Virus record (IMG/VR): IMGVR_UViG_3300045988_145033
Location: 64,001 to 128,000 of that record
Strand: one strand, 5' to 3'
Source of the DNA: a virus
DNA length: 64,000 nucleotides
Shown: in pieces, positions 1-64,000 of the stretch
How the letters are laid out: each line of letters begins with the position of its first letter
Position numbering within the stretch: position 1 is the stretch's first letter
The notes under the pieces: generated by a model
What the model was told of the DNA's origin: nothing
Database searches by the model: none
What the model saw: only the letters and a program-made list of their open reading frames with translations
Translations under genes and position numbers: made by a program

Positions 1-1035
1 TCTTGCTTGTTTATTAATAAAGTCTTGAGTTGTTCCAAATACTCTTTCTACCTTTTTAGCAATTTTATCTAGTCCAAATAGTTTATTAAGCTGATTGTCT
101 ATAGCAAAGGCACGAAGTGCTGCAAATGGATTTGAACCGAATGCTTGCATAAGCATAGGAAGTGCAGCCATAGCAAGTCCCCAAGTTCCTTGAAACTTTT
201 CTTGGTCGATAGCTCTACCTAATTCTCCACCTAAAGCCTTTACACCTTGTCCCATTTCCCCTTTACGAATAGCTTTATACCATTCTGGAATATAGTCTCC
301 ACCTCTATCATCTTCTTTATTTATCTTAGGTAAATAGTAATCTGATAGCATTTCTTTTAATGCTTTATGCTCTGTAAGCATCTCTGTTTGTATAGCAAGT
401 AACTTTTGTTGTATACCGACAGATTGAGTTAAGCTATCAGCCATAGTTCTATAATACATTTCATTTTTAAGCATTTGAGATTTAATATCAGAACTTGTAG
501 CTACGAGTGTATTATTTATGGAAGTTGCTGTTTGCATAAATCCTTCCATCATCATCTTTTGCGATGCTTTAGTACCACCTTGTATACTTTTAGATAATCT
601 TCCTACAGCGGCATATGTCGCTATACCGTTGGTAGCACCAACGGAAGGAGAGCTTTGTGAACTACTATCAGAAGACTCGCTATCTCTACTCGAATCCCCA
701 CTCTCGAAGAAAAAGTCATCTTCACCAAAATCAAAGTCTGCATCAAGTCCATACATCTCATCTTCAGATTTATAGAATTTACCAGATTTAAGTCCAGCAA
801 ACGCATTCTTTGTAAGAGATGATACGAATTGATAAAGAGATGATTGTTTTATTTTATTTTTAATTCCGGAAAAACCAGACGTATTTCTACTATCATTAAA
901 CGCCTTATATCCAGCACGAACGTCTTTTGAGAAATTCATAGTATTTCCAAATGTATCTGACATATAATCAGCATACACATTTCTCATTGACATCTTGGCG
1001 TTATACATATAAGTCGATTCTTTTTTACCAGCCAT
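1..1035 (-). CDS. Partial CDS (N-terminal ~345 codons; gene continues past the window start). Putative virion internal protein with an acidic Ser/Asp-rich segment (FDFGEDDFFFESGDSSRDSESSDSS) and a Gly-rich helical region.
   Basis: ATG at ~1035 preceded by AAAGGAGG. The minus-strand frame stays open to position 1. Composition resembles the 12748..14679 product. Confidence 0.6.
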   Translation of the reverse strand, partial: MAGKKESTYMYNAKMSMRNVYADYMSDTFGNTMNFSKDVRAGYKAFNDSRNTSGFSGIKNKIKQSSLYQFVSSLTKNAFAGLKSGKFYKSEDEMYGLDADFDFGEDDFFFESGDSSRDSESSDSSSQSSPSVGATNGIATYAAVGRLSKSIQGGTKASQKMMMEGFMQTATSINNTLVATSSDIKSQMLKNEMYYRTMADSLTQSVGIQQKLLAIQTEMLTEHKALKEMLSDYYLPKINKEDDRGGDYIPEWYKAIRKGEMGQGVKALGGELGRAIDQEKFQGTWGLAMAALPMLMQAFGSNPFAALRAFAIDNQLNKLFGLDKIAKKVERVFGTTQDFINKQAR

Positions 1036-1093
1036 TAAATTACCTCCTTTAAAAGCTTATTTCATCAAAAAAATGTTTCTGACGAGTTTAAAT

Positions 1094-1111
1094 GGTAGGC
1101 TTTCGCCTACC
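1094..1111 (-). terminator. Rho-independent terminator hairpin GGTAGGC-tttc-GCCTACC
   Basis: Perfect 7-bp stem followed by a T-rich run on the minus-strand transcript. Lies between the stop of 1121..3538 and the next gene start. Confidence 0.6.
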
Positions 1112-1120
1112 AAAATATAC

Positions 1121-3538
1121 TTATTCTTCTTGCCCTTCTTCTTTAAGATTATCTTTAAATGTAAGTTTATGAACTTTCCATTTTTCTTCAATTTGTTCAA
1201 GCTCTTCTGAATGGTCGTATGCTGGGAATAGTTCTTTTATAAGCTCTCTTCTTATAAATAGTTTCTTCTCAGCAGATAATGTGTCTTCTTCTCCATAATA
1301 CATTTTCATTATATTATTTAAACTTTCTTCAAACTTCTGAGCATTTTCGTTAGATATATTAGAAGTTAAAAGTTTAGGAACAGGGAATGTTATATCAACA
1401 TGTGTATCATCTTCTCCAGTTTCATATCTTGCTATCTTAGTTGCAAGTTCTGTAGCCATAGGAGCATAATGCACTTGAAGATTAGTTATCATTTGTACAA
1501 GTCTTCCGTCTTGAGCTATAATAGATGTAGCATAATCGTATGTCTTTTCTGCTTGATTAAGAGTTGACATAGGGAAACCTACTATATCTTCTATTATAGT
1601 TTCAAGGTTTTTCATAAAATCATCATTTGAATTATCATACTTTTGACCTTCTATTCTGTCTACTGAGAATAACTCATTACCAGCTTTATCCACAGGAATT
1701 AAAAGTCTTCCAATAGTTGCCATAGATGAGTGTACTCTTGTGAAATCTGTAAGCTCAGACGGTAGCGGAAATAAATCTGTAAATATCTCCATGGCATCAT
1801 TTCTATCATTGAATAAGCTTTGTGCAAAAGTAGTTCTGTATTTTATAGCAAGTTTATCCTTTTCATAGAATAGTTTTGTCATCATCTTATCTTGTTGTAA
1901 AAGTGTCCAGAATAGAATAGGAATTCTTGCGTATAAAAGTTTAGATTTTCCTATACCATTATTTGATTCTTCATTTTGAAAAGGAACTAAATATTTTCTA
2001 GGTATAAATCTTATTCTAAATTGAGACTTATACATATCGTTTTCTTCTAGCACTTTAAGCATAGAACCTAGTATTCTTCTATTTTCTGTAACGAAGTTAG
2101 CATCCATATGCTCAGTTAATATATTAGAAAGTCCTTCTATTATATCCTTTCTTACTATAGGATTATCTTTGTAATCTCCACTATCTCCAAACTTATTAGA
2201 ACCTAATACGTTATTTATAGTATTAGAATATGATTTATTAGCAGCATAATCCATAAATGTATCTATATAGTAAACTCCTATAAGTTCCTTATTTACTATA
2301 ACTGGATAAGTCTTCTCATCATCAAGAGGAGATACATAACAACCAGTCATATCTTTTATCTTAGATTTTCTTTTAGACTTTGTACTTCTTTTAAGCTCAG
2401 CCAGTGCCTTTTTGTATTCAGCATCATCAGTTGCTTCAGCATATAGTTTACTTATTTTAGCTTGTTTTACAACTTCTCTTTTATCAGCTCTTGTTGTCAA
2501 AAAGCTTTCATTTGACTCTCCCATAAGTCTCATATGAATACTATGAGCTATCTTTTCTTTATGATTAGGAGAATATACAGATTCTGTAAAGAATTGAGAA
2601 GCTAACTTTTCTTTTGTTTCCACACTCTTGTCTATAGGTTTTGCAAATGATTCCGAATAAGTCTCGTAAACTCTACTATATTTTCCCATACCAAAAGCTT
2701 CATCTATAGCATCGTATAGAGTTGACATTATCTCTCTTCTTTGAGTAGAAGTTCCATTATATGATTCTCTATATAGTTTTACATAATTTGCAGGAATTAC
2801 GATATTTTCACTTTCTCCATAAAAAACTACGTCTTCTATCTTATCTATATGAGACATACCATAAAGTTGTGGTTGCCCACCCGGTATAACTCTTTGTCCT
2901 TGAGCCATCTTACCCTCTATTATTTGTCTTTGCTCAACCTTACTTCCTGATACTCTATCAAGTAATTTCTTTGCTACATTTTGTAAAGGTATGAGTTCTA
3001 TAAATCTATAACCTAGCTCTAAACTTGCAAGTATGCTATCGTTTACAAGTTTATATAAACCTCTTTCTTCAAGTATTGCATTTATATCAGATTGTGTAAA
3101 AGCACTATCAGATTTTAAATAAATGTCTTGTATAAGTTCTTCTTCTGAGTAGTTATCAGGAGACATAATAAATTTAGTTAGGTTTGCAAATGTATTATGT
3201 AGCTGAGGCATTTGAGTAAGCATATAGTTTGACTCACGAATAAGTCTAGTTCTTTCATTATAAGGAATAGAGTGTACATATCTTTTACCCATATTCTCCA
3301 TAACTTCTACAAATTGATTTTCAAGGTCAGTTTCCTTTCCTCTTATTCTTGAACGTGCTTCTACTATATTACCTTGTCCTGCTGTTGATTCTATTGACGA
3401 TTGTACAAAATTAAAGCCTATATCATCTGAACTATCCATAAGCTTACCTATATCTGTAGTAATACCAAAAACTTTAGACGTCGTTTTATCCCTAAGTTTT
3501 AGGTATTGTTCTTCATTCTCTTGTCTATTAAGTGGCAT
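1121..3538 (-). CDS. Hypothetical 805-aa protein immediately downstream of the PolB-like gene. It might carry the missing polymerase motifs of a split PolB, but this is unproven.
   Basis: Long ORF with RBS AAAGGAGG and its own AACA-N6-TA promoter. No confident motif match (LYGM and YIDTF only weakly resemble PolB motifs B/C and are in the wrong spacing). Confidence 0.75.
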   Translation of the reverse strand: MPLNRQENEEQYLKLRDKTTSKVFGITTDIGKLMDSSDDIGFNFVQSSIESTAGQGNIVEARSRIRGKETDLENQFVEVMENMGKRYVHSIPYNERTRLIRESNYMLTQMPQLHNTFANLTKFIMSPDNYSEEELIQDIYLKSDSAFTQSDINAILEERGLYKLVNDSILASLELGYRFIELIPLQNVAKKLLDRVSGSKVEQRQIIEGKMAQGQRVIPGGQPQLYGMSHIDKIEDVVFYGESENIVIPANYVKLYRESYNGTSTQRREIMSTLYDAIDEAFGMGKYSRVYETYSESFAKPIDKSVETKEKLASQFFTESVYSPNHKEKIAHSIHMRLMGESNESFLTTRADKREVVKQAKISKLYAEATDDAEYKKALAELKRSTKSKRKSKIKDMTGCYVSPLDDEKTYPVIVNKELIGVYYIDTFMDYAANKSYSNTINNVLGSNKFGDSGDYKDNPIVRKDIIEGLSNILTEHMDANFVTENRRILGSMLKVLEENDMYKSQFRIRFIPRKYLVPFQNEESNNGIGKSKLLYARIPILFWTLLQQDKMMTKLFYEKDKLAIKYRTTFAQSLFNDRNDAMEIFTDLFPLPSELTDFTRVHSSMATIGRLLIPVDKAGNELFSVDRIEGQKYDNSNDDFMKNLETIIEDIVGFPMSTLNQAEKTYDYATSIIAQDGRLVQMITNLQVHYAPMATELATKIARYETGEDDTHVDITFPVPKLLTSNISNENAQKFEESLNNIMKMYYGEEDTLSAEKKLFIRRELIKELFPAYDHSEELEQIEEKWKVHKLTFKDNLKEEGQEE

Positions 3539-3569
3539 ATTATTTCCTCCTTTTGAGTTACTTTAAAAC

Positions 3570-3581
3570 TAAAGTGGTGTT
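3570..3581 (-). promoter_or_regulatory. Late-type promoter motif AACA-CCACTT-TA-GTTTTAAAG upstream of 1121..3538
   Basis: Matches the window-wide consensus AACA-N6-TA-G(A/T)TTAAAA, located ~35 nt upstream of the RBS. Confidence 0.5.
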
Positions 3582-3584
3582 TGT

Positions 3585-3606
3585 GATACTCCCGCTAGGG
3601 AGTATC
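3585..3606. terminator. Hairpin GATACTCCC-gcta-GGGAGTATC overlapping the PolB-like stop codon
   Basis: Perfect 9-bp inverted repeat followed by T-rich sequence. Confidence 0.55.
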
Positions 3607-6012
3607 ATATTGTAGGGTTTTACTTTCTATAGATATATGAAAATTACCAACTTTTGGAACTTTTACATCATACTCAAATACGAATACATCATCAGAATGT
3701 ACAGTACAAGTAACTTCATCTGACAGGAATATATGCGTTCTTGCCGTTACATCTATCTTCTTATTATCCATTTTAATAGTAGTTATAATATTAGGATTTT
3801 TAGATACTTCATCTATTGTATCTTTATTTATGAATTTACAAGATACTATTTCTTTCTTTAAAAATCTATTAGGTTTTATATAGTCTTCTATATGGTTTTT
3901 ATATTCACCATCTATTTTAACTATATAACCGTCTTCATCTTCTTTTAAAGTAAATAATTCTCCTAATGATTTATAAGGAAATTTACTATCGGGAGTGAAT
4001 GTAACTTCATATAGTGAACCATTTATAACTTGACGAGATACATTATTTCTTATATGAAATGATGATAAATTAGATACAACTCCCGCTTTAATATCAGAAG
4101 CATCTACTTTTGTATTATCAAGTCTTCCTAAAACCTTTCTTACAGCTTCGGCATATTTAAACTCATCTTTTCCTAAGAATAATGTATATGCTGGAGTTTC
4201 TTCTCTTACATATGGTTTATTTGTAGCTATATTATATGTAAACGATGCTATCTCTTTTGCTGTAGGAAGATTAAAGAATGCTGTTCCTATTATATCTACG
4301 TCTTTATCAATAAGTGCTTGTATCCCTTTTTCTACAGGTATTTCCTTTTCTTCATTTAGTTCTATTTTTTCTATTCTACCGTCTAAGCTATCTTTTGATA
4401 CATTAGTGTGCTCAACTATCATAGGATACATAGACAGAGCATCTGCGTCCATGACTTTATTTAAGAATTTATTATTAGGTAAATCATCTAAAAATGGAGT
4501 CATTTCCTTTTTAAATTTATTAGGGTCAGAACATAATCCGCCTGCTATTTGTATTCTATTTGTAAGAACGTCATATGTACTTTCAATAGCATCATCTACT
4601 TCACGTAGTCTTTCTATTATTCTCTCAGCAGATTCATTCTTTGTCATAATAAGCTTATTAACATCATTAGACATTATATATCCCATTCTCTTACATAAGT
4701 GGAAGAATGTATTGGTAACTGAAGTCATAGGAGAGTAAACTCTATCAAACTCAGTTCTTACTATAAATCTTCTAGTTAAAAGTGAAGATATATCATCTGT
4801 CTTTATATCATTAAATGCCATAACTATAACGTCAATCATATTGTACATTACATAAACCCAATAATCTTCATAAGGAAGTTTACCGATAAAGTCAGTTATG
4901 TGAGCATATGATAGTTTACCAAAACCTAACTCATGCTTTGATATAGCGTCTAAGCTCTCTCTTTCTAATTGGTCTTGTGGACGAAGTCCAAAGTAACTTT
5001 GTTGTACATCTACTATCTTAGTAAAAGACTCTGAATTATAATTGTGTCTTCTCTTAGCGGCTTTAGGGTCTTCGTTTCTATAGTTAAAATCAAATCTATT
5101 TCCAACTTTAGGGTGACAGAATAGCTTATGCTGAGGAATTCCTAATTTGTCTGCTCTATATTGTGTATGACGAACGTCGTATACAGCATTAAATATTCCA
5201 AGATACATAGGTTTATAAACTTGTATCATTTGATACCAACTGTCTTCTATCATCTCTTTTTCTGTATTATACCAAGATATAATAATCTTCATTTCTTCTA
5301 CAATCTTTTTAAATCTAGGAGCTAGAAGATTTCTAGTTTTATCGTCCATTTGAGCTTCATCTATTATCTTTAAAAGCATAGATTTAAACTCATCTTTAAA
5401 TTTATCTTCATTTTCTTTTATTTCGTGAAGTCTTTTAAAATCGTCTCTTATTATAGAAAATACATGACAAGTATTTGTACTATCATCATAATAAGTAGAG
5501 CAGGTAATAGGTTGAAGTTCTTCTATATCTGTATTTAAAACATCAGTTTCTATATCGTAATAACCTTTCTTTAAATTCTTAATAGGTGGTAAGTCATTAT
5601 AATCCTTGACTCCATCTTTTTCTTCATAACCTAAACTATCAAGATAATCCATTATTGCTAAATCTTCTATAAATAAGTCTGAGCCAATAGTTCTTCTATC
5701 TAAGAAAATATGGTCATATTTTATCTTCTTTTCTTTAAGTCCTCTTTTAAACTTATCTCCCATATTTAAAATCTTAGCTATATCGAAACCTCTCCATTTA
5801 TAAGATACTTTTTGTATAACTAGATTACCAAGAGATATAGTCTCTCTATAGTAATCTGGAGCATCTCCCTTTACAAAGTAAGCTGGTACTTTAGGGTGCT
5901 TTATTTTCTTTACATATTGCTTACCAGTTTCTGTATCGTACATAAATATATTATAAACATCTTCATCTTTATTATAATATGAGTTATAGAATAAATCTTT
6001 TGCTTTCTCCAT
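3595..6012 (-). CDS. Family-B DNA polymerase-like protein: 3'-5' exonuclease domain plus palm motif A. Motifs B (KxxxNSxYG) and C (YGDTDS) are not recognisable.
   Basis: Exo I at YYDIETDV; Exo II at LGIFNAVYDV; Exo III at YNMIDV plus LDAISKHELGFGK. Motif A-like DADALSMYPMI. The track ORF starts at GTG (6021); ATG at ~6012 with GAGGTGA RBS is the more likely start. Confidence 0.55.
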   Translation of the reverse strand: MEKAKDLFYNSYYNKDEDVYNIFMYDTETGKQYVKKIKHPKVPAYFVKGDAPDYYRETISLGNLVIQKVSYKWRGFDIAKILNMGDKFKRGLKEKKIKYDHIFLDRRTIGSDLFIEDLAIMDYLDSLGYEEKDGVKDYNDLPPIKNLKKGYYDIETDVLNTDIEELQPITCSTYYDDSTNTCHVFSIIRDDFKRLHEIKENEDKFKDEFKSMLLKIIDEAQMDDKTRNLLAPRFKKIVEEMKIIISWYNTEKEMIEDSWYQMIQVYKPMYLGIFNAVYDVRHTQYRADKLGIPQHKLFCHPKVGNRFDFNYRNEDPKAAKRRHNYNSESFTKIVDVQQSYFGLRPQDQLERESLDAISKHELGFGKLSYAHITDFIGKLPYEDYWVYVMYNMIDVIVMAFNDIKTDDISSLLTRRFIVRTEFDRVYSPMTSVTNTFFHLCKRMGYIMSNDVNKLIMTKNESAERIIERLREVDDAIESTYDVLTNRIQIAGGLCSDPNKFKKEMTPFLDDLPNNKFLNKVMDADALSMYPMIVEHTNVSKDSLDGRIEKIELNEEKEIPVEKGIQALIDKDVDIIGTAFFNLPTAKEIASFTYNIATNKPYVREETPAYTLFLGKDEFKYAEAVRKVLGRLDNTKVDASDIKAGVVSNLSSFHIRNNVSRQVINGSLYEVTFTPDSKFPYKSLGELFTLKEDEDGYIVKIDGEYKNHIEDYIKPNRFLKKEIVSCKFINKDTIDEVSKNPNIITTIKMDNKKIDVTARTHIFLSDEVTCTVHSDDVFVFEYDVKVPKVGNFHISIESKTLQYDTP

Positions 6013-6056
6013 ATCAATCACCTCAAATCGCTGTTTTTCACATCTAAAATATTAAA

Positions 6057-6068
6057 AACACCAAATTA
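6057..6068 (+). promoter_or_regulatory. Late-type promoter motif AACA-CCAAAT-TA upstream of 6094..7137
   Basis: Consensus match in a 72-bp divergent region. A mirrored AACA-GCGATT-TG on the minus strand faces the PolB-like gene. Confidence 0.45.
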
Positions 6069-6093
6069 TTATAAAAATAAGGAGGTTTTATAA

Positions 6094-7137
6094 ATGCTTA
6101 TAATTCCTAGAAGTATAAGAAATACAAATGACACTTATGGTAGTGGATACTTTGGAACTTTAAAAGTATCCGTTGATAATACTAAGCAAATGTCTGAGAT
6201 AGAAAAGAAGTATGCACCTTATATAGCGAAGATGAATACTCTTGTTAAAGAAATAGATACAGAAATTAAAAAGTCTGAAAGAAGAGCAAAAGAAATACTT
6301 GAAGCTTTTCCTAAGAAAGTTGAGATAGAAACAGAGTCTACAAAAAATAGAGTTTCTTTATACACAACTAAGATGAATGCTTTAAAGACTATTATGGGTG
6401 CTATAAAAGAGATTAAAGAAACTGAAATGAAAGAGCAGAAAATGGTTTATGATATGACAGGGAAGAATGTAGATATTAAGGGTGGTAATGTCAATATGAA
6501 AGCAAACATTGCATCTTTATATGATTCTAATATAACTTCCGCTCCTAGAACTATACACTCTTTGCAAGGATATGGTAAACCAATACCTTCAAGTAATGGA
6601 GAATTTGTTCCTAATCCTACTACAGCACAAAATGTAGATAATAGCGATATGGTAGAAGAAGGAGCAATGGAAGAAAATTACTCAAGAGATGTAAAAACTG
6701 ACGGAGCTTTCACTTCTTTATTTGGGAAAGTAGAAACTCCTGATAGTTCTAAATATATTCAAGGTAATAATACTATGAAAGATTACGAAAAGGTTGATAA
6801 TAGATTCTCGTATGGTGCTGCACAAACTGGACTTAAAGCTAAGTATTTAGAAGATACAGAAGTTAAATGTCATTGGGACGATGACGAGAAGATAGGTTGG
6901 CTTAGAACTTATTCAAAAGACACAGGGAATATAGTATCAGAAGAAGCCTTTATTTCACCAGCATATCACGGAGTTTTAAATAAAATGGTATCAGGAGGAC
7001 TGACTTATGCTATATCTGAAACTGATGATACTTACTCTATCGTACCTGATAAAGTAGACAATGCTCCTATAGCTATAGTAGATGATTTACTTGAAACTTA
7101 TAAAAGACAAGATTTAAGAGATAGACTTAAAAAATAA
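6094..7137 (+). CDS. Hypothetical protein (347 aa), a lone plus-strand gene inside a minus-strand block
   Basis: ATG with AAGGAGG RBS. Flanked by a late-type promoter and a bidirectional terminator. Confidence 0.75.
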   Translation: MLIIPRSIRNTNDTYGSGYFGTLKVSVDNTKQMSEIEKKYAPYIAKMNTLVKEIDTEIKKSERRAKEILEAFPKKVEIETESTKNRVSLYTTKMNALKTIMGAIKEIKETEMKEQKMVYDMTGKNVDIKGGNVNMKANIASLYDSNITSAPRTIHSLQGYGKPIPSSNGEFVPNPTTAQNVDNSDMVEEGAMEENYSRDVKTDGAFTSLFGKVETPDSSKYIQGNNTMKDYEKVDNRFSYGAAQTGLKAKYLEDTEVKCHWDDDEKIGWLRTYSKDTGNIVSEEAFISPAYHGVLNKMVSGGLTYAISETDDTYSIVPDKVDNAPIAIVDDLLETYKRQDLRDRLKK

Positions 7138-7138
7138 A

Positions 7139-7157
7139 TGGTGGCGTGACGCCACCA
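7139..7157. terminator. Bidirectional terminator TGGTGGCG-tga-CGCCACCA
   Basis: Perfect 8-bp stem between convergent stops at 7137 (+) and 7160 (-), with A/T runs on both sides. Confidence 0.7.
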
Positions 7158-7159
7158 TA

Positions 7160-7471
7160 TTATTCTTCGACTAAATCAGCATTTGACTTATCTAAATCAA
7201 ATCCAGCATCTTTTAATACTCTTTTTAAAAACTCGTATCTTTCTAAATCAAACTTATCTAAAAAGCCTTCATCTTCGTTTCTTATTTCCATAGCATCAAG
7301 TACCCCTCTTACAACAGCTTGTCCAGCTATTTGAAATTCTGTATAGGGCAGTTGTTCTAGTGATTCTACAATAGTTGCTACAAGAGTAGTTATCTGCGAT
7401 AGAAGTCTTACATCGAACTTATGATTTATTTTTGTTGCTTGTGATGGCATATTAAAAACGTCCAGTTTCAT
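7160..7471 (-). CDS. Hypothetical acidic protein (103 aa)
   Basis: ORF with RBS AAGGAGAGTG. Last gene of the micro-protein operon. Confidence 0.6.
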   Translation of the reverse strand: MKLDVFNMPSQATKINHKFDVRLLSQITTLVATIVESLEQLPYTEFQIAGQAVVRGVLDAMEIRNEDEGFLDKFDLERYEFLKRVLKDAGFDLDKSNADLVEE

Positions 7472-7527
7472 AGTTATTTCACTCTCCTTAAAAAAAATAA
7501 AGGATGTGCAGTCCCTTATCTTTTGGT

Positions 7528-7626
7528 TTATAGACTTATGATAATAAGAACTACTACCATAAATCCAAGTCCGACAGTTACTACTTGGACTTCACTGTCA
7601 GACAAAATTGATTTTAAGTGTTTCAT
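7528..7626 (-). CDS. Micro-protein (~32 aa), single transmembrane helix: MKHLKSILSDSEVQVVTVGLGFMVVVLIIISL
   Basis: Its ATG overlaps the upstream stop in an ATGA arrangement. The hydrophobic C-terminal half is clear. Not in the track because it is under 60 aa. Confidence 0.45.
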   Translation of the reverse strand: MKHLKSILSDSEVQVVTVGLGFMVVVLIIISL

Positions 7627-7733
7627 ATTCTACCTCCCATAATCGCGTGTGCGATAGAATACAAAATTATTAGGACAATGATGATAAATACTGAAAACAT
7701 CTTGTCCTCTAAATCTAAATGTGGGGCTTTCAT
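7623..7733 (-). CDS. Micro-protein (~36 aa), single TM helix: MKAPHLDLEDKMFSVFIIIVLIILYSIAHAIMGGRI
   Basis: ATGA overlaps at both ends, indicating translational coupling with its neighbours. Confidence 0.45.
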   Translation of the reverse strand: MKAPHLDLEDKMFSVFIIIVLIILYSIAHAIMGGRI

Positions 7734-7984
7734 ATAGTCCACCCCACTACAATTAAACTAGCAAAGAATGCACATACAGAAAACAAACCGAAGTACATTT
7801 GTTTTCTTATTGCATCCTTTCTTTTACGAGCTACTATTTTTCTTCTAATAGCTCTATTCGCTCTGCATTCTTCAGAATGTTGATATGCAGAACGAGCTTT
7901 GTTGTAATTGGCATTTATTTCTTTTTCAAAAGGAACGTCTAGTCTCACTAGAACCACGCTCCTTTCATTGAAGCTATTGCACAA
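7730..7984 (-). CDS. Small tail-anchored membrane protein (84 aa or shorter) with a very basic N-terminus (RRKIVARKRKDAIRK) and a C-terminal TM helix
   Basis: Track ORF. Its stop is coupled (ATGA) to the next peptide. The true start may be internal. Confidence 0.55.
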   Translation of the reverse strand: MCNSFNERSVVLVRLDVPFEKEINANYNKARSAYQHSEECRANRAIRRKIVARKRKDAIRKQMYFGLFSVCAFFASLIVVGWTI

Positions 7985-8091
7985 GCAATTATTGCTATAG
8001 CAAAAGCTCCTAAAGAGATGATAGTACCATAAATGGTATCTAACTCTCTTTCTCTTTCCTTGTTATAAATTTTCTTTTCTTTCTTTTTCAT
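7948..8091 (-). CDS. Micro-protein (~47 aa): MKKKEKKIYNKERERELDTIYGTIISLGAFAIAIIACAIASMKGAWF (charged N-terminus plus TM helix)
   Basis: ATG at ~8091 with GGGAGGTAAAACT RBS, directly downstream of early module A. Confidence 0.45.
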   Translation of the reverse strand: MKKKEKKIYNKERERELDTIYGTIISLGAFAIAIIACAIASMKGAWF

Positions 8092-8092
8092 A

Positions 8093-8190
8093 GTTTTACC
8101 TCCCAAGGTATTAAATTTAGACGTCGGAACTCTTAAGCCCTCTTAAGTTTATTCCTTATCTCTACTTTTATTATATATAATTGAAATGAA
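8093..8190 (-). promoter_or_regulatory. Early-type promoter/leader module A (TTTCAATTATATATAATAAAAGTAGAGATAAGGAATAAAC ... hairpin CTTAAG-aggg-CTTAAG ... AAATTTAATACC-RBS)
   Basis: One of four near-identical ~100-nt copies (plus two degenerate ones), each directly upstream of an RBS. Contains a TATAAT-like box. Confidence 0.55.
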
Positions 8191-8203
8191 AAATGCAGAT
8201 ATT

Positions 8204-8713
8204 TTACAACTTTTTCTCAAGAGTTGCTTTAAATGATTTTGTACGTTCCTTTTCCTTATATCCAAGCTTCTCATATAGACTTCTCGCTTCGGTATTAAAG
8301 TCGTACACATCTAGCGATATAGTATTACAACCCTTTTCTTTAGCATAAACCGATGCTACATTCATAAGACGAGTCGCAACACCTTTTCCTCTTGCTTCAG
8401 GGGTTGTCCATAATGCACGAATATAACAAGTTCTCTTTTCTCTATCAGCTCTTATTTCTATAAATCCTACATAGACTGAACTTATAGAAGTCTTAAGAGA
8501 TGCTAGAAATACTGTACTATAATGAGTCTTAAAATCCTCTTTTATTCTATCAAGAAGGTCTCCCTCATCTTCTAAAGGAAAGGATACTCTATCAGCGTGA
8601 TACTTATATATTGCGTGATGAAATTTTAATAGTGTATCGCTATCTTTTATATTTGCTTCCCTTATTACTATTCTCTCAATCATATCATTTTGTGCTTCAC
8701 CGTATAATATCAT
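8204..8713 (-). CDS. GNAT-family N-acetyltransferase (169 aa)
   Basis: Acetyl-CoA-binding motif ALWTTPEARGKGVATRLM and a typical ~170-aa GNAT layout. Local GC is visibly higher than its surroundings. Confidence 0.7.
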   Translation of the reverse strand: MILYGEAQNDMIERIVIREANIKDSDTLLKFHHAIYKYHADRVSFPLEDEGDLLDRIKEDFKTHYSTVFLASLKTSISSVYVGFIEIRADREKRTCYIRALWTTPEARGKGVATRLMNVASVYAKEKGCNTISLDVYDFNTEARSLYEKLGYKEKERTKSFKATLEKKL

Positions 8714-8721
8714 AATATCAC

Positions 8722-9285
8722 CTAAAATATCTTGTCTTTATAAAAAGACATTCTTTCTCTTAATATATCAGCATACTTTGTAGAATATTCTTTTTGCTTA
8801 TCTACAAGCTCTTTTTCTTTTTTGTCCATTTTAAACCAATCATCAGAACGTAAGAAAGTTTCAAGTGCTACAACTCTTACAGATATTTCATTATACTCTT
8901 CTTCCAGTTTTTTAACTTTCTTTTTATACTCTTCATTATCGGCTTTCATTTTAGTTCTATCTTCGCTATCATAAGATAAAGATATTTGCTTCACTTCATT
9001 TATATTAGCTATAAGATTTATCATCTCATCAGCTATTATACCCTTTTGCTCTTCCGTTAGCTTTACATTGTGAACTTCATCTTTTTCACAGTTATTTTCT
9101 ATTACAGATGATATAGCAGATGATAGTTTAGTAGCATTTTCTTCACCTTTTATAAACTTTGCTATTTTAGCATCTTTCTTTAAATCCTTTTTTACATAAT
9201 CACTTACTGCGATTATAAGTCCATTTATCTTTTTCTTTTCAAGTCCTTTATTTATTATAACCTTTAATTCATTTTTATCTGCCAT
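8722..9285 (-). CDS. Hypothetical coiled-coil protein (187 aa)
   Basis: ORF with AAGGAGG RBS. K/E-rich heptad-like sequence. Confidence 0.65.
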   Translation of the reverse strand: MADKNELKVIINKGLEKKKINGLIIAVSDYVKKDLKKDAKIAKFIKGEENATKLSSAISSVIENNCEKDEVHNVKLTEEQKGIIADEMINLIANINEVKQISLSYDSEDRTKMKADNEEYKKKVKKLEEEYNEISVRVVALETFLRSDDWFKMDKKEKELVDKQKEYSTKYADILRERMSFYKDKIF

Positions 9286-9302
9286 TTATTGCCTCCTTTA
9301 TA

Positions 9303-9446
9303 TAATTAAAACTCGTCTATCTTTATTGTATTTTGTATAAGTTTATTTTTACCTTTACTTTCCTTTAAAAGAGTAGAACCTTTTATAAATTTCTTATTTT
9401 CTTTACTCTGTTCTAATAAGCCTAACTTCTTTTTATATTTGCTCAT
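9303..9446 (-). CDS. Small basic protein (~47 aa): MSKYKKKLGLLEQSKENKKF...
   Basis: ATG with AAAAAGGAGACAGT RBS, between a terminator and 8722..9285. Confidence 0.35.
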
Positions 9447-9470
9447 ACTGTCTCCTTTTTCATATTAAAA

Positions 9471-9488
9471 GGCAGGGTTTCCCCTGCC
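9471..9488 (-). terminator. Terminator GGCAGGG-tttc-CCCTGCC
   Basis: Perfect stem, A-tract on one side and T-tract on the other, immediately after the stop of 9495..10154. Confidence 0.65.
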
Positions 9489-9494
9489 ATATAT

Positions 9495-10154
9495 TTATTC
9501 TTCCCATGGATATTCGTCGCCGTCACTACTTTCGTAATCTTCTTGAATTTCCACTTTCTTATTACCATAGTTTGCACTATTCTTTTTAGCTAGTTTTTCT
9601 TGGTGAAAACTCATAACTGTAGAAGTACCATTAAGTATCGCTTCTAACATATTTACAAATGTATTAGTTTCAGATGGTCCACCAAGTCTTACCATATCTT
9701 CCATTCCACCATCACTTGCAAATAGTTTTACTCTATTTGTATCCATAAATGGACATATGATTTTAGAATTTTGTATAACTTGTCCGTCTACTACCGAGTA
9801 TATAGCTGTACCAGTTACATACTTATCTTCTACATTCATTCCAAGAATTCCAAATGCTGTTTCTTTTCCTTGCATTACAAACTCAAATGGAACTTTATCT
9901 ACCATTTTCTTTCTAGCTTGTCTTACCATCATAGTTAAATCTTCAAAATCATTATTAGAAATGAAGTGAGATTTCTCAGGTTTTTTAGCAAAAGGACCTT
10001 CTTCAGTTCTTTTGTAAACTGAGAATAACATTCCTCTTTCAAATAATTTAACACTCATTCTTTTACAATTTTCAATTTCCTTTGTAAAAAATACAAATGA
10101 GATAAGGTGTGTTGATACTAAATCTTCCGGATTTTTCTTTTGTTGTTCTGCCAT
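9495..10154 (-). CDS. Hypothetical protein (219 aa)
   Basis: ORF with RBS ATAGGAGG and a late-type promoter upstream. Confidence 0.7.
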   Translation of the reverse strand: MAEQQKKNPEDLVSTHLISFVFFTKEIENCKRMSVKLFERGMLFSVYKRTEEGPFAKKPEKSHFISNNDFEDLTMMVRQARKKMVDKVPFEFVMQGKETAFGILGMNVEDKYVTGTAIYSVVDGQVIQNSKIICPFMDTNRVKLFASDGGMEDMVRLGGPSETNTFVNMLEAILNGTSTVMSFHQEKLAKKNSANYGNKKVEIQEDYESSDGDEYPWEE

Positions 10155-10181
10155 TTTTAAGCCTCCTATTTAAAATTAATC

Positions 10182-10193
10182 TAAAGTCGTGTT
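10182..10193 (-). promoter_or_regulatory. Late-type promoter AACA-CGACTT-TA-GATTAATTTTAAATAGGAGG
   Basis: Full consensus including the GATTAA extension. Confidence 0.5.
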
Positions 10194-10202
10194 CCTAATT
10201 CT

Positions 10203-12737
10203 TTAGATTTTTTGTATATTTATCTTATATGATTTATTCTTATCATATTCTATATTAACTATTTCTGGTATTACAGATGGGTCATCTGGGTCATAATTTG
10301 CTTCTATGTATTGATAGTCTGAGTTGTAACCATTTATACCTACAAACTCTATCTTTGTAACGTCAACTATATCATCTCTTACCTTTCTTATTAAATCTGA
10401 TACGTGGAAAGTCTCATCATTTATAAAGTCTATCTTAGAGAAGTAATCTCTTATATAATCCTTCACATAGTTCATATCTACTGTAGCATTATAAGCAAGA
10501 GCAACTTTGAAGTTTAAAGATATATTAGTTTTATCAAGTCTTTCATTATCATTTCCGATAATATGGTTTTTAGAAGTACCATACGTGTTTGCAAACTTTA
10601 AAGTTGACACGAAATTAGTTTGAGTTTCAAGCCACTTAGTATGAATATAGTCCATTTGAGCATATACATCATTGTATACAGTATACCCATTATTTTCTAC
10701 ATAATCATATCCAAATAAAGGGATAGATAAAAGTTTTAACTTATTAGCATCTATATCTTCTATTTGTACATATGAGTTATCTGTATACTGTCTTATAAGT
10801 GATATATCATTAAGTGAGAATACATTTATAAGTCCTTTTCCTACTATATTAGGAACACCATAATCACTTGCTTGAACTGTATCATTCTCTTGGTCATCTT
10901 GTACTATTATCTTTATAGATTTAAAGTTTATCTTAGTTGTAACCTCATTTAAAACTCCCGCATTCATAAGTTTTAAATCTATTTTACCATCTCTTATAAA
11001 GTATGCTGTTTCTATCTCAGCTTCATATAAATACATATCATTCTTTTCATTATACGATTTCATGACACAAGGAATATAACCTATATAGTTTGTATCTTCT
11101 GCTTGGAAAGATACATTTATCTTAAGTATTCCTTTGTCATTTATTGAACCGTCTGGAAGCTTTTCGTGAAACTTAACTAAGTCATCTTTATTTTCAGATG
11201 CTAAATTCGTCATAATATTAAAGTGAAGCTTTATATTTCCTTTAGGTTCTCTTGTTATATACACAGCATTTGCCATAAATGAATATTTCGATTTATCATA
11301 GTTATATTCAAACTCACAAACTGAACGTCTATCTATATAAGTTTCATAAGTTTCTACAACTCTTTTGATTCTATTTATAATATACAGTAAAGATGGTGTG
11401 TAATCAAATATGTCATTTGTTTCTTTTGTATCCCTGTGAAATGCTGTATCAGAACCAAGCGGTGCACGGAAATGTGCCATTTCAGGAACTTTATACCAGT
11501 TATCAAGCTTCTCAAGAGTTGATATATCTATAAGACAATTTAAAGTATTAGTAGGAACTAAATACTTGTCATCTACGGTTGTAAGAGGAGCAAATATAGA
11601 ATATACTCTCATCTTCCAATCATCACGAGTTTTTATAACTTTATAATTCTTTTTATTTGCTGAGAAGTGTAAAGATAAATCATAGTCTGTAATTAGTGAG
11701 TTTCTTGTGTGAAGTGAATCTATTATCTTCTTTCTTAAAGATTCTAAATCATCTTCATCAGAACCCGGAGTAGAATACTTCTGAGCTGTATCTGCTGTTA
11801 TATAAAATGGTAGTTCTTCTCCGTCACTATCTTCTACTATTATATCATCACCGATATATTCAAAGTTTGCTTCCTTACCTTTTGTAAGATACATAGAAAG
11901 CTCTATTATGCTATCTCTTACAGGTACGAAATTTCCTCTATATCCGCGATTTGTAAGAGTTATTTTATTTTGGTTCAAATCATAGTATATAGTAGGTTTA
12001 TCAGGAATTGACTTATCATAATACATAGACTTCTGAAGTCTTTTGACTTCATTTGTAAATTCAGACACTCTATAATATGGAGTAAAATCTATAAGCTCAT
12101 CTTTATAAGTTATAGGATATACGTCAGTTGTAGAATCTATATAACGATAAGTTTCTATCTGTCTTTTATATTGATAAAGTATTAAAGATAGTATCATTCT
12201 CTTACCTTGCTTTATAACTTTTATATTTGGATTTACTACTTTAGATATAGGATTATATAAAGCTTCTTTATCATATCTTGCAGTTATAGCCATTTGACCT
12301 TCTGGGTCATATATTTGTATATTTATAGGATAATCAAGAGAATATATAAATTTCCCTATCTTTACTTCTAAAGTGTGAGGTATAGTATATCTGTAAAGTT
12401 TAGGATTTATTCTTTCAGCATTTTTAAGTACATCTTCTATAAATATTGTAAATGTAAATACACGAGAAGAAGGTGTAGCTAGTTGAAAGGATACATCTGC
12501 AACTTTATTCCACTTAAATAAACTATCTTTAAACTCAGCAGTTACTGGAAACATCTCACGAGAAGATATATAAGATGAATATGATACTATATCATATAAT
12601 TCTCCCAAACCTTGAGTTTGATAAAAGGCTGTAGATAAAGCGTGTACTCTATCAGGGGGTAAACCTAAAGTATCTAAAACCACAGCCATAGATTTTAGAA
12701 ACTCCTCTTTTGTCGAGGTAAATTTATCACTTAACAT
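10203..12737 (-). CDS. Hypothetical large protein (844 aa), likely virion structural
   Basis: Co-transcribed directly downstream of 12748..14679 with a 10-nt gap. No recognisable motifs. Confidence 0.7.
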   Translation of the reverse strand: MLSDKFTSTKEEFLKSMAVVLDTLGLPPDRVHALSTAFYQTQGLGELYDIVSYSSYISSREMFPVTAEFKDSLFKWNKVADVSFQLATPSSRVFTFTIFIEDVLKNAERINPKLYRYTIPHTLEVKIGKFIYSLDYPINIQIYDPEGQMAITARYDKEALYNPISKVVNPNIKVIKQGKRMILSLILYQYKRQIETYRYIDSTTDVYPITYKDELIDFTPYYRVSEFTNEVKRLQKSMYYDKSIPDKPTIYYDLNQNKITLTNRGYRGNFVPVRDSIIELSMYLTKGKEANFEYIGDDIIVEDSDGEELPFYITADTAQKYSTPGSDEDDLESLRKKIIDSLHTRNSLITDYDLSLHFSANKKNYKVIKTRDDWKMRVYSIFAPLTTVDDKYLVPTNTLNCLIDISTLEKLDNWYKVPEMAHFRAPLGSDTAFHRDTKETNDIFDYTPSLLYIINRIKRVVETYETYIDRRSVCEFEYNYDKSKYSFMANAVYITREPKGNIKLHFNIMTNLASENKDDLVKFHEKLPDGSINDKGILKINVSFQAEDTNYIGYIPCVMKSYNEKNDMYLYEAEIETAYFIRDGKIDLKLMNAGVLNEVTTKINFKSIKIIVQDDQENDTVQASDYGVPNIVGKGLINVFSLNDISLIRQYTDNSYVQIEDIDANKLKLLSIPLFGYDYVENNGYTVYNDVYAQMDYIHTKWLETQTNFVSTLKFANTYGTSKNHIIGNDNERLDKTNISLNFKVALAYNATVDMNYVKDYIRDYFSKIDFINDETFHVSDLIRKVRDDIVDVTKIEFVGINGYNSDYQYIEANYDPDDPSVIPEIVNIEYDKNKSYKINIQKI

Positions 12738-12747
12738 TTATTCCTCC

Positions 12748-14679
12748 TTATTTCTTAATATAGTCTACGACATCATTATAAGTATTTTGTACAGAATTTG
12801 CGTATCCTGTTACTTTATCTTTAACAGCTCCCGCCATACTTTGTGCTTTAGAAACCGCCGCATCATATGCTCCAGACGCCGTATCCATACCTTTATTCAT
12901 AAGTTTTTCAGCCGTTCCTCTTGGGTCTTTTATAGCATCTAGTATACCACCAGTTACAGTTTTAAAGAATCCGTCTTTCTTAACTACTGTAGCTTTAACT
13001 TTAGGTGCAACTTGAGCTGATGAGAATGGTACAAGTTTATATCTTCCTGTAGCATTATCATATATTACTTCAGCACCATTAGTCCAATAGTATTGTAAGT
13101 CTCTGTCTTCTTTTGGAAGCCACCTGTCATAATATTTTTTAGGCACATATCTTTTTTGCATTTCGTTAAACTCATACAAAGCATTTATATCAAATGGCTT
13201 AAATACAGAAGACGCAAAAGACACAGTTATTTCTCTTATTTCTCTATTTATCATACCTTGATTTGAAAATACCGAAAACGGTATAGTCTTAGGAAAGTTT
13301 CCTACAAGTTTTGCCCAGTATGTAATAGATAAGTCATCTTCTTCTGTACAGAATATAAATATAGGACAGCTATAACTCATTCTATTGGCAACTGTATCAT
13401 CTGGGTGCTGTATTATAAGTCCGTCTTTAACTCTATCTATATATGTAACCCAAGCGTATATAAGCTTAAATGCTTCTGCTTGTCTATCCATAGCAAAAGT
13501 CAAGTTTATTGGTATATTTATCATAGATGAACCGTACGATATCCCATACTCTTGAGCTGAACCATATCTATTCGCAGGAGAGTTAGAAACGTCAAGAGAA
13601 GCATCTTGGAATGATATTCCAACTATTCTATTTTGAAGAGATGTCATCCAAGGAGTAGCACCGTCTATTCTTCCATTAAGTTGTAAGAATAAATCGTAAT
13701 CTCTTAGAATGAACTCAGCAAGGTTATAGTCATTTCTTACACTTTCTGCAAGTTTATTTGTATCTTCCTCTTGCAAGTTACAAGTAGGCTTTCCTATAAA
13801 AATATGAGTTCTTGTATGAGCAAGAGTATTATCTATAAGTGTAACACCTAGCCTATTTACGAAGTTACGTTCCAAATCTTTACCTTTTGATATATTGCCA
13901 GTCATACCATAAGAGTTTTTAATAGTTTCTGCAAGAGATGCAAAGGTATCATCTGAGAATATATCAAATCCGTCATATGAAGGATATGAAGCCGCAGGAG
14001 AATATCCAGAAGCATTCCAGAATCTTTGGAAGGCGTCTATTTTAGGTTTTCCTGTTGTCTTACCATTCATAGCTCCAGCTTCTCCCCAGCCACTTAGTGA
14101 AGCACCACGAAGAGCAGCCATAAGTTTATCCTTATCGTCTTTATTTCCTGAAAGTCTATCCATATCTTGAGCATCAGGTCCTGTATATATTTCATGATAA
14201 GGGTCTCTATTTTTAAGAAGTTCTGATTTCATAGAGCCTATAAGTCCACCAAATGTACTATTAAGTGCCATACCTAGTGGATTTCCTAAGAAATTATTTA
14301 TTTTACCTAATATTCCTCTTTGCAGTTTTGACTCTATCTTTCCTATGGTTGAGTTAATTTTATTATTTATTCTTTCTTCGACTCCACCTACTACACTATT
14401 TATTCTACCTTGAACTAAACCTTCTATATTTGAACTTCCGGTTCTTATGGCATTATCTACAGCACTACCTATACTACCTATGGCGTTATTAACAAAGTTA
14501 CCCGGTATCTCTTGAGCATTTTGCCATACTTCATTTAATCTATCAGTACCGAAGTTTGATTTAAGCTTATTTGCGTAAGTATCATATGTCTCTTTTGCTG
14601 TCTCTTGGTTCTTTTTAAACTGTGCCGTTGCGACGTCAGATAAACTTCCACCAGCTGATTTTTGGTTATCATCTGCCAT
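12748..14679 (-). CDS. Putative virion protein (643 aa) with Gly-rich helical N-terminal and C-terminal segments
   Basis: Its promoter and 5' UTR are nearly identical to those of 53808..55640 (GTGAAAAACAGCCCTTTAGTT-AAAAATTATAA). It carries Gly/Ser/Asn-rich repeats. Confidence 0.7.
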   Translation of the reverse strand: MADDNQKSAGGSLSDVATAQFKKNQETAKETYDTYANKLKSNFGTDRLNEVWQNAQEIPGNFVNNAIGSIGSAVDNAIRTGSSNIEGLVQGRINSVVGGVEERINNKINSTIGKIESKLQRGILGKINNFLGNPLGMALNSTFGGLIGSMKSELLKNRDPYHEIYTGPDAQDMDRLSGNKDDKDKLMAALRGASLSGWGEAGAMNGKTTGKPKIDAFQRFWNASGYSPAASYPSYDGFDIFSDDTFASLAETIKNSYGMTGNISKGKDLERNFVNRLGVTLIDNTLAHTRTHIFIGKPTCNLQEEDTNKLAESVRNDYNLAEFILRDYDLFLQLNGRIDGATPWMTSLQNRIVGISFQDASLDVSNSPANRYGSAQEYGISYGSSMINIPINLTFAMDRQAEAFKLIYAWVTYIDRVKDGLIIQHPDDTVANRMSYSCPIFIFCTEEDDLSITYWAKLVGNFPKTIPFSVFSNQGMINREIREITVSFASSVFKPFDINALYEFNEMQKRYVPKKYYDRWLPKEDRDLQYYWTNGAEVIYDNATGRYKLVPFSSAQVAPKVKATVVKKDGFFKTVTGGILDAIKDPRGTAEKLMNKGMDTASGAYDAAVSKAQSMAGAVKDKVTGYANSVQNTYNDVVDYIKK

Positions 14680-14712
14680 TGTAAAACCTCCTTTTAATTA
14701 TAATTTTTAAAC

Positions 14713-14724
14713 TAAAGGGCTGTT
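14713..14724 (-). promoter_or_regulatory. Late-type promoter AACA-GCCCTT-TA-GTTTAAAAATTATAATTAAAAGGAGG
   Basis: A 21-nt core identical to the promoter at ~53760 on the opposite strand. Confidence 0.55.
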
Positions 14725-14753
14725 TTTCACACTTTTGCGACAAAAAAAAAAAT

Positions 14754-14772
14754 GGTGAGGATAAACCCCACC
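14754..14772 (-). terminator. Terminator GGTGAGG-ataaa-CCCCACC (conserved module)
   Basis: A11 tract on one side. On the minus transcript the stem is GGUGGGG/CCUCACC with a G-U wobble pair, followed by U11. Confidence 0.65.
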
Positions 14773-14779
14773 ACTTATA

Positions 14780-16105
14780 TTATATTAAATACATAGGACC
14801 GCAAACATTAAGCCAGAAGCCTGCTGTAGTTTCTACATTTATATTAGGAATAGCAAATCCTCTTGTAGCTTTCTCTACACTTTGTAGATGTGTTAAAAGC
14901 TCTTGCAAATTCTTCTTTATATTAGAACCTAAGTTACTATCAATAAATATTATACGTGCTTTTTCTTTCACAATGACATCTGTTAGTCTAGCTACATCAA
15001 AATCTTCTTCTACTGCATATTCTACATAATCGTAATCGTACTTGTATTTAGATTTAAGAGCTTCTCCTCTTTTAGTTATTATAATGGCAGTATCTAGTTT
15101 CTTAGTATAGATATTTATTATGCTATCTATACTATTAGCACTTTCACAATCATATCCTACAACTTTAACGGTATTCAGCCATTTTATAAACTTTTCATAT
15201 CCATCAATTTGTATATAATGTTCTGTAGATTTACGATTAGTTGTGAAGAAGTTAAATATAGCCATTATAGTTTGTCTATTTGTTACATATGCGATTTTAG
15301 GTTCAGTGATATGTAGAACATGAGTTATAAACTCATCCATTGTGAATTTGATTCTATCTAATACATTTCGATTATCTATATAATGTACAAGTTCTATGTG
15401 TCCTTCATCGTTCATAAACACTATATCGAAGTTATTTTCTTTACCGTCCACAACCTTTATGTCTATTTCAGGCAGTATAACACAAGAAGCTGTCATCTTT
15501 CTTACCGCTTCTCTTGCTTTATCTTGAGATTCTTTAAAAGCTACTCCTTTTACTCCTGCCATAAAGTCTCTAAATCTATCTCCTACTAGAAGCTCTCTTT
15601 GATAAGTAGTAACCTCAGGAATTTTAAATCCGTTATCTATTGCTATATGTTGTAAATAGAATACATCTTGTAAGTTCTTCATAAATCTTGCAACCATAGC
15701 GTGAGCTTCAGGAAGTTTTTCTTCATCACTATCAGCCACAAGTTGTGTAAGATATCTCATAGTCTCAACCGAAGTTTTGCTGAATGCAGTTTTTGTGTAT
15801 CTATTAGTTGGAGCATTTTCAAGACATCTTGCACAGTTTTCTAAAAACTCTACAGGATTTTGATAGACATTAAATTTAGCAGTGCTGTCCATCATTCTTT
15901 TGATTCTTTCTATTTCCTCATTATATTTCATAACGTCACTTAATATATGCGACATATGATATATAAAGCAATAGTCATCAAAACTACCATCATTTTGATG
16001 TAAAACAACATCACATCTTATAGGAGAATCTGCTGCTCCTACCACTAATTTACTCATACCTATTGTCATAAATTTCATTCCATTTTCTTGTCTATATTTT
16101 ACCAT
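14780..16105 (-). CDS. Hypothetical protein (441 aa)
   Basis: ORF with AAGGAGG RBS. Confidence 0.7.
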   Translation of the reverse strand: MVKYRQENGMKFMTIGMSKLVVGAADSPIRCDVVLHQNDGSFDDYCFIYHMSHILSDVMKYNEEIERIKRMMDSTAKFNVYQNPVEFLENCARCLENAPTNRYTKTAFSKTSVETMRYLTQLVADSDEEKLPEAHAMVARFMKNLQDVFYLQHIAIDNGFKIPEVTTYQRELLVGDRFRDFMAGVKGVAFKESQDKAREAVRKMTASCVILPEIDIKVVDGKENNFDIVFMNDEGHIELVHYIDNRNVLDRIKFTMDEFITHVLHITEPKIAYVTNRQTIMAIFNFFTTNRKSTEHYIQIDGYEKFIKWLNTVKVVGYDCESANSIDSIINIYTKKLDTAIIITKRGEALKSKYKYDYDYVEYAVEEDFDVARLTDVIVKEKARIIFIDSNLGSNIKKNLQELLTHLQSVEKATRGFAIPNINVETTAGFWLNVCGPMYLI

Positions 16106-16144
16106 TTTTCTTCCTCCTTAAAATTTTTAAAATATAAAATAAAA

Positions 16145-16165
16145 GGGTGAGAACAACTCTCACCC
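16145..16165 (-). terminator. Terminator GGGTGAG-aacaa-CTCACCC
   Basis: Inverted repeat with flanking A/T runs between two minus-strand genes. Confidence 0.55.
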
Positions 16166-16172
16166 ATATAAA

Positions 16173-17027
16173 CTATTTGCTGATAACTGAACCTTCAGGA
16201 ACTATTTTATTTCTGTCTTGTCCCATTATAAGTTCAAAACCTATGCTATTTAATACATATAATGCAACTTCATCTTCATTGTACGAAGTTTTCATTTCAC
16301 ACAATATGTCAGTTAAATACTTTGTAGCCCCTTGGAACGCAGATATCGAGTTCATATCCACAACTACTGTAACTCCATTTAAAGCATCATAGCTATTTAT
16401 AAACTTTGCCATATCAGGACCTTCATAATCAAGTCTTACAACTTTAGCCTTGATATTCTTAGTCTTTTGTAAGAATATATCATTACTTACTTGATATGAA
16501 GTTATGAACAAAACTTCTTCTTCCTTTTTGACTTCCTCTTCGGTTTTCATAAGATAAGCTTGACCTAAATCCTTTGCATTCCAGTCAGGTCTTGAGAACT
16601 CTCTTGATGCTGGGATATATTTTAAACTTGCTATAAATCCACAAATTTCATTTAATCCTTGCATAACGGCATCATCTTTAACATTGTATCTGTCAAGAAA
16701 TTCTTCCATGATATGTTTAGGTACATACTTGTCAGCTAGTACAGGTAAATCAGGTAAAGCATCTATATTGTGCTCTACTATACTATCTATTAATTCCTTT
16801 AAAGAATATTCTTTAACATGTCCTACAGCTTTACCATCTTCAAATCTTTGAAGTTGTACAAATCCTCCATTTGTATTCCAAGTTGTTATAGCTGTGAATG
16901 TTTGATAAATTCCTTTATCATTTACCTTACCAATTTTTCCAGTCATGATGTCCATAAGTCCATCGAGCATATCTTCCACACCTATAACAATTCCAAATCC
17001 TATTCCTTTTACTTCTTTTTTGTTCAT
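16173..17027 (-). CDS. Hypothetical protein (284 aa)
   Basis: ORF with AAAGGAGG RBS, preceded by degenerate early module E. Confidence 0.7.
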   Translation of the reverse strand: MNKKEVKGIGFGIVIGVEDMLDGLMDIMTGKIGKVNDKGIYQTFTAITTWNTNGGFVQLQRFEDGKAVGHVKEYSLKELIDSIVEHNIDALPDLPVLADKYVPKHIMEEFLDRYNVKDDAVMQGLNEICGFIASLKYIPASREFSRPDWNAKDLGQAYLMKTEEEVKKEEEVLFITSYQVSNDIFLQKTKNIKAKVVRLDYEGPDMAKFINSYDALNGVTVVVDMNSISAFQGATKYLTDILCEMKTSYNEDEVALYVLNSIGFELIMGQDRNKIVPEGSVISK

Positions 17028-17100
17028 TTTTGAACCTCCTTTAAATTTTAAATTTTAGCATCTAGTTATTCCTATTGCTAGGTTTATAATATATAAGAAA
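17028..17100 (-). promoter_or_regulatory. Degenerate early-type module E (TTATATATTATAAACCTAGCAATAGGAATAAC...AAATTTAAAATTTAAAGGAGG), lacking the hairpin
   Basis: Shares TATATAT-TATAA, GGAATAAC and AAATTTAAAAT blocks with modules A-D. Confidence 0.35.
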
Positions 17101-17107
17101 TAATGTG

Positions 17108-17128
17108 AATGGTGCACGAAGCACCATT
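17108..17128 (-). terminator. Terminator AATGGTGC-acgaa-GCACCATT
   Basis: Perfect 8-bp stem after the stop of 17139..17981. Confidence 0.6.
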
Positions 17129-17138
17129 CTACATATTA

Positions 17139-17981
17139 TTATCTGAAGTGTACATTGTATTCATATTCAGCTTCTTTATTTTGTTTTAAATACTCTTCTT
17201 CTATATTAAGCTGATTAGCACATAGAAGATTTCTGTGGTCTTGATAAGTAGAACCATTTATAAGCACATTAACTGTATTACCTATAAATAAGCAAATAGT
17301 TGAGAACTTTCTTCTTACGTTTTCTCCTATACTTCTGTAGTATTCAGTTAAGTCTTGTAATGTTATAGAAAACTCAGTTTGAATTACAGTCTCAACTGCA
17401 ACTGAACCAGATAAACTATTTTCTGGTCTATTTGTAAGCTTTTGCTCACCATCTACAGTTCTATTAACCCAATCTAGTTTCTTTAACTTTTTAAGATAAT
17501 ATTTTACATCATTTCCTTCAACGCTTCTACAAGCATAAGTTTGATATAAAGTATTAGGGTCATCAGCTGATTTTTTAACCATTCTCCAAGGAATTCTTGT
17601 AGCAGCCGTAAATCCCGGAGCATATCTATTAACGGCTTTTACGACAGCTCCGTCTGCTCCACCATTACATAGCATTACTCCACAATAGTTTAAATCGTTT
17701 TTAACTATAGATGAAGTTGCTGTAATTGTCGATTCTAAATCTTTATCAAGAGTTAGAACTTCAATCTTATTAGTTCTCTTACCAGTTAGAAACTCAGCTA
17801 CAAGTTGAGTTACACCAATAAGCATAGTATTTTCTCCTTCTTTTCTTCTTCTAAATAAAGTTCTACCAGAAGGAAGTGTTATATTTTCTTCTTTTCTTAT
17901 AAGAACTCCTCTTACCTGATTTCCAGTTGAGGCGTGATTTATATCTGAAGATATACTTACTATATCACTAAATCTTTTCAT
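17139..17981 (-). CDS. Hypothetical protein (280 aa)
   Basis: ORF with AGGAGG RBS, 3 nt downstream of the previous stop. Confidence 0.7.
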   Translation of the reverse strand: MKRFSDIVSISSDINHASTGNQVRGVLIRKEENITLPSGRTLFRRRKEGENTMLIGVTQLVAEFLTGKRTNKIEVLTLDKDLESTITATSSIVKNDLNYCGVMLCNGGADGAVVKAVNRYAPGFTAATRIPWRMVKKSADDPNTLYQTYACRSVEGNDVKYYLKKLKKLDWVNRTVDGEQKLTNRPENSLSGSVAVETVIQTEFSITLQDLTEYYRSIGENVRRKFSTICLFIGNTVNVLINGSTYQDHRNLLCANQLNIEEEYLKQNKEAEYEYNVHFR

Positions 17982-17983
17982 TT

Positions 17984-20659
17984 TTAACCTCCTATGTTTA
18001 TAATATCTACAATATCTGTTTGTAAACGTCCGCTCTCACGCTTTATAAGCGTATCATAAACCCTTAAATCTGAATATAATCTTTTCTTAGTTTTATTCTT
18101 TAAAGTATCATAAAAACCTAACTTTGCGTGTCTATCCCAGAAATAAGTCTTATACTTGTCGTTTAATATATCAAGAGTTATAACGTCATCATTTTCAAAT
18201 TCACGGAACTTCTTTTGAAAAGCATAATCATCTATGATTATTTCTCTATCGTGTTCCCATACCTTTACTCTCACATGCGGTATAGTGTCTTCTATATAAA
18301 AATAATCATTATCGTACTCTTTATACCACTTTTGAAAACCATCATCATATGTAAACTCATTAAGGTCAGGTCTTATGTATTCTACTGTATTAGGAACTGT
18401 AATCCAAGGTGGATATAAAACTTTACTTCTATCTCTTTCTCCCTTTCTATGTAGTAAGTCAGTCACTTCAAGATATGAGTGTAGTCCTGACATTTTAACT
18501 GTCATTGTAGCTTCTTCAAAAGTTGTAGTAGTTACTCTATCCCAAAGCCACACATGGTTTTTAATTAAAGTCTCAGATAGTATTCTTTCGTAATCATCAA
18601 ATACATAAGAAGTACCCGAAAGTCTCAAATCTACAGTATACGATTTTAAAAAGGCTATCATCTTAAACATTGTCGTTTTAATAGTTTGAGCTTCATCTTC
18701 TTTTATCTTAGATAAAAAAGATAAAAGATTGTCTCTCGCTGCAAGATGCGATGGATTACAATAATTATATAAATCTTCTATAACTGATAGTAATTCTTCA
18801 TTCATATTAGATTCAACATTTGCTCCAGTTGCACGAAGTGACTCAAGATGAGTATACAAAGCTGGATTTGTATGAGATAACCATTCTGAGTAAGTATTGT
18901 AGTTTTTAATATCTTTATAGTAATGATTTATAGCCATAGTTCCAACCATATGCTCAAGCTTCATAAGTTCTTTCATTATATGATAATCAAAATGCTCAGT
19001 TTCTATCATTTTACGTAGAACACCTAGTGCATTTCTATTATGTAAAAGTACATCTAAGAAATCTACAACTGACATAGATGAGTTTACAGTTTTATAATAA
19101 GTTAGATATTCCATATCTTTTGGTATATTTCTTTGAAAGGCATCCACTATATCAGCACTTAATTTAAAATGGTTATCTATTCCATATATGTAAACTAAAC
19201 CTTCTGTATCTTTTATTATATCATCTTCAAAGCCATTCTTATTTATAATAAGTATCATAGCATACACAAATGCTTCCCATAAGGTTGCTGGTAGTTGAGC
19301 CTTTGTAAGAGTTAGTTTAAAGTCCCCTAGTCTTTCTTTATTTCCAAATAAAAAAGACATAAACTCAGATTGAGTAAAAGCGTTCTCAGTTAGAGATACA
19401 ACGTTATCAACTCCTATATATTTAGTAGTAAGAAATGAGAAGTTTTCCTTAAGTACCATATCTTCAAGCTTATCACGTCCTAATCCCCATCTTTTATCAT
19501 TTGCTACAAATTCATTAAATGGTATTTTAGCCTTAGTATCTCCCTCTCTTATATTGTAGATATAATTATGTAAATCTGATGCTCCTATAGGAACTCTTAC
19601 AAAAGATAACTTATAATTTTCGCTTAAAGATTTAGTCTTATCATATCCCTTTTCAAAGTCTACATATTCTTTATAAAGAATATATTGATAAACGTCTTTA
19701 ATACCAAAAGCTTCTACTATATTTATAATAGACGATTTATCTCCTTTAAATCTTAGAACTCTATTTATTTTTTCAGCAAATGCTATTCTTACATTCTTAG
19801 GTAAATCAGCCACATATGGAATTGAAAATGTCTTATAAAGACTATCAAGTATATCATCTGACGTAAAGTCAAACTCCAAAATATTCATAGGGTTTTCAGC
19901 AAGTATCACATACATTGTAGCACAGATAAGATAAGTAGCCATTATAGGTTCATAGTATTCATATGAATCATTATAATACTCATTAAAGATAGTTCTTGCA
20001 AATGCAAGTCTTAAGTATTCGTATACTTCTGCAACTCTATATCCAATATTATAATTTACTGTATCTATATATAAAAGTCCAAACTTATCTGAAGTTCTTG
20101 TCACATAAAAGGGTATTCTTCTTTGAATAAAGTTAAGATACTCTTTATCTTGATTTTTCTTTATTATCTCCTCAAGTAGTCCTTTATTCTCTAATATTGA
20201 TAGCTCCCCTTGACTCATAAGATGAAGTGGAGTATTATCTGTAATACCATCTATATGATACCCTAAGTATATGTAATCTTCCTCTCTATAAGGATAACCC
20301 ATTAGAGTTAGCACATATCTATTTTCTTCTTTATACTCAGCTATTATCTTACGTCTTTTATTTGCGTGTAATTGCTCTCTTTGAGCAAGTGTTGTGAACC
20401 TAGATAGTTCACGTACATCTCTTTGTATTATTATAATATCATTACTATCATATATTCCTATTGCGTTTAGTTCTTCTGTAGTGTAGTCATACTCGTAAAC
20501 TGTATCAGTTCCGTTATACGCATTTTTATATTTATTAAATCTAACCTTCATTTCTTCCGTGTCCCATATCTCAAGTTCTTTTTGTCTTTTTATGACAGCG
20601 GTTTTGAGACAGTTAAGAATATCTCGGTTATCAGTTACAAAATCATCAATCCGTAACAT
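17984..20659 (-). CDS. Hypothetical large protein (~891 aa)
   Basis: The track ORF extends to 20698. The internal ATG at ~20659 has a strong AAAGGAGGTGTACT RBS, so the first 13 codons are probably 5' leader. Confidence 0.7.
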   Translation of the reverse strand: MLRIDDFVTDNRDILNCLKTAVIKRQKELEIWDTEEMKVRFNKYKNAYNGTDTVYEYDYTTEELNAIGIYDSNDIIIIQRDVRELSRFTTLAQREQLHANKRRKIIAEYKEENRYVLTLMGYPYREEDYIYLGYHIDGITDNTPLHLMSQGELSILENKGLLEEIIKKNQDKEYLNFIQRRIPFYVTRTSDKFGLLYIDTVNYNIGYRVAEVYEYLRLAFARTIFNEYYNDSYEYYEPIMATYLICATMYVILAENPMNILEFDFTSDDILDSLYKTFSIPYVADLPKNVRIAFAEKINRVLRFKGDKSSIINIVEAFGIKDVYQYILYKEYVDFEKGYDKTKSLSENYKLSFVRVPIGASDLHNYIYNIREGDTKAKIPFNEFVANDKRWGLGRDKLEDMVLKENFSFLTTKYIGVDNVVSLTENAFTQSEFMSFLFGNKERLGDFKLTLTKAQLPATLWEAFVYAMILIINKNGFEDDIIKDTEGLVYIYGIDNHFKLSADIVDAFQRNIPKDMEYLTYYKTVNSSMSVVDFLDVLLHNRNALGVLRKMIETEHFDYHIMKELMKLEHMVGTMAINHYYKDIKNYNTYSEWLSHTNPALYTHLESLRATGANVESNMNEELLSVIEDLYNYCNPSHLAARDNLLSFLSKIKEDEAQTIKTTMFKMIAFLKSYTVDLRLSGTSYVFDDYERILSETLIKNHVWLWDRVTTTTFEEATMTVKMSGLHSYLEVTDLLHRKGERDRSKVLYPPWITVPNTVEYIRPDLNEFTYDDGFQKWYKEYDNDYFYIEDTIPHVRVKVWEHDREIIIDDYAFQKKFREFENDDVITLDILNDKYKTYFWDRHAKLGFYDTLKNKTKKRLYSDLRVYDTLIKRESGRLQTDIVDIINIGG

Positions 20660-20680
20660 AGTACACCTCCTTTGATTTTT

Positions 20681-20723
20681 CAAATAGCTGTTCGTCATAA
20701 AACCCCCAGAAACAGCTTAAATA
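20681..20723. promoter_or_regulatory. Back-to-back divergent late-type promoters (minus AACA-GCTATT-TG; plus AACA-GCTTAA(A)-TA)
   Basis: AACAGC elements about 20 bp apart in the 17984 / 20758 divergent region. Confidence 0.45.
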
Positions 20724-20757
20724 GAAGAAAAATATTAACTTTAGGAGGTATAAACAT

Positions 20758-21681
20758 ATGGAACTTACTATTATAAGTTTGATAGTTATGGTAAATTTAA
20801 TGCTATTTGGTGGAGCTACATTATTTGTAATGTATATGCTTAAATCAAAGGAAATGGAAGATAAAAGAATAGAAAATGAAAGGCAATTTATGCTTGAGCA
20901 AACGAGACTTTCAATAGAGCAAACCGAGAATAAACGAAAGGAAGAAGAAAGGGTAAGACGGTATTTACTCGATAAGGAAAAGCAACTTGCAGATATTAAA
21001 CTTCGTGAAAAGGAAATAGATTATAACGCCTCTCTTGATGTCAAGAAAGAAGTTTATAATCCTTTAGAAGAAATGATAGAAACTGTTGTAGAACCTTATT
21101 TGAAATTCAAATATACTAATATAGAAAAAGACCCTAAAGACTTTGTAATGGAAGATATAATAATTCCTAGATTTGGACCGCATAGAGAAAATGATATAAA
21201 AGATATTTATAAAACTATAGTTTCTGATATGTCTCCTACTATGAGAAATATACTAGGTAAATATTTAAAAGATGAAAATTTAGATATAATGATAGATAAG
21301 ATGATAAGACTATACTACAATAGAACTCTTGATACATTAACTAAATATAAAAATGAGCTAGCACTTCGTGAACAAGCTGTAATGTCAAGAAAAGACCCAC
21401 TATTTATAAATGGTAAGCTTAATAGAAAGGCAAGAGGACTTTCAAAAGAAGCGGCTGATGCAATAGAATATTATAAGATACATAATGTAAAAGACTTAGT
21501 AGAAGCACAAAAACTTATGCGTGATGAAGAACACGCTGACTTATATATAAATGCACGTTATGAAAATGAAATACGTAATGGATTTGACCACGGAGTTAAT
21601 ATACTAAAAGTTGACCCTTCACAATATGATGACTTTTTAAGGTGGAAATTCCCAGACAATTACGGTTTATATAATAGATAA
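20758..21681 (+). CDS. Membrane-anchored coiled-coil protein (307 aa): N-terminal TM helix followed by a K/E-rich coiled coil
   Basis: ORF with TTTAGGAGGTATAAAC RBS. The hydrophobic N-terminus is MELTIISLIVMVNLMLFGGATLFVMYML. Confidence 0.7.
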   Translation: MELTIISLIVMVNLMLFGGATLFVMYMLKSKEMEDKRIENERQFMLEQTRLSIEQTENKRKEEERVRRYLLDKEKQLADIKLREKEIDYNASLDVKKEVYNPLEEMIETVVEPYLKFKYTNIEKDPKDFVMEDIIIPRFGPHRENDIKDIYKTIVSDMSPTMRNILGKYLKDENLDIMIDKMIRLYYNRTLDTLTKYKNELALREQAVMSRKDPLFINGKLNRKARGLSKEAADAIEYYKIHNVKDLVEAQKLMRDEEHADLYINARYENEIRNGFDHGVNILKVDPSQYDDFLRWKFPDNYGLYNR

Positions 21682-21692
21682 AGGAGAAGATT

Positions 21693-24485
21693 ATGGAAAT
21701 ATTTAATATAGATAAATTCATAAGAGCAAGACAAGTAAAAGAAGTTACGACAACTAACCTCTTTCTCGCATCAGGTTCACCAGACCCTGAAGGACTTGTA
21801 TCTCAAGTTATATTTGGTACGTCTACAATAGATAGACAATCAAGATATGGGTATATACAACTTCATGGAAAGTTTATGCACCCTATAATATACAAAAGAA
21901 TATTTAAAAGAAGTTATAGAAAGATAGACGGTATTATAGCTGGAACTGATTACTATAATATTACTGAAAAGGGAGAACTTGTAAAAGACCCCGAAGGATA
22001 TACTGGACTTGAATGGCTTTATAAGAATTTTGAGAGAATAAAGTTTCAGAATATAAATTTAGAAGAAGATGGTGATGATATAGAACTATCTTTATTTAAA
22101 GAGGACGTAAGAGCAGTTATGAAGAAATATACAAAGGACCAGTTATTTATTGATAAGATTATAGTTATACCTATAGCTTATCGTGATATAGATATAAGAG
22201 ACGGTCAAATGGGTATTGATGAGCTTAACTCTTTATATCGTTCTATTATGAATAAAGCTAGAATGCTACAAGATAATAAGAATGTAAAACTGTTTGATTT
22301 GAATAGGCTTATGTTTCAGATGCAACTACAGATAGCTCAACTATCTGACCACTACAAAGCTATAATAAGTGGTAAGTATGGACTTCAAAGAAAAAGAGCA
22401 CTATCTAAAAACGTTGACTATGGTTCAATAGTTGTATTATCAGGACACGAGTTTGACGGAGATAAGTTTTATGATGAAAAGGTAAATGTTGATAAAACAG
22501 GTTTCCCTTTAACTGCTATAGTTACTAATATGCAATTATTTATAATACGTAGAGTAGAAGATTTCTTAAGACAACTTCCTATGACAAAGAAAAATGGTGA
22601 GCAGTTCTCTTTAAGAGAAAAGGAAATGTATTATGACGGTGAGAAGATAAAGGAATACATACAAACTTATGCTCACTCTATATCAGAAAGATTTAACTTT
22701 GTTGAAACTCCAGACGGTGGTAATGTTACTTTCACATATAAAGTAGCTGGAAAAGAAAAGACAAGATTTATGACAATAACTGACGTTTTGTATATGTTTG
22801 CTTATAGTGAAGCTGAGCTTGCAGAACGTCATATGCTTATAACACGTCACCCTACTATGGATAGCTTTAACGTTATACCTACGCTTATTCACGTTCTATC
22901 TACTATTAAGACAATAGAAGTCGAAGCGTATGGTATGAAATATCCTTACTATCCCGATATAGATTATATCTTTGATAAGTATGGAGATTTAAGAGTAAGA
23001 GAAAATGCAATAAAGGCAGAAAGAGAATTATCAGGTTACTTTACAGAATCTGAAAAGATATCCACTTTACAACTTGAGGGAATGGACGGAGACTTAGACG
23101 GAGATAAAAATATAGCAAGACCGGTATTTTCAGATGAAGCCAACGAAGAATGCAGGCAAAAAAGAGAGGCACTTGCGTCACACTTTAATATGAGAATGGA
23201 GAATATGAAGATACTTGGAACTGATAGTGTACAAGCTTTATATTCATTTACAGTATTTAGAAAAGACGCACCTTATGCTAAACCTGCTACAATAGAAAAG
23301 TTAAAGAATGCTAAATCAGATGATATTACTGTAACTTATTTATTTAAAGAACTAAGACTTGCAGATACTACTAAATTTAAAAGAGAAAATGATATAAGAG
23401 ATTTAATACCTATTAAAAATGGTGAGTTTGGTTATAAAGGAAAAGATACAGTTTGTACAATAGGACAATTCATAGCTTGGAAGCTTTTATTTGAAGATTG
23501 TAAAATACCAATTCTTACAGAAGTTCTAACTAAGAAAGTCATAGAAAGAACTTTTACAGAAATAGGAGTTAAGATACAACATAAAGAAATTACAATAGAC
23601 GATTTCAAGAAATGTGTAAATAGATATGAAGCGTTCTCACTTCGTATGACTTCATTTGTAAATCCTTCTGTATCAACTGAAATGCTTATTCTTACACCAG
23701 AGATAAGAGAATTAAAATCGAAACTTATAGAAGAAAATAAAGCTGGTATTGAAGCTAATGACCCATATGCCGCTGCTAAGGTTGAAAAGCCACTAATTGA
23801 TAAAGTAGAAGAAGTGTATGGAGATAAACCTGAAATGGAAACTTATCGTTCAGGGGTTGTAACTCTTGATAATAACTATAAGGTACTTGCACTTATGGCA
23901 GGAGCACTACCACAAGATGAAGACTTCAATAAGTTTAAAGTAGTTACAGATTCTTTATCAGACGGACTACAAAAGAAAGACTTATCTTACTTTGGTAATA
24001 TGGGACTTGTGGGTGGATACTCAAGAGGTAAAGCACCAGAAGTCGGTGGAGCTATGGCAAAACTTGCAGGGTATGTGTATCAAACTATGAGACTTGATAA
24101 GTTTGGTACTGATTGTGGAACGAAAGTATATTGTGAAATATATGTAGACCCTAAAGCAGAAGTTGAATATTATGGAAGATATGTTCCTGAAGGGAATGAG
24201 CTTGTAATGATAACTAAAGAAAACTTCTCAAAATATGCTGGAAAGAAAGTTCCTATGCGTTCAGTTCTAACTTGTAAGACACCTCTTGTATGCAATAAAT
24301 GTGCAGGAGATGGAATATACAATATCTTAGGAATATATGATAGACCTGTAGATTTCGGACTTAAGCTTAATAAACAACAGCACGAGCTTGTACAAAAGAG
24401 ACTTAAACTTTCTCACGATACTTCAGTTAAATTCAAGCACTTAGATTTTGACTGTATAGTACCTAGTAAGAAGAAAGGAAAATAG
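21693..24485 (+). CDS. Multisubunit RNA polymerase beta-prime N-terminal-half-like subunit (930 aa), a split RNAP subunit
   Basis: RYGYIQLHGKFMHPIIYKRIF resembles ERMGHIELAAPVAHIWF. VIPIAYRDIDIRDG resembles the VLPVLPPDLRP motif. SGKYGLQRKRALSKNVDYGSIVV resembles [24 protein letters not shown]. The catalytic loop reads DGDLDGD in place of NADFDGD. Confidence 0.7.
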   Translation: MEIFNIDKFIRARQVKEVTTTNLFLASGSPDPEGLVSQVIFGTSTIDRQSRYGYIQLHGKFMHPIIYKRIFKRSYRKIDGIIAGTDYYNITEKGELVKDPEGYTGLEWLYKNFERIKFQNINLEEDGDDIELSLFKEDVRAVMKKYTKDQLFIDKIIVIPIAYRDIDIRDGQMGIDELNSLYRSIMNKARMLQDNKNVKLFDLNRLMFQMQLQIAQLSDHYKAIISGKYGLQRKRALSKNVDYGSIVVLSGHEFDGDKFYDEKVNVDKTGFPLTAIVTNMQLFIIRRVEDFLRQLPMTKKNGEQFSLREKEMYYDGEKIKEYIQTYAHSISERFNFVETPDGGNVTFTYKVAGKEKTRFMTITDVLYMFAYSEAELAERHMLITRHPTMDSFNVIPTLIHVLSTIKTIEVEAYGMKYPYYPDIDYIFDKYGDLRVRENAIKAERELSGYFTESEKISTLQLEGMDGDLDGDKNIARPVFSDEANEECRQKREALASHFNMRMENMKILGTDSVQALYSFTVFRKDAPYAKPATIEKLKNAKSDDITVTYLFKELRLADTTKFKRENDIRDLIPIKNGEFGYKGKDTVCTIGQFIAWKLLFEDCKIPILTEVLTKKVIERTFTEIGVKIQHKEITIDDFKKCVNRYEAFSLRMTSFVNPSVSTEMLILTPEIRELKSKLIEENKAGIEANDPYAAAKVEKPLIDKVEEVYGDKPEMETYRSGVVTLDNNYKVLALMAGALPQDEDFNKFKVVTDSLSDGLQKKDLSYFGNMGLVGGYSRGKAPEVGGAMAKLAGYVYQTMRLDKFGTDCGTKVYCEIYVDPKAEVEYYGRYVPEGNELVMITKENFSKYAGKKVPMRSVLTCKTPLVCNKCAGDGIYNILGIYDRPVDFGLKLNKQQHELVQKRLKLSHDTSVKFKHLDFDCIVPSKKKGK

Positions 24486-24498
24486 AAAAAAAAAAATA

Positions 24499-24518
24499 GG
24501 AAGGGGCGTCCCCCTTCC
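24499..24518. terminator. Bidirectional terminator GGAAGGGG-cgt-CCCCTTCC
   Basis: Perfect 8-bp GC-rich stem, with A11 upstream and T-rich sequence downstream. Confidence 0.7.
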
Positions 24519-24527
24519 ATATATTTT

Positions 24528-24590
24528 TAATGGGATTATGTCTTTACTATATAGTATAATGGGATTTGTCTAATATTGGGATTATAGACT
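24528..24590. repeat. Three direct copies of (A/T)TGGGATT(A)T in the convergent intergenic region
   Basis: AATGGGATTATGTCT; AATGGGATTTGTCT; ATTGGGATTATAGACT. Confidence 0.4.
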
Positions 24591-24619
24591 TATACTGTAT
24601 ATTTTTCCAAGTGTTTCCG

Positions 24620-25603
24620 TTATAGGTAAGTATTTTCAAATACTTGTAAAAGAGCTTGTATACAATCAGCTGCATCGTATAAATCATCTTTTGACTCAAT
24701 ATGGAATAACTTACCTTCGCTATCAGCTGGAGCCCAAGACTCAGCATATGTAGAAAGTTTGGCAATTCTTGCCTCTGTATTCTTTCTTTCTTCTTCAGTT
24801 AGCGGTACATGGTCAAGTGTCCAATAAATCATTTGACAATCTTGTCCACCAAATGAAGCTGTTACAAATTCCAAGTCTCCTATTCTTGGAACAAAGTAAC
24901 CTATATCACGAACAGCTATCTCGTCACCTTTAACTCCAAAGTTTTCAGCTGAGATAACCAAGTGAATATCGTTCATATGGAAATACTTATTAAGCTTTCT
25001 AATGATACGAGACATATACTCATAATTTTCAACACATACAGCGATAGACTCTTCCTTAACGTTTAAGAAAGTACCGTCTGTATGCTTAAGCATATCAGCT
25101 CTTAAGTTTCCAATGTATTCAGCACATATCATAAAATCTTTCCACCCATCAGGTAGAGCGAAATTAGATACGACTGGAATATGTTTTCCAATATCATTAT
25201 AGATTTCTGGATTAGTAGTTACATAAGATGAAATAAATCTCTCGATTTTATTATCTCTTATTCCTACTTCTCTAAAAGGTACTTTATATACCCAACCAGA
25301 ACCTTCAGCCATAAAGGCAATTCTATTTTGTCCTCTTCCAAGGTATTTAAAACCTGCACCCATTATAAGTCTTTTGAATCTCTCAGCAACTTCATCTGGA
25401 GCAGATTCGCTCACAAATACTTCAGCAAGTTCTTGAGCTAGTTCTACTACTCTTTCTTGAACTTCATCATTATCGCCCATTCTTTGTTGACGTCCGAATG
25501 GACTTTCACCAAATGGAGAACTAGATTCTCCGAATCTTCCATTACCACTTAAACTATTACTTCTCTTTAAAACGTTTCCTACTTCTTTAATATTAAATGC
25601 CAT
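24620..25603 (-). CDS. Hypothetical protein (327 aa), possibly an atypical protein-kinase-like fold, with an FG/Gly-rich disordered N-terminus
   Basis: GRGQNRIAF may be a Gly loop, VYKV a conserved Lys, HMNDIHLVISAEN a catalytic-loop-like segment and VRDIGYF DFG-like. N-terminal GRFGESSSPFGESPFGRQQ. The kinase call is weak. Confidence 0.35.
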   Translation of the reverse strand: MAFNIKEVGNVLKRSNSLSGNGRFGESSSPFGESPFGRQQRMGDNDEVQERVVELAQELAEVFVSESAPDEVAERFKRLIMGAGFKYLGRGQNRIAFMAEGSGWVYKVPFREVGIRDNKIERFISSYVTTNPEIYNDIGKHIPVVSNFALPDGWKDFMICAEYIGNLRADMLKHTDGTFLNVKEESIAVCVENYEYMSRIIRKLNKYFHMNDIHLVISAENFGVKGDEIAVRDIGYFVPRIGDLEFVTASFGGQDCQMIYWTLDHVPLTEEERKNTEARIAKLSTYAESWAPADSEGKLFHIESKDDLYDAADCIQALLQVFENTYL

Positions 25604-25658
25604 TTTCTTCCTCCTTAAAATTTTATAATTTTATAATAAGTTAAATTGCTAATTATTT

Positions 25659-26762
25659 TTACCACCATTTATTTACTGTAGAACCTGTTCTAGGCTTCAA
25701 CGGAACGTAAGGTTTTGATTCCACCGCCGCACCCGGTGTAACCCAAGGTCTTACCCCGCCATTTGAAGAACTACCACCGCCTGTATTTCCTCCAAATATT
25801 GATGCAAACCCTTTCTTACCACTACTTCCTCCGCTACCACTGTTTCCATATCCTAAGCCGTTATTTGGTTTGTACTTATCGGCGTATGTATTATTCTTTT
25901 CACCGAATGTAGACTTTTTCTTGCCGAATGGACTATTACTGTTATATCCACTTCCGTAGTCATCGTTAAATAATCCGCCACCGAATGAACCAAATCTACC
26001 GAAACTTCCATCATCTACAAAGTAATCATCTTCATTTTCTTCTTTCTTGAACTTTGCAAATGACGAAGTCTTTTCTTCTTTCTTACCAGCTGTATAGAAC
26101 CCACTTACTGTACCCGGAATAAGTTTTCCAGTTTTCTTTTCATTCTTCTTCATATTTTGTAAGAAGTATTTATCAGCGTCTGGGTCAGGTCTATCAGGTT
26201 CAATCTTAAATCCTAAATCTTGAATAGCTGCCACAACTTCTGGAGCTATTAGTTCTTCGTCTACTGCCGCAGTTAGAGTCTTAACTAATTTATCCAAGTT
26301 ATTAGTAACTAGCTTTAGAACCTTAGTAAGCATAAATGTGTCTACACCGTATCTTGAAAGTTTTAGCTCACTATCAATAGTAGTGATTTGACTGATACCG
26401 GTAGTATCTACTATTTCATTGATTTGCTTTAATTGCTCTTTATCAAATCTAGTTCTGAAGTCAGTCATACCGTCGTTCCACTTGTCTCTCATTCTAATCC
26501 ATCTAGTCAAGTTTTCCCCAACGCTTTCTTCTTCTCTACCGAAATACGCAGCCGTTTTATTTAGGAAATCACAATCTGTGAATTTACCTAAATCGTTTGT
26601 CATGTAATTTTCAAGTGCCATCATTGTTTGTTGCCATTGCTCTTCGTAGTTTGCAGCAACTTTTAAATCGTGACTTAAAAATACACCTTCCGGAACCATA
26701 GAGTTCCATTTGTTCTTTCCATTCTTTCCATACTTTTTACCGTATTGTGTTACATCAATCAT
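25659..26762 (-). CDS. Hypothetical protein (367 aa) with a C-terminal FG/Gly/Ser/Asn-rich low-complexity tail ending in KWW
   Basis: The tail contains SFGRFGSFGGGLF, PFGKKKSTFGEKNN and GFASIFGGNTGGGSSSNGG. Preceded by degenerate early module F. Confidence 0.65.
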   Translation of the reverse strand: MIDVTQYGKKYGKNGKNKWNSMVPEGVFLSHDLKVAANYEEQWQQTMMALENYMTNDLGKFTDCDFLNKTAAYFGREEESVGENLTRWIRMRDKWNDGMTDFRTRFDKEQLKQINEIVDTTGISQITTIDSELKLSRYGVDTFMLTKVLKLVTNNLDKLVKTLTAAVDEELIAPEVVAAIQDLGFKIEPDRPDPDADKYFLQNMKKNEKKTGKLIPGTVSGFYTAGKKEEKTSSFAKFKKEENEDDYFVDDGSFGRFGSFGGGLFNDDYGSGYNSNSPFGKKKSTFGEKNNTYADKYKPNNGLGYGNSGSGGSSGKKGFASIFGGNTGGGSSSNGGVRPWVTPGAAVESKPYVPLKPRTGSTVNKWW

Positions 26763-26830
26763 TTTGATTCCTCCTTAAAATTTTTTATTTTTACCTCTCG
26801 GTCTACATATATAATATATAGTATAAAAAA
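26763..26830 (-). promoter_or_regulatory. Degenerate early-type module F (TATACTATATATTATATATGTAGACCGAGAGGTAAAAATAAAAAATTTTAAGGAGG)
   Basis: TATATAT-TATATATGTAGA-GAGG blocks align with modules A-D. No hairpin. Confidence 0.35.
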
Positions 26831-26852
26831 TGAAAGTTGCACTAAGGCTACT

Positions 26853-28502
26853 TTATTTGAACTGGTCTGTAACTCCAAGTAGTTCAAGTGTAGCCTTTCT
26901 AGCTTCTTCCATTTGTTGCTCTAACTTCTTCTTATTTTCTTCAGATATATTAAATTCCCATTCATTCTTAGAACCACCGAATATCTTAGTTAGAAGTCCG
27001 TCTGGGTCTCCCGGTGCCGCATCTTGAATATTATCATAAGCGTCTTCGGGATTTGGTGATATTCTAAAATAGTTCTCAGTAAACTTAAAGAATTTAAGTT
27101 GTCTTTCGTTTGAGTTATTTTCCCCTTCAGATGCGTTATCTCTGTCTTTATCAAGAAGCATATGAAGTATAGGAATACCATTATAATATCCTCTAAATTG
27201 TATTATAAGAGTTTCTACGTGGAACTTAATTCCAAATCCACCAGCAACATGAGCCGCTGTTAGTTGTCCACCCATAAGTGGACTTGGATATCTTTTAGTA
27301 GCTATAGCTTCTCTTGCAACTCTTTCTCCGTCTCTGTTGAATTGTCCTGCTGTTATAATAGGGACATTAAGTCTTTGAGCGGCTAGTTTCAAAGCTTCAA
27401 ACTTTCTAACTAAAAGTGGTTTATTTCTATCTTCCATTTCATCTTTACTATATGGTGGGTCTTTTATAAGGTCAGCATAGTCTACTACTATTGCAACTAT
27501 TCTTTGTCCACCATTTCTATAATCTGCAACTAAATCGTCTAAATCTTCAGCTCCAAATTTATATCTTGAATATTGCTTAACTATTATACCCATTTCTTTA
27601 TCATCTTTAGGAGCAAGACGAGCAACTGCAAGTTCTCCTATTTCTTCATTAGACCTACCGTCAAGTGTACGAGAAAACATCTTCTCAGCTGATGACCAGT
27701 CCATGAATCTTTTAAATACTTGTAATACATCGTTTTCAAATGTTATATGTAAAACTGTATTTTCAAGTCCGGGTATATTATCAGCATTAGGATTAAACTT
27801 AGATATACCCATAGTTACATTTTCTAAAAATCCAGATTTGAATCCACCTGATAAAGCTATAGTACAATATAGCTTTTGTGGTTTAAATTTACCTATGAAT
27901 TTATCGAGTTCTGGTATACCCATAGATAGTGCATTCTTTTCTTCATAACGAAGTTTATGTATTATAGTTTCCATACCTTCTATCTTACCACCACGACGAA
28001 ATTGCACAGTAGTTACATCTTCTATAGATTCTGCATTTATCGTATTTCTCGCAAACACTTTCATTCCGCCTAGTAAGTCTTTAAAATTGTCTACCATATT
28101 CGTAACGGAAGAACCTTGAAATTTATATACATTTTCTATTAAGTTTTCAGCATCTGCAATTACCTTAGCATTAAGTGCAGTAAAGTTTACAAGATTTAAG
28201 GACGCTTGTCTATTCTCTTCAGTTAGAGCTTGATATCCAGCATACAAATCATCTGCCATTGCATTATCATAAGCTGATTGATATATCAAAGCTTCTTCAT
28301 CAAATGATACTCCATTTTTTATAAACTCAAGCATCTTCTCCATACAGCTTAGCATATTCTGCTCTCTTACATCTTGTACATTTTTATTCCATATTTCAAC
28401 GCACTCTCTACAATTTTTTATAAATCTAGCATTAGTACGAAAGTACGGTATAGTTGTGGTTATAAGGTTTAGTATAGCATAGTTTATTGGTAATATCCTC
28501 AT
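26853..28502 (-). CDS. DnaB-family replicative helicase (549 aa)
   Basis: The C-terminal RecA-like domain has GIPELDKFIGKFKPQKLYCTIALSGGFKSGF (Walker A-like) and IVAIVVDYADLI (Walker B). The N-terminus has a helical DnaB-like domain. Confidence 0.65.
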   Translation of the reverse strand: MRILPINYAILNLITTTIPYFRTNARFIKNCRECVEIWNKNVQDVREQNMLSCMEKMLEFIKNGVSFDEEALIYQSAYDNAMADDLYAGYQALTEENRQASLNLVNFTALNAKVIADAENLIENVYKFQGSSVTNMVDNFKDLLGGMKVFARNTINAESIEDVTTVQFRRGGKIEGMETIIHKLRYEEKNALSMGIPELDKFIGKFKPQKLYCTIALSGGFKSGFLENVTMGISKFNPNADNIPGLENTVLHITFENDVLQVFKRFMDWSSAEKMFSRTLDGRSNEEIGELAVARLAPKDDKEMGIIVKQYSRYKFGAEDLDDLVADYRNGGQRIVAIVVDYADLIKDPPYSKDEMEDRNKPLLVRKFEALKLAAQRLNVPIITAGQFNRDGERVAREAIATKRYPSPLMGGQLTAAHVAGGFGIKFHVETLIIQFRGYYNGIPILHMLLDKDRDNASEGENNSNERQLKFFKFTENYFRISPNPEDAYDNIQDAAPGDPDGLLTKIFGGSKNEWEFNISEENKKKLEQQMEEARKATLELLGVTDQFK

Positions 28503-28516
28503 ATCGTTTACTCCTT

Positions 28517-29662
28517 TCAGTTATCGCTAATAGTTGGTTTTTCAAATTCAGGAATATCTAGTAGCTCTTTTATCCTCGATATGTCGATATTCACATCATA
28601 TATTTCCTCTATAGTTTTTTGTATCTTGTCAGTTAAAGGTATAGTAGGAGACAGTACATACTCTGCATCTTCTTCTATTGATTTAACTTCTGATACCTTT
28701 ACTTCTCTTTCTATCTTAAATTTAAAAGTTCCTTTATAAGATGACATAATAAGTGATAGATTTTTATACTCCTCATCGGAGTATCTATTAGTATCTACAT
28801 CTATTCTTATTTCATCTTTATCAGTTTTGTCAAGCTTTAAATCATTAAAGAAAGCTTTCATTTTCTTTATTGATTGTCTGCATATCTCAGTACCATCAAT
28901 TATTGTATATCTCCTACATTTCTTATTTTCTATAAATTTACAATCATAAGTTCCATTTTCTAAATCTATTGTAATATCATCAAAACCTTTCTTTACTCCT
29001 GCGTCTGTAAATGATTTAGAAGAATATGAACCTGTATACCAAATATTATCAGCAACTACTATTCTATTATGTATATGACCACACACTGTATATAATCCTG
29101 TAGTTTCTATTATATCTTTATCTTTAAGTATTTGAGCTGACTTGTGAGTTTCAGCTTTATAAGCTTTAGCATAAGGCATAGCAGATTCTATCGAACCGTG
29201 GTATACAGTTACATCAGCCATAGTAGTTAAAGCCTTTTCTTTTAGCTCTTCGTAATCATTTGAGTAATACTCAGGGATGAATCTAAATAAAAGTCCTTCG
29301 TATTCATAGAAAGTTACGTCCTTTATTATAAATAAATTTGTATTATCTTCAAGTGGAGCAAATATATCAAGTTGTGTACTATCGTGAGATTGTGTACCTT
29401 TAACTATGAATATTTTAAAATCGTATATCTTAGCACGATTATAAAGTATCTTTATAAATTCTACTGCTATTTGTATAGCTTTATGGTTAGCCGGATAAAC
29501 TCTATCAAATAAATCTCCAGCTATAGTTAGTATATCTAAATTATCTTTTATTTTATCTATATAATAAATGATATCCATAAGTTCCTCTACATAATCAGTC
29601 GGTTCTTTATAGATTGATATATGAATATCTGAAATATTAATATGTCTTACAAAATGCTTCAT
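28517..29662 (-). CDS. Mre11/SbcD-like calcineurin-fold phosphoesterase nuclease (~381 aa)
   Basis: Metallophosphatase motifs ISDIHI (D-x-H), AGDLFDR (GDxxD), VKGTQSHD and GHIHNR (GHxH). The track ORF starts at GTG (29707); ATG at ~29662 with a GGAGGTG RBS is more likely. Confidence 0.6.
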   Translation of the reverse strand: MKHFVRHINISDIHISIYKEPTDYVEELMDIIYYIDKIKDNLDILTIAGDLFDRVYPANHKAIQIAVEFIKILYNRAKIYDFKIFIVKGTQSHDSTQLDIFAPLEDNTNLFIIKDVTFYEYEGLLFRFIPEYYSNDYEELKEKALTTMADVTVYHGSIESAMPYAKAYKAETHKSAQILKDKDIIETTGLYTVCGHIHNRIVVADNIWYTGSYSSKSFTDAGVKKGFDDITIDLENGTYDCKFIENKKCRRYTIIDGTEICRQSIKKMKAFFNDLKLDKTDKDEIRIDVDTNRYSDEEYKNLSLIMSSYKGTFKFKIEREVKVSEVKSIEEDAEYVLSPTIPLTDKIQKTIEEIYDVNIDISRIKELLDIPEFEKPTISDN

Positions 29663-29689
29663 AAACACCTCCGAAACAGCCTTTTGATT

Positions 29690-29717
29690 AAATTTGGTGC
29701 TACGCACCCAAAATTTT
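29690..29717. promoter_or_regulatory. Long imperfect palindrome AAATTTGGTGC-tac-GCACCCAAAATTT in the divergent promoter region
   Basis: The inverted repeat lies between the nuclease/helicase operon and the plus-strand operon. Its half-site AAATT(T/C)G also appears in the palindrome at ~32952. Confidence 0.35.
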
Positions 29718-29752
29718 GTTAATGAAATTTTGACTAATTAGGAGGTATAAAA

Positions 29753-30700
29753 ATGATAAAAACTAACAAAGCTAAGTTCTCTGATTTATCATCTCTATGG
29801 GTACAAATGGATAAAGTAGATAACTTATCATCAAAAGTTATAGAGCTTATAAGTGGACAAGATGTCAATGCTGAAACAGCTCCTGAATCTTTTCTTCTAT
29901 ATGAAGCGAACTCGAACAAAATGTTCAAAAGAGATATATTTAGACTATTAAATGAAGGTAAAATAAAAATCAAATACAATCCTATGGTTGCTATAGGAAT
30001 GTATCTACCTTACGCTCCTCTAATTGATAAGAATTCAGGTTCTGTACAAGTTATAGTAAATGCTACTTCTTATTGTGTGGAAGAAGATGGTAAATTAAAG
30101 ATTAATATAAATGATTTAATCGGACTTTGTCAAGGAGCTTATGCTGTTTATACATCTCTTATTAACTATACTAAGATATGTACTAATTTTAAGATGAGAT
30201 ATGAACTTATTGAGTTATATTTCAAGATTATGACTATTGCTATATCAGGTTCTCCTATATTTGCAAGCGGAGCTAACTCAAGATATCTTAAATATATCTG
30301 TGCAAGATTTTTGCTAGGACATCACTTTGGACTTGATAAAAATGTGCACGAAAGTGCAATGAACCAAGCGAAGATAGAAATGGATAATGAAAAAGCTTTT
30401 ATAAACCAAATGGTTTTAGAAACTCCAAAAGAAAACTGGCACTCATTTCACGGTATAGTAGAAATACTAAAGGCTAACTTCTTATCTTTAAAAGATAAAG
30501 TATCAGTAGAAAGTATAAGACAAAGAATTGCAATTATACTAGGTTCTCCTAATACATTTGTGATAGATTATGTCCCTTATCTTTGTGCACTATCAGCTGG
30601 ATATTATACTAACTATATCATCTACAGAAGCTCTACTATTAAATCAGAACTTCAGCCTTATTGTATGATGGTAGCAAAAGATGTATTGCAAGCACTTTAA
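29753..30700 (+). CDS. Hypothetical protein (315 aa)
   Basis: ORF with TTAGGAGGTATAAAA RBS. An AACA-GCCTTT-TG motif lies upstream. Confidence 0.7.
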   Translation: MIKTNKAKFSDLSSLWVQMDKVDNLSSKVIELISGQDVNAETAPESFLLYEANSNKMFKRDIFRLLNEGKIKIKYNPMVAIGMYLPYAPLIDKNSGSVQVIVNATSYCVEEDGKLKININDLIGLCQGAYAVYTSLINYTKICTNFKMRYELIELYFKIMTIAISGSPIFASGANSRYLKYICARFLLGHHFGLDKNVHESAMNQAKIEMDNEKAFINQMVLETPKENWHSFHGIVEILKANFLSLKDKVSVESIRQRIAIILGSPNTFVIDYVPYLCALSAGYYTNYIIYRSSTIKSELQPYCMMVAKDVLQAL

Positions 30701-30712
30701 AGGAGGTTTAAT

Positions 30713-32836
30713 ATGAAAGCCTTTATTGATAGCTCAGATGGAAGAAAGACTTCCTTTTTCGAGCATATAACTCCACATATGGCAAGTCTCATAGAAATAG
30801 ACGGAATAGTAGGAGTTCATAAGTTTACTTTAAATAAGCTTACAAATCCTACTATGGAATTTTTAGATACATTAAATTTAGGTAAGGGACACTTTCAAAC
30901 TATGTATGATGTGTACCAGTTTCCCGATTTACAATTCACACCAGACTTTGGTAAGTATCAAATAATGTTTGAAAATACTACTGGATTTAGAGATTATAAA
31001 TCGTACTGTGATTTAAAAGGAGCTAAATACTTCTATGTAGATGAAAGTCTATTCTTTGTAGTACCTAAAGGAGAAATATTTCTAACTTCTGGGGTACTTC
31101 TTATATCTTCAGGTAATGACGTAGTTAGATTTACAACTACAAAAGAAACTGACAGTATTCATCTGTATTCTAATCTGTATCTTAATACAGCTCTCAAAAA
31201 TATAGAAGTATTTTCAGATAAAAAACCCATAGACCAGTATGAGATATGTCACGGTGTATTTGAAGATGATGAAGCTAAGTTTAAAAACGGTATAGCAAGA
31301 GGAGTAGTTATAAAAGCTCCTACAAATGGAATATTATCATCTATAGGAATTATAGTATACGAGAAAGCTGGAGTTACAGGATTTGAGTTTAGAGAGATTA
31401 ACTATGCTTCTTGGAATCAAAAGATAGCAGTTCTTAATCTAAATCATTTAGAAGATGAAATAGGAGCAGGTACTACTATAACTAAGCTATTTATACTATA
31501 TGATATAAATACAGCAGAGAAAACTACAGTAGATAAGTTATTTCCGGGTATAATAGATATAGCTTCTAAAAAACCTGCACTTCATTTTGTAAAAAATGAA
31601 AACGCATCTCTTGTACCTATGATACAAGATGACCCAAGACTATATATGAACTTTGGAGCAGACAGTGAATACTTTTCAAATATTAAATCTATATCTAAAA
31701 GACTAGCACTTGATTTAATATCAGAAGAGTATTCAAAAGTCAGAAATATATTAGAAATACCAAAAGACGAAACTTTAGATACTTGGGTTTTCTACGTTCC
31801 TAATAGATACTCACAAGTAATATCTTTATACGTAAATGGTTTATTCTATCACCACGAGTTTTTAAGAGAAGATAGACTTGGACTTTCTAAGATTACAATA
31901 GAAAAAGAGCACTTAAAAGAATACGGTGAAATAAAGACATTAGAGGCTTGTGTTGAGCCTTTATTTACGAGAAGGTATGATTTAGTTATAGATGATGATA
32001 TACAGTATGGAAAGGCTACAGCACACGCTCAAAGTGATGAGCTTAATTTAATACCTTTATATGATACAGCGGGACTTGATAGTGAGTTTGACTTATTTAT
32101 ATGTGGACACTATGTTAGAAAGGAATTTTATGAATTTGTAAATTATAATAATAATTTATTTATATTCTTAAAGAAAAGATTTCCTAAGAATAACTATGTA
32201 TCTTGTATTGTACATGCTGATGATATATATAATATTAAAAAGGGTACTGTAAGTGATATAGAAGGTAAGGACCATATATCAAGATATAATAAGATTTATT
32301 ACGCTGGTAAACTTATTCCTTATAATCATATACACGACTTCTTAGAAGGTAAGTATTATGATATAGCTCTTGATACACTTCCTGATATAAATGATGCTAA
32401 GATAGAAATACTTGAGTATAAGAATAATAAAATGTATGATTTTATATCAGACGGAAATAGTCAAAACCTTTTAAAAGGATTCCACAAGATATCAGAAGTA
32501 GAAAAGAAAGTTGCAATATTTCCTATGGTCGATATCTATAACTATATAAAAACTCAAGTTTCAAATAACATCATTTTGGCTAATAATTATCCTATTCATA
32601 ACCACGATGATGATATTATAAAAAGGACCAAGTTCGTATACGATTGTATTACTATTGGAAAGAAATTAAGAGGAATTGTCAGCGGGAATGATATAATAGA
32701 CACAGGAGTGAAAGACTATATAACGACCACTTATCAAGATTTGATAAACTCCAATGGGGTACTGGTACTAAGTAATAATGAGACAGTTATTTCACAAGCA
32801 CCTATGCCAGTTATATTTGAAAGGTATGATGATTAG
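30713..32836 (+). CDS. Hypothetical protein (707 aa)
   Basis: ORF with AAAGGAGG RBS, 12 nt after the previous stop. Confidence 0.7.
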   Translation: MKAFIDSSDGRKTSFFEHITPHMASLIEIDGIVGVHKFTLNKLTNPTMEFLDTLNLGKGHFQTMYDVYQFPDLQFTPDFGKYQIMFENTTGFRDYKSYCDLKGAKYFYVDESLFFVVPKGEIFLTSGVLLISSGNDVVRFTTTKETDSIHLYSNLYLNTALKNIEVFSDKKPIDQYEICHGVFEDDEAKFKNGIARGVVIKAPTNGILSSIGIIVYEKAGVTGFEFREINYASWNQKIAVLNLNHLEDEIGAGTTITKLFILYDINTAEKTTVDKLFPGIIDIASKKPALHFVKNENASLVPMIQDDPRLYMNFGADSEYFSNIKSISKRLALDLISEEYSKVRNILEIPKDETLDTWVFYVPNRYSQVISLYVNGLFYHHEFLREDRLGLSKITIEKEHLKEYGEIKTLEACVEPLFTRRYDLVIDDDIQYGKATAHAQSDELNLIPLYDTAGLDSEFDLFICGHYVRKEFYEFVNYNNNLFIFLKKRFPKNNYVSCIVHADDIYNIKKGTVSDIEGKDHISRYNKIYYAGKLIPYNHIHDFLEGKYYDIALDTLPDINDAKIEILEYKNNKMYDFISDGNSQNLLKGFHKISEVEKKVAIFPMVDIYNYIKTQVSNNIILANNYPIHNHDDDIIKRTKFVYDCITIGKKLRGIVSGNDIIDTGVKDYITTTYQDLINSNGVLVLSNNETVISQAPMPVIFERYDD

Positions 32837-32846
32837 CTAATACTAA

Positions 32847-32880
32847 GAAAAGAGGTGAAAACTCTTTCCTTTCTTTATTT
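32847..32880 (+). terminator. Probable terminator GAAAAGAGG-tgaaaa-CTCTTTCC followed by TTTCTTTATTTTTT
   Basis: Imperfect stem plus a T-rich tail immediately after the stop at 32836. Confidence 0.4.
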
Positions 32881-33096
32881 TTTAATCCTGCACAATTAAA
32901 TAGCTTTTGATAAGTACATATACGGTGTATAATGAGAAAGTGTCGTTTGGCAAATTCGGTCGAATTTTAGTAGTATTCTTTATCTGAGTATATTCTAAGA
33001 TATACCTTGAACGGCAGATACAATAAGAATATGAGAAAATTCTTTATGTGGTTTTTAAATTTTATAATACATATTTCTAATATCAATTTCGTTTAT

Positions 33097-33312
33097 AAAC
33101 AAATGAACGATGGCTATTATTAGTATTAGTAAAAATATATTAGGTGTCCTTTTTATTGAAGAGTTGAATTATTAAAAGATGAAACCCCGTTCACCGATTG
33201 AACGGTAACAAATGAATTTTGGGTGTCCCACCTCATTAACGAATAGAAAATTGTGAAATTAACTATTCAGGATAAAGATTTAAAATTATAAGTTTATGAA
33301 TTTTAGGTGTCC
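33097..33312. repeat. Iteron-like direct repeats ATGAATTTT(A/G)GGTGTCC / TTAGGTGTCC at about 80-85 bp spacing, plus the hairpin CCGTTCA-ccgat-TGAACGG
   Basis: TAGGTGTCC at ~33141, TGGGTGTCC at ~33220, TAGGTGTCC at ~33304. ACAAATGAA is repeated at ~33097 and ~33207. The perfect 7-bp hairpin is at ~33187-33205. Confidence 0.5.
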
Positions 33313-33411
33313 TACTGTGTAATTTGTAATTGTAAAAATATAAAATTAGATATTTTCATAATGATAAAAAAGATTACGAGATATCTGGTCATGTAATAAT
33401 ACAAAAGATAT

Positions 33412-33432
33412 ATGCTCCCATTATGGGAGCAT
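33412..33432 (-). terminator. Terminator ATGCTCCCA-tt-ATGGGAGCAT
   Basis: Perfect 9-bp inverted repeat just downstream of the stop of 33438..33710. Confidence 0.6.
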
Positions 33433-33437
33433 ATATT

Positions 33438-33710
33438 TTAATGTATTTCCTCTGCATGTGGTTTGTACTGATTAAGCAGTCTACCGTGTTTTATAAAGGC
33501 GTAAGTTGCGAGTATATTTAGAACTACGATGTTTATGAAAATAAACGACACGAAGTGTAATCCTAAGATATATAACACGCTAAGAACAAAGGCACATCTT
33601 TTAAAAAATACAGAAGCCTTTTCGTTCCACGTCCTTACATAGATATAGAATAATAAAAAAGCTATGGCAAATAATACGACAATATTCAGCAATAATTTTA
33701 AAAGATACAT
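33438..33710 (-). CDS. Small integral membrane protein (90 aa, 2-3 TM helices), holin-like by position after terL
   Basis: Hydrophobic segments LLKLLLNIVVLFAIAFLLFYIYV, VLSVLYILGLHFVSFIFINIVVLNILATYAF. Confidence 0.5.
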   Translation of the reverse strand: MYLLKLLLNIVVLFAIAFLLFYIYVRTWNEKASVFFKRCAFVLSVLYILGLHFVSFIFINIVVLNILATYAFIKHGRLLNQYKPHAEEIH

Positions 33711-33723
33711 TCTAACCTCCTTC

Positions 33724-36270
33724 CTAAAACGGTTTAAGTGATTTTGGTTTTAATCTATTGACACGTCTTCCATTACCGAAGTAACTTCCGTTCACACCCA
33801 TAGTTATCTCCTCATCACCGCTTCCATTTTCCAAAGCATTATATATTTCATGAGCTTTACGCTCGAATTCCACCGCATCGTTTCCTCTCTTGTAAGTATC
33901 ATCTTCAAGAGTTCTAAATCCTAACATTTGTCCATTTTCTAAAGCATTTTGCTTTAGAAACTCTTGATACTTTTGCTCTTCAGTTAAACCAGCATAAGGG
34001 TCAACCTTAATATCAAATACATCTAGTTTATTGTATGATAAACTTTCATCATCCGGTACATTAGGATAATGAAGTCCGAATTTAATATCCATATCTATAT
34101 CTTTATATAGTACATATAAAGCCATAAGATATGCCATTAAAACGTCATCGTGATAACCCGGTAAGTGGTCTACTCTACCAGCTGATGATATAGTAAGTGA
34201 CATAAGCTCACGTGATATATCTTCTGATACGAAGTATGTCTTGTATCTATTAACTCTCATATTTAGAATTTCTCTTGTCATAGTTTCACGAACATCGTGT
34301 GTCATATCAAGTCCATATTTACCTTTAGATATTTTACCGTCATTTGAGTTAATATAGAAAGAACTATCGTCTTTTGCTGTTTGATAATAAATATTATCAA
34401 CTATATCAGAGCAATGTATAAGCTTATCTACAACTCCACGTCCTATACCATTTCTTTCTACTACAAATATACCATTAGGTACATATTGTCTGTAGAATTC
34501 AATTATAGTTTTAGCAAATATCTCAGTATCGTCTTCATTACTTCTAAAGGTAAAAAGTACCTTAGTGGTATCAGGGTCTATACCTACCATAGTAGAATAG
34601 TCGGAGTCTTTAGTTCCCCCACCACCTGCTATATCGACACCTATTACGACTTTCTTAAATCTTGCTAGTTCAAAGCCGTCATAAGTTGTAAATACATGTC
34701 TATTATTTAAGACAATAGTTTTCTTTCTTTGGTTTTTGGTATAAATATCAATAAGCTCCAAAGCTCTTCTTGAGAATGGTGAACGAATAAGAGTTCTTTT
34801 CCATTTAAGCATAACTTCCACATCAAAGACTTCTCTATCAAGTTTTCTTAATCTTTCTATCAACCATTCTTGAGTAAAACCAAGTTCATTATACATAAAT
34901 GAGCAAAATACTATATCTTTCTTACCATTCGCTCTCATATATGTCTTTAGTTCTTCTTTTGATAAATCAAACATTATAAGATTAAATCTTACACAGTTTT
35001 CAAATAAAAGCTTATATAACCATTCTCCTTCCTTAGTTGTAGCATCGGGTGGAGTAGAAGTCATAGTAATATTGTGTGGAGTTCCAACTTTTTCAGCGTT
35101 CGCTGCCGCTTCTTCGTGAGCAGGTTGTGCTGAACCATAAGCAAGATAATTATATTTAGACCAACCAATTTCGTCAAATCCTATTTTAACTAAACTCTTT
35201 CCCCGTCCAGTCTTCATAGCACCTTCTTTAGTTTGTCCTGTAGTTCCAGCGTATATTTTATTATTCCAAAGTTTATGATGAATTTCTATACCTTTTGCAT
35301 AATCATCACAGTCTACTATAGTTATATTACCAGTAGTATCTTCTTTTGCTTTAAATCTATAAAACTTAAGATAAGCTGGTAAGAACTGTAATATATTTAT
35401 AACGTCTTGTAAGTTATCCTTTGCTTTAGGTAAGTTATTTGCAAAAAGTGCCATATTAGCATTACGAGAAGCAAAGTTCCAACACCAACCAACGATAGCA
35501 TTATCAGTTCCTGATTTATACGTTTGTCTTGGTTGTTCAAGATAATACGTAATATCATTCGCTGTTAAATACATTGAAGTAAATGAACCTATATGAAATC
35601 TCATCTTAGTAGGTCCAGCTGGAGTTGATACTCTTGCTACTTCACGACAATAATAGAATATATTAGAACAAGTCTCAAGCTGTATTCTATCCATTTGGTC
35701 TTGTGTTAGATTTTTAGAATGTGGGTCTACACCATCAAGTGATGTATCATTTAAAAGAAGTGGTAACCACCATCTATGTACACCTAAGTTAAATAAAACC
35801 TTAGCAAAGTTAATTGCGTGTGGGTTTGTAGATTGGAATTGAACCTTTGGTATTTTAGGTGGTGGAAACTGTTTCATTAAATCTTCCATCATTCTATCCA
35901 TAGTAGATATATCTTTGGTGTCATTTATAACTCTACCAGTTTCTATGTCTATATTAGGGTCTATCTCTCCTTTTACATCATAGTCAACTTTAGGTATATA
36001 ACCCTCACTAGGTGCGTTAGGGTCATGTACCGTTTCATTAGGATTTATATAGTTAGAATAAATATGATTACCTTCGGAATCTACATCCACATGATTTTCT
36101 GAAACTATAGTTCCAGCAAGTTCTATAGATAATCTGTCAAATCCTATATCTCCTGTCATTTCATTATCTTTTTGAAATTGTCTTATATCACTTTGTACTT
36201 CTTTTTTGAAACTAGAATTTATCTCTTCTTCTTGTAAAAACTTATTAAATTTACTAAAACTATTATCCAC
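33724..36270 (-). CDS. terL: Terminase large subunit (848 aa) with a long N-terminal extension
   Basis: ATPase Walker A-like LEQPRQTYKSGTD and Walker B IGFDEIGW. C-terminal RNaseH-like nuclease with VIGVDIAGGGGTKDSDYS and the PGYHDDVLMAYLMALY (HDD) motif. Confidence 0.8.
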   Translation of the reverse strand: MDNSFSKFNKFLQEEEINSSFKKEVQSDIRQFQKDNEMTGDIGFDRLSIELAGTIVSENHVDVDSEGNHIYSNYINPNETVHDPNAPSEGYIPKVDYDVKGEIDPNIDIETGRVINDTKDISTMDRMMEDLMKQFPPPKIPKVQFQSTNPHAINFAKVLFNLGVHRWWLPLLLNDTSLDGVDPHSKNLTQDQMDRIQLETCSNIFYYCREVARVSTPAGPTKMRFHIGSFTSMYLTANDITYYLEQPRQTYKSGTDNAIVGWCWNFASRNANMALFANNLPKAKDNLQDVINILQFLPAYLKFYRFKAKEDTTGNITIVDCDDYAKGIEIHHKLWNNKIYAGTTGQTKEGAMKTGRGKSLVKIGFDEIGWSKYNYLAYGSAQPAHEEAAANAEKVGTPHNITMTSTPPDATTKEGEWLYKLLFENCVRFNLIMFDLSKEELKTYMRANGKKDIVFCSFMYNELGFTQEWLIERLRKLDREVFDVEVMLKWKRTLIRSPFSRRALELIDIYTKNQRKKTIVLNNRHVFTTYDGFELARFKKVVIGVDIAGGGGTKDSDYSTMVGIDPDTTKVLFTFRSNEDDTEIFAKTIIEFYRQYVPNGIFVVERNGIGRGVVDKLIHCSDIVDNIYYQTAKDDSSFYINSNDGKISKGKYGLDMTHDVRETMTREILNMRVNRYKTYFVSEDISRELMSLTISSAGRVDHLPGYHDDVLMAYLMALYVLYKDIDMDIKFGLHYPNVPDDESLSYNKLDVFDIKVDPYAGLTEEQKYQEFLKQNALENGQMLGFRTLEDDTYKRGNDAVEFERKAHEIYNALENGSGDEEITMGVNGSYFGNGRRVNRLKPKSLKPF

Positions 36271-36272
36271 AA

Positions 36273-37745
36273 TTATCCTTCGTAACCTTCAGGGTATGCG
36301 ATATTAATTGTCATTCTTGATTTCTTGTGGTCGAATTTTCTAGTTTCTTCTATATCTTTATTTAAAGTCTTTATAACTATATTACAAGCTTCTATTGCTT
36401 CTTTAGTCTTTAGCTTTCTTCTTAAAGCTTGTGCTTCTTGCAGTACAATATACGCATTATTTATAGCATCCTTTTTGGAATATTTAGTTGTGATATACTC
36501 CATATCTATTTTAGCAATAGATGCTTCTCTTGCTATATCTGTAACTTTCATCATTTCTTTTTCTATTTCATCTTCTGTAAATGTAATAGATTCTGCGTAC
36601 ATTCTTATCTCTTTTCTTGCCATTTTATCTTGAAGTGCTGCAAGTATATCGCAAGATTCGGCATATTTTAGAAGCTCTTTAGATGCAAGTATTTGAGACG
36701 GTCTATCAGTTTTTATTTCGCTAAATCTATTACGAGATTTGTCTATTGCTGATAAGAAAGTTTCCATTTGTCCAAAAGATGCTGGAGTTTCAGAAAATCC
36801 AGAGTTTACTGACCTCATTATTCTTGAAAGTAGATAATCAAATGATGAACCTTTTTGGTTTTTACCAAGAGCTGAACGAAGTACAGTTTCTACATTTAAG
36901 AATTTGTGAGTATGATGTGTATTTATAATATTTTTAATAATATAAGCTACAGCTTCATCTAGTATTCTAATATTTTTGGTATCTCCTTTTACAGCATCGT
37001 TTATAACCTCAAATATTGTAAGAACGATAAGAGAAGTTCTAAAAGATTCTTGTGGAGTCTTATGATAATCGTTTACCCATCTATTTATAACACCATAAGA
37101 ATTCGTATCAACATTTTCCCTATTATTAGCATAATCTATAGTAGATGAAAAACTTTGCATAAGTCTATTAGCTTTTATAATTTGAGAAAGTCTTCCACAT
37201 AATTTAGGGAAGTTAGATACATAGGCTACAATTTGAGGAATAAATTCTTTATATATCTTTTCTTGTAAAAGTTTACTATCTATAGTTTCAGCCTTTATCT
37301 TATCACTTATTGTATCTATATATAGCTCATCTATAACCACCATTAAAGATGATATTTTGTAATCATTTACAAATACCTCTAAATCTCTTTGTAAAGCTTC
37401 AGCTAAATCCATATTCTCATATTCTTCTAAATCCTCATCATATTTAGATACTTCTATAGTAGCTGTATTTTTAGGAACAGCAAGCTCAGTTGCTCTACTT
37501 TTAACAATAGTCTCCATAATAGCATCAGCAGCACTCCACTGAGTTTCGTCTACACCCTTTCTATTAGGAAAACCTAGAGAAAAAATATAATCGGGATATA
37601 TGTCTATCATATCACTTGCATCTTCTGGATTAAAGCCTCTTATGTCTCTTTTACAGTAGGTAAAATTAAGAGTTATACCAGAAGCTTTATATATCTGAGA
37701 TGCCAAGTTATATAGTGGCTCTTTAAGTATTTCCAACTTATTCAT
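36273..37745 (-). CDS. Hypothetical protein (490 aa) directly upstream of terL. Possibly a terminase-associated protein or an unusually large small subunit.
   Basis: Stop lies 3 nt before the terL start. Has its own AACA-N6-TA promoter. No recognisable motif. Confidence 0.65.
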   Translation of the reverse strand: MNKLEILKEPLYNLASQIYKASGITLNFTYCKRDIRGFNPEDASDMIDIYPDYIFSLGFPNRKGVDETQWSAADAIMETIVKSRATELAVPKNTATIEVSKYDEDLEEYENMDLAEALQRDLEVFVNDYKISSLMVVIDELYIDTISDKIKAETIDSKLLQEKIYKEFIPQIVAYVSNFPKLCGRLSQIIKANRLMQSFSSTIDYANNRENVDTNSYGVINRWVNDYHKTPQESFRTSLIVLTIFEVINDAVKGDTKNIRILDEAVAYIIKNIINTHHTHKFLNVETVLRSALGKNQKGSSFDYLLSRIMRSVNSGFSETPASFGQMETFLSAIDKSRNRFSEIKTDRPSQILASKELLKYAESCDILAALQDKMARKEIRMYAESITFTEDEIEKEMMKVTDIAREASIAKIDMEYITTKYSKKDAINNAYIVLQEAQALRRKLKTKEAIEACNIVIKTLNKDIEETRKFDHKKSRMTINIAYPEGYEG

Positions 37746-37779
37746 ATATTAAAACCTCCTTGTTTTACTTAAAATATTA

Positions 37780-37791
37780 TATTTTGGTGTT
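37780..37791 (-). promoter_or_regulatory. Late-type promoter AACA-CCAAAA-TA-TAATATTTTAAG upstream of 36273..37745
   Basis: Consensus match between the terminator module and the RBS. Confidence 0.45.
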
Positions 37792-37830
37792 CGTAACAGA
37801 TGTATCTAGGAACATAGAAAAAAAAATAAA

Positions 37831-37848
37831 GGTGAGGCGAACCCCACC
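37831..37848 (-). terminator. Terminator GGTGAGG-cgaa-CCCCACC within the conserved module TAGGAACATAGAAAAAAAAATAAAGGTGAGG..CCCCACCAATATTCTTTTATT
   Basis: Same module as at ~47584 and ~49980. The minus-strand RNA stem includes a G-U wobble pair and is followed by a U-tract. Confidence 0.65.
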
Positions 37849-37857
37849 AATATTCTT

Positions 37858-38292
37858 TTATTTCTTTCTTCTGTAAAGAGGTTGGTTTGTTCCTTCCTCT
37901 CTAAGTTGGTCCTTACTTCTTATGTATTCATAGAACCCTTTATGCTTGAAGTCAGCCTTTTTAGTAACTGACCCATCAGGGTTTTGAGTTTCTGTTACAA
38001 TTCTTTCTGAATAAGCATAGAAGCAAGGTATCCATGAGTTAAGGTCCAAACAAATCACATTTACTGCTGGTGGGAATCCAGCTACGTGTATTGCTGTACA
38101 GAAGTTTTGTTCCATGTAGTCAATAACATCATTGCAGACATATAAGTAATTGTCTGGTGTCATTTGACTCCAAGCTTTTTTCAATTCTTCACTCAATTCC
38201 ACAACTTGGTATCCCTTTTCAGCAAGTTCTTGGATTTGATTAAGACCTAATACGTGATTTGAGCAGTTTAACAAGTTTTCTAATTTTTTCAT
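37858..38292 (-). CDS. Hypothetical early protein (144 aa)
   Basis: Immediately downstream of early module B, with a TAGGAGG RBS. Confidence 0.7.
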   Translation of the reverse strand: MKKLENLLNCSNHVLGLNQIQELAEKGYQVVELSEELKKAWSQMTPDNYLYVCNDVIDYMEQNFCTAIHVAGFPPAVNVICLDLNSWIPCFYAYSERIVTETQNPDGSVTKKADFKHKGFYEYIRSKDQLREEGTNQPLYRRKK

Positions 38293-38396
38293 TTTTGTAC
38301 CTCCTAGTACGGTTATTTTAAATTAAGACTATTTGGAACTCCTGAGCCTTCTCAGGTTTATTCCTTTTGTCTACGTTTATTATATATAATTGAAAT
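38293..38396 (-). promoter_or_regulatory. Early-type promoter/leader module B (hairpin CCTGAG-aagg-CTCAGG)
   Basis: Near-identical to modules A, C and D. The stem sequence differs, but base pairing is preserved. Confidence 0.55.
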
Positions 38397-38410
38397 ATAA
38401 AATCGTGTAA

Positions 38411-38670
38411 TTATCGTTTATTCCAATCTTCGTCAGGGTCGAAACTATTTTCTTTCTCCCATTTAACTTGAGCTTCTCTTGCATTACGAACAGCATCATT
38501 TCCATTATTTCTTGTAATAGATGCACCTTCTGTTACAAAGAAAAAACTCATATTATATTTCTTACAAAGTGCTTCCACTTCCTTACATAACTTTCTCGCC
38601 TTTTCCAACTTCTTTTCATCAATAACCTCTTTTTGAGACTCTGCTATCTTTCTTATTAAGCTTGTATTCA
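38411..38670 (-). CDS. Small hypothetical protein (~86 aa)
   Basis: Track ORF 38411..38818 is over-extended. ATG at ~38670 follows AAAGGAGGTTTTAAT. The upstream part would overlap the divergent promoter and gene 38755. Confidence 0.55.
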
Positions 38671-38715
38671 TATTAAAACCTCCTTTATTTAATCGTTTGC
38701 TACAAAACCACCAGA

Positions 38716-38727
38716 AACACCCGAATA
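38716..38727 (+). promoter_or_regulatory. Late-type promoter AACA-CCCGAA-TA-TATTAATTTTAAAAGGAGG
   Basis: Consensus match ~25 nt upstream of the RBS of 38755..40212. Confidence 0.5.
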
Positions 38728-38754
38728 TATTAATTTTAAAAGGAGGACTCGAAT

Positions 38755-40212
38755 ATGTATGTAAAAAAAGGTATTCCTTATAATATAGTAAGTGATGACG
38801 GATATACTGGTAATTCATTTATTACAATGTCTGATATAATTGCTAATGATATAATAATGGAAGCGATTTTTAATAATAAATCAAGAGAGCAAATAAAAGG
38901 ATTAGAAACAGAACCAGTTTCTCGTGAACTTTGTGAAAGTGTACTAGATAATATAAAATCTGATGAAGTTGAATATTCTATAGATAAGATAATAGATATA
39001 GATGCAATATATACATCATCTATACAATCACTAGATAGAGAATTCAATGTAGATGAAGTAACTTTACAAGGATGCGAATTTATTGTAGATGATTATGGTT
39101 CTTCATTCACTGTAATAAAAGTGGTAACTTATGAAAATATCGAAGGAAATGAACTTAATCAAGTTCATTATTTACTACCGCTTTTCCACCATGATGTAGT
39201 TCTTGCAAATAAAGTAACGTATGCTTTACACGTATCTGGAAATGGAGAATGTGAATTTTTAAGACTTCCTATGATAGAATCAGGAGACACGTATGCTATT
39301 GATAGTCGTGAACTTGTAAATAAACTATTGGAAACTAAAGCATATTCTATGTGGTTTATGAACCTTATACAACATAAGAAACTTTTAGTAGTTCCGAAAG
39401 AAGATTTCGCTGTTCAACTTGCAAGACTTGGAATTGTGAACTTTATACCAGCACAAGGATTAGGAGTTTATCTTGACGGACAAAATAAAACTCTTATGGG
39501 TAATATAGTTGACAATAACATAAGACTTCAAAAGTTTGACGTTGATGAGATTAATAATTCTAAAGATATGATAGTTATGTATGATAATCGTTCATACAAT
39601 GAAAATCTTCTAAATCATAGACTTCCTATATCTATATCTATATTAGATGAGGGACAAGTTATGTATGCTGGAATGTATATGGACGATACATTTATAGAAA
39701 TAGCAGATAATAGAATGAAGTATATGGAAGCTGACACTTCTACTAAAATTGGAAGGCTTGCTGAAAAAGCTAAAAGAATACCAAGACAAATAGTAGAAAA
39801 AGGTGAAAAGCTTATATCTGAGCTTAGAGGCTTTATGGTTGAATGGAGAAAGGCAAAAGATGATGCTTTAAGAGAAAAGGTTATAAATGATGAGTTTATT
39901 CCTATTCTTGATAACTCTATGCAATGGCTTGTAGGTGCCGCAACTGGATTTGGAATATACTTTCTTGTCACAGCAAACCCACTTATTGCTATACTTGGTG
40001 GATATGGAGCTAAAGTTGTAAAAGGAGTTCATGATGCTAAAACTCGTGAAAGAGTTTTAAAGATGATAAAAGATGAACTCGAAATAATAGATGAGAAGAT
40101 AAACGATGCTAAAAACTCAGATGACAGAAAGAAGAAATATGCTCTTATGAGAATTAAGCAATCACTTGAAAAGAAGCTACTTGGTATAGTAAGAACTAAG
40201 AAATACGTATAA
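38755..40212 (+). CDS. Hypothetical protein (485 aa) with a C-proximal TM/hydrophobic segment. First gene of the head-gene block.
   Basis: ORF with AAAAGGAGG RBS. Hydrophobic segment WLVGAATGFGIYFLVTANPLIAILGGYGA. Confidence 0.7.
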   Translation: MYVKKGIPYNIVSDDGYTGNSFITMSDIIANDIIMEAIFNNKSREQIKGLETEPVSRELCESVLDNIKSDEVEYSIDKIIDIDAIYTSSIQSLDREFNVDEVTLQGCEFIVDDYGSSFTVIKVVTYENIEGNELNQVHYLLPLFHHDVVLANKVTYALHVSGNGECEFLRLPMIESGDTYAIDSRELVNKLLETKAYSMWFMNLIQHKKLLVVPKEDFAVQLARLGIVNFIPAQGLGVYLDGQNKTLMGNIVDNNIRLQKFDVDEINNSKDMIVMYDNRSYNENLLNHRLPISISILDEGQVMYAGMYMDDTFIEIADNRMKYMEADTSTKIGRLAEKAKRIPRQIVEKGEKLISELRGFMVEWRKAKDDALREKVINDEFIPILDNSMQWLVGAATGFGIYFLVTANPLIAILGGYGAKVVKGVHDAKTRERVLKMIKDELEIIDEKINDAKNSDDRKKKYALMRIKQSLEKKLLGIVRTKKYV

Positions 40213-40229
40213 GGAGGTGTAATACTTAT

Positions 40230-40883
40230 ATGAGAGGTTTCTTAAATAAACTAGAAGAAGTTAATAAAAAGAAAAGACCAAATCTTTATGGTGAAGCTGA
40301 TATAGATGGCTTCGATACATCTACATTTGATTTACCTGATTATATGGGAGCAGATAATGACCCAGTTCCACCAGAACCTGAACCAGAAGAACCAGAGTTT
40401 CAAGAACCTGAAGATGATACAGGAGATGATATACCAGAACCCGAGCCTGAAGAACCAGAGTTTACAGACCCTGACCCAGATGATGGCTTTGACCCTGAAA
40501 ACCCTGAACTTCAAGAAGATGCAGGAGAACCCGGAGATACTCCAAATGAAGACAACGCTTTTACAGAAGGGGAAGATGAGGATACTCCTGTATTTAGAAG
40601 AAAGACTAAAAAACTTAATAAAGCATTTGCATCTTTGTATGACCAATATAAAGACTTAATAGCAAAGCTTAAGAATATAGACGCTACAGGAGATAAGGCT
40701 ACAGTTATAAATACTTATATAGATGAGTATGAAGAAAACTTACAAGCCTTAGTTGAGTATGTAAATGATAATACTGATACTTGGGTTATAAGATTTCAAA
40801 CCTATGTAGAATTTCGTGCTACATTTGCAACTATTAATAAGAAACTGTCTTCTATAGAGGAAGATGTAAATATACTGTCGTAA
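40230..40883 (+). CDS. Acidic Pro/Glu-rich repeat protein (217 aa), candidate scaffolding or decoration protein upstream of the capsid gene
   Basis: PEPEPEEPEFQEPEDD / PEPEPEEPEFTDPDPDD tandem repeat. C-terminal helical region. Position next to the MCP candidate. Confidence 0.6.
   Translation: MRGFLNKLEEVNKKKRPNLYGEADIDGFDTSTFDLPDYMGADNDPVPPEPEPEEPEFQEPEDDTGDDIPEPEPEEPEFTDPDPDDGFDPENPELQEDAGEPGDTPNEDNAFTEGEDEDTPVFRRKTKKLNKAFASLYDQYKDLIAKLKNIDATGDKATVINTYIDEYEENLQALVEYVNDNTDTWVIRFQTYVEFRATFATINKKLSSIEEDVNILS
40371..40463 (+). repeat. Imperfect ~30-bp tandem DNA repeat CCAGAACC(T/C)GA(A/G)CC(A/T)GAAGAACCAGAGTTT (2 copies, 33 bp apart) encoding PEPEPEEPEF
   Basis: Copies at ~40371-40400 and ~40434-40463. 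Confidence 0.6.
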
Positions 40884-40897
40884 AAACAGTTGAAAAA

Positions 40898-40909
40898 ACA
40901 GCAGTTTAG
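40898..40909 (+). promoter_or_regulatory. Late-type promoter AACA-GCAGTT-TA-GATTAAAATTAAAATTG upstream of the MCP candidate
   Basis: Full consensus. A ~40-nt leader runs to the TAGGAGGTATAAAAT RBS. Confidence 0.55.
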
Positions 40910-40949
40910 ATTAAAATTAAAATTGAAAAATAACTAGGAGGTATAAAAT

Positions 40950-42704
40950 ATGGATAATAATACTATGCTTGTAAGAACAAGCTTACGTTCACCTAGCAAT
41001 GACGGTAAAGCTAGAGTTAAAGCATCTATCGTTGGTGTAAAAGACGTTCTTACTGGATTTAAACAATATGCGGAGTCTCAAGGGATTAACTTCTCTTCTA
41101 ACTCAGCACCTTCAGCTATGAAAGCTCATATGCAAGGATTAAAAGACCAAATGACTGCTAAAATAGTTGCAGACAGTCAAAGCACTAGATTTGGAAATGA
41201 CACGCAAGGAAGAGTTATGTATGCTGAAATGCAAAAAATAGCTAAATCAGACGTAGCAACAATAGGAGCAAGACTTGAAAATGAAATAAACCTATATGCG
41301 GAAGGTATGATGGCAGGGGAATATCACCCATTCCAACTTGCAATATTACCACACGTGTACTTAGAAACATTATCTCAAAATAGTAGATTTTTAATGCCTA
41401 CTAAAGAATATGTATCTGAACAATTACCACCAAGAAAAATGATTACAAGACAAGTGGTAATCGAAGGTAAGAAATATGACTTCCCTCATTGCTTAAAGAA
41501 TCCTGAAGTAATGAGAAAATTAAGAACTGCTGGAAGTAAAGCTATTGAATACAAATTAACAGATATGACAAAAACTGCATTTAATATCTTTACTGAATCT
41601 CATGAAGGAACTGTAGGAGAATCAACTCTTATTCCTCAACTTGACATCATAAAAGTAAAATACCATGATGCAGGAACAGCAGCAGATGAAGAAGTTGAAT
41701 TAAATGTATCTAATATAAACCCAGATGCACATAACTACACTATGGGTAGATTATTCAAAACTTTAAAATCACCGAAAGCAAATGCTACTACAGAAGTAAC
41801 TATATCAGCTGAAGTAAACTTTGCAACTGGAGATATTAAACTTATTAAATCTACTGAAGTAAAAGAAATTACATTCAGAGCTCATATGTCTGGAGCTTAT
41901 AATAGAAAATCAGCATCAATAGATATTGAAACTAAACCAATCATACAAGTGATTAAAAATAGAATCAATATGCTATTTGACTATGACCCGGGTTCAATGC
42001 AAAACTTCTTATCTTTAGAAAATATAGATGGAGTTTTGGAAGGACAATCTATTATATTCGACGTTGTTGTATCAGCAAAAGACCAATTTGTATTTGATAC
42101 ATTAAATGGAGTATTAGACCAATTAAAAACAGCAAAAGCTGCTGGTTTTGATTTTGAAAATTCAGATATGGGATACTATACTGGAACTCACTATACTAAA
42201 CCGGGGGTAACTAATGGATTTAGACCTACATCTCCTGAACAATGGGACATTGAAGAACTAGGAAGAAGAATGAAAGAAGTTCACACTAATATGGGAACTA
42301 AATTCAAATCTGTTTCTGGTTTACAATTCAACTGGTGGGCATCTCCAGTGAACACTGCAAGATTTATAAGAAGTACACCAATCTTAACTAAGAATGAAAA
42401 CTATGGTGGTATGACAAATGAATACGCTGTATATGGACTTCAAATAGCAGGACAAACTTGCAAAATGGTAGAAACTGAAAGAGCGTTAGATAATGAAGGA
42501 TTAAAATGTGTTCCTTATTCTAATATGGAATCTCAACCAACATTTGAATTCCAACAAGGACCACACGCATTATATACTGATGGAACATTCAGAAATCCAA
42601 CAAGACCTCATATGCCAGCTATAGCATACTATGATTACTATGATTGTAACTATATCTATGCAATACTTGGACATATTGATATCAAAGATACAGTTGCACC
42701 ATAA
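40950..42704 (+). CDS. Putative major capsid protein (584 aa)
   Basis: Strong RBS. Codon usage and GC are visibly different from the neighbours, consistent with high expression. It has a dedicated late promoter and a strong terminator, and follows an acidic scaffold-like gene. No motif-level proof. Confidence 0.45.
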   Translation: MDNNTMLVRTSLRSPSNDGKARVKASIVGVKDVLTGFKQYAESQGINFSSNSAPSAMKAHMQGLKDQMTAKIVADSQSTRFGNDTQGRVMYAEMQKIAKSDVATIGARLENEINLYAEGMMAGEYHPFQLAILPHVYLETLSQNSRFLMPTKEYVSEQLPPRKMITRQVVIEGKKYDFPHCLKNPEVMRKLRTAGSKAIEYKLTDMTKTAFNIFTESHEGTVGESTLIPQLDIIKVKYHDAGTAADEEVELNVSNINPDAHNYTMGRLFKTLKSPKANATTEVTISAEVNFATGDIKLIKSTEVKEITFRAHMSGAYNRKSASIDIETKPIIQVIKNRINMLFDYDPGSMQNFLSLENIDGVLEGQSIIFDVVVSAKDQFVFDTLNGVLDQLKTAKAAGFDFENSDMGYYTGTHYTKPGVTNGFRPTSPEQWDIEELGRRMKEVHTNMGTKFKSVSGLQFNWWASPVNTARFIRSTPILTKNENYGGMTNEYAVYGLQIAGQTCKMVETERALDNEGLKCVPYSNMESQPTFEFQQGPHALYTDGTFRNPTRPHMPAIAYYDYYDCNYIYAILGHIDIKDTVAP

Positions 42705-42756
42705 TAAGATAAAGGCGTTCCACTGCCATAAATGAAGGAGCTATATAATACATGAG

Positions 42757-42776
42757 TGCTACCCGAAAGGGTAGCA
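42757..42776 (+). terminator. Terminator TGCTACCC-gaaa-GGGTAGCA with a GNRA loop and T-rich tail
   Basis: Perfect 8-bp stem 50 nt after the MCP-candidate stop, followed by TTTCATTTACTTTTTG. Confidence 0.7.
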
Positions 42777-42795
42777 TTTCATTTACTTTTTGAAA

Positions 42796-42807
42796 AACAG
42801 CGACGTA
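42796..42807 (+). promoter_or_regulatory. Late-type promoter AACA-GCGACG-TA
   Basis: Consensus core upstream of 42839..43204. Confidence 0.45.
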
Positions 42808-42838
42808 AGAGAGAAAGAATCTAAAGGAGGAACTAAAA

Positions 42839-43204
42839 ATGAATATTGAAATTAAAGAAGATTTTGTAGCACCCTTTTTAAATGTAGACCCTACTTGGAT
42901 AGATGAGCTTATAGCATCTAAAACCGATATACAAAATAAGGTAATTTGTATAGAAGAGTTATCCGAGCTTACTAAAGAGATTACAAAGGAGATAAGAGGT
43001 GAAGATAATAAATATGAGATAGTTGATGAAATGGTAGATGTTATAATATCACTTCAAATTATGGCAAGACTGTATCATATAACTCAAAATACTCTTGATA
43101 GTGCGTATAATAAAAAGATGAGAAGAAACCTAGAGAGGATTAGAGTTAATAAGTGGACAAGTGATATTATAAATAAGATAAAGGGTGGTGTAAATGGGAA
43201 TTAA
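42839..43204 (+). CDS. MazG-like all-alpha NTP pyrophosphohydrolase (121 aa)
   Basis: EExxE-type motif ICIEELSELTKEITKEIRGE and ExxD-type EMVDVIISLQIMARLYHI. The size is typical of phage MazG. Confidence 0.5.
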   Translation: MNIEIKEDFVAPFLNVDPTWIDELIASKTDIQNKVICIEELSELTKEITKEIRGEDNKYEIVDEMVDVIISLQIMARLYHITQNTLDSAYNKKMRRNLERIRVNKWTSDIINKIKGGVNGN

Positions 43205-43826
43205 ATACGAAGCACTCACAAAGAATATAGAGAAGAACTTTAAGCTAAAACTTTGTGCAAATGATGATAAGTCTATAAAGTATATAAATAGATTCATAAA
43301 GGATAAGAAATATATAGTTGTAGGGGAAGCAGTATATCTTATATCTGATATAGAAAGTGTAGGAGATGACGTTATAATTCACTGTAAGCCTTTAGATGAC
43401 GTTATGTTTGTTTATGGCTTAGATATTCAAGTAGAGACCGACTATGAGCTAGATATGGCTCGTATCGACTTTAAAGCGACGTCTGTTGATAGTAAACCTT
43501 TTCTATCCATAGATGATGAGAACTACGAAACTGAACTTAAAGAGAGTATAGTAGTCGATACTAATAAGAAAGAATCAAGTATTGATAGAGTATTTCATTA
43601 TGTAGCTTCTGTTGATTTAGTAGTTTATATAAATGGAGTATATACTGAGATAGTAGAGCCTTTAATAGACGTTAATGATTTAGTTCATCTTGATAAAGCT
43701 GACGTTATGAAAATAGGAAATACGCTATACGATAAGAACAAAGCTATCGCTAAAATCATAAAAGAGCTACCACAAAACAGTAAAAATGTGGAAAAAAAGA
43801 AAGGACTTTTTTCTTTCTTAAAATAA
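43194..43826 (+). CDS. Hypothetical protein (210 aa)
   Basis: Its start overlaps the previous gene by ~11 nt. Confidence 0.65.
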   Translation: MGIKYEALTKNIEKNFKLKLCANDDKSIKYINRFIKDKKYIVVGEAVYLISDIESVGDDVIIHCKPLDDVMFVYGLDIQVETDYELDMARIDFKATSVDSKPFLSIDDENYETELKESIVVDTNKKESSIDRVFHYVASVDLVVYINGVYTEIVEPLIDVNDLVHLDKADVMKIGNTLYDKNKAIAKIIKELPQNSKNVEKKKGLFSFLK

Positions 43827-43870
43827 TAATTTATATCTATGTATTTATTTAGGGAAGGAGTGTGTTCGAT

Positions 43871-43987
43871 ATGGATATATTGCATTGTGACATAATAGAT
43901 TTATTTAATCTGCTCATGTATGCTATTGCAACTTCATGCTATATCACAACAGTGGGAGTCCTTGATTTAATCTTAGAACCTAAATGA
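43871..43987 (+). CDS. Small hydrophobic peptide (38 aa): MDILHCDIIDLFNLLMYAIATSCYITTVGVLDLILEPK
   Basis: ATG preceded by GGAAGGAG. Followed by a perfect terminator hairpin. Confidence 0.3.
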   Translation: MDILHCDIIDLFNLLMYAIATSCYITTVGVLDLILEPK

Positions 43988-43998
43988 TAAAATTATGT

Positions 43999-44023
43999 AA
44001 ACGGTGGGATTTTCCCACCGTTT
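43999..44023 (+). terminator. Terminator AAACGGTGGGA-tttt-TCCCACCGTTT
   Basis: Perfect 11-bp stem with a T-rich tail. Confidence 0.7.
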
Positions 44024-44080
44024 ATTTGTGTAACGAACAATTTTTTGATATAAATTAATATAATTCAGGAGGTTTAAAAT

Positions 44081-44872
44081 ATGGATAAAAGACCAAAGAT
44101 TATAACTCTTTATGGAGAGTCTGAAATATCAGCAACTCCTAGAAAGAGAATAGTTGATAGAAAATATGTAGGTAATCAAATAGTATGGGTACAAGAATGT
44201 CTTACATTTGGAAGAACTACAAGAAATGGAAATGATTTCTTAGAAGAAAACTTTAGAGAAGCAGTAGAAGACCCTTTCGTTAATGACAGATTAAAAGGTA
44301 ATAGATTCTTCTCAGAACTTGACCACCCTAGCAAAAGCGATACAGAAAGATTCGTGCAAGTATACTTACAAAATATAGCATATAGAAATAAGCACTTCTT
44401 CTTTGAAAATGGAACTATGTATTCTGAATGTGAAACTATAGATACTCCATCTGGAAAGATAGTAAGAACTCTTATAGAATCTGATGCTGAAATAGCTGTA
44501 TCTTTTAGAGGATATGGAGTGCCTAAACTTGACGGAAATGGAGAAACTATAAAGCTTGTAGCATTTGACGTTGTATATCAACCAAGTGACCCAACTTCAC
44601 TTTCAAGAGAAGAATCATTTAGAAATCAAATGTATGCAGAAGGATATAGTGCATCTGAGTTCGCAAGAATAGCAATGAGGGATAATTTAGTTGCTTATGA
44701 TACTATTCCTAAAAATTCAGGACTTTATGCTGAAGCTTCATTTGAAGGTATAAGACCTAAGCAAGTTATAAAATACGGAGATGACGTTTTAGGTATTACT
44801 TATGAAACTAAGGAAGAAATAGAAAGAAATGCTAAAGCTCAAGGATTTAGAAACTTTATCATAAATCTATAA
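44081..44872 (+). CDS. Hypothetical head-module protein (263 aa). Candidate prohead protease or scaffold by position only.
   Basis: ORF with CAGGAGG RBS. An AACA-ATTTTT-TG motif lies upstream. Confidence 0.6.
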   Translation: MDKRPKIITLYGESEISATPRKRIVDRKYVGNQIVWVQECLTFGRTTRNGNDFLEENFREAVEDPFVNDRLKGNRFFSELDHPSKSDTERFVQVYLQNIAYRNKHFFFENGTMYSECETIDTPSGKIVRTLIESDAEIAVSFRGYGVPKLDGNGETIKLVAFDVVYQPSDPTSLSREESFRNQMYAEGYSASEFARIAMRDNLVAYDTIPKNSGLYAEASFEGIRPKQVIKYGDDVLGITYETKEEIERNAKAQGFRNFIINL

Positions 44873-44886
44873 GGAGCTCTGATAAT

Positions 44887-45702
44887 ATGAACCCTAATAG
44901 ACTTATAAAAGATGTAAAGGAAAAATTAGGAATAGGAACTTTTATAGAAACTAAATATACAGATTATGATTTATATGATAGGATATTATCATCTGCAAGA
45001 ATGTGGTTCTCAAGAATATACGCTTATGAAATATTTATACCGTCTATGAAATTTGATAATTCTTTAAGATATAATGGTAGAGTGTATTCATATAAGATAC
45101 CAGAATATATCACAAAAGAGCTAGCTTATGAAAAAACTGGAGTTATAGATGTAAGACATTTGCGTCAAGCATTTTCAACTGTAGAAGATACAGGTATGAT
45201 GTATCTTCCTACAGCAGATACTATGTATCCGCCACCAGCTGACGGTGTAGGTTCTACCTATATGGGAGCTATGAGTGCAACTCCGTCATACTATATGCAA
45301 GGACTTGCTCCATATATAGGAATGGCTCAAACTCAAGCATCTTATGAAATGTATAGAAAACCTATAAAGGCTAAGTTCCGTTCTCCTAATATAATAGAAT
45401 TCGATTTAAGAGGAATGTCACCTGTTGGAACTAATTGGGAGCTACGTTTAAAAGTAGGACACCCTATGAGTTTATTTAGTGTAGATGAGCCACACTATCT
45501 TATATTTCAAAACTTAGCTGTATTTGATATACAGGAGTTCTTATGGAATAGTGAACTTAAAGGACTTGATGGACTTACTAACGGTTATGATAATATATCT
45601 TTAAAGATAGATGATTGGGCTAATGCCTCTGAGCGTAGAGCTGAGTATATAGAAAAGCTTGAAGCTGATGTAGTTCTAATGGAAGGAATTACGACTTATT
45701 AA
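44887..45702 (+). CDS. Hypothetical protein (271 aa)
   Basis: Begins 12 nt after the previous stop. Confidence 0.65.
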   Translation: MNPNRLIKDVKEKLGIGTFIETKYTDYDLYDRILSSARMWFSRIYAYEIFIPSMKFDNSLRYNGRVYSYKIPEYITKELAYEKTGVIDVRHLRQAFSTVEDTGMMYLPTADTMYPPPADGVGSTYMGAMSATPSYYMQGLAPYIGMAQTQASYEMYRKPIKAKFRSPNIIEFDLRGMSPVGTNWELRLKVGHPMSLFSVDEPHYLIFQNLAVFDIQEFLWNSELKGLDGLTNGYDNISLKIDDWANASERRAEYIEKLEADVVLMEGITTY

Positions 45703-45779
45703 AATGTGACAACACTAGATTGTGATAAGTTAGGTATATAACATCTGAAGCTAGAAAAACTGGTACAAGAATATTAGTC

Positions 45780-45960
45780 GACAATATCTTGGATAGAGTG
45801 TACACAATTAGTTCTAACGTAAGTCCGGTAAACCGCATGGAAGCGTTCAGCAATAGGGCGGAAGTGTTACGAGTGGTTTAGAAGCCTTCGGTAGTTTGAT
45901 GCCTTTATATGCAAACCTTATCACCCGGATAGTCTTTTATACTTTTAGAATATAGATAAA
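45780..45960. ncRNA. Candidate structured non-coding RNA (GC-rich island in a convergent intergenic region). Strand unknown.
   Basis: About 50 % GC against ~30 % background. No ORF longer than 14 codons. Contains the C(UUCG)G tetraloop motif AGCCTTCGGT and CGGTaaaCCG. Fills ~260 bp of otherwise unexplained sequence. Confidence 0.3.
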
Positions 45961-45970
45961 AAAAAATAAA

Positions 45971-45989
45971 GGGAGGCGAAAGCCTCTCC
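45971..45989. terminator. Bidirectional terminator GGGAGGC-gaaa-GCCTCTCC
   Basis: A9 tract upstream, GNRA loop, T-rich tail, abutting the stop of 45996..47039. Confidence 0.6.
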
Positions 45990-45995
45990 TTATTT

Positions 45996-47039
45996 TTATT
46001 CTGTCATTTCTCTTAGCTCTTTATAAAGCTTTTCATTAAATAGCATTTCTTCTCTATCAAGTTCCATAACATAGCAAGTTATCTCAGTTCTTTCAAGAGT
46101 ACGAGATGTCCAGAATTCTACATATCCACTATTACGTGGGTAGAATTCTTTTGGAACATTTACCATATCTATAAAGTAGACTCTCTTATTTGCTATTTTA
46201 AGAGTCTTATACTTTTCAGGTATTTCATTCCAATCATCAGAAGGAAGCTCAAGAACTTGTACTCCAGAAAGTCCAACTTGAGTTGCAAACTCAGTATTAA
46301 TATGATTACCCTTATGATACGCTAAGATAAATGGTGTAGTTGTATCTACAGTATTTTTCTTAGAAGACGCATAATAGTTATTTAATTGGTCTTCCGTCAT
46401 ATACTTAGATGCTACTTTAAATCCGAATTCGTATATAAGATAACCTATACAAGCATCAGCTATCTTATTATCGTTATCGAATTTAATATGCTTTAAAACG
46501 TTAGATGAGTAATTACCCACCTTTAAAAGTTTCCAAAGCATAGGAAGATTTAGGAAGTTTGCTGAAATTTCGGGAATTACACCTTTATCAAGCTTGTACA
46601 TTATATCATCATAAGGTGCAAGTCCTAACGCATATACCACATTTCTACAGTGATATATACGGATTTTCTTTTCAGAAGCTTCTACAATATCGGTAAATCT
46701 TGTGTGAGCATCATTATCCCACTCACCACTATCGTAGAAATCTATCATCTCAAATTCAGCCGTTTGAGACGTCTTATCAAACTCGCCAGTGTATCTTAGA
46801 AGTTTGTGAGATATATTTCCACCACTTCTATGAGATACGCATACAACATCACCTTTATTAAGTATAAATAAACCGTGATTGTCATTTGATAAAGTTCCAC
46901 CGGTACGGATAAAAATACAATCTTTCTTATGACCATATTTATCTCCGATAAGTTCAGTATGTCCTGAGTTAGTCATACCTCCCCCTTTTTCCCAGAATGC
47001 TGGGTAACCCTTTTTAGTAAATGCTATTTGTAATTTCAT
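45996..47039 (-). CDS. Hypothetical protein (347 aa)
   Basis: ORF with AAAGGAGG RBS. Confidence 0.7.
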   Translation of the reverse strand: MKLQIAFTKKGYPAFWEKGGGMTNSGHTELIGDKYGHKKDCIFIRTGGTLSNDNHGLFILNKGDVVCVSHRSGGNISHKLLRYTGEFDKTSQTAEFEMIDFYDSGEWDNDAHTRFTDIVEASEKKIRIYHCRNVVYALGLAPYDDIMYKLDKGVIPEISANFLNLPMLWKLLKVGNYSSNVLKHIKFDNDNKIADACIGYLIYEFGFKVASKYMTEDQLNNYYASSKKNTVDTTTPFILAYHKGNHINTEFATQVGLSGVQVLELPSDDWNEIPEKYKTLKIANKRVYFIDMVNVPKEFYPRNSGYVEFWTSRTLERTEITCYVMELDREEMLFNEKLYKELREMTE

Positions 47040-47156
47040 AATATCATTCCTCCTTTTAATTTTAAATTAAGACATTATTGCCTTTTAATATTATTTATTA
47101 CTATAGTTATTATATATAATCAAATGCAAAAATTCGTAGGAGCATAAAAAAAATAA

Positions 47157-47178
47157 GGAGAGGTTTGTGAACCCCTCC
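47157..47178 (-). terminator. Terminator GGAGAGG-tttgtgaa-CCCCTCC
   Basis: An A-C mismatch on the plus strand becomes a G-U pair in the minus transcript. Lies after the stop of 47187..47438. Confidence 0.55.
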
Positions 47179-47186
47179 AAATTATT

Positions 47187-47438
47187 TTAGATTTTAGTCA
47201 CAGTAATAAATGCAGAGAATATGACAGTATTGTTACCGCTGTCATAAGTTGATGAATATTGTATTTGCGGAATACCATTATATCCATCATTCTTGAATTT
47301 ACAAACCATTTCCAAAACTAAATCTGTTAAAGGAGTTGCCCCCTTTTCAGAAGATGTCCAAACGTGTCCCATACAAACATCTCCTCTCATTTCTCTTTCC
47401 AATCTGTCTCCAATAGTTTCATTAAATAATGTAGTCAT
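47187..47438 (-). CDS. Hypothetical early protein (83 aa)
   Basis: Directly downstream of early module C. Confidence 0.65.
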   Translation of the reverse strand: MTTLFNETIGDRLEREMRGDVCMGHVWTSSEKGATPLTDLVLEMVCKFKNDGYNGIPQIQYSSTYDSGNNTVIFSAFITVTKI

Positions 47439-47536
47439 TTTAAACCTCCTCAGGTATTTTAAATTTTGGCATTAAGAACTCTCAACCCTTGTTAAGTTTA
47501 TTCTCTTGCTCTTACTTTTATTATATATAATTGAAA
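47439..47536 (-). promoter_or_regulatory. Early-type promoter/leader module C (hairpin CTTAAC-aagg-GTTGAG with a G-U pair)
   Basis: Near-identical to A, B and D. Confidence 0.55.
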
Positions 47537-47583
47537 ATAAAAATTACGTAACTTCTTCTAGGAACATAGAAAAAAAAAATAAA

Positions 47584-47602
47584 GGTGAGGATAAACCCCA
47601 CC
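47584..47602 (-). terminator. Terminator GGTGAGG-ataaa-CCCCACC (conserved module)
   Basis: Same module as at ~37831 and ~49980. Confidence 0.65.
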
Positions 47603-47612
47603 AATATCTTTA

Positions 47613-47987
47613 TTAATTTTTATAAGCTGTATAGTCTCTTATAATATCAAGACAAGTTTCTAAGTTGTCAGATAGTTCAAATCCTGCTGGACCTCTATCT
47701 TTCATATCAAGCATAAGAGCAACTTCTTCTCTTATTTGTTCACGATTAAGCCATTCTCTCATCCTTGTAGGACTATAGCTTTTACCTTTCTTAAATTCAG
47801 TTAATATAAACTCATTATTCTTTATTTCAAATGATACTATAAACTCATTTCTTGGAGATAGTTCTTTATCTTTAAGCTCGTGTCCTTTATCATCAAATAT
47901 TACGGTTTCAAATAATACCTCTATAATCTTATGATTCTTAGTCCATTTCTTATTAGTTTTTGTTAGTCTTATCATTCTTGAAACCAT
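47613..47987 (-). CDS. Hypothetical early protein (124 aa)
   Basis: Last gene of the six-gene early operon. Confidence 0.65.
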   Translation of the reverse strand: MVSRMIRLTKTNKKWTKNHKIIEVLFETVIFDDKGHELKDKELSPRNEFIVSFEIKNNEFILTEFKKGKSYSPTRMREWLNREQIREEVALMLDMKDRGPAGFELSDNLETCLDIIRDYTAYKN

Positions 47988-48319
47988 TATTCATCACACC
48001 CTTCTGTAAAGATTTCTTGCATTTTATACGTATTAGTATCTCTATCAAAGTGAGCTAAATCAAGTCTCACCTTATTATTAATACAAGCATTTATAACAGC
48101 TGCTGTTGCTTGAGTAAGTCCAGTTACATACAAAACTAACTTATCCTCTTTTAAGTTAAAGCTGTCCCCTTCAGCACCTACTATTTCAATAACTCTTCTA
48201 TTAGCAAGTCTGAATAAATCTCCAAATGCTAGAGGATTTGCTATATCCCCTTCGAATACATATTCACTTACTGGTAATTCATGTCTCCCTTTTATTAAAC
48301 CTACTTTTAATTCTCTCAT
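47987..48319 (-). CDS. Hypothetical early protein (110 aa), possibly a Rossmann-like nucleotide-binding fold
   Basis: Beta-strand KVGLIKGRHELPV followed by the Gly-rich helix start LYVTGLTQATAAVINA. Its stop overlaps the next start by 1 nt. Confidence 0.6.
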   Translation of the reverse strand: MRELKVGLIKGRHELPVSEYVFEGDIANPLAFGDLFRLANRRVIEIVGAEGDSFNLKEDKLVLYVTGLTQATAAVINACINNKVRLDLAHFDRDTNTYKMQEIFTEGCDE

Positions 48320-48339
48320 CTTTATTCCTCCTTAAAATT

Positions 48340-48702
48340 TTAATAATCGCATATAGTATATATAACTTCCATCATAGTAGCAAGCACATAATAGTAATAC
48401 TTATATTCTTCATCATTGTCTTTAGCTTTATTATATTTATCAACAAGCTCCATATATTCCTTATAAGTTGGTATTTCCTTTTTATCAAAGTATGATGAGC
48501 ATAAATCATCGCATACTTGTAACTTAAATAATTCAGGTACATCTTTTGCAAATAGTTTATCCCATTCTTCATCAACTATAATTGATATATCTGGTAGGTT
48601 AAGTATAGCATAATCATCGACTGTTATTTTGTGAGTTTCTTCCCACGCCTTAACTAAGGCTGCTACATTTAGTATTTCTTTTTCTCCTATTCTTTTTAGC
48701 AT
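48340..48702 (-). CDS. Hypothetical early protein (120 aa)
   Basis: Operon member with AAGGAGG RBS. Confidence 0.65.
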   Translation of the reverse strand: MLKRIGEKEILNVAALVKAWEETHKITVDDYAILNLPDISIIVDEEWDKLFAKDVPELFKLQVCDDLCSSYFDKKEIPTYKEYMELVDKYNKAKDNDEEYKYYYYVLATMMEVIYTICDY

Positions 48703-49091
48703 TCTACTACCTCCAATTTTGTAACTTTATTAAGTTGCTTAGTCACACCAGTTAAAGCAGTTTCTATGTCGTGTTGTATCATGTACATTGTCTTATCGTA
48801 TCTTGAAGTTAGAACTAAATCTTCATGTGATAATACAAACGCTTCAAATATAAATATAGTGTCGGCTTGTTTTAAGATATTTTTAACTATAGCTGTACTT
48901 ACATCATTTTTGATATCTATGGATACTATCTCAAACTCTCCACAGAATATACTACACTTTAATCCAAATAATGGCTTTCTTACTTCTTCCTTATATTTAG
49001 ATACTGTAACCAAATTAGCTACAATACCTATAGTTCTTGTGTATAATAATTTATTTTCTTCAGTTTTGCTAAATTCTATATATTTTCTCAT
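48696..49091 (-). CDS. Hypothetical early protein (131 aa)
   Basis: Overlaps the downstream gene by 7 nt. Confidence 0.65.
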   Translation of the reverse strand: MRKYIEFSKTEENKLLYTRTIGIVANLVTVSKYKEEVRKPLFGLKCSIFCGEFEIVSIDIKNDVSTAIVKNILKQADTIFIFEAFVLSHEDLVLTSRYDKTMYMIQHDIETALTGVTKQLNKVTKLEVVEC

Positions 49092-49104
49092 AGTTATCTC
49101 CTTT

Positions 49105-49512
49105 TTATTTTGATAGAAAATCTAATATAAATTTTGGTACATTTTGATATCTAGTCAAGCATTCTACTTTAATATCATCTCTTGTGAAGTGTATAGCATA
49201 AGATACCATATAAGGTTTTGTGTATACATTATGTATATCATTATAAGTATCTTCGTAGATAGTTATAACTTTACCTTCAGGTATACTTTTCTTTATCTTA
49301 TCATACGCCACAGAATACACTCCTTGAATGATGTTTACAGCGTCTGTGATGCCCAAATTTACCTTTGAAAGATGTAAAGCGTGCATTTCATTGTCTTTAC
49401 GAAATACCACTTCAGATACCCTTACATCAGCTGATATGACACCTAGATAAAATGAATCTTTATCATCAGTGTGAATATGTCTTATACATTCAGTGTCTAT
49501 AAGTTTAAGCAT
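49105..49512 (-). CDS. Hypothetical early protein (135 aa)
   Basis: Operon member. Confidence 0.65.
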   Translation of the reverse strand: MLKLIDTECIRHIHTDDKDSFYLGVISADVRVSEVVFRKDNEMHALHLSKVNLGITDAVNIIQGVYSVAYDKIKKSIPEGKVITIYEDTYNDIHNVYTKPYMVSYAIHFTRDDIKVECLTRYQNVPKFILDFLSK

Positions 49513-49867
49513 TTATATCACCACCTTCTATGTCATACTCAAGCATATCATGACCAGCATAATCAAGAGCTATAACTTTTAAATCAAGAAGCTTAGGTAA
49601 GTTTATTGGTTTATCTAAGTCATCTTCATATTCATTTAAGAACTCTTCAAAATCCCAAAGAGATACCTTGTTATTATAGTCAGGATATAGAATTGAACCG
49701 TACACTTTAGAGTACATTACAACCGCCATATTCCCACCTTTAAACAGTGATACCCAATCCTTCCAAAGAGCATCATGTATTCTCATATTATGCTCCTTTG
49801 ATGAATGTCCATTCTTATAGTTCTCTATAAGACTCCTTGCCAGTGTTTTCCATTTTTGTAAATCCAT
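49505..49867 (-). CDS. Hypothetical early protein (120 aa)
   Basis: First gene of the operon, with AAAGGAGG RBS. Confidence 0.65.
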   Translation of the reverse strand: MDLQKWKTLARSLIENYKNGHSSKEHNMRIHDALWKDWVSLFKGGNMAVVMYSKVYGSILYPDYNNKVSLWDFEEFLNEYEDDLDKPINLPKLLDLKVIALDYAGHDMLEYDIEGGDINA

Positions 49868-49979
49868 AGAATTTACCTCCTTTAAATTTTTATTTGACTT
49901 TGGCTTGATTGCCTTGTCTTATGTATATAATATATAGCTTATTATAAGAATGCTGTGGAACGTAGAAAAAAAAAATAAA

Positions 49980-49998
49980 GGTGAGGATAAACCCCACC
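49980..49998 (-). terminator. Terminator GGTGAGG-ataaa-CCCCACC (conserved module GGAACGTAGAAAAAAAAAATAAAGGTGAGG...)
   Basis: Third copy of the module, after the stop of 50008..50241. Confidence 0.65.
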
Positions 49999-50007
49999 AA
50001 TATTCTT

Positions 50008-50241
50008 TTATTCATTTAAAGTTAATCTGCGTTTTAGAAGATATATATAATCTTCTAAGATTTTAATATCTGTAGAGAAGTCTTCTCCAAGATATTTATT
50101 TTTTATTGGTGCGTCTGGATTATGTATCCAGTTTGAAGCCTTCATTTGTTCTGAGACTTCTCCTTTCTTTAGTGCAAACAGTCTTCCTTCGGCTGTTTTA
50201 ATTTTGTTTTGGATTACTTCGATTTCTTTTTTATTTAACAT
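50008..50241 (-). CDS. Hypothetical early protein (77 aa)
   Basis: Directly downstream of early module D. Confidence 0.65.
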   Translation of the reverse strand: MLNKKEIEVIQNKIKTAEGRLFALKKGEVSEQMKASNWIHNPDAPIKNKYLGEDFSTDIKILEDYIYLLKRRLTLNE

Positions 50242-50336
50242 ATTATCTACCTCCTCAGGTATTAAATTTAGACGTCGGAATTCTCAACCCTTGTTAAGTT
50301 TATTCCTTATCTCTACATTTATTATATATAATTGAA
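50242..50336 (-). promoter_or_regulatory. Early-type promoter/leader module D (hairpin CTTAAC-aagg-GTTGAG). The most similar copy to module A.
   Basis: GGTATTAAATTTAGACGTCGGAA is shared verbatim with module A. Confidence 0.55.
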
Positions 50337-50353
50337 AAAAAAAACGTAGAAAT

Positions 50354-50746
50354 TTACTTATTTGCAATCTTTTCTACATTCTCTGTGAAGAAATCATCAT
50401 AAGATTTTGCATACTTTAAGTAATATTTCTCTTTAGGTTTTTCTCCGTTACTTGTTTGTCTTATTATGTTTGCGAAGTCTTTAATAGATACACCTATAAA
50501 TTCTATTATCTCTTTATTTGTGAGTAGAGTCTCATCCTCACAATGATTAATCTTTACAGATATATCATTGCATATAAAACTATATCTTCTTTTAACTACT
50601 ATATCTAAGTCTATAAGTCCACTAAAACTTAATCTATTAGATTCATTCAAATCAGCTCTTACTTTATATTCTATAAATATATCACCGCACTCAATACCAT
50701 ATTGCCATATCTTAAATATGTATCTGTCATCATTTGTTCTTTCCAT
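50354..50746 (-). CDS. Hypothetical protein (130 aa)
   Basis: ORF with AAGGAGAG RBS. Confidence 0.65.
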   Translation of the reverse strand: MERTNDDRYIFKIWQYGIECGDIFIEYKVRADLNESNRLSFSGLIDLDIVVKRRYSFICNDISVKINHCEDETLLTNKEIIEFIGVSIKDFANIIRQTSNGEKPKEKYYLKYAKSYDDFFTENVEKIANK

Positions 50747-50800
50747 TATATCACTCTCCTTTATATTCTATTTAAAAGTTTTTCAAAAAATAAAATAATA

Positions 50801-50818
50801 TACTCCCCGAAGGGAGTA
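50801..50818 (-). terminator. Terminator TACTCCC-cgaa-GGGAGTA
   Basis: Perfect 7-bp stem with flanking A/T runs, after the stop of 50827..51315. Confidence 0.6.
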
Positions 50819-50826
50819 TACATTTA

Positions 50827-51315
50827 TTATTTGTCATCCATTGTAGCGTGGTCTGAGTCAATGATAGTTTGTTCAGGTTCTATTCTTTCGTCATTCATAT
50901 CACCTAAAGTAACTTCACCGTCAGCTTTATTTTCAGTTTCAGGCATTATATCTGTAGCTCCTACTTTAATAGAGTCTCCATCAATAACAGCACCTGCTCC
51001 TGCTTCTAATTGGTCTATTAATGATTCGTGGAATTTAGTAGCTTTGTCTATTTTACCTAAAGCTTCAGCATATTCAACTTCAACATTAACACTTTCTACA
51101 GTGTCACTTCCCGGTTCAACTGGTATATCTACAGTTATACTTGGAACTTCAGGAGCATCAGCATCTACATTAACTTCAGCCGTGTCACTTGCTTCTATTG
51201 AAACAGTTTGAGCATCATCTAAAGTGTCAGCTGGAGCTACTTCAGATTCTCCGTAAATATTTGGTTTATTGAATAAAGAGAAGTCTACTCCGTCTTTACC
51301 TATTTTTTGATACAT
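50827..51315 (-). CDS. Highly acidic hypothetical protein (162 aa)
   Basis: ORF with AGGAGG RBS. D/E/V/A-rich. Confidence 0.65.
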   Translation of the reverse strand: MYQKIGKDGVDFSLFNKPNIYGESEVAPADTLDDAQTVSIEASDTAEVNVDADAPEVPSITVDIPVEPGSDTVESVNVEVEYAEALGKIDKATKFHESLIDQLEAGAGAVIDGDSIKVGATDIMPETENKADGEVTLGDMNDERIEPEQTIIDSDHATMDDK

Positions 51316-51370
51316 ATTTATACCTCCTAGTTATTTTTAATTTTATTAATTTCTCTATAAAAATGTTAAT

Positions 51371-51739
51371 TTATTGCTTTCTATCCATTTTATCTGAGAT
51401 TTTGTTATACAAAGAATCGAAGGACTTATTAAGTTCAGTTCTATCAGGTATTGCACCTAGTCTATACTTAATCTCATCCATATCTTCTTGTAGCTTTTTA
51501 ATATTATCTTCATGTGTAGAAAGCCTTACATCAGATGCAACTGAACGGTGTTTAAGTTCTTCCATAGTAACCTGTATATCGTGTATAGACCCGTTTATAT
51601 GATTTATTTCTATTGCTTGCTGATAAGTTGTAATAGTAAGAGTTACAAGTCCAACTATAGCTCCTCCTATTAAGGTAGTAAGTAAGGTTCCGGCATTTTC
51701 AAGTATTGATGAAAATGGTCCTTTATTGTTATTTGACAT
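51371..51739 (-). CDS. Small membrane-anchored coiled-coil protein (122 aa)
   Basis: N-terminal TM helix LLTTLIGGAIVGLVTLTITTY followed by a heptad-like region. Confidence 0.65.
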   Translation of the reverse strand: MSNNNKGPFSSILENAGTLLTTLIGGAIVGLVTLTITTYQQAIEINHINGSIHDIQVTMEELKHRSVASDVRLSTHEDNIKKLQEDMDEIKYRLGAIPDRTELNKSFDSLYNKISDKMDRKQ

Positions 51740-51753
51740 AACCTAAAACCTCC

Positions 51754-52197
51754 TTATTCAGATTTAGATTTTTTGTTCTTTTTCCCTTTCTTTTCTGTAG
51801 CTTCTTCAGATTCGACAGTTTCTGATGCTTCTTCTGTAGATTCTCCGGAACCAGTAGTTTCTTCTTCAACTAATCCTTCCTCTTCTTCTACAAGTTCTTC
51901 TTCGGGATACATTGCTTCTTCCATTTCTTGTGCTTCTTTTACGATATCCTCATTTACATAACCTAACTCATACAATTTATTATATAAGCTATCATTTAAT
52001 ACAACTGGTGTATCTAAATTATGAATTGTAATTTCAACTTGTCCATTTGCCTTTGCTGCTATTATATCTCCCATTCCAACCCATACTGGATTTAATATAG
52101 GTAGCGGATAAGGAAGTCCGTGTCCGTGAGTTACAGCATCACTATTGTCCTTTAATCTCGCAGTTATCAGTAATTGTCTTTCTTCTATTTTAGCCAT
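51754..52197 (-). CDS. Hypothetical protein (147 aa) with an acidic Glu-rich C-terminal tail
   Basis: ORF with AGGAGG RBS. Confidence 0.65.
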   Translation of the reverse strand: MAKIEERQLLITARLKDNSDAVTHGHGLPYPLPILNPVWVGMGDIIAAKANGQVEITIHNLDTPVVLNDSLYNKLYELGYVNEDIVKEAQEMEEAMYPEEELVEEEEGLVEEETTGSGESTEEASETVESEEATEKKGKKNKKSKSE

Positions 52198-52352
52198 TTA
52201 TAAACCTCCTATATATTTATTACATTTGAAATTCTGCCTCTTTTTGTTGATTAGCTATTATTGCAAGAGTGTCTTTATTATCTTGATATAATCCAACGTC
52301 AAGGCAGTGCATTATTTCTGGTATCAGTACATAACTTAACATAAAATCCATA

Positions 52353-53708
52353 CTATCTCTTCACCTCCGCTAAATCATCTAATAGGAACTTAGGGTCTTT
52401 TTGAGCTCCATCTATTGTAAGTTTTAGAAGATATAGTATTATAGGAACTATTAAGAAATCCTCTAAAGTATCATCAACTTCCAAATCTACAGTTTCATCT
52501 AAGATACTTGCTGGGTCTTCAGCTATTCTCATAATAGATGATATAATATCACTATCGCTATCCAAAAGCTTTTCTGAACTTTTCTTTAAACTGTCAAGCT
52601 CTACAAGAGTTGGAATCTTTTTAACATTCGAGCTATCCTTTATTAGATACTCAGCTGTCTTATCAGACGGTATTCCTATAGACATTAAAGCTACATTTGG
52701 AGATGCGAATTGATTTAACTGAGTTAGATATCTTTGCTTAGGAAACCATTTCATAAGCTTTGTATATCTTCCACCTACTTCAAATTCCTTTACATCAAAT
52801 CTTGAAAAATTACCCAAAAAAGAAGATAAGTCATCATAAGTTATATCACCATACATTGATTTTTCAAAATCAAATGGTGTCATATCCTCATGTGTGAGTA
52901 TAAGCTCACCTACATACTTTTGTGAAAACTCATACATTATAGGACGCATTCTTCTTTGAAACTCTACAAGCATAGGGGAGTAGTATATCATATCTATTGG
53001 GTGCTCGGGATTATCTTCACATACATGAGAATATAAAAGTAAATTATATTCTTCATTGTAAAACGTTTCCAAGTATTCATTATTAATTCTTGCATAAGTT
53101 GCAACTAGCTTTCTTATATAAGCTACCGTTCCTATATCTATGATAGTTACTTTATTGTCTCCAACATTACCCATCACAAAATCGTAATTTCCTACAGTTT
53201 GCTTTTCAAGTTGCTTAAACTTATCAGGGTCTTTGTCAGATACAGCATAATAAGTATAAGTTATATGATGATGAGGTTCTTGAAGTATCGTATTAGCATC
53301 AGCTCTTGTCACACGAAACATAAGTTCCTTTGCTCCCGGTAAGGATATTACAAGCAAATCTCCTACTTGTGGATAAAACCCCGGAAGAATTAAACTCTCA
53401 TTATCAAGCTCTATAGTTATACCTTTTATATCCGTCTTTCTAGTTTCCCTATTAAACTCTTTAAAGGCATAAAGCGGAGTATTATTAATTCTATTATATC
53501 TTACAGGTGAGTCTGGTGATAACCAGTCATATACTTGTCCCATACCTTTAGAACCCGTACTATCAGCATTTGATATATTATAGTATCTACAGAAGATAGG
53601 TTTTGACTCCATTCTTCTTACATTGTATTTATAGTATCTTCTCGCTTGATTTCTGAGCATCTTATTCGTCGTATCAACCGTTTGGTCTTTTAAATTCAAG
53701 GATTTCAC
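52353..53708 (-). CDS. Hypothetical protein (451 aa)
   Basis: ORF with RBS GGAGGTGAA. Confidence 0.7.
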   Translation of the reverse strand: MKSLNLKDQTVDTTNKMLRNQARRYYKYNVRRMESKPIFCRYYNISNADSTGSKGMGQVYDWLSPDSPVRYNRINNTPLYAFKEFNRETRKTDIKGITIELDNESLILPGFYPQVGDLLVISLPGAKELMFRVTRADANTILQEPHHHITYTYYAVSDKDPDKFKQLEKQTVGNYDFVMGNVGDNKVTIIDIGTVAYIRKLVATYARINNEYLETFYNEEYNLLLYSHVCEDNPEHPIDMIYYSPMLVEFQRRMRPIMYEFSQKYVGELILTHEDMTPFDFEKSMYGDITYDDLSSFLGNFSRFDVKEFEVGGRYTKLMKWFPKQRYLTQLNQFASPNVALMSIGIPSDKTAEYLIKDSSNVKKIPTLVELDSLKKSSEKLLDSDSDIISSIMRIAEDPASILDETVDLEVDDTLEDFLIVPIILYLLKLTIDGAQKDPKFLLDDLAEVKR

Positions 53709-53759
53709 CTCCTATTAAAATTGTAAATTTCTCTAAAAAGGTGTTCGATACAGTGAAAA

Positions 53760-53771
53760 ACAGCCCTTTAG
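53760..53771 (+). promoter_or_regulatory. Late-type promoter AACA-GCCCTT-TA-GTTAAAAATTATAAATAAAATAGGAGG
   Basis: A 21-nt core identical to the minus-strand promoter at ~14713. Confidence 0.55.
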
Positions 53772-53807
53772 TTAAAAATTATAAATAAAATAGGAGGTTT
53801 AAAATAT

Positions 53808-55640
53808 ATGGAAGATATAACTTTATATGGAAATGAAGTTCTACCAGAAGTAAGAGAATATATGTATGCTGAAGCTGAAATGACAGTATCGTATAATTTA
53901 ATACAAGATTATTTCTTCAATCTTATGGATAGCTTTAGAGATGAAACTATATACTATGGTGAAGCTGATGATGATGGTGAAGTTAAAACTGGATTTTTTG
54001 CGAAGATAGGACAAATGTTTGTAAAGATGTGGAAAGCTATTATAAACTTTATTAAAACTGTATTTAGAAAAACTTGGGAAATACTTTCAAAACCATTCAG
54101 TTTTAAAATGAATAGAGCTAATAACTCGTCTGGTGGCGGAGGTGGCGGTGGCTCATCAACACCTACTGAAAGAACTGCTGGTGGAGGCGGTGCTGAAGAA
54201 ACTGCTAATAGAATAACTACTACAGATTTTAGACAATACCAAGAAATTGCAAACTTAAGAAGAAATCTAGTTTCATATCTTGGAAAAATGTCTACGGTAG
54301 AAAAGGATAAACTTTTAGCTACATTTGCTATAATGAAGGATGATAGTGTAAAAAATATAAGTCTTACTAAGATAGACAATAAAGGTACATACGATACACA
54401 CATAAAAAATATGGAAGCTATAAAGAAGAACTTGCTTGAAAACTTTAAACTTATATACGAATATGATGAGTTAAAGGATACAGATGCTATTAAAAACGTA
54501 GCAGCTACTCCAGCCATGAACCTTGTGTATAAGGAAGTACCAAAGCATTCTTTAATAAATGTAAAATATGAAAAGCCTAAAGAAGATGAAGAAGTAGTTA
54601 AAAAAGGAATAGCATCTCTATTCGGGATACAAATGATAGCTAAAAAGATTATAGAATGTACATCTAAAGTTACAGATACGACACAAACTGTTCAAAAGAA
54701 AAAGTCTGAAGCTAGTATAGCTAAAGATATTAAGAGTTTGATTAATACAATATTAGCGATAAATATGAGTGATACTGGAACTCACACTGGACTTATAACG
54801 GATAAGGATAATGATATAAAGGTATTTGGAGACTATAATATAGTAGAGCTTTCTAAAGCTGTTAATGTTATATACGTATACTCATTTGGAGAAGATGCTT
54901 TAAAATTACTTAAAAAAGACCCTACAGGTATAATACAAGCTAAATTAAATTCAAATACAGTAATAAAGCCAGAAGCATATGAAACTAATAAAGGTATATT
55001 CTTAAAGAAAATGGTTAATGTCAATATAGCTGACAAGGTGTTAGAAACTGTTCAAATTAAAGCCGATGGAAATCAACCAGAATCTTTAACTTCTATTCTT
55101 AGTAAAGAATTTAAAGCAGCCGAAGGCAAAAAACCAGCAACAACATATGATGCACTAAGAGACCAGCTACTTAATGCTTTAGCGACATTTAAAGATTTAA
55201 GAGAGAATAATGAAAAGAAAGATAACGATGGTAAAACTGAATATGATAAAATAACAGATGAAAATGAAGCAGTTAAAGCGTCTGATATGTGGAAAGGTAT
55301 AGTAACTAATGCTGCAAAGATAATTAAGAATGTAGCTAGTAGTGCACCAGAAATGGCAAGAACTATAACTAGAATAGATACAGCCATAGTTATACATAAG
55401 CACTTATATAATACTATTCTTAGTGTATCGGTTACTGCTAACTTATGGGACGTATATTGTCATATGTATAAGGTAGCTAAAGACAACTTAGAGAATAATA
55501 AAGAGTTGATAAAGGATACAACAGGAAGCGATGACGCTACTAAAGAGCACAAACTAATAAAAGAAAAGTTAGCAGCATTAGATACAGAAGTTGCAGATTT
55601 AAAAGTTCAACTACAAAAAGAACTTAAAGGAAAACAATAA
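53808..55640 (+). CDS. Paralog family member 1 (610 aa). N-terminal Y-x-E repeats, amphipathic/TM helix, poly-Gly linker and a long helical body. Putative internal head protein.
   Basis: LYGNEV, MYAEAE and YYGEADDDG. Then FFAKIGQMFVKMWKAIINFIKTVF. Then SSGGGGGGGSSTP. Confidence 0.7.
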   Translation: MEDITLYGNEVLPEVREYMYAEAEMTVSYNLIQDYFFNLMDSFRDETIYYGEADDDGEVKTGFFAKIGQMFVKMWKAIINFIKTVFRKTWEILSKPFSFKMNRANNSSGGGGGGGSSTPTERTAGGGGAEETANRITTTDFRQYQEIANLRRNLVSYLGKMSTVEKDKLLATFAIMKDDSVKNISLTKIDNKGTYDTHIKNMEAIKKNLLENFKLIYEYDELKDTDAIKNVAATPAMNLVYKEVPKHSLINVKYEKPKEDEEVVKKGIASLFGIQMIAKKIIECTSKVTDTTQTVQKKKSEASIAKDIKSLINTILAINMSDTGTHTGLITDKDNDIKVFGDYNIVELSKAVNVIYVYSFGEDALKLLKKDPTGIIQAKLNSNTVIKPEAYETNKGIFLKKMVNVNIADKVLETVQIKADGNQPESLTSILSKEFKAAEGKKPATTYDALRDQLLNALATFKDLRENNEKKDNDGKTEYDKITDENEAVKASDMWKGIVTNAAKIIKNVASSAPEMARTITRIDTAIVIHKHLYNTILSVSVTANLWDVYCHMYKVAKDNLENNKELIKDTTGSDDATKEHKLIKEKLAALDTEVADLKVQLQKELKGKQ

Positions 55641-55650
55641 TAAAATTAAT

Positions 55651-55672
55651 ACTCCACCATTACGGTGGAGTA
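55651..55672. terminator. Bidirectional terminator ACTCCACC-attac-GGTGGAGT
   Basis: Perfect 8-bp stem between convergent stops at 55640 and 55676. Confidence 0.7.
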
Positions 55673-55675
55673 TCT

Positions 55676-57310
55676 TTATTTATCATCGTCATCACTTTTT
55701 ACAGATATATAATATAGTGCTTGTACTACAGTTGATATATCTTCTTGAATCTTTTTATAGAATGGATTATTTACATTTCTTATAAATTTTTGAGATATAT
55801 CTACAATCTTTGATACAACCAGTGTTATATTGATACTACGATTTAAAATATTTTCTAATGCTATCTTTGTAGAATACTCATCGAATTGTAAAGTTTCATC
55901 TGATTGAAATTCATTTAGTTTATCTCTTATTTCCTTACCTTTACTATGTAGAGCATTTATAGATTTTGATAAATCGTTTAGTTCTATCGTATTATCGTCT
56001 ATAACCTTCATAAGTTTAGCTGTTATTCTAGTTTCTATATCAGCTAAATCAGAACGAGCTATAGCATAAACAGTTTTCTCATTATCGCTTAATTTTCTAA
56101 ATTCAGAGAAAACTAAAGTATTTTTGATTTCAGCTAAATTAGAATTTCTAACGAACTTCATATCTTGTAGTATACTCGCAAGTGTATTTAAAGTCTTATC
56201 GTCAAGTATAGGTATATTCTGAACCTTACCTTTAGTTTCGTTTATAATTCTACTTTCAAGTTTAGCGACATCTGGACTTCCTTTTAACTTATCGTCTATA
56301 GACAGTATAAGATTCGTGTATTCTGTTGCTGATTTTTCCGATAATCCCTCAAATACAGTAGAGTACCCTGTATTAATTTCTTTCTGCAACTGTGTTATTT
56401 CAGCGTCTGTAGGCTTTCTATTTGCATTACCGTCCGTATCAATCTTAATTCTTTTTATAGTCATTATAGAATTTGGAGTAGTCTGATAAATCATAGCAAC
56501 CAACATAAGAGAGTCAGCATTTATAAGAGTATCGGTCATGAAATCTGCTATAAAATATTTACCACCTTTAGACAAAGCTTGTATTTTTTCAACTTTATCG
56601 AAATATGTATCAATATCTTCGAAATCCTCAAAAGGATATTGTCTTAAAATATCGCTATATTTAGTTCCGTCAAATGCTTTATCTTCAGCGATATTTCCAC
56701 GAACAACATCAAGAACAAGATTTGCTATATCTTTTGATATAACAAATACACCATTTGATGTCTTGTCTATATCAACTCTTATATCCTTTACAGCTTCCCT
56801 ACTTATATCATTTATCATCTCGTCAGTTAAAGGTTTACCTTCTTCGTTGCTTATAATATTATCAAGTCTTTTACGTATTCTTAAAGTAGCTTCTCCGTCT
56901 CTTAAACCGCCATATTTACGTATAGCTTCTTTAGCTCTTAATGTCATCATCTTAAGATTAGCCGCTCTTATAATTTCAGGTTGACGTCCGACTCTTCCAA
57001 TATTTACAGAAGAGTAGTCTGAACCTCCACCTCCACCCGAATAAATGTCAACACGGTCTCCTTTTAGTTTATCTTTGACTTTCTTGAATATGAAGCTAAA
57101 GATACCGAATATAACAGTTTTAATTCCCATCAATATTTTAAGCAATAAAGATATAGCCGATTTAGCCATATTTCCTATAGCTTGAAAGATAGACTTTACA
57201 GATTCATCATAAAGTCTAAGTTTATTTTCTGTCTCTATTCTATCCTTTAAAGCTTGTAGCTGATATGTAGCAGCTACAGCTTCGTAATATTCTATAGAAT
57301 AATCTTCCAT
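55676..57310 (-). CDS. Paralog family member 2 (544 aa)
   Basis: YYEAVAA; hydrophobic AISLLLKILMGIKTVIFGIFSFIF; SGGGGGSDYSS linker. Confidence 0.7.
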   Translation of the reverse strand: MEDYSIEYYEAVAATYQLQALKDRIETENKLRLYDESVKSIFQAIGNMAKSAISLLLKILMGIKTVIFGIFSFIFKKVKDKLKGDRVDIYSGGGGGSDYSSVNIGRVGRQPEIIRAANLKMMTLRAKEAIRKYGGLRDGEATLRIRKRLDNIISNEEGKPLTDEMINDISREAVKDIRVDIDKTSNGVFVISKDIANLVLDVVRGNIAEDKAFDGTKYSDILRQYPFEDFEDIDTYFDKVEKIQALSKGGKYFIADFMTDTLINADSLMLVAMIYQTTPNSIMTIKRIKIDTDGNANRKPTDAEITQLQKEINTGYSTVFEGLSEKSATEYTNLILSIDDKLKGSPDVAKLESRIINETKGKVQNIPILDDKTLNTLASILQDMKFVRNSNLAEIKNTLVFSEFRKLSDNEKTVYAIARSDLADIETRITAKLMKVIDDNTIELNDLSKSINALHSKGKEIRDKLNEFQSDETLQFDEYSTKIALENILNRSINITLVVSKIVDISQKFIRNVNNPFYKKIQEDISTVVQALYYISVKSDDDDK

Positions 57311-57322
57311 TTTATCACTTCC

Positions 57323-58765
57323 TTATTTTAAAAATTCAGCGAAATTAGTTCTAATGAATTCTTCGTTTTCTTTATCGTCTCCAGATACAAGTTGTAATAG
57401 ATTTTTCTCTTTACCTTTTATCTTTCCAGTTATGTTATTTAGTATATCTCTTCTCATGTTATGGAATATTTTACTATCTATTACATTTTTAACAACTTGT
57501 CCAATTTGTACCGAATACATAACTGAAGATGTCATAGCTATCGTAACGGTAATCCATTTATTTATTTCAGATATTATACCTTTATCTTCAATAGCATTAT
57601 TCTCATCTAAGTTATCTACTATAGACTTTATAGAATTTTGATATCCTGATAGTTTTCCAATTTTTTCTTTTATTGTTTTTATTTTACTATCGTCAATATC
57701 TTTACCTTCTGCTAGTTCACTAAATATACTATATATTTTTGATTGATTGCTTATTTTTTCAGCGTTAAATGAGATTTGTAAATTCATTCTTTCATCATCA
57801 GCACTATCATTATCAAATTCCCAAGTAAAATTATAAAATGTGCTCATTAAATTCTTATGACTTTCTGATTTTATTTGTAGAACTTTAGATATATCACCGT
57901 AGTTTAAAATGTTCTTTGGAGATGCACTGTCAGTATATAGTTTAGATAAAACTTCGTTCGAATCTTTTTCAAATTTATCCACAGACTCTTTATTACTGAA
58001 ATCAACACTTTGAGTTTTTAATGGAGCTAGTAAAGCTATTAAATCTTCTTGCACATCTTTATATAAAGACTTTGTAGTATTTGCAATATTAGAACTTACA
58101 CCTATAGCTGTACCGTCGACTTTCCCGATATATCTATTCACATTTAATTGAGTTGCAGCAGATAGTAGTAATATACCCGGTGCATTTAATACCGTTTCTA
58201 ATATGAATTTAGGAAAAGTATCGTCATTGTCACTAGATACAATCTTTTTAAACTCAGCATTTGATTTATTATAGCTCTCATCATTTAATAAAACGACTGG
58301 TTCGCTCATATTGCTGTATTTATCTCTTATCGTAGACAATGTCGCTCCTTCGAAAACTTTATTCATAAGTTCAGACCTTATTTTTAATTTAGGTGTGCTA
58401 GAAGATGAGCCTCCACCACCTCCACCACCGAAAGAAATACCATTACCTTTCTTTCTTCTGAAATACATAATAAGTCCTATAATTACTAAAAGTAGTAGTC
58501 CTTTTATTCCTAATACCATTTTAAGTATAATAAGTATAGCTTTCTTTATGAATACTAAAAGTGCCGCAAATATTCCTCCAACGCTTTCAGCATACATTAT
58601 TTCTCTTCTTTGATACATCTCAAGCATTACTCTACCTTCTTCTAAAGCCATATAACTTTCGCAAATAGCAAGCTCATCAACTTCAGGAATTTCAATATCA
58701 CGATGTCTGCTACTATTATCAATATCAGCTACAGACTCCATATATAAATTTACTATATTATCCAT
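57323..58765 (-). CDS. Paralog family member 3 (480 aa)
   Basis: YMESVAD and MYAESVGG; long hydrophobic GGIFAALLVFIKKAILIILKMVLGIKGLLLLVIIGLIMYF; FGGGGGGGSSSSTP linker. Confidence 0.7.
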   Translation of the reverse strand: MDNIVNLYMESVADIDNSSRHRDIEIPEVDELAICESYMALEEGRVMLEMYQRREIMYAESVGGIFAALLVFIKKAILIILKMVLGIKGLLLLVIIGLIMYFRRKKGNGISFGGGGGGGSSSSTPKLKIRSELMNKVFEGATLSTIRDKYSNMSEPVVLLNDESYNKSNAEFKKIVSSDNDDTFPKFILETVLNAPGILLLSAATQLNVNRYIGKVDGTAIGVSSNIANTTKSLYKDVQEDLIALLAPLKTQSVDFSNKESVDKFEKDSNEVLSKLYTDSASPKNILNYGDISKVLQIKSESHKNLMSTFYNFTWEFDNDSADDERMNLQISFNAEKISNQSKIYSIFSELAEGKDIDDSKIKTIKEKIGKLSGYQNSIKSIVDNLDENNAIEDKGIISEINKWITVTIAMTSSVMYSVQIGQVVKNVIDSKIFHNMRRDILNNITGKIKGKEKNLLQLVSGDDKENEEFIRTNFAEFLK

Positions 58766-58796
58766 ATTAAACCTCCATTTTTTTTTGTTTTTAATC

Positions 58797-58808
58797 TAAA
58801 ACGCTGTT
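58797..58808 (-). promoter_or_regulatory. Late-type promoter AACA-GCGTTT-TA-GATTAAAAACAAAAAAAAATGGAGG
   Basis: Full consensus upstream of 57323..58765. Confidence 0.55.
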
Positions 58809-58837
58809 TTAAAGGTATTTATAAGATAAAAAAAAAT

Positions 58838-58855
58838 AATACCCCGAAGGGTATT
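58838..58855 (-). terminator. Terminator AATACCC-cgaa-GGGTATT
   Basis: A9 tract plus a perfect stem after the stop of 58871..60109. Confidence 0.6.
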
Positions 58856-58870
58856 ATTTTATCATATAAT

Positions 58871-60109
58871 TTATTCCTTAGCTGTAGAAGTTTGCACATT
58901 TTTCAATTTATCTAAAGATGTACATAAAGGTTTTACATAACCGATAAATCTATCAAGTTGTATTTTACCTGTGTTGAATGCAGTTACAACAGCTGTAGAA
59001 ACTCTTGTCATGTATGTAGAGTACACAGTAGATATTCTCATAAGAGCAGACGCGTTATCTTTTACATTTTGATTTTCATTTTCTTTATCAGTACGGTCAT
59101 TATAAATACCTTCGGCTTTATTTTCGATTCTTGCCATTAATTTCTTCAAGTCGTCGATTTTTTCTTTATATTCAGATACACCTTTATCTAAAGCGTCTTC
59201 TATATCATCATATACGATATTTTTAGCCGCACTATTTAATTTAGCTATAGCTTTAGGTATATCTCCTCCTTTCTTAACTGTGTCAGCTTTAGAATCCCAT
59301 AATTTTGCAATAGCTTCTGCTGGTTTTTGAGTTGAAGTGTCACCGAATATAGCACCATTTAAGTCAGGGTCAGTAATACCACCATTTTTTATAGCACTAT
59401 CGTATATGTATCTGACTAATGATTCGTCGTCTCTCATATGTCTAGCTTGTTGAACATCTTTAAATAGCCCTTCAACAGTTTTACCAGCACCTTCACTAGC
59501 AGATTTTAAATCTGTAATCTTTTCTAGTTCTTCAGTTAATTTTGAAATCGTTACAGTTTCTCCAGTTTTATCAGTTAAATTAATTTGTAGTAAAGTTTTA
59601 GTTCTTGTTGTAGCACCCTTAGCTAGTTTACTTCCTATAGTACCCATAATTATATTAGATATAGCTTCGTAAGCATAATCTTTAAAACTTATTTTATCGT
59701 CTTCATTGAAAGTTGTAAGTTTAGAAACTTTGTCTAATACATCTTTAATGTATTGAATATCCATTCTGTAGTTTTTGTTAGCTTTGAATCTTCCTAATAA
59801 TTTGATTACAAAGTCTTTTGCTTTTTCATACAATTTAACGATAGCTGCTATAATCTTTTTGAAGAACCCACCTTCAGCTTCTCCATACATAATAGCTCCT
59901 ACTAAAGATAGTCCTTTAGAATCCATTAATTCTTGAGTAGCTTCAGCATATAAAACACCATTTCTTTCCATATTTGCAGACGCTTCAGCATAAGCCATGA
60001 ATGATTCCATTAAGTCGGCTTCAGATGCTTCAGGTACTCCACCGTATAATGTTCCATGTTGTGGTAATGTTGCTTCACGATACAATTTCATGAATGTATT
60101 TTCTGACAT
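58871..60109 (-). CDS. Paralog family member 4 (412 aa)
   Basis: LYREAT, LYGGVPEA, AYAEASA, LYAEATQ and MYGEAEGG repeats, followed by FFKKIIAAIVKLYEKAKDFVIKLL. Confidence 0.7.
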   Translation of the reverse strand: MSENTFMKLYREATLPQHGTLYGGVPEASEADLMESFMAYAEASANMERNGVLYAEATQELMDSKGLSLVGAIMYGEAEGGFFKKIIAAIVKLYEKAKDFVIKLLGRFKANKNYRMDIQYIKDVLDKVSKLTTFNEDDKISFKDYAYEAISNIIMGTIGSKLAKGATTRTKTLLQINLTDKTGETVTISKLTEELEKITDLKSASEGAGKTVEGLFKDVQQARHMRDDESLVRYIYDSAIKNGGITDPDLNGAIFGDTSTQKPAEAIAKLWDSKADTVKKGGDIPKAIAKLNSAAKNIVYDDIEDALDKGVSEYKEKIDDLKKLMARIENKAEGIYNDRTDKENENQNVKDNASALMRISTVYSTYMTRVSTAVVTAFNTGKIQLDRFIGYVKPLCTSLDKLKNVQTSTAKE

Positions 60110-60153
60110 ATTTTATACCTCCTAGTTATTTTAAAATTTATTTTGTTTTAATC

Positions 60154-60165
60154 TACACCTATGTT
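60154..60165 (-). promoter_or_regulatory. Late-type promoter AACA-TAGGTG-TA-GATTAAAACAAAATAAA
   Basis: Full consensus upstream of 58871..60109. Confidence 0.5.
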
Positions 60166-60270
60166 TATTTTCCTTGAAATAGGTATACTTTTCATATAAT
60201 TTGTTAGCTTGTACGCAAAAGGGTCAGAAACAAGGAAAATAGTTACATTAATATATAAGGAGGTAGCAAA

Positions 60271-63200
60271 ATGTCTGATATAAAAAGAATAGCATTTATA
60301 CCCTATGACAAGAAGCATAGAAACTATACGGAAGCTGATATTGTTGTAGGGGAGCTTATTATAGATAGCGAGACAGGTTATGCGTGGATAAAAGTTAAAT
60401 CAGGCGATTTGATTCCACTTCGTGGTGCAGGATATATAGATTTGATAAACTATATCGCTTCCACTATGGCGATAGGAATAGAGCCTAAAGATATACATTC
60501 ATTCTTACTAGATACAGCAAAAAGAATTCCTAATGAGAATATACCTACAGGTGTTTTAAAAGTAAGAGTACCGAAAGGAACTTCTACAGAATTTAAAGAA
60601 ATAGGAATAGTTACAAATGGAGAAAATTGTATAATATACACAGGAGAAAAAGATAGTGTCACACAAGAACCTATCACAGTTACAGTAAAGGACGTTTATT
60701 TAGACTATTCTAAATTTAAGAAAGAAACTAAAGAAACTCTTGCAGACCATACTACAAGAATTACATCTTTAGAAACTGAAATAGCTCAAAGAGCAAAAGA
60801 TACTAAAACTTTCTATGATAAATTTACAGAAGCTGAATCTGCTGATTTGGTTTATTGTATTCACCCAGATATGACAGCAACTAAACCAACAGAACCCACA
60901 AACTACATATTTGAGACTTCTATGGTTTTACATATGGATAATGGAGAGTCTGTAAATAGACACTCACTTGGATATCATATGGATTACAAAAATCACAGAA
61001 TAGATAAAGATAATGCTTATGTAAAGGACATAGGTAATAAGGTAGATTTATCTGTAAGATTTTATTATAAAAATGAATGTATTTGGGTACAACCTACTCA
61101 AATAGACGGTGAGTTTATTTTAAGAGATAAATCACCAAACGCTGGCTCATTTGTACCTTATAAAGGACAAGTTACAAAAGAATCATTTGCAGCATCAGGT
61201 TTAACACCGGGAGATTTAATAATTCCTTTAGGTTCTTCTAATAATGAAGAATCTGTATCTTGGACTTATTATCAAGCAAATCATGGTTTTCCACCTATGA
61301 GTGCTGTATACTTTGATAAAGAAGATAATAAATGGAAACTAGCAACTTTAAAGAATAGAGCTAAAAATATAGCAATTCCTATAGATGAGAACTGGCTTAC
61401 TATATATTCGGCTGGACATATTAAAGTACCAGAAAATGCTAAAGCTAACTTAAGTGATGAAGATTTCGTATCTAATGAAATGTACTACTTAAGCCAAACT
61501 ATAAATGGTGGATTTCAAAAAGAATATCCAACTTATATTTATCAGGAACTAGGATACGCTTATATGAAATACGGTTCTATGTGGTTTGCAATTCATATAG
61601 ATACACCAGTTGAACTTGCAGCTTACACTATTAAGAATATGGCAACTAAAGAAGATTTAAAGAATAGACAACTTGTGGTACAAGTAGCAACTCCGGATAT
61701 AGCAAAGCTTGATGAACCATTAGGAACTGTAATGACAGTCGCTGATGATAGTGGAGAAGAAACTTGGCATATAAGAAAGGTACAAGAAACTAGAAAAGAT
61801 AGTGAAAGTATACAAATAAGAAATGGTTTATGGGCAAATATCATCGAAGTATCTGGTAAGATAAAAGAAGAGGATATGGCTGGTAAACTAGATAAAGGTA
61901 TAAACTTTGCAAAATATAAAGCTGAGTATCCAGATGCTGTTGCTATTATAGAAAAGATAATAAATGGTATAGGGTATAAAACTGGAGATAGATTAAAGAC
62001 TTGGCAAGAGCTTATGGAAGATTTAGAAAAGTATGTAAAGAAAGAGCAAATAACTCAATCTATGACAGAAAATAGTATAGATAAAATACCTTCTGCTAAT
62101 ATCTTTAATCAACTTCTAAAACTTGTACAAGATATTAAACTCGGACATACTGGAAGTATAGTACCGCAAGAAAATACAGCGGTACATATTCAATCTGGTA
62201 TACTTCAAAGAACTGCTGTGACTATTCAATCGAATGTAGACGTTTTATACAATCCTACATTATTTATAGACGGTCAGCAATACGATAGAGCTTACTGGTC
62301 ATTTGATGCAAATACTGGTATCATAACTTTAAAAGAGCCTTATGATATGTATACAGATGCTAGATGGACAATATTTGACGTATTTCCTACAGATATTAAA
62401 TATATATCAAATAGTGTAGGAGCAATTCAAATAGCACCTTATGCTAACTCGCTTAAAGATTATGACGTCATAAAATGTCTTGGAGAAAATTCAAAATACG
62501 ACGGTGGTTATCAACTACGTATGGTTGTACCAGAATCTGATATTACAAACTCGTCATCTCAATGGCATTTCTTAGCTAGTCAACCTAGAGTAAAATTTAA
62601 AAATAAATGGCTTGTAGAGCTTCCAAAAACTCACGTAAAAAGAGAACTTGAAAGAAAGTTAGAAAAAGAAATATTTGACGCATATGTTAAAAAGAATGCA
62701 GTATATACTTTAGAAGATGTAGGATACGATAATATCGAAGGTATAGGATACGTGAAGGGTAAATATAAACTTAAATCTGAAAATGAGCTTACATTAAGAT
62801 TTAATATAAAGGTCACTAAAGACTTACTTGTACAACCGCCACAAGGACAAACAGAAGACCCTTTAAAGAATATGCAAATGGATTATTTAAGATTTGTAGC
62901 TAATCTTCCAGAAGGTATAGAGAAGAGTGATTTATTATTTGAGTATGCTCAAGTTTCAGTATACGATTATAAAGAAGAGCCAGATTTTATAGATGTCGAT
63001 GAATATAACTTCACTGATAGTTCCAGTCAAACTCATCAAAGAAAGACTAGAATTAAGAAATTTGGTTTTGGAATTATGTATCAGTATACTTCAGATGTAA
63101 GACCGCTTACAAAATACGACGGACTTTCAAGTAGACCTACTCCTAGTGGAAATAAAAATAGAGACGGTTCACTTGAGTATATGGACGATATGTCGGTAAA

Positions 63201-63417
63201 CTATGACGTTTATAATGAGCTTAAAACTAGAGATAAGAATAATAATGTTATAGGAGAAGGAAGATTTGGAACTAATCCAATGGAACCGAAGTTCCCTAAT
63301 CATAACGCATTTATTCTTTTAATTCAAAGATACTTTGAAGGTTTGGCTGTAGGTTTTAATAAGCACTTATTTGAAGACTACTACTTAAATGTGACTATTA
63401 AAATACCTATGAGATAA
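60271..63417 (+). CDS. Large hypothetical structural protein (1048 aa), candidate tail or fibre component
   Basis: Long ORF with TAAGGAGG RBS inside a late-promoter-driven structural region. No recognisable motif. Confidence 0.7.
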   Translation: MSDIKRIAFIPYDKKHRNYTEADIVVGELIIDSETGYAWIKVKSGDLIPLRGAGYIDLINYIASTMAIGIEPKDIHSFLLDTAKRIPNENIPTGVLKVRVPKGTSTEFKEIGIVTNGENCIIYTGEKDSVTQEPITVTVKDVYLDYSKFKKETKETLADHTTRITSLETEIAQRAKDTKTFYDKFTEAESADLVYCIHPDMTATKPTEPTNYIFETSMVLHMDNGESVNRHSLGYHMDYKNHRIDKDNAYVKDIGNKVDLSVRFYYKNECIWVQPTQIDGEFILRDKSPNAGSFVPYKGQVTKESFAASGLTPGDLIIPLGSSNNEESVSWTYYQANHGFPPMSAVYFDKEDNKWKLATLKNRAKNIAIPIDENWLTIYSAGHIKVPENAKANLSDEDFVSNEMYYLSQTINGGFQKEYPTYIYQELGYAYMKYGSMWFAIHIDTPVELAAYTIKNMATKEDLKNRQLVVQVATPDIAKLDEPLGTVMTVADDSGEETWHIRKVQETRKDSESIQIRNGLWANIIEVSGKIKEEDMAGKLDKGINFAKYKAEYPDAVAIIEKIINGIGYKTGDRLKTWQELMEDLEKYVKKEQITQSMTENSIDKIPSANIFNQLLKLVQDIKLGHTGSIVPQENTAVHIQSGILQRTAVTIQSNVDVLYNPTLFIDGQQYDRAYWSFDANTGIITLKEPYDMYTDARWTIFDVFPTDIKYISNSVGAIQIAPYANSLKDYDVIKCLGENSKYDGGYQLRMVVPESDITNSSSQWHFLASQPRVKFKNKWLVELPKTHVKRELERKLEKEIFDAYVKKNAVYTLEDVGYDNIEGIGYVKGKYKLKSENELTLRFNIKVTKDLLVQPPQGQTEDPLKNMQMDYLRFVANLPEGIEKSDLLFEYAQVSVYDYKEEPDFIDVDEYNFTDSSSQTHQRKTRIKKFGFGIMYQYTSDVRPLTKYDGLSSRPTPSGNKNRDGSLEYMDDMSVNYDVYNELKTRDKNNNVIGEGRFGTNPMEPKFPNHNAFILLIQRYFEGLAVGFNKHLFEDYYLNVTIKIPMR

Positions 63418-63428
63418 GGAGGACTGAA

Positions 63429-64000
63429 ATGAAACATACACCAAATAAAATACATATATACTCAGCCACAGGAAAGTATATAGCAACGCAACCATATACA
63501 CTAAAAGACTTTCAAGAAGACCCAAAAAGATTTTATGATGCTTGGGATAATTCTATGATAGTTACTGATACTTGGTATGATTTCCCTTGTCTTGACGGAA
63601 CAAAACGTGGCATAAGAGAGATGACAGCGGAAGAACGTGTAACTTCAGGAAGTGTCGACTTGCAAGACGGTCAATATCTTGAACTGGCTACAGGTAAGAT
63701 AGTATCAACTCCTATTCCTGAATGGCTTTTAAAACCTAGATGGAATAAAGATAAAAAAGAATGGTATGAGGGTGCAACTCCCGATGAGCTTCATGATTAT
63801 ATTGTAGATATGAGCTATAAATGGAGAGATGAAAGATTTGAGCTAGGTTTTCAGTGGCTTGATAAAAAAGGTGGTAAACATCATCAAAGAGTAAGAGAAA
63901 ACGATAGAAGTCGTTTCTTGGAAGCTAAAGCTGTACTTGAGATTACAAAGGAAATAGACCCTAACCAAACTATAGAATGGCAATTCTCAGATACTGATAG
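63429..64000 (+). CDS. Partial CDS (N-terminal 190 codons; continues past the window end), hypothetical
   Basis: ATG after a TAAGGAGG RBS, 9 nt downstream of the previous stop. The frame stays open to the window end. Confidence 0.6.
   Translation, partial: MKHTPNKIHIYSATGKYIATQPYTLKDFQEDPKRFYDAWDNSMIVTDTWYDFPCLDGTKRGIREMTAEERVTSGSVDLQDGQYLELATGKIVSTPIPEWLLKPRWNKDKKEWYEGATPDELHDYIVDMSYKWRDERFELGFQWLDKKGGKHHQRVRENDRSRFLEAKAVLEITKEIDPNQTIEWQFSDTD

Follow-up and report, generated by a model that had tools for sequence, protein, structure and literature searches.

AR9-type late promoter motifs and two multisubunit RNA polymerases in a phage of Fusobacterium

Our data indicate that the motif AACA-N6-T(A/G), which lies between genes and has nearly vanished from within them, most likely represents the late (or middle/late) promoters of a Fusobacterium phage, at which the phage's own AR9/PBS1-type non-virion multisubunit RNA polymerase (nvRNAP) would initiate. 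The DNA analyzed here, referred to as the window, is a 64-kb stretch of a viral genome that is approximately 92% identical to Fusobacterium phages JD-Fnp1/4/6/7.

Distribution of the AACA motif

We found 22 matches to AACA-N6-T(A/G) in the window. While intergenic DNA comprises 4,865 nt (7.6% of the window), it holds 20 of the 22 copies; the remaining two are in coding DNA, and the ratio of intergenic to coding density is approximately 120. Nineteen of the 20 intergenic copies are oriented toward a start codon located 12-67 nt away. An initial annotation had described the motif as pervasive before genes, and the distribution is stronger than it claimed. The form that it gave, AACA[GC]C-N4-TA, has 10 matches versus 4.35 expected, all 10 of them intergenic. 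Among the 16 genes it listed, 14 are preceded by an exact N6 motif, while genes 20758 and 60271 instead have AACA-N7-TAG; it overlooked sites before genes 1..1035, 3595..6012, 28517..29662, 50827..51315, and 52353..53699.

The total number of copies in the window is below expectation under both Markov-1 (115±10) and Markov-3 (55±6) models. Relative to synonymous-codon shuffles of the window, genes contain one sense copy versus 42.4±5.2 expected and one antisense copy versus 24.3±4.2 expected, such that two copies are present on both strands combined where approximately 67 are predicted. Only N6 spacing (and in part N7) and only TA or TG endings are both enriched between genes and depleted within them, and single-base variants of AACA showed no depletion in genes. 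The ratio of observed to expected in-gene copies is 0.10 in the close relative JD-Fnp4 while it is approximately 0.9, that is, no avoidance, in AR9. Within a clade sharing 71% protein identity (clade B), the sites are kept, including swaps between TA and TG, while their flanks diverge.

Since AACA-N6-TR superficially looks like a bipartite (Type I-like) restriction site, and since the genome strongly avoids restriction sites (5 GATC observed versus 401 expected, 1 GGCC versus 28), we considered whether the motif might be avoided as a restriction target, or might be another non-promoter element such as a regulator binding site or an RNA leader element. A restriction target is expected to be avoided everywhere, whereas this motif is enriched, oriented, and set a fixed distance ahead of start codons, and Type I sites require a second half longer than two bases. 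Antisense depletion in genes (3 copies versus 70 expected) is at odds with a leader RNA element. We therefore regard a non-promoter role as very improbable.

Location of late-type sites

On the minus strand, AACA-N6-TA sites are found at 3570..3581 (32 nt before gene 1121..3538, the portal by JD-Fnp4 annotation), 10182..10193 (28 nt before 9495..10154), 14713..14724 (34 nt before 12748..14679; kept in clade B), 37780..37791 (35 nt before 36273..37745 and, beyond it, the large terminase gene 33724..36270), 51356..51367 (41 nt before 50827..51315), 53734..53745 (35 nt before 52353..53699), 58797..58808 (32 nt before 57323..58765), and 60154..60165 (45 nt before 58871..60109). Those on the plus strand are at 6057..6068 (26 nt before 6094..7137), 38716..38727 (28 nt before 38755..40212), 40897..40908 (42 nt before 40950..42704), 42796..42807 (32 nt before the MazG-like gene 42839..43204), and 53759..53770 (38 nt before 53808..55640), the last being back to back with the 53734 site. 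The 14713 and 53759 sites are identical over 21 nt (GTGAAAAACAGCCCTTTAGTT), as the initial annotation had noted.

Sites ending in TG occur on the minus strand at 1066..1077, 6024..6035, 20681..20692, and 29709..29720. For the first, transcription is predicted to begin at 1066, 31 nt ahead of the start codon of gene 1..1035 (-), the N-terminus of a giant 2,978-aa protein of JD-Fnp4. The second, back to back with the 6057 site, lies 12 nt before 3595..6012 (-), a DNA polymerase homologous to AR9 g132. The third and fourth, both kept in clade B, are 22 nt before 17984..20659 and 47 nt before 28517..29662 (-), a Mre11/SbcD-like homolog of AR9 g002. Plus-strand TG sites are located at 29675..29686 (TA in clade B; 67 nt before 29753..30700), 44036..44047 (34 nt before 44081..44872, a prohead protease homologous to AR9 g114), and 45711..45722, an intergenic orphan with no called gene downstream on the same strand. 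A further TG copy at 32567..32578 (+) is within the 3' end of gene 30713..32836 and has a counterpart in the same position in clade B (L017 20745); it is possibly an internal promoter firing into a 601-nt non-coding region. The two N7 variants are at 20711..20723 (+), 35 nt before an operon of 20758..21681 and 21693..24485 and with its spacing kept in clade B, and at 60229..60241 (+), 30 nt before 60271..63417.

Comparison with mapped AR9 promoters

The motif equals the mapped AR9 late promoter, AACA-(6N)-TA/G, in which the last base is the start site (PMC5312081; PMC7598289). The AR9-like grammar proposed in the initial annotation is thus upheld, and what it called TG variants correspond to the TA/TG alternation of the late promoters of AR9 and PBS1 (Takahashivirus), which are read by a five-subunit nvRNAP with gp226. 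Predicted start sites lie a median of 31 nt from the ATG in JD-Fnp4 versus 29.5 nt in AR9. Unlike AR9, the phage has additional conserved positions (T-16, A-14, A-12, C-6, T-3/-2, and G+2), and G starts are more common (13 of 34 sites versus 10 of 70 in AR9).

We asked whether host RNA polymerase with a phage or host sigma-like factor could instead use these sites in the style of T4 gp55 late promoters, with TAG(A/T)TTAAAA playing the part of a -10 element and AACA extending it upstream. Just after T(-1), the sequence TAGATT or TAGTTT looks like a weak -10 hexamer, a consensus scan placed sigma-70-like matches over two of the AACA sites, and searches with blastp, phmmer, two family HMMs, and hhalign detected no homolog of gp226, the specificity subunit of AR9. 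However, the position matrix of the sites lacks -35-like conservation at the right distance, and sigma-70-like sites show no enrichment (114 versus 104.6±10), in agreement with the initial view that host sigma-A promoters are unlikely. Moreover, constraint is strongest at AACA and TR with spacing fixed at 6, exactly the grammar of AR9 nvRNAP, and all nvRNAP core genes are encoded by the phage, as seen in JD-Fnp4. Use of the sites by host polymerase is accordingly quite improbable.

RNA polymerase genes

The window contains a single RNA polymerase gene, ORF 21693..24485 (+), and its product is a homolog of RNAP beta-prime, as proposed in the initial annotation. Residues 1-387 match AR9 g145, the N-terminal part of the virion RNAP beta-prime (E 4e-48), residues 590-920 match g264, the C-terminal part (E 3e-41), and the catalytic motif DGDLDGD is at residues 465-471. 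These matches indicate a fused, full-length beta-prime of the virion RNAP, and not the separate N-terminal half that had been described. The N- and C-terminal halves match at separate genome places in every other GenBank phage that has a match, namely AR9 and 243 more. The virion RNAP beta is apparently also a single fused polypeptide (JDFnp4_5 in JD-Fnp4, 1,484 aa). ORF 20758..21681 (+; 307 aa), located 12 nt ahead of the beta-prime ORF and presumably on the same transcript, has no assigned function and no Pfam or PHROG match.

Homologs of the nvRNAP are located outside the window and were seen in JD-Fnp4 only (JDFnp4_1, _27, _30, and _124); the best match of a JDFnp4_30 model is the AR9 nvRNAP beta-N chain 7s00_c. 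Both sets of polymerase genes are homologous to those of the AR9 RNAPs. In GenBank, the beta-prime ORF is closest to the AR9/PBS1/S6/phiR1-37 group. Matches to AR9, S6, and phiR1-37 (E 1e-31 to 1e-49) are much closer than those to phiKZ-like phages (Chimalliviridae; E 1e-7 to 1e-12), which share two multisubunit RNAPs and AT-rich early promoters but have the late consensus TATG, read by an nvRNAP with gp68, rather than AACA-N6-TR.

Early-type promoter motif

A second motif, TATATWAT-N6-TAR (also written TATATWAT-WWANN-TAR), matches the AR9 early promoter, with seven exact matches in the window versus 0.32 expected, plus one variant. All copies are intergenic, on the minus strand, and precede small early-type genes. 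The copy at 8162..8177 (TATATAATAAAAGTAG, resembling the AR9 early consensus) is followed by a conserved leader hairpin and a short ORF. Others are at 17078..17093 (51 nt before gene 16173..17027), 26803..26818 (41 nt before 25659..26762), and 49919..49934 (before 49505..49867), and three have a leader hairpin: 38371..38386 (before 37858..38292), 47512..47527 (before 47187..47438), and 50313..50328 (before 50008..50241). The variant, ATTATATATAATAACTATAG, is at 47109..47119, before 45996..47039. The downstream block is (G)TAG or TAA, while the AR9 early promoter, AAATATATATTAT-(6N)-G, has a single G.

With no RNAP gene other than ORF 21693..24485 in the window, AACA might, as the initial annotation implied, be read by the virion RNAP, and the AT-rich motif by the other enzyme. 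In AR9, however, the virion RNAP uses the AT-rich AAATATATATTAT-(6N)-G as its (early) promoter, and AACA serves the nvRNAP (PMC5312081; PMC7598289). The arrangement here is that of the AR9 cascade, with the AT-rich motif before the nvRNAP genes (in JD-Fnp4) and small early-type genes, and AACA-type sites before structural and virion RNAP genes. We consider it unlikely that the virion RNAP reads AACA, and rejected ORF 21693..24485 as a component of the enzyme expected to do so.

Kinship with AR9

Eleven window proteins match AR9 directly, including 10203..12737 (g212) and the virion proteins 12748..14679 (g213), 17984..20659 (g260), and 52353..53699 (g165). The structural genes had been thought unrelated to those of AR9, but six structural and packaging ORFs match, with E values from 8e-5 (prohead protease, 44081..44872) to 2e-33 (terminase, 33724..36270). 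Approximately 30 JD-Fnp4 proteins have AR9 homologs, covering structural, replication, and RNA polymerase functions and including both RNAP sets. As judged from these protein matches, the phage is distantly related to AR9, carries homologs of both AR9 RNA polymerases, and shares the two-class promoter system. The phage host is Fusobacterium nucleatum (phylum Fusobacteriota), and the genome, approximately 175-180 kb, is below the 'jumbo' limit; both features differ from AR9.

Discussion

The first interpretation of this DNA is partly supported, and its central idea of a promoter grammar holds. We propose that the virion RNAP, with its fused beta-prime (21693..24485) and fused beta (the JDFnp4_5 homolog), would enter with the injected DNA and fire from the TATATWAT-N6-TAR early promoters. 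Early transcripts would carry the four nvRNAP core genes (beta-N, beta-C, beta-prime-N, and beta-prime-C). The nvRNAP, with a putative sigma-like specificity subunit, would then recognize AACA at -11..-8, read in the template strand as 3'-TTGT/UUGU-5' by analogy with AR9, and we infer that it starts at the purine after T(-1), approximately 31 nt before start codons. Genes started in this way would include structural, packaging, and some replication genes, and those of the virion RNAP itself.

AR9 promoter recognition strictly requires deoxyuridine at -11/-10. Homologs of dCTP deaminase, Ugi, and dTMP phosphatase, like gp226, were not found in the phage, and its DNA may thus contain either uracil or thymine. 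Since AR9 does not avoid the motif in genes, the analogy with AR9 is incomplete. We suggest that selection may have cleared the motif from both strands of coding DNA because the 6-base motif seems sufficient alone.

To our knowledge, the AACA-N6-T(A/G) late promoter was previously known solely from AR9, a Bacillus jumbo phage with uracil-DNA. The AR9-type late promoters and the near-total loss of the motif inside genes suggest that this phage very probably relies on two multisubunit RNA polymerases of its own for transcription.

Genome context and relatedness to AR9

The window has a G+C content of 31% and contains dense open reading frames (ORFs) on both strands. Positions 20700-24500 share 91.6-92.9% DNA identity with the Fusobacterium nucleatum phages JD-Fnp1, 4, 6 and 7, whose genomes are 175-180 kb, and many related contigs of approximately 180 kb are present in metagenomes. 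Gene order within the window is collinear with approximately 41.6-107.5 kb of JD-Fnp4, reverse-complemented. We analysed JD-Fnp4 whole and used the first 250 kb of AR9, a Bacillus jumbo phage with uracil-DNA, as reference and positive control. A further genome, L027, was first taken for a distant clade and belongs to the same lineage as JD-Fnp4. No tRNA genes or Rfam families were found in the window.

The structural genes had been thought unrelated to AR9. We found that they are not: ORF 10203..12737 matches AR9 g212, 12748..14679 and 17984..20659 match the virion proteins g213 and g260, 33724..36270 matches the terminase, 44081..44872 the prohead protease and 52353..53699 the virion protein g165 (E values from 8e-5 to 2e-33). 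The DNA polymerase, a DnaB-like helicase and an Mre11-like protein encoded in the window have AR9 matches too.

AACA-N6-TR copies precede genes on both strands

Late promoters of AR9 have been mapped as AACA-(6N)-TA/G, with the start site at the last base (PMC5312081). The same arrangement, AACA at -11 to -8, six free bases, T at -1 and a purine at +1, is found in the window. AACA-N6-T[AG] has 22 matches in 64 kb (expected 115±10 under a Markov-1 and 55±6 under a Markov-3 model), of which 20 are intergenic and 2 genic, a density ratio of approximately 120 with intergenic DNA as called here amounting to 4,865 nt (7.6% of the window). For 19 of the 20 intergenic copies a start codon follows in the right orientation 12-67 nt downstream. 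The narrower pattern AACA[GC]C-N4-TA has 10 matches against 4.35±1.96 expected, all of them intergenic. The signal is confined to N6 spacing (N7 partly) and to TA or TG endings; N5 spacing is background-like, with 46 of its 49 matches in the window lying within genes.

The initial annotation placed the motif upstream of 16 genes, and it is exact at 14 of them, while genes 20758 and 60271 are preceded by an N7 variant, AACA-N7-TAG. Five further sites had been overlooked, upstream of ..1035, 3595..6012, 28517..29662, 50827..51315 and 52353..53699. The 21-nt identity noted between the copies at 14713 (-) and 53759 (+) is real. Likeness to the AR9 promoter grammar also stands, except that the TG endings are no variants: the mapped AR9 late promoter itself ends in TA/G (PMC5312081).

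Aligned JD-Fnp4 sites (n=34) additionally conserve T-16, A-14, A-12, C-6, T-3, T-2 and G+2. In contrast to this extended consensus, an equivalent set of AR9 sites (n=70) conserves little beyond AACA and TA. The predicted first base in JD-Fnp4 is A at 21 sites and G at 13, and the ATG follows the predicted start at a median distance of 31 nt (29.5 nt when AR9 is analysed identically). AACA-type sites are found upstream of genes for structure and packaging and of some for replication. Within a second clade of relatives (clade B; IMG/VR contigs with 71% beta-prime identity), AACA sites occur at orthologous positions with diverged flanks, TA and TG endings are swapped, and N7 spacing is kept before the virion RNA polymerase (RNAP) operon.

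The absence of a canonical -35/-10 pair, as first described, was confirmed. No -35-like conservation was seen at -24 to -19 of the aligned sites, and sigma-70 consensus matches (-35 TTGACA and -10 TATAAT hexamers, 16-18 nt apart) were not enriched in the window (114 versus 104.6±10 in shuffles) and were scattered through genes. Overall, the comparative evidence makes it highly probable that AACA-N6-TR copies are promoters as interpreted here.

Several non-coding features lie near these sites. An orphan AACA-N6-TG at 45711-45722 (+) lies in a 293-nt gap (45703-45995), with no called same-strand gene downstream. JD-Fnp4 has orphan AACA-N6-TG clusters of 2-4 sites each, approximately 140-270 nt apart, in big non-coding regions without tRNA genes (outside the window, at JD-Fnp4 13253-13536 (-), 14639-14971 (+) and 127150-127672 (+)). 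A 601-nt non-coding region by the terminase operon (32837-33437) carries three copies of T(A/G)GGTGTCC, and similar copies occur in JD-Fnp4 non-coding regions near 14.9 kb and 127.3-127.5 kb. tRNA and Rfam searches of 32837-33437 gave no match; the region may serve in packaging or replication, or may encode a non-coding RNA transcribed from the conserved internal AACA site at 32567. Between 36000 and 55900, hairpins followed by a T run, resembling intrinsic terminators, number 21 compared to 6.3±2.7 in shuffles; they are located at gene ends, immediately 5' of promoters, and several have the stem GGTGGGGTT..CCTCACC.

The motif is avoided inside genes

We compared genic copies with expectations from shuffling synonymous codons within each gene, which keeps protein and codon usage. 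The motif is far from equally frequent inside genes: window genes contain 1 sense and 1 antisense AACA-N6-TR, where 42.4±5.2 and 24.3±4.2 are expected, and this depletion firmly favours function. One of these two copies, at 22304-22315 (-), runs antisense to the virion RNAP beta-prime gene that contains it; JD-Fnp4 has it too, at 86120-86131, and it was not seen in clade B. The other is at 32567-32578 (+). Genes of JD-Fnp4 contain 17 sense and 3 antisense copies against 125.6 and 69.9 expected, several of these 20 being artefacts of imprecise gene boundaries.

The avoidance is specific to the word and its spacing. All twelve single-base AACA variants have observed/expected (O/E) ratios of 0.71-1.27. 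The genic ratio is 0.22 at N7 and 0.41-0.50 at other non-N6 spacings, which is the general level of the AACA word. AACA alone has an O/E of 0.46 (z = -26), the fifth most depleted tetranucleotide behind GATC, GGCC, GCGC and GCCC. By the same test AR9 shows almost no avoidance of its late motif (187 sense and 98 antisense observed versus 199.6 and 115.1 expected; AACA O/E 1.01), and its intergenic DNA is enriched as expected, with 118 N6 copies versus roughly 40-80 at other spacings. Avoidance in clade B genes is as strong as in JD-Fnp4 (O/E 0.08). It is mild for AACA-N6-TR (O/E 0.66 and 0.44) in two lineages further away, whose beta-N is 45-50% identical and which keep the early motif, so strong avoidance is a trait of the approximately 180-kb Fusobacterium phage clades.

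Other words are depleted as well. The 64 kb of the window contain no GATC or GGCC, and in JD-Fnp4 genes GATC occurs 5 times versus 401 expected and GGCC once versus 28, with GCGC and CATG depleted too. This looks like restriction-site avoidance; we take the depleted words to correspond to the classical F. nucleatum enzymes FnuEI/FnuCI, FnuDI and FnuDIII.

A second, early-type motif

The mapped AR9 early promoter is AAATATATATTAT-(6N)-G (PMC5312081). Our definition of an early promoter combined an extended AT-rich consensus (ATATATATTAT), a conserved start position 6 nt 3' of it and a location upstream of early genes. The pattern TATATWATWWANNTAR has 7 matches in the window versus 0.32 expected, all 7 of them intergenic and on the minus strand, with predicted starts. 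Written as TATATWAT-WWANN-TAR, the motif occurs as seven exact copies and one variant, all intergenic and upstream of minus-strand genes (8162-8177, 17078-17093, 26803-26818, 38371-38386, 47109-47119, 47512-47527, 49919-49934 and 50313-50328). Judged by its sequence, this putative promoter class is very close to the AR9 early consensus, which is read by the virion RNAP.

JD-Fnp4 contains approximately 28 early-type sites, almost all of which share a strand and fall between genes, and the motif is kept in clades B, C and D. The sites stand before small genes without assigned function and also before genes of the non-virion RNAP (nvRNAP), namely JDFnp4_27, _28-_30 and _123/_124, with a variant before _1. 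Early-type sites before nvRNAP genes, together with AACA sites before structural and virion RNAP genes, constitute what is, as predicted from motif placement, the AR9 cascade.

A subclass of the predicted early transcripts has in common a conserved 5' leader in which a 6-bp hairpin is capped by an AAGG or AGGG loop (for example, CTTAAG-AAGG-CTTAAG versus CCTGAG-AAGG-CTCAGG). Compensatory changes affect 5 of the 6 pairs across 12 leaders, and covariation may extend to a flanking GGAA/TTCC stem. In the window the hairpins follow the early sites at 50313, 47512, 38371 (38330-38370 (-), for instance) and 8162; in JD-Fnp4 they lie at 57112, 57774, 60999, 70116, 99581, 132933 and 154570.

Fused virion RNAP subunits

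ORF 21693..24485 encodes 930 amino acids, and its two halves match two PHROG 'RNA polymerase beta subunit' families (2986 and 2962). Residues 1-387 align with AR9 g145 exon 1, the N part of virion beta-prime (29% identity, E 4e-48), residues 590-920 align with g264, the C part (29% identity, E 3e-41), and a DGDLDGD catalytic motif of the DxDGD form lies at residues 465-471. 'HEFDGD' at residue 252 stands opposite PRFKSN in the AR9 alignment and was for this reason rejected as the catalytic motif. Since the ORF matches both g145 and g264 and both halves lie in a single frame, it is a fused, full-length virion RNAP beta-prime. The initial annotation was thus right about homology to RNAP beta-prime and wrong in describing a separate N-terminal half. 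It had also implied that this gene belongs to the enzyme reading AACA; the matches are to the AR9 virion RNAP, and by analogy the protein would not be the reader.

A Pfam search with this ORF gave no match, and a single-sequence PDB search reached at best E ~0.2, to Thermus beta-prime. By tblastn, 247 of 50,697 phage records had a match, and alignment to 80% or more of the query at a single place was confined to the four Fusobacterium phages, the only ones with both halves in one ORF. Next-best were Bacillus Goe21/AR9/PBS1/BpSp, Listeria LPJP1, Staphylococcus S6-like phages and Yersinia phiR1-37 (E values from 1e-49 to 1e-29), with phiKZ-like phages far weaker. The AR9/S6/phiR1-37 group includes the known uracil-DNA jumbo phages, and the nearest relatives are all dU phages.

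The other large virion subunit appears to be fused as well, as judged from alignment. JDFnp4_5 (1,484 aa; JD-Fnp4 3468-7922, outside the window) has a blastp match to AR9 virion beta (g189), and the AR9 virion beta pieces match it across residues 509-1477, leaving an extra N-terminal region of approximately 500 aa. N7-spaced AACA sites precede both virion RNAP operons, at 20711-20723 in the window and upstream of JDFnp4_6/_5.

The non-virion RNAP and its specificity subunit

All four nvRNAP core polypeptides (beta-N, beta-C, beta-prime-N and beta-prime-C) were found in JD-Fnp4, outside the window. By blastp, JDFnp4_1 corresponds to g270 (beta-prime-N), _124 to g154 (beta-prime-C) and _27 to g089 (beta-C). 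A jackhmmer search from virion beta did not recover an nvRNAP beta-N paralog. JDFnp4_30, judged by its predicted fold, is the missing beta-N; it was recognised via inter-clade conservation, a PIETPEG-type motif like that of beta, and its fold. Conservation between clades is 71%, in line with the other core subunits, and in the alignment its C-terminal end reads GIIDPIGTSTSDNVGLAG, which we take to resemble the bacterial beta motif CPIETPEGPNIGL. Its AlphaFold model (pLDDT 63.9) best matches 7s00_c, the AR9 nvRNAP core beta-N (E 1.1e-4, probability 1.00), followed by second-largest subunits of cellular RNAPs and the phiKZ nvRNAP.

The sigma-like specificity subunit of the AR9 nvRNAP is gp226, and the sequences of gp226 and gp68 are barely similar. 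gp226 had no match in the JD-Fnp4 proteome by blastp and phmmer, and gp226-family HMMs (18 homologs; 143 members, the latter gathered by searching 1.84 billion proteins with a profile) found no gp226 homolog there. Neither did hhalign of the family against every JD-Fnp4 protein and against two-clade alignments of early-operon candidates. The 177-aa JDFnp4_131 has a weak 16.7-bit match to the gp226 C-terminal region (hhalign probability 26%) and was rejected as unproven. PHROG scans of ten other candidates gave no RNAP family, PDB sequence searches with JDFnp4_28, _37 and _129 gave nothing, and tblastn of _28 and _37 found matches in Fusobacterium phages only. In public metagenomes the gp226 family forms 510 clusters at 50% identity (E <= 0.001); therefore, AR9-type nvRNAP systems are far commoner than the few cultured phages suggest.

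JDFnp4_129 (JD-Fnp4 139131-140687; L027 10001-11728; outside the window) was rejected as an RNAP subunit, being a hypervariable, lineage-restricted early protein. It is mosaic, with 46-96% identity among otherwise near-identical phages, versus 97% for its neighbour beta-prime-C, and may be a host-interaction or anti-defence protein.

Thymine or uracil at the promoter

In AR9, deoxyuridine takes the place of thymidine in the genome, and late promoters need U at template-strand positions -11/-10. Pockets of AR9 gp226 and beta-N shut out thymine at -11/-10, and the gp226 substitution V206G takes T (PMC9209446). A dCTP deaminase of the dCMP-deaminase family is encoded by all three characterised dU-DNA phage groups (PMC12697855). 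A six-frame search of JD-Fnp4 for the HAE..PCxxC deaminase found none, and the same search recovers AR9 g221; Ugi and Dtm homologs were likewise not found in JD-Fnp4. JD-Fnp4 does encode an HD hydrolase and a MazG-like protein. We tentatively propose, at somewhat less than even confidence, that this lineage reads AACA-N6-TR on ordinary thymine DNA via a subunit diverged from gp226 beyond the reach of sequence searches, as a natural counterpart of the engineered T-tolerant V206G. The alternative, likewise without precedent, is that these phages have uracil-DNA and make it without the deaminase shared by all dU phages characterised to date. If the thymine-DNA reading is true, uracil dependence would be derived in the AR9/PBS1 branch and not a property of the promoter class.

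Implications

F. nucleatum has been linked to colorectal cancer, and phages are in development against it. The paper describing JD-Fnp1-5 makes no mention of polymerases, promoters or jumbo phages, and our literature searches pairing Fusobacterium with nvRNAP, multisubunit or virion RNAP found no relevant paper. Two questions become testable: whether uracil dependence is intrinsic to AACA recognition, and why one lineage purges a 6-base promoter word from its genes (O/E 0.04-0.10) when hundreds of copies are tolerated in AR9. Fusion of virion RNAP subunits is relevant to how the split polymerases of jumbo phages evolved, and with the two motifs the transcription units of these Fusobacterium phages can be mapped almost completely, as an aid to annotation and engineering. 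If our interpretation is true, the AR9 promoter grammar would reach a new host phylum and a sub-jumbo genome size, and common oral and gut phages would be independent of host transcription.

Follow-up and report, generated by a model that had tools for sequence, protein, structure and literature searches.

What four very short open reading frames that stand in a row in the genome of a Fusobacterium nucleatum phage might do there is the question raised by this locus. The phage belongs to the JD-Fnp1/4 family of ~180-kb F. nucleatum myophages, which have their own multisubunit RNA polymerase (RNAP), and the locus lies in a 64,000-nucleotide stretch of its DNA, called the window below. The four ORFs, mp1, mp2, mp3 and mp4, follow one another on the minus strand and are preceded by a gene for a GNAT acetyltransferase (Table 1). 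The original prediction took this whole block for an island of host-manipulation genes. We asked whether the small ORFs are genes, whether they form one unit, whether the acetyltransferase belongs with them, and which functions are compatible with what was found.

Table 1. Positions of the features at the micro-protein locus, numbered as in the window
Feature	Position	Strand	Description or basis
Sequestin (PF21825) gene	8722..9285		directly upstream of GNAT; Pfam
GNAT N-acetyltransferase	8204..8713	-	169 aa; Pfam PF00583, E=3e-19
Promoter motif	8167..8185	-	repeated AT-rich 19-mer TTCAATTATATATAATAAA; putative early promoter
5'-leader hairpin	8118..8164	-	three-tier, GGAAU/GUUCC around CUUAAG-AGGG-CUUAAG; RNAfold and covariation
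Shine-Dalgarno site of mp1	8099..8104	-	GGGAGG; sequence and alignment
mp1	7948..8091	-	47 aa; charged N-terminus, one TM helix, conserved KGAWF end
mp2	7730..7948	-	72 aa, GTG start; basic predicted cytoplasmic helix of ~45 residues, then C-terminal TM helix
mp3	7623..7733	-	36 aa, one TM helix; ATGA overlap at either end
mp4	7528..7626	-	32 aa; conserved D-S/G-E-x-Q motif, C-terminal TM helix
Probable intrinsic terminator of the operon	7490..7524	-	A/U-flanked hairpin and T8 run

Four overlapping genes for small membrane peptides

The products of the four consecutive ORFs are 47, 72, 36 and 32 aa long. The original prediction had four ORFs as well, but gave mp2 a length of 84 aa; that call starts at a TTG inside mp1, and the real start is the GTG at 7948. 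At the position of this GTG the start codon was ATG in 28 of 29 versions of mp2, its homologues fell into 27 clusters, every one of 71-72 aa, and gene callers returned an exact match to the 72-aa product. Similarly, two of the three junctions said to be ATGA overlaps were confirmed (7733-7730 and 7626-7623), whereas mp1 and mp2 overlap by 1 nt at TAGTG, which reads TAATG in all relatives. The proposed chain of coupled translation agrees with the observation that the overlaps were invariant in relatives and that the Shine-Dalgarno sites of the downstream genes are contained in the 3' codons of the genes that precede them. In the alignment, the Shine-Dalgarno site of mp1 was used for mp2 where a lineage lacked mp1.

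Relatives of the Fusobacterium phages JD-Fnp1/4/6/7 supplied 29 distinct versions, and the ORFs were intact in 29 of 29; the frame disruption in relatives that had been named beforehand as speaking against the ORFs did not occur. In the annotated frame dN/dS was 0.23 for mp1, 0.22 for mp2, 0.07 for mp3 and 0.35 for mp4, with dS values of 0.5-0.95. When the frames were shifted, dN/dS ranged from 0.8 to 11 and there were 2-8 stops per sequence, showing that the constraint is confined to the annotated frame. Because 29 versions were intact, the TAATG and ATGA junctions were invariant and selection was seen in the annotated frame only, we concluded from these sequence comparisons that mp1 to mp4 are real genes whose peptides are selectively maintained. 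The notion that they arose by chance in AT-rich intergenic DNA, which easily encodes Ile, Leu and Phe, draws on their very short length and on the skipping of mp3 and mp4 by most gene callers, but it is effectively refuted by the comparative data, as 0 of 29 versions were disrupted although dS reached 0.95, purifying selection was restricted to the annotated frame, overlaps and Shine-Dalgarno sites were conserved, and deletions were clean and in frame.

Homologues were confined to a narrow group of phages. A profile of mp2 searched against 1.84 billion representatives found 4 proteins only, all of them inside the JD-Fnp phage clade, and tblastn with mp2 and mp3 gave matches in JD-Fnp phages only; tblastn with mp4 against phages gave no match, probably as a result of the low-complexity filter. 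Scans of IMG/VR and of metagenomes with a neighbouring 103-aa protein as anchor yielded 3 and 6 loci, respectively, and look-ups of exact proteins were more productive. Scans of Pfam, PHROGs, NCBIfam and PADLOC with mp1 to mp4 and the 103-aa neighbour returned nothing usable, and no homology in these collections pointed to a specific function.

As predicted, each peptide contains a single hydrophobic helix; the best 17-aa Kyte-Doolittle windows scored 2.3-2.9 across mp1 to mp4, with one strongly hydrophobic segment apiece. The basic N-terminus and C-terminal TM anchor ascribed to the "84-aa" member also hold for the 72-aa product, mp2 being predicted to be a tail-anchored, basic helix. Its AF2 model is a single helix from residue 8 to residue 71 (pLDDT 81), with basic residues bordering the TM segment on its N-terminal side, and the helix carries the invariant sequence H24-S-E-x-C28 as well as invariant Arg/Lys residues. 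The peptides end 0-6 residues past the helix, with KGAWF in mp1, GWTI in mp2, MGGRI in mp3 and IISL in mp4. We rejected a lipobox in mp1 ('IIAC'), which is not conserved in JD-Fnp1-type or distant mp1, and also a spanin reading, as the peptides carry their TM helices at the C-terminus and lack a periplasmic domain, and the same 'IIAC' is not conserved.

The composition of the operon varied among relatives, with the arrangements mp1-2-3-4, mp2-3-4 and mp1-2-4, so that mp4 and the N-terminal domain of mp2 were its constant parts. The dispensable gene mp1 has been deleted in frame in JD-Fnp4/6/7. By tblastn, mp3 was found in JD-Fnp4/6/7 only; JD-Fnp1-type and distant relatives lack it. Although lineage-specific, mp3 shows the strongest constraint among the peptides (dN/dS 0.07). 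The ATGA/ATG junctions, and not the promoter-hairpin cassette, are where mp1 and mp3 have been inserted or deleted. In contrast, no lineage whose sequence sufficed for a judgement lacked the GNAT gene, mp2 or mp4. The comparison of relatives therefore upheld the suspected variable presence for mp1 and mp3, each of which is missing from some lineages, but not for the GNAT gene, mp2 and mp4; likewise, the accessory and anti-defence flavour of the supposed island stood, and its variable presence as a whole block did not. Judged by their conservation, mp2 and mp4 behave as core genes, not accessory ones, and the locus has structural and replication genes around it (baseplate-like, portal, DNA polymerase) and does not lie in the small-gene arrays. 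The dN values of mp1, mp2 and mp4 were 5-10 times those of flanking genes. In one lineage the mp2 counterpart was recognisable by profile search only, with the GNAT gene still at the same position. One divergent relative has an mp2 without a TM helix and an mp4 in a separate transcription unit, which argues against an obligatory membrane complex of mp2 and mp4.

Promoter and leader hairpin of the operon

The 19-mer upstream of mp1 occurs in the window as four exact copies and one copy with three mismatches, as compared with 0.53 expected. JD-Fnp4 contains ten copies, of which seven are exact, and each exact copy is followed by a start codon at a distance of ~90 nt. Small ORFan genes and operons that include RNAP-subunit genes (JDFnp4_26-27 and _120-124) lie behind the motif; structural genes do not. 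There is no conserved −35 element among the copies; a canonical host promoter is therefore not the best reading, since the −35 position is not conserved from copy to copy. A scan with the sigma70 consensus showed no enrichment (22 sites versus 22.1 expected). Among the products of the window is an RNAP beta-like protein of 930 aa (PHROG match 1e-51), for which a PDB sequence search gave no match, and JD-Fnp4 has five annotated RNAP genes.

Conserved AT-rich motifs of this kind are early promoters in all studied RNAP-encoding jumbo phages (PMC7598289). Accordingly, the "early promoter" of the original prediction held up in the sense that the motif recurs in the phage and is of the type that marks early promoters in RNAP-encoding large phages, and from its likeness to the vRNAP early promoters described there we infer that the operon promoter is of the early class. 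Both have one AT-rich conserved block just 5' of the start site without a conserved −35, and the vRNAP early promoters were likewise found by bioinformatics, upstream of early operons (PMC7598289); the 19-mer has the corresponding sequence properties, being a phage-specific, conserved and repeated AT-rich block near −10 in a phage with a multisubunit RNAP. The motif differs from the described promoters in that it is specific to this phage family and known from sequence alone, and its perfect TATAAT would suit host sigma70 too.

All units under the 19-mer promoter share the three-tier hairpin in their 5' leader. RNAfold gave the same architecture in 13 of 13 copies, and in an alignment fitted to the model 96% of cells were paired, with compensatory changes in 8 of 11 pairs; 0 of 500 shuffles matched this. 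An Rfam scan of the locus, including the leader hairpin, gave no match. A close comparison is with the PeSL (promoter-early stem-loop) cassettes of T4-type phages, in which a terminator stem-loop is followed by an early sigma70 promoter (PMC2839356, PMC4122927). Like the cassette described here, PeSL are short conserved regulatory cassettes repeated genome-wide, they flank small variable genes, and they are plausible sites of modular exchange (PMC2839356, PMC4122927). In our case, however, the stem-loop comes after the promoter and belongs to the 5' UTR, it is three-tiered with a conserved ARGG loop, a fixed spacer and a Shine-Dalgarno site, and the phage has its own RNAPs. A terminator does precede some copies of the promoter (those at 47535 and 47124), but the conserved stem-loop lies 3' of the promoter.

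At the other end of the operon, the terminator hairpin has a folding energy of −10.7 kcal/mol (z=−1.8); the element is kept in relatives, and in a distant lineage a stronger GC hairpin with a T11 run occupies the equivalent position. The leader was 90% identical between relatives as compared with 72-85% for the coding parts. As the 19-mer recurs, the whole leader is repeated, the hairpin covaries and a terminator lies 3' of mp4, we concluded that the locus forms a transcription unit complete in itself, consisting of promoter, three-tier 5' hairpin, Shine-Dalgarno site, four genes with start/stop overlaps, and terminator.

The acetyltransferase and the Sequestin-domain gene

The 169-aa GNAT predicted upstream on the same strand was confirmed by its PF00583 match, which scored 69.7 bits against a cut-off of 20.7, and its AF2 model (pLDDT 86, pTM 0.81) has the beta-alpha topology of the superfamily and matched many GNATs with a Foldseek probability of 1.0. 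In the AcCoA motif, R108-G-K-G111-V-A113, which is intact, only K110 varies among relatives, and dN/dS for the gene was 0.057. It had been singled out as a GC outlier; its GC content is 33.5%, relative to 31.6 +/- 2.4% for 50 ORFs of the window (z=0.8, rank 10 of 50) and 31-35% for the mp genes, and it contrasts only with an adjacent inserted gene of 27.1% GC. Horizontal acquisition, which had been suggested on this ground, finds no support either, as the GC content is normal, the gene occupies the same position in every relative, and no close bacterial homologue was found.

The idea that the GNAT works together with the peptides as a single module, or that it is a tRNA-acetylating toxin of the AtaT/TacT type, is very unlikely to be correct. 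In every relative, the divergent lineage among them, the GNAT gene adjoins the operon, and there is no terminator between its stop codon and the mp promoter; adjacency is nevertheless uninformative, because the whole region is syntenic, and the operon has a promoter of its own that is common to unrelated genes. The toxins share with this enzyme the GNAT fold and the small size. Unlike them, it has no RHH/DUF1778 antitoxin gene as a neighbour, being bordered upstream by the Sequestin-domain gene or (in JD-Fnp) a terminator and downstream by the mp promoter, and it is a fixed gene of the phage family that evolves under strong purifying selection. AtaT, TacT, KacT and ItaT were absent both from its 60 best PDB profile matches (E up to 0.046) and from its top 50 Foldseek matches, so that the suggested toxin has neither an antitoxin gene nor proximity in sequence or fold to speak for it. 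A RimI identity was rejected as well, the best NCBIfam match (TIGR01575) reaching 47 bits against a cut-off of 86.4. We concluded that the GNAT gene is an ordinary conserved phage gene and not a foreign toxin.

The best PDB profile matches were BH1408 (1.5e-12), SSAT2, which is a thialysine/diamine acetyltransferase, and the DpA polyamine acetyltransferase, and by sequence the GNAT appears closest to enzymes of the polyamine/diamine type. It has fold, size and AcCoA motif in common with the small-amine GNATs BH1408, SSAT2, DpA, SpeG and PaiA, which gave the best sequence and fold matches, but identity to them is only 13-23% and no curated family cut-off was reached. It is probably a separate, conserved core enzyme, a small-amine (polyamine-like) acetyltransferase.

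In the product of the gene directly upstream of the GNAT gene, a protein of 187 aa whose N-terminal 120 residues have no domain assigned, PF21825 was detected at residues 124-180 with 36.4 bits against a cut-off of 24.8. Proteins of the Sequestin family, an anti-Thoeris sponge, bind 3'cADPR (bioRxiv 10.1101/2025.07.12.664507). By the domain match, the gene carries a Sequestin domain and is a putative anti-defence gene. It is variably present and absent from many relatives that keep the mp operon, and for this reason guilt by association with it is weak.

Possible functions of the peptides

Tentatively, and as a reading that may well need revision, we propose that the operon encodes an early inner-membrane complex used in conflict between phage and host or between phages. 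Early transcription of the unit would be the work of host RNAP or of a virion RNAP that is injected; co-translation at a roughly fixed ratio would follow from the overlaps and internal Shine-Dalgarno sites, and the peptides would enter the inner membrane and assemble as a hetero-oligomer. Its constant parts would be mp4 and the cytoplasmic helix of mp2 with its invariant His/Ser/Glu/Cys and Arg/Lys residues, and mp1 and mp3 would be exchangeable accessory subunits. Most likely, such a complex would remodel or guard the host membrane early on, and could in this way exclude superinfecting phages or neutralise a membrane-acting host defence. A role in conflict is suggested by the dN values of mp1, mp2 and mp4, by the clean loss and gain of mp1 and mp3, and by the variable Sequestin-domain neighbour. 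The setting of the locus outside the small-gene arrays, the core-gene behaviour of mp2 and mp4, and the divergent relative with an mp2 that has no TM helix speak against the proposal. As precedents, T4 Imm and Sp are said by Lu and Henning to be early inner-membrane superinfection-exclusion proteins. They too are small, early membrane proteins encoded by a large virulent myophage, non-essential and variable between relatives; they differ in that they are separate single genes for proteins of 83-97 aa, as opposed to a coupled chain of 32-72 aa, and there is no sequence similarity.

We regard it as unlikely that the operon is instead a module for lysis timing, encoding a small holin, an antiholin, a pinholin-like lesion former or its regulator. 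The annotations of JD-Fnp1/4 contain neither a holin nor an endolysin, the published counts of 'cell lysis' ORFs being 0 and 1, and a holin gene need not adjoin the endolysin gene in large phages, as illustrated by T4 e and t, in which the holin and endolysin genes lie apart. Like holins and antiholins (classes I-III and pinholins), which are often translationally linked to partners, the peptides are small, single-helix, fast-evolving membrane proteins, predicted to be made at a fixed ratio, and by Kyte-Doolittle analysis all four have the at least one TM helix that marks a small phage protein as a possible holin. On the other hand, they lack the charged C-terminal tail typical of holins, ending as they do so soon after the helix, and they have no dual-start motif; no muralytic gene lies within several kb, no holin family in Pfam or PHROG was matched even at E<=0.1, and the promoter, common to non-structural ORFans, would be of the early class.

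An improbable alternative is that the peptides are host shut-off toxins that depolarise or permeabilise the membrane in the manner of Hok, Fst or TisB and so cause early arrest. Lengths of 32-47 aa and a single hydrophobic helix resemble those of membrane-active toxin peptides, and the operon, by analogy of its promoter, would be expressed early. Size and hydrophobicity fit type I toxins; no known toxin or antisense RNA family was matched in Pfam or Rfam, and no antisense RNA or other feature of toxin control was seen. Moreover, four coupled peptides and a conserved polar mp2 helix of 45 residues exceed the needs of a simple pore former, and early depolarisation would presumably hurt a phage with a long, energy-demanding cycle.

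Finally, the peptides might anchor or organise an early compartment or the replication machinery of the phage at the membrane, as do the early-infection vesicle proteins in Chimalliviridae or phi29 p16.7, which tethers phage DNA to the membrane, but we think this rather doubtful. The multisubunit RNAPs recall those of vesicle- and nucleus-forming jumbo phages, mp2 is modelled as a tail-anchored long basic helix directed towards the cytoplasm, and mp2 and mp4 are fixed core genes beside the DNA polymerase gene. Against this, the genome is of 180 kb with baseplate genes annotated as T4-like, and fast divergence and loss of subunits are unusual in a structural organiser. A Pfam scan of ten large JD-Fnp4 proteins for a chimallin or nucleus marker was empty.

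Phages of F. nucleatum are under development against a bacterium linked to colorectal cancer, and in the JD-Fnp1/4 family more than 80% of genes are unannotated and most gene callers miss two of the four micro-protein genes. The correction concerning the GNAT removes the false lead of a horizontally acquired toxin. As real, selected and modular membrane peptides, mp1 to mp4 are candidates for the means by which these phages handle the envelope, rivals or host defences. In a bolder version of the conflict reading, which we offer as speculation, they would form a new multi-subunit micro-protein complex, seated in the inner membrane or in an early-infection vesicle, that protects the infection, within an early regulon marked by a new class of hairpin leader. 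If this were true, the complex would be made in the first minutes of infection and would exclude rival phages or disarm a membrane-acting defence, and some ten early transcripts would begin with the same hairpin, read by a phage or host factor to stabilise or gate the mRNAs. The shared promoter and hairpin leader mark a probable early regulon and could aid transcript mapping and engineering of these phages.

A chain of coupled micro-protein genes

The window phage is one of a family of ~180-kb myophages of Fusobacterium nucleatum, JD-Fnp1, JD-Fnp4, JD-Fnp6 and JD-Fnp7 (nucleotide identity 81–88%), and the same region is present in many human-metagenome contigs of 175–183 kb. On the minus strand the locus reads, 5' to 3', GNAT acetyltransferase gene, spacer, four genes for single-helix membrane micro-proteins (mp1 to mp4), a hairpin with a T8 run, and a 103-aa gene. 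The four small ORFs and the GNAT gene were present as originally predicted, apart from details of start, junction and GC content, and in each peptide a single stretch is strongly hydrophobic (Kyte-Doolittle score of the best 17-aa window, 2.3–2.9). The second ORF had been read as 84 aa, but the TTG start this requires falls inside mp1; mp2 is 72 aa from a GTG. Its start is an ATG overlapping the mp1 stop (TAATG) in 28 of 29 versions, that is, distinct operon sequences from relatives, and GTG (TAGTG) in the window; gene callers gave an exact 72-aa match, and the protein is 71–72 aa long in every one of 27 homologue clusters. Because mp2 starts at the GTG overlapping the mp1 stop, two junctions of the chain are ATGA and the third is a 1-nt overlap, where three ATGA had been noted.

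Coordinates of the locus and of the promoter-leader modules
Feature	Position	Strand	Basis
GNAT acetyltransferase, 169 aa	8713..8204	-	sequence
Spacer GNAT-mp1, 112 nt	between 8204 and 8091	-	
mp1, 47 aa	8091..7948	-	
mp2, 72 aa, GTG start	7948..7730	-	
mp3, 36 aa	7733..7623	-	
mp4, 32 aa	7626..7528	-	
A/U-flanked hairpin + T8 run	7524..7490	-	folding
103-aa gene	7471..7160	-	
Promoter-leader module copy	8085..8185	-	
Promoter-leader module copy	38287..38394	-	
Promoter-leader module copy	47433..47535	-	
Promoter-leader module copy	50236..50336	-	
Weaker module copy	17022..17096	-	
Hairpin-less module variant	47106..47124	-	

The region from the promoter to the next gene, taken from 32 loci, gave 29 distinct sequences. 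Frame disruption in relatives, which was to count against the original prediction, occurred in none of the 29, and all junction overlaps were kept. By the Nei-Gojobori method (dS 0.5–0.95), dN/dS was 0.23 for mp1, 0.22 for mp2, 0.07 for mp3 and 0.35 for mp4; the two shifted frames gave ratios of 0.8–11 and 2–8 stops per sequence. As judged from sequence, the four small ORFs are genes. Under purifying selection, mp1, mp2 and mp4 yet change in amino acids at 5–10 times the rate of the flanking genes. For mp2, mp3 and mp4, the Shine-Dalgarno site falls in the conserved final codons of the preceding gene (KGAWF, AAAGGAGCGTGG; VGWTI, GGGGTGG; MGGRI, GGGAGGT), which partly accounts for the conservation of these C-termini. 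Translational coupling predicts such sites in the last codons of the upstream gene. mp2 is predicted to be one unbroken helix over residues 8–71 (AF2, pLDDT 81), in which N14, H24, S25, E26, C28, N31, R32, R35, K37, R43 and K44 are invariant; a basic stretch immediately precedes the TM helix, which should place the long helix on the cytoplasmic side. Beyond the chain, a perfect 9-bp GC-rich palindrome, ATGGTGGCG-TGA-CGCCACCAT, at 7138..7158, where the 347-aa (+) and 103-aa (-) genes converge, is probably a bidirectional terminator.

Close relatives show three architectures. The window and 19 of the 29 versions have mp1-2-3-4; JD-Fnp4/6/7 and three contigs have mp2-3-4; JD-Fnp1 and three others have mp1-2-4. 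In the second, an in-frame deletion joins codons 1–3 of mp1 to mp2, so that mp2 takes over the leader Shine-Dalgarno; in the third, the same ATGA overlap joins mp2 to mp4, whose N-terminus is a different allele. A divergent oral-metagenome lineage, its mp2 counterpart recognisable by profile search only (E=1e-4), keeps full synteny, with 842-aa and 223-aa genes, GNAT and promoter/hairpin followed by mp1', mp2', mp4', a terminator, a 104-aa gene and DNA polymerase. As this lineage is without mp3, mp3 looks like a later gain. On L042 (1..532), a short contig from a divergent relative, mp2 is shortened to 46 aa, a soluble form that retains the conserved N-terminal motif and lacks the TM helix; a terminator follows, then mp4 as a separate unit. 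This arrangement, from a single low-coverage contig, may reflect faulty assembly or a pseudogene. Because mp4 and the mp2 N-terminal domain are kept across the close architectures and both distant relatives, we regard them as the constant elements of the operon.

The acetyltransferase and the slot upstream of it

The enzyme is a genuine GNAT, with PF00583, an AF2 model of pLDDT 86 and an intact motif A. HMM classification, proposed to separate RimI-like from AtaT/TacT-like enzymes, placed RimI closest (47 bits; cut-off 86); no curated family cut-off was reached. The closest solved proteins were BH1408, SSAT2, a polyamine acetyltransferase, SpeG/PaiA and Nat-type enzymes, with no AtaT/TacT toxin near, and an antitoxin gene is absent. 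The supposed GC outlier, at 33.5%, ranks tenth among 50 window ORFs (31.6 +/- 2.4%; z=0.8); GC is 31–35% in the mp genes, and only an inserted upstream gene is unusual. The GNAT gene holds the same position in all relatives (dN/dS 0.057), and its homologues among 5.8 billion proteins searched were confined to this phage clade. With normal GC, a fixed position and no homologue outside the clade, horizontal acquisition is not supported; nor, with no AtaT/TacT toxin close by and no antitoxin gene, is a TA-toxin role.

The inserted gene (187 aa, 8722..9285, minus strand, 8-nt gap 5' of GNAT) carries PF21825 over residues 124–180 (36 bits; cut-off 24.8) and has the lowest GC among the genes measured, 27.1%. 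PF21825, Sequestin, sponges the Thoeris signal 3'cADPR (bioRxiv 10.1101/2025.07.12.664507). The N-terminal ~120 residues matched nothing; because Sequestin is often fused with other sponge domains, they could by analogy form a new domain of that kind. JD-Fnp1/4/6/7 and some metagenomic relatives lack the gene. Between it and the terminator of a 219-aa gene lies a very basic 46-aa ORF (MSKYKKKLGLLEQSKENKK..., 9306..9446, minus strand), whose Shine-Dalgarno site is the one serving GNAT in JD-Fnp phages; it occurs in most contigs having the 187-aa gene and is missing in one locus, L009. The presence of both varies between close relatives. The idea of an accessory island holds for this slot, which collects variable anti-defence cargo, and fails for GNAT, mp2 and mp4, which are fixed.

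A repeated promoter and leader hairpin

In the window, the 19-mer TTCAATTATATATAATAAA upstream of mp1 has four exact copies and one with three mismatches (expected, 0.5); JD-Fnp4 has seven exact copies, each ~90 nt 5' of a start codon. The repeated unit is a ~95-nt module of promoter, GUAGA, three-tier hairpin, AAUUUAA and GGAGG. The same fold was obtained in 13 of 13 copies, and a covariance model found 24 across the loci searched; of these, the window has 5 and JD-Fnp4 has 10. In the alignment, which was fitted to the covariance model itself, 96% of cells were paired, with double compensatory changes in 8 of 11 pairs, among them all six of the inner helix, and compensatory changes in all tiers; this covariation was matched by none of 500 shuffles, and sliding the partners lowered pairing to 23–53%. 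The ARGG loop is conserved, and Rfam gave no match; the module may control mRNA stability or translation.

The -35 position was not conserved between promoter copies, and a sigma70 scan gave no enrichment. Small ORFans and operons with RNAP-subunit genes follow the motif; structural genes do not. Multisubunit RNAP subunits are encoded by the phage (PHROG match, 1e-51) and appear in the JD-Fnp4 annotation. In every studied RNAP-encoding jumbo phage, conserved AT-rich motifs are virion-RNAP early promoters (PMC7598289). On this analogy, the phage-encoded RNAP and the genes that the motif precedes, we consider the 19-mer a likely early promoter, and the module probably defines an early regulon of the phage family. 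A 930-aa protein (21693..24485, plus strand) matches two PHROG RNA polymerase beta subunit families (1e-51 and 3e-47) and nothing in Pfam, or in PDB by sequence; this beta subunit is of a very divergent multisubunit type, and the 180-kb phage is smaller than the usual "jumbo" limit.

An unannotated hydrophobic 22-aa ORF of JD-Fnp4 (MFAAVLVLTAYAVAAIWTITKL, 132757..132825; 32757..32825 of L007, the locus from that phage) lies under a shortened promoter and leader; a second full copy just downstream drives a gene resembling a radical-SAM activase. Membrane micro-peptides made early may recur in JD-Fnp4. Two near-identical copies of a terminator-like repeat (GC hairpin, CCTCACC, T10; ~47540..47604 and 49930..50015, minus strand), 3' of two small genes, are visible as a common spurious ORF peptide, VGFILTFIFFFYVP. 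The window's composites of terminator and promoter module recall the PeSLs of T4-type phages.

Possible roles of the membrane peptides

We propose that an autonomous, probably early unit would co-produce small inner-membrane subunits stoichiometrically, and that these would form a candidate early membrane complex excluding superinfecting phages or blocking membrane-acting defence. This role in conflict is put forward tentatively, from the anatomy of the unit, the fast divergence of mp1, mp2 and mp4, the clean gain and loss of subunits and the adjacent anti-defence gene. That the peptides time lysis is unlikely: although no holin or endolysin is annotated in JD-Fnp1/4, the peptides have no holin-type C-terminal tails, endolysin linkage is absent and the promoter is of early type. 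A depolarising shut-off toxin seems just as improbable. Anchoring of early vesicle or replication machinery is more doubtful still; early vesicle-anchored proteins exist in Chimalliviridae, but a Pfam scan alone of ten large JD-Fnp4 proteins found no nucleus marker. That GNAT and the peptides form one functional module is very improbable.

The peptides fall in no described family and, in the sequences compared, are restricted to one phage clade; early phage cassettes of small membrane proteins are not unprecedented as a kind. New as variants, and worth an experiment, are the coupling of four genes in a chain whose subunits can be swapped and, above all, the covarying hairpin that the leaders have in common.

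Follow-up and report, generated by a model that had tools for sequence, protein, structure and literature searches.

Why do several small minus-strand genes of this phage share nearly the same ~100 bp of upstream DNA, and is it that DNA or the RNA made from it that is under selection? The window, the 64,000-nt stretch of viral DNA analysed here, comes from a large Fusobacterium phage with its own RNA polymerases and is a relative of the F. nucleatum phages JD-Fnp1, JD-Fnp4, JD-Fnp6 and JD-Fnp7. A sequence-only reading had listed six copies of a promoter-leader module with an internal hairpin. Four of these, near-identical and upstream of ribosome-binding sites on the minus strand as claimed, are full modules (A to D; Table 1), and each terminates in GGAGG and an ATG, at 8091, 38292, 47438 and 50241. 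The other two are promoters of the same class with different leaders. Each full module contains an invariant 20-mer, TTTCAATTATATATAATAAA, which has four exact copies in the window, all on the minus strand. Shuffled windows held 0.27 matches on average, and four copies were reached in 0/100 shuffles.

Table 1. Modules and associated features in the window.
Feature	Position	Strand	Details
47-aa predicted membrane ORF behind module A	7948-8091	-	Insertion relative to JD-Fnp7
Module A mini-hairpin	8097-8110	-	UACCU-UGGG-AGGUA; stem includes last two G of Shine-Dalgarno
Module A leader	8119-8161	-	P1 AGAU/GUCU, P2 GGAAU/GUUCC, AAA/A, P3 CUUAAG/CUUAAG, loop AGGG; covariance-model match 8110-8166, 67.1 bits
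Module A promoter	8167-8186	-	TTTCAATTATATATAATAAA; predicted start ~8162-8163; no -35 hexamer upstream
Same-class promoter, listed earlier as degenerate copy	17028-17100	-	Box 17085-17095; different short 5' hairpin
RNA polymerase beta-like subunit	21693-24485	+	930 aa, giant-phage multisubunit type; phrog_2986 1e-51, phrog_2962 3e-47
Same-class promoter, listed earlier as degenerate copy	26763-26830	-	Box 26810-26820; only a 3-bp ACC/GGU hairpin
144-aa ORF behind module B	37858-38292	-	Family kept at slot in relatives; no family match
Module B Shine-Dalgarno mini-hairpin	38297-38310	-	GUACU-AGGA-GGUAC
Module B leader	38326-38372	-	P1 AGAC/GUCU, P2 GGAAU/GUUCC, P3 CCUGAG/CUCAGG, loop AAGG; 63.1 bits
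Module B promoter	38376-38395	-	20-mer
Same-class promoter with truncated leader	47061-47120	-	ATTATATATAATAAC, promoter ~47101-47120; only P1-like hairpin and UAAUUUAAA left
Terminator	47157-47178	-	Ends one-gene unit of module C
83-aa ORF behind module C	47187-47438	-	Followed by terminator
Module C leader	47469-47509	-	P1 GCA/UGC, P2 GAGAAU/GUUCUU, P3 CUUAAC/GUUGAG, loop AAGG; 50.9 bits
Module C promoter	47517-47536	-	20-mer
Intrinsic terminator	47584-47602	-	GGUGGGGUUUAUCCUCACC and U-run, directly upstream of module C
Same-class promoter	49890-49936	-	TATATATTATA, box 49926-49936; short two-helix 5' hairpin, GAC/GUC and GGC/GCC
Terminator	49980-49998	-	Identical to that at 47584-47602; ends one-gene unit of module D
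77-aa ORF between module D and terminator	50008-50241	-	
Module D leader	50270-50312	-	P1 AGAU/GUCU, P2 GGAAU/AUUCC, P3 CUUAAC/GUUGAG, loop AAGG; 63.9 bits
Module D promoter	50318-50337	-	20-mer

Outside the window, the 20-mer had 79 more exact occurrences across 67 IMG/VR loci, and the complete JD-Fnp7 genome carries seven full copies on a single strand only. The genomes of 185,579 bacterial species yielded 35 isolated matches, none of them with the leader beside it and none in a genome record titled Fusobacterium. The 20-mer is AT-rich, with an upstream T-tract and a perfect TATAAT as its -10 hexamer. No -35 element is conserved upstream of the modules, none lies at 16-18 bp, and a sigma-70 two-hexamer scan did not detect them. 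The core of the box, TATATA(A/T)TA(A/T)A, resembles the early promoter of phage AR9, whose published consensus sequences are AAATATATATTAT-(6N)-G (early) and AACA-(6N)-TA/G (late; PMC5312081). Giant-phage virion-polymerase promoters generally have a conserved AT-rich motif of ~10 nt near -10, to which phiKZ adds a T-rich stretch 5' of its early motif (PMC7598289, PMC8244752). The modules share the motif near -10, the T-rich upstream region and the lack of a -35 element with the early promoters of AR9, phiKZ, phiR1-37 and 201phi2-1, and, like AR9/phiKZ-type early promoters, they stand before small genes of unknown function. Unlike in those promoters, the conserved block here is longer, at 20 nt, and the promoter runs directly into a structured leader that covaries. 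This promoter type is already known from giant phages, and the structured leader is undescribed; an early 5'-UTR motif is merely mentioned for AR9, with no structure or function given (PMC5312081).

The group to which this phage belongs has genes for multisubunit RNA polymerases and two classes of promoter. Besides the beta-like subunit in the window, at least five multisubunit-polymerase-like ORFs are found in the close relative JD-Fnp7, one of which, of 627 aa, is itself preceded by a TATATATTATA box and a short 5' hairpin. Several beta/beta'-like ORFs are also a feature of the two-polymerase giant phages, from which this group differs in its Fusobacterium host and its genomes of only 175-180 kb. 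As in AR9, a second class of boxes, AACA-N6-T(A/G), precedes large genes, here ~15 of them on both strands, 20-35 nt 5' of the ribosome-binding sites and followed by unstructured leaders of 15-32 nt. The polymerase ORFs, the two box classes, the likeness to AR9 and the absence of a -35 element support the earlier claim that the modules have a polymerase specificity distinct from that of the AACA-type promoters. Most likely, the 20-mer is a promoter for a virion-packaged phage polymerase, and we propose as its reader a multisubunit enzyme such as the product of 21693-24485. The predicted start of transcription is the conserved TAG, which lies 6-7 nt past TATATATAAT, as in AR9 and phiKZ. Likeness to these two phages is our basis for assigning the polymerase, placing the start site and inferring early timing.

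The leader fold is a P1-P2-P3 stem-loop of ~45 nt, interrupted by an AAA/A internal loop, capped by an A-N-GG loop and beginning 2-4 unpaired nt behind the predicted start site. The 6-bp hairpin described earlier exists in the versions given (CUUAAG-AGGG-CUUAAG, CCUGAG-AAGG-CUCAGG and CUUAAC-AAGG-GUUGAG with one G·U), but it is only the apical helix P3. The ARGG loop stated as universal holds for all four window loops and widens to A-N-GG across the family, and the module string GTAGA-N-A-WAAGGAATAAAC does not hold in copy C, which reads GTAAGAGCAAGAGAATAAAC. Related phage contigs supplied 64 distinct leaders, and 60/64 have exactly three nested helices. P1, P2 and P3 occur among the distinct leaders in 13, 14 and 23 versions, respectively. 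The internal loop is AAA/A in 54/60 three-helix leaders, and GG forms the 3' end of the apical loop in 54/58.

Double compensatory changes were found at 13 of 17 pairs in the 64 distinct copies. Paired cells made up 84.4% of these copies, compared with 75.4% after shuffling and 23-47% in slid controls, although such cell counts overstate the independent events, since recombination probably exchanges sequence among these paralogous copies. The observed pairing values were matched or exceeded in 0/500 shuffles. G·U accounts for 49 of the 881 pairs, and through these pairs the sense strand folds more stably than the antisense in 52/58 leaders. At orthologous loci the stems differ in sequence and all are still fully paired. 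Selection on RNA structure, as first proposed from the window, is strongly supported: it is pairing, not sequence, that is selected on the sense-strand RNA. Single-sequence folding z-scores are modest (-1.7 to -3.7), RNAalifold on a plain MAFFT alignment recovered P3 alone, and an Rfam search with the leader gave no match, even at E up to 10.

The leader hairpin is always accompanied by a promoter of this class, at a fixed spacing. A box of the class lies directly 5' of the leader in every match whose upstream 20 nt were read, in a sample of 81 full-length matches, five variant-promoter copies and the inspected truncated copies of ~32 bits. Conversely, about half of the same-class promoters have only short, dissimilar hairpins, so the three-helix form is not required for early expression. 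On the 3' side, an A/U-rich spacer (AAAUUUAA) leads to the Shine-Dalgarno sequence, which often lies within its own mini-hairpin of 4-5 bp (68% of module-linked genes versus 25% of other genes).

Many modules are adjoined by terminators, and the ORFs downstream of modules had no family matches. Gene swaps between relatives happen at module edges. Compared with close relatives, the gene after module D is replaced and the 47-aa ORF after module A is inserted, in both cases with the module start codon as breakpoint. JD-Fnp1 has an unrelated ORF in the module D slot, and the slot has no alignment in JD-Fnp6 or JD-Fnp7. The modules are best read as terminator/early-promoter/5'-leader cassettes before small orphan genes, some of which are swapped among relatives. 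They resemble in this the PeSL (promoter-early stem-loop) cassettes of T4-type phages, which are likewise ~100-bp composite repeats that end in a Shine-Dalgarno sequence and start codon, serve as both terminator and promoter, border small orphan genes and lie at breakpoints of insertions or replacements between close relatives. PeSL promoters, however, follow the sigma-70 consensus including the -35 element, and their stem-loop, upstream of the promoter or inside it, works as a terminator. The module stem-loop would be transcribed, lying downstream of the predicted start and having no U-tract, and the terminator is separate.

We favour, at a probability of roughly 55%, the reading of the module as a compact early-gene expression cassette, with a structured cis-acting leader, in a phage equipped with multisubunit polymerases of its own. 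A virion-packaged phage polymerase would read the 20-mer and initiate at the conserved TAG. The transcript would then fold over its initial ~45-50 nt into the three-helix stem-loop, and this leader would act in cis on early mRNAs. The 5'-terminal hairpin may shield the mRNA 5' end against end-dependent RNases and keep access to the ribosome-binding site independent of the plugged-in gene. Known 5' stabilisers, such as the E. coli ompA leader, the T7 gene 10 leader and those of B. subtilis/SP82, also place a hairpin a few nt from the mRNA 5' end (in the modules, from a predicted start) and follow it with an A/U-rich spacer that leads to a strong ribosome-binding site. They are single simple hairpins in which neither an internal loop nor a loop sequence is conserved across a family. 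Since a plain stabiliser needs no invariant loop or bulge bases, the leader may chiefly do something other than protect the 5' end. The leader is probably a 5'-end protector or a recognition site, and the invariant unpaired bases point to additional recognition of the hairpin by a trans-acting protein. Operator, processing site and stability determinant, as originally proposed, remain the correct shortlist of functions.

The same unpaired bases, constant while each stem occurs in 13-23 versions, would be expected if the stem-loop served chiefly as an operator. An RNA-binding protein, encoded by the phage or delivered with the virion, would then recognise AAA/A and A-N-GG and co-ordinate repression, activation or timing of translation or decay in a subset of early mRNAs. 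T4 RegA, MS2 coat protein and the eukaryotic iron-responsive element are analogues. Presence of the leader on only about half of the early-class promoters fits such a sub-regulon, and the enriched Shine-Dalgarno mini-hairpin is also in its favour. However, no candidate for this protein was found, CsrA, Hfq and ProQ are absent from the host (PMC11039985), and the loop-base invariance could partly stem from recent common descent and gene conversion; we consider a mainly operator role possible, if rather unlikely. A different question is whether the host sigma-70 RNA polymerase reads the promoter, as at T4-type early promoters, which would leave the leader unchanged. Most phages have their early genes transcribed by the host polymerase, and the perfect -10 hexamer and UP-like A/T-rich T-tract agree with this. 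Yet a -35 at 16-18 bp is missing, none of the 20 bp varies, even at positions that sigma-70 does not read, and the 20-mer matched no genome record titled Fusobacterium. With at least five multisubunit polymerase homologues in the phage group and a core close to the AR9 early promoter (PMC5312081), reading by the host enzyme appears unlikely.

Two further proposals give the RNA another task. Like lambda nut and HK022 put, the modules are repeated structured RNAs directly behind early promoters, put is likewise a cis-acting RNA, and strong terminators lie within one gene downstream, so the element might act on the polymerase and give terminator resistance between early units. Its sequence and fold are nevertheless unlike boxA/boxB and the two-hairpin put, with no Rfam match, and one-gene units ended by a strong terminator and followed at once by a new promoter suggest that termination is used, not bypassed, which makes antitermination quite improbable. 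Hardly more credible is a processing site for RNase III or another endonuclease, where a cut in the irregular 14-17-bp hairpin removes the 5' end or separates read-through transcripts, as in T7 early mRNA. T7 repeats such hairpins before genes, and the long interrupted helix with its asymmetric internal loop is suitable, but the hairpin is below typical substrate length and sits at the very start of the primary transcript instead of between cistrons, and upstream terminators make read-through substrates rare. The modules could, finally, be DNA repeats without RNA function, kept by recombination as crossover points for cassette shuffling, with palindromes that form cruciforms at most. Gene replacement and insertion exactly at module edges, and the ~100 bp of high similarity as in PeSL elements (PMC2839356), are what such repeats would show. 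The stems, however, diverge yet stay paired, including G·U pairs that are A·C mismatches on the opposite strand, and gene conversion homogenises sequence and yields no compensatory pairs. We find this very doubtful.

Further promoters of the same class lie in the window. The boxes within the two supposed degenerate copies both read TATATATTATA. With filters off, the leader covariance model gave 10.7 bits (E 8.7) at 17047-17097 and no match at 26763-26830, and these shorter, different hairpins are ruled out as copies of the leader. The promoters at ~47101-47120 and 49926-49936 had been missed in the original list. The truncated leader behind the former (47061-47090) still matches the covariance model at 20.6 bits (E 0.018).

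Four near-identical modules of 98-106 nt lie on the minus strand of the window, as the sequence-only reading had held. Each of them (modules A, B, C and D) opens with an invariant 20-mer and closes at its 3' end with GGAGG followed by ATG. The 20-mer occurs four times where 0.27 occurrences are expected, a count that none of 100 shuffles reached. We built a covariance model from the leader alone and ran it on the window with filters off. It found exactly four full copies (51-67 bits) and, at 47061-47090, a truncated one (20.6 bits, E 0.018). Six copies had originally been counted; these four stand, but the two called degenerate carry a different leader. One of them, 17047-17097, scored 10.7 bits (E 8.7) and the other, 26763-26830, gave no match with filters off. 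What both sites do possess is a related box, TATATATTATA, followed by short, different 5' hairpins. Two sites that had been missed, at ~47101-47120 and 49926-49936, also have a box of this class with short, different 5' hairpins.

The window is related to the Fusobacterium nucleatum phages JD-Fnp1, 4, 6 and 7, whose genomes of 175-180 kb each contain 7-8 BLAST matches to the module. Identity to these phages is 82-86% over 47300-50500, and to JD-Fnp7 ~91% over most of the window's length. Scanning IMG/VR for exact matches to the 20-mer yielded 67 loci, which together with the window hold 79 occurrences of it in 70 distinct sequences. The covariance-model search that had been proposed as a check returned 84 matches across the 684 kb of loci, from which the leader coordinates were taken. 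Wherever the 20 nt upstream of a match were read, a box of the AT-rich class directly preceded the leader. The complete JD-Fnp7 genome carries seven full leader copies, all on one strand. In four IMG/VR contigs of 147-208 kb (L025, L049, L058 and L064) the 20-mer is followed by a quite different leader, GGTGTATCA..., and then by a GCCCTC-loop-GAGGGC hairpin abutting the Shine-Dalgarno sequence. Since the same 20-mer carries an unrelated leader there, promoter and leader are separable units, and conservation therefore extends further for the promoter than for the three-helix leader described below.

Single-sequence folds of all copies gave the same three nested helices, P1, P2 and P3. The hairpin recognized earlier is real, and its three quoted versions are exact, but it is only P3, the apical part of a larger structure. 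Exactly three helices were present in 60 of the 64 distinct leaders. Among these, P1 occurs in 13 versions (AGAC(A)/(U)GUCU and similar), P2 in 14 (GGAAU/(A/G)UUCC, GAGU/(A/G)CUC, GAC/GUC and others) and P3 in 23. The internal loop between P2 and P3 has AAA on its 5' side and A on its 3' side in 54/60, and the apical loop ends in GG in 54/58, the base after GG being variable.

When 57 distinct leaders were aligned with plain MAFFT, 83% of cells were paired versus 74.6% in shuffles, and double changes were found in 11 of the 17 pairs. None of 500 shuffles reached the observed values, and slid controls on the same alignment gave 25-45% paired. RNAalifold recovered P3 from this alignment and missed P1 and P2, because indels misalign these two helices. 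P1 and P2 are supported by the single-sequence folds, the pair counts and a model-guided alignment of 64 distinct rows. In the latter, 84.4% of cells were paired, double changes occurred in 13/17 pairs and all six P3 pairs covaried. The earlier proposal of compensatory pairing under selection on RNA structure is thus strongly confirmed and extended. Slots with the same flanking genes have different stems that are still fully paired. At the module D slot, the window has P1 AGAU/GUCU, P2 GGAAU/AUUCC and P3 CUUAAC/GUUGAG, JD-Fnp1 has P1 CCC/GGG, P2 GAGU/GCUC and P3 UUCAAG/CUUGAA, and the ribosome-binding region is identical in both. Because G·U accounts for 49 of 881 pairs and 52/58 leaders fold better as the sense than as the antisense strand, it is in the coding-sense RNA that the structure is selected. 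A role of the modules purely at the DNA level is less likely.

The window as a whole contained no Rfam match at gathering thresholds and no tRNA gene, and at E-values up to 10 no Rfam match over 47400-50400 covered a leader stem-loop. The structured 5' leader is a new, covarying RNA motif, not described before. Its more than 60 natural sequence variants provide a ready-made mutational series on the role of a structured 5' end in transcripts of a virion-delivered polymerase. A mini-hairpin is also found at the Shine-Dalgarno sequence; its stem reaches 4 bp or more in 68% of the genes linked to a module versus 25% of the other GGAGG genes in the loci. Its arms covary as well (ACCU..AGGU, GACU..GGUC, GUAC..GUAC).

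Coordinates of the features in the window and, where a locus is named, in related contigs (L068 and L070 are JD-Fnp7)
Feature	Location	Strand	Remark
20-mer TTTCAATTATATATAATAAA	8167-8186, 38376-38395, 47517-47536, 50318-50337	-	opens each module
20-mer with unrelated leader	L025:7073-7157; L058:2216-2306; L064		
20-mer with unrelated leader	L049:9005-9095	-	
Shine-Dalgarno mini-hairpins	8097-8110, 38297-38310, 47444-47455, 50248-50261	-	4-5 bp
RNA polymerase beta-like ORF, giant-phage multisubunit type	21693-24485	+	phrog_2986 1e-51, phrog_2962 3e-47, phrog_3015
Further polymerase-like ORF of JD-Fnp7	L068:3467-7921	-	profile searches
Further polymerase-like ORFs of JD-Fnp7 (three)	L068:26458-28341, L070:33065-34993, L068:1-1449	+	profile searches
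AACA-type sites	3569-3581, 10181-10193, 14712-14724, 53733-53745, 58796-58808	-	
AACA-type sites	40897-40909, 53759-53771	+	
Looser AACA-type sites, ~8	6022-6093, 29708-29752, 37746-37857, 38527-38754, 42705-42838, 43988-44080, 60110-60270		
Identical intrinsic terminators, two copies	47584-47602, 49980-49998	-	
47-aa ORF	7948-8091	-	one predicted transmembrane helix (MKKKEKKIYNKERERELDTIYGTIISLGAFAIAIIACAIASMKGAWF); inserted at module A start codon

The modules have no conserved -35 element; a T-tract, which in many cases ends an intrinsic terminator, leads into the 20-mer, and a sigma-70 two-hexamer scan called none of the modules. A search through genomes of 185,579 bacterial species gave only 35 isolated matches to the 20-mer, in unrelated taxa. 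The leader was absent at all 35, and no record title there names a Fusobacterium. In all giant phages that encode polymerases, the early promoters consist of a conserved AT-rich motif, ~10 nt long and near -10 (PMC7598289); those of phiKZ have an extended -10 with a T-rich stretch upstream (PMC8244752). The early promoters of AR9 read AAATATATATTAT-(6N)-G, a consensus that the 20-mer resembles (PMC5312081). The 20-mer is likewise AT-rich and highly conserved, being invariant in its 79 occurrences, and its distance to the start site is a predicted one. Because of these published parallels, we infer that it is the early promoter of a virion polymerase, with transcription predicted to start at a conserved TAG 6-7 nt downstream of TATATATAAT. 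The first paired base of the leader, 5-7 nt past the 20-mer, would then lie 2-4 nt from this predicted start (module position 24). It probably adds a new promoter to a class already known.

The window encodes an RNA polymerase beta-like ORF of the giant-phage multisubunit type. In JD-Fnp7, tblastn revealed one beta paralogue only, and profile searches then added four polymerase-like ORFs of 1484, 627, 642 and 482 aa. The phage group has at least five ORFs resembling the beta or beta' subunits of the multisubunit RNA polymerases of giant phages. Encoding such subunits in two sets is a mark of giant phages with virion-polymerase promoters, and the ORFs of the window and JD-Fnp7, taken as one pool, agree with it. 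The 627-aa ORF is preceded by a TATATATTATA box of its own and, after the box, by a short 5' hairpin; another of the JD-Fnp7 ORFs is separated from the module upstream of it by 1.8 kb that includes terminators. Pfam found almost nothing on 20 large ORFs, so that the polymerase was seen only with PHROGs. A phmmer search against PDB chains gave no match for the beta-like ORF or for a 1048-aa ORF, and relaxed PHROGs searches of the window showed no further polymerase subunits. JD-Fnp7 also has a single 2979-aa ORF without a PHROG match (L070:5882-14821, plus strand). Polymerases and promoters are absent from the published description of JD-Fnp1-5, and our literature search gave no paper in which a virion polymerase is connected with Fusobacterium phages.

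A second promoter class, AACA-N6-T(A/G), often as GAAAAACAGCnnTTTAG, precedes ~15 large genes on both strands. The boxes lie 20-35 nt upstream of ribosome-binding sites, some in divergent pairs. The strict pattern AACANNNNNTTAG was not enriched by number in the window (7 vs 5 expected); all seven matches are intergenic, on the coding strand and just upstream of a ribosome-binding site. These boxes match the late-promoter consensus of AR9, in which AACA late promoters are recognized only in uracil-containing DNA. That consensus is AACA-(6N)-TA/G (PMC5312081). AACA-type leaders are short (15-32 nt), A/U-rich and unstructured; in the AT-rich class, a hairpin begins within a few nt of the predicted start. 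The sequence-only reading had expected the two classes to differ in polymerase specificity, and the missing -35, the polymerase ORFs and the AR9-like box all argue for this. F. nucleatum phages are under development against this tumour-associated bacterium. In the 180-kb JD-Fnp phages, over 80% of genes have no annotation, and the group would gain a putative transcription map of AR9/phiKZ-like multisubunit polymerases, an early promoter consensus and a late AACA consensus.

A 5'-terminal hairpin, an A/U-rich spacer and a strong ribosome-binding site would fit a leader that protects the 5' end and insulates the gene from its context. Known 5' stabilizers, such as ompA, T7 gene 10 and Bacillus subtilis leaders, have a hairpin near the 5' end, a position that the predicted start site would give to this one too. 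Less likely than such a protecting leader are antitermination by promoter-proximal leader RNA and processing of the leader hairpin by RNase III. Reading the leader as an intrinsic terminator or attenuator was rejected because it has no U-tract. An additional sequence-specific partner is argued for by the unpaired bases, which are invariant while the stems vary. The GG loop could recall a GGA-hairpin operator of the CsrA type, but a host CsrA mechanism is excluded because Fusobacteria have no CsrA homologues, nor Hfq or ProQ (PMC11039985), and the base after the loop GG is variable. A kink-turn at the 3-nt bulge was rejected for want of G·A pairs: one strand has AAA then C-U and the other A-G before the bulge, so that the GA/AG signature is absent. 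We also dropped a pseudoknot between the loop and the downstream ACC, since only its GG:CC pairs were consistent by eye in the four window copies.

The nearest precedent for the leader is an unexplained motif reported in early 5' UTRs of AR9 (PMC5312081). A further possibility, which we consider unlikely, is that transcripts of the injected phage polymerase bear the leader as a dedicated RNA signal. Its invariant AAA/A and GG loops would be recognized by a virion-delivered or early phage protein, or by the polymerase itself, and would tag some of the early mRNAs, which would then have priority in translation, be protected or be shut off at a set time. If true, the virus would have an mRNA tag system of its own in a host bacterium without CsrA, Hfq and ProQ.

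Strong intrinsic terminators bracket one-gene units, with eight in 45900-50500 versus 1.1 expected, and the ORFs behind the modules are small and have no family match. Module A has, precisely at its start codon, a predicted 47-aa membrane ORF that is an insertion when compared with JD-Fnp7 and whose stop codon overlaps the start of the next gene. The window shares this ORF with the IMG/VR locus L051; in JD-Fnp7, L042 and L002 the corresponding slot lacks it. Between module D and its terminator, no alignment was obtained to JD-Fnp1, 6 or 7, and JD-Fnp1 has an unrelated ORF in this slot. Megablast had placed all four modules at homology breaks, which we dropped when sensitive blastn showed the gene after C to be merely diverged. 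Only the insertion at A and the replacement at D are firm, the break at B resting on megablast. The cassettes mark swap sites of orphan genes and are useful to work on how these genomes evolve, as well as to phage engineering, for which the module offers a natural and portable part for early expression.

Such modular shuffling is likewise known from the PeSL of T4-type phages, but their anatomy differs, as they are sigma-70 promoters whose stem-loop is an upstream terminator (PMC2839356, PMC4122927). Like PeSL, the modules flank orphan genes and mark indel and replacement breakpoints. Unlike PeSL, they lack the -35 of a sigma-70 consensus promoter, and they have no terminator or attenuator stem-loop as their conserved element upstream of or inside the promoter; theirs lies downstream of the -10, with separate terminators upstream. 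The two identical terminators belong to a repeated family, (AATAT)TGGTGGGGTTTATCCTCACC plus a T-run, which has similar copies inside 37746-37857 and 14680-14779, both on the minus strand. CTA(C/T)GTTCC is conserved after several copies of this family, and in many IMG/VR relatives terminators are followed by a related motif, TTCTACTATCCT.
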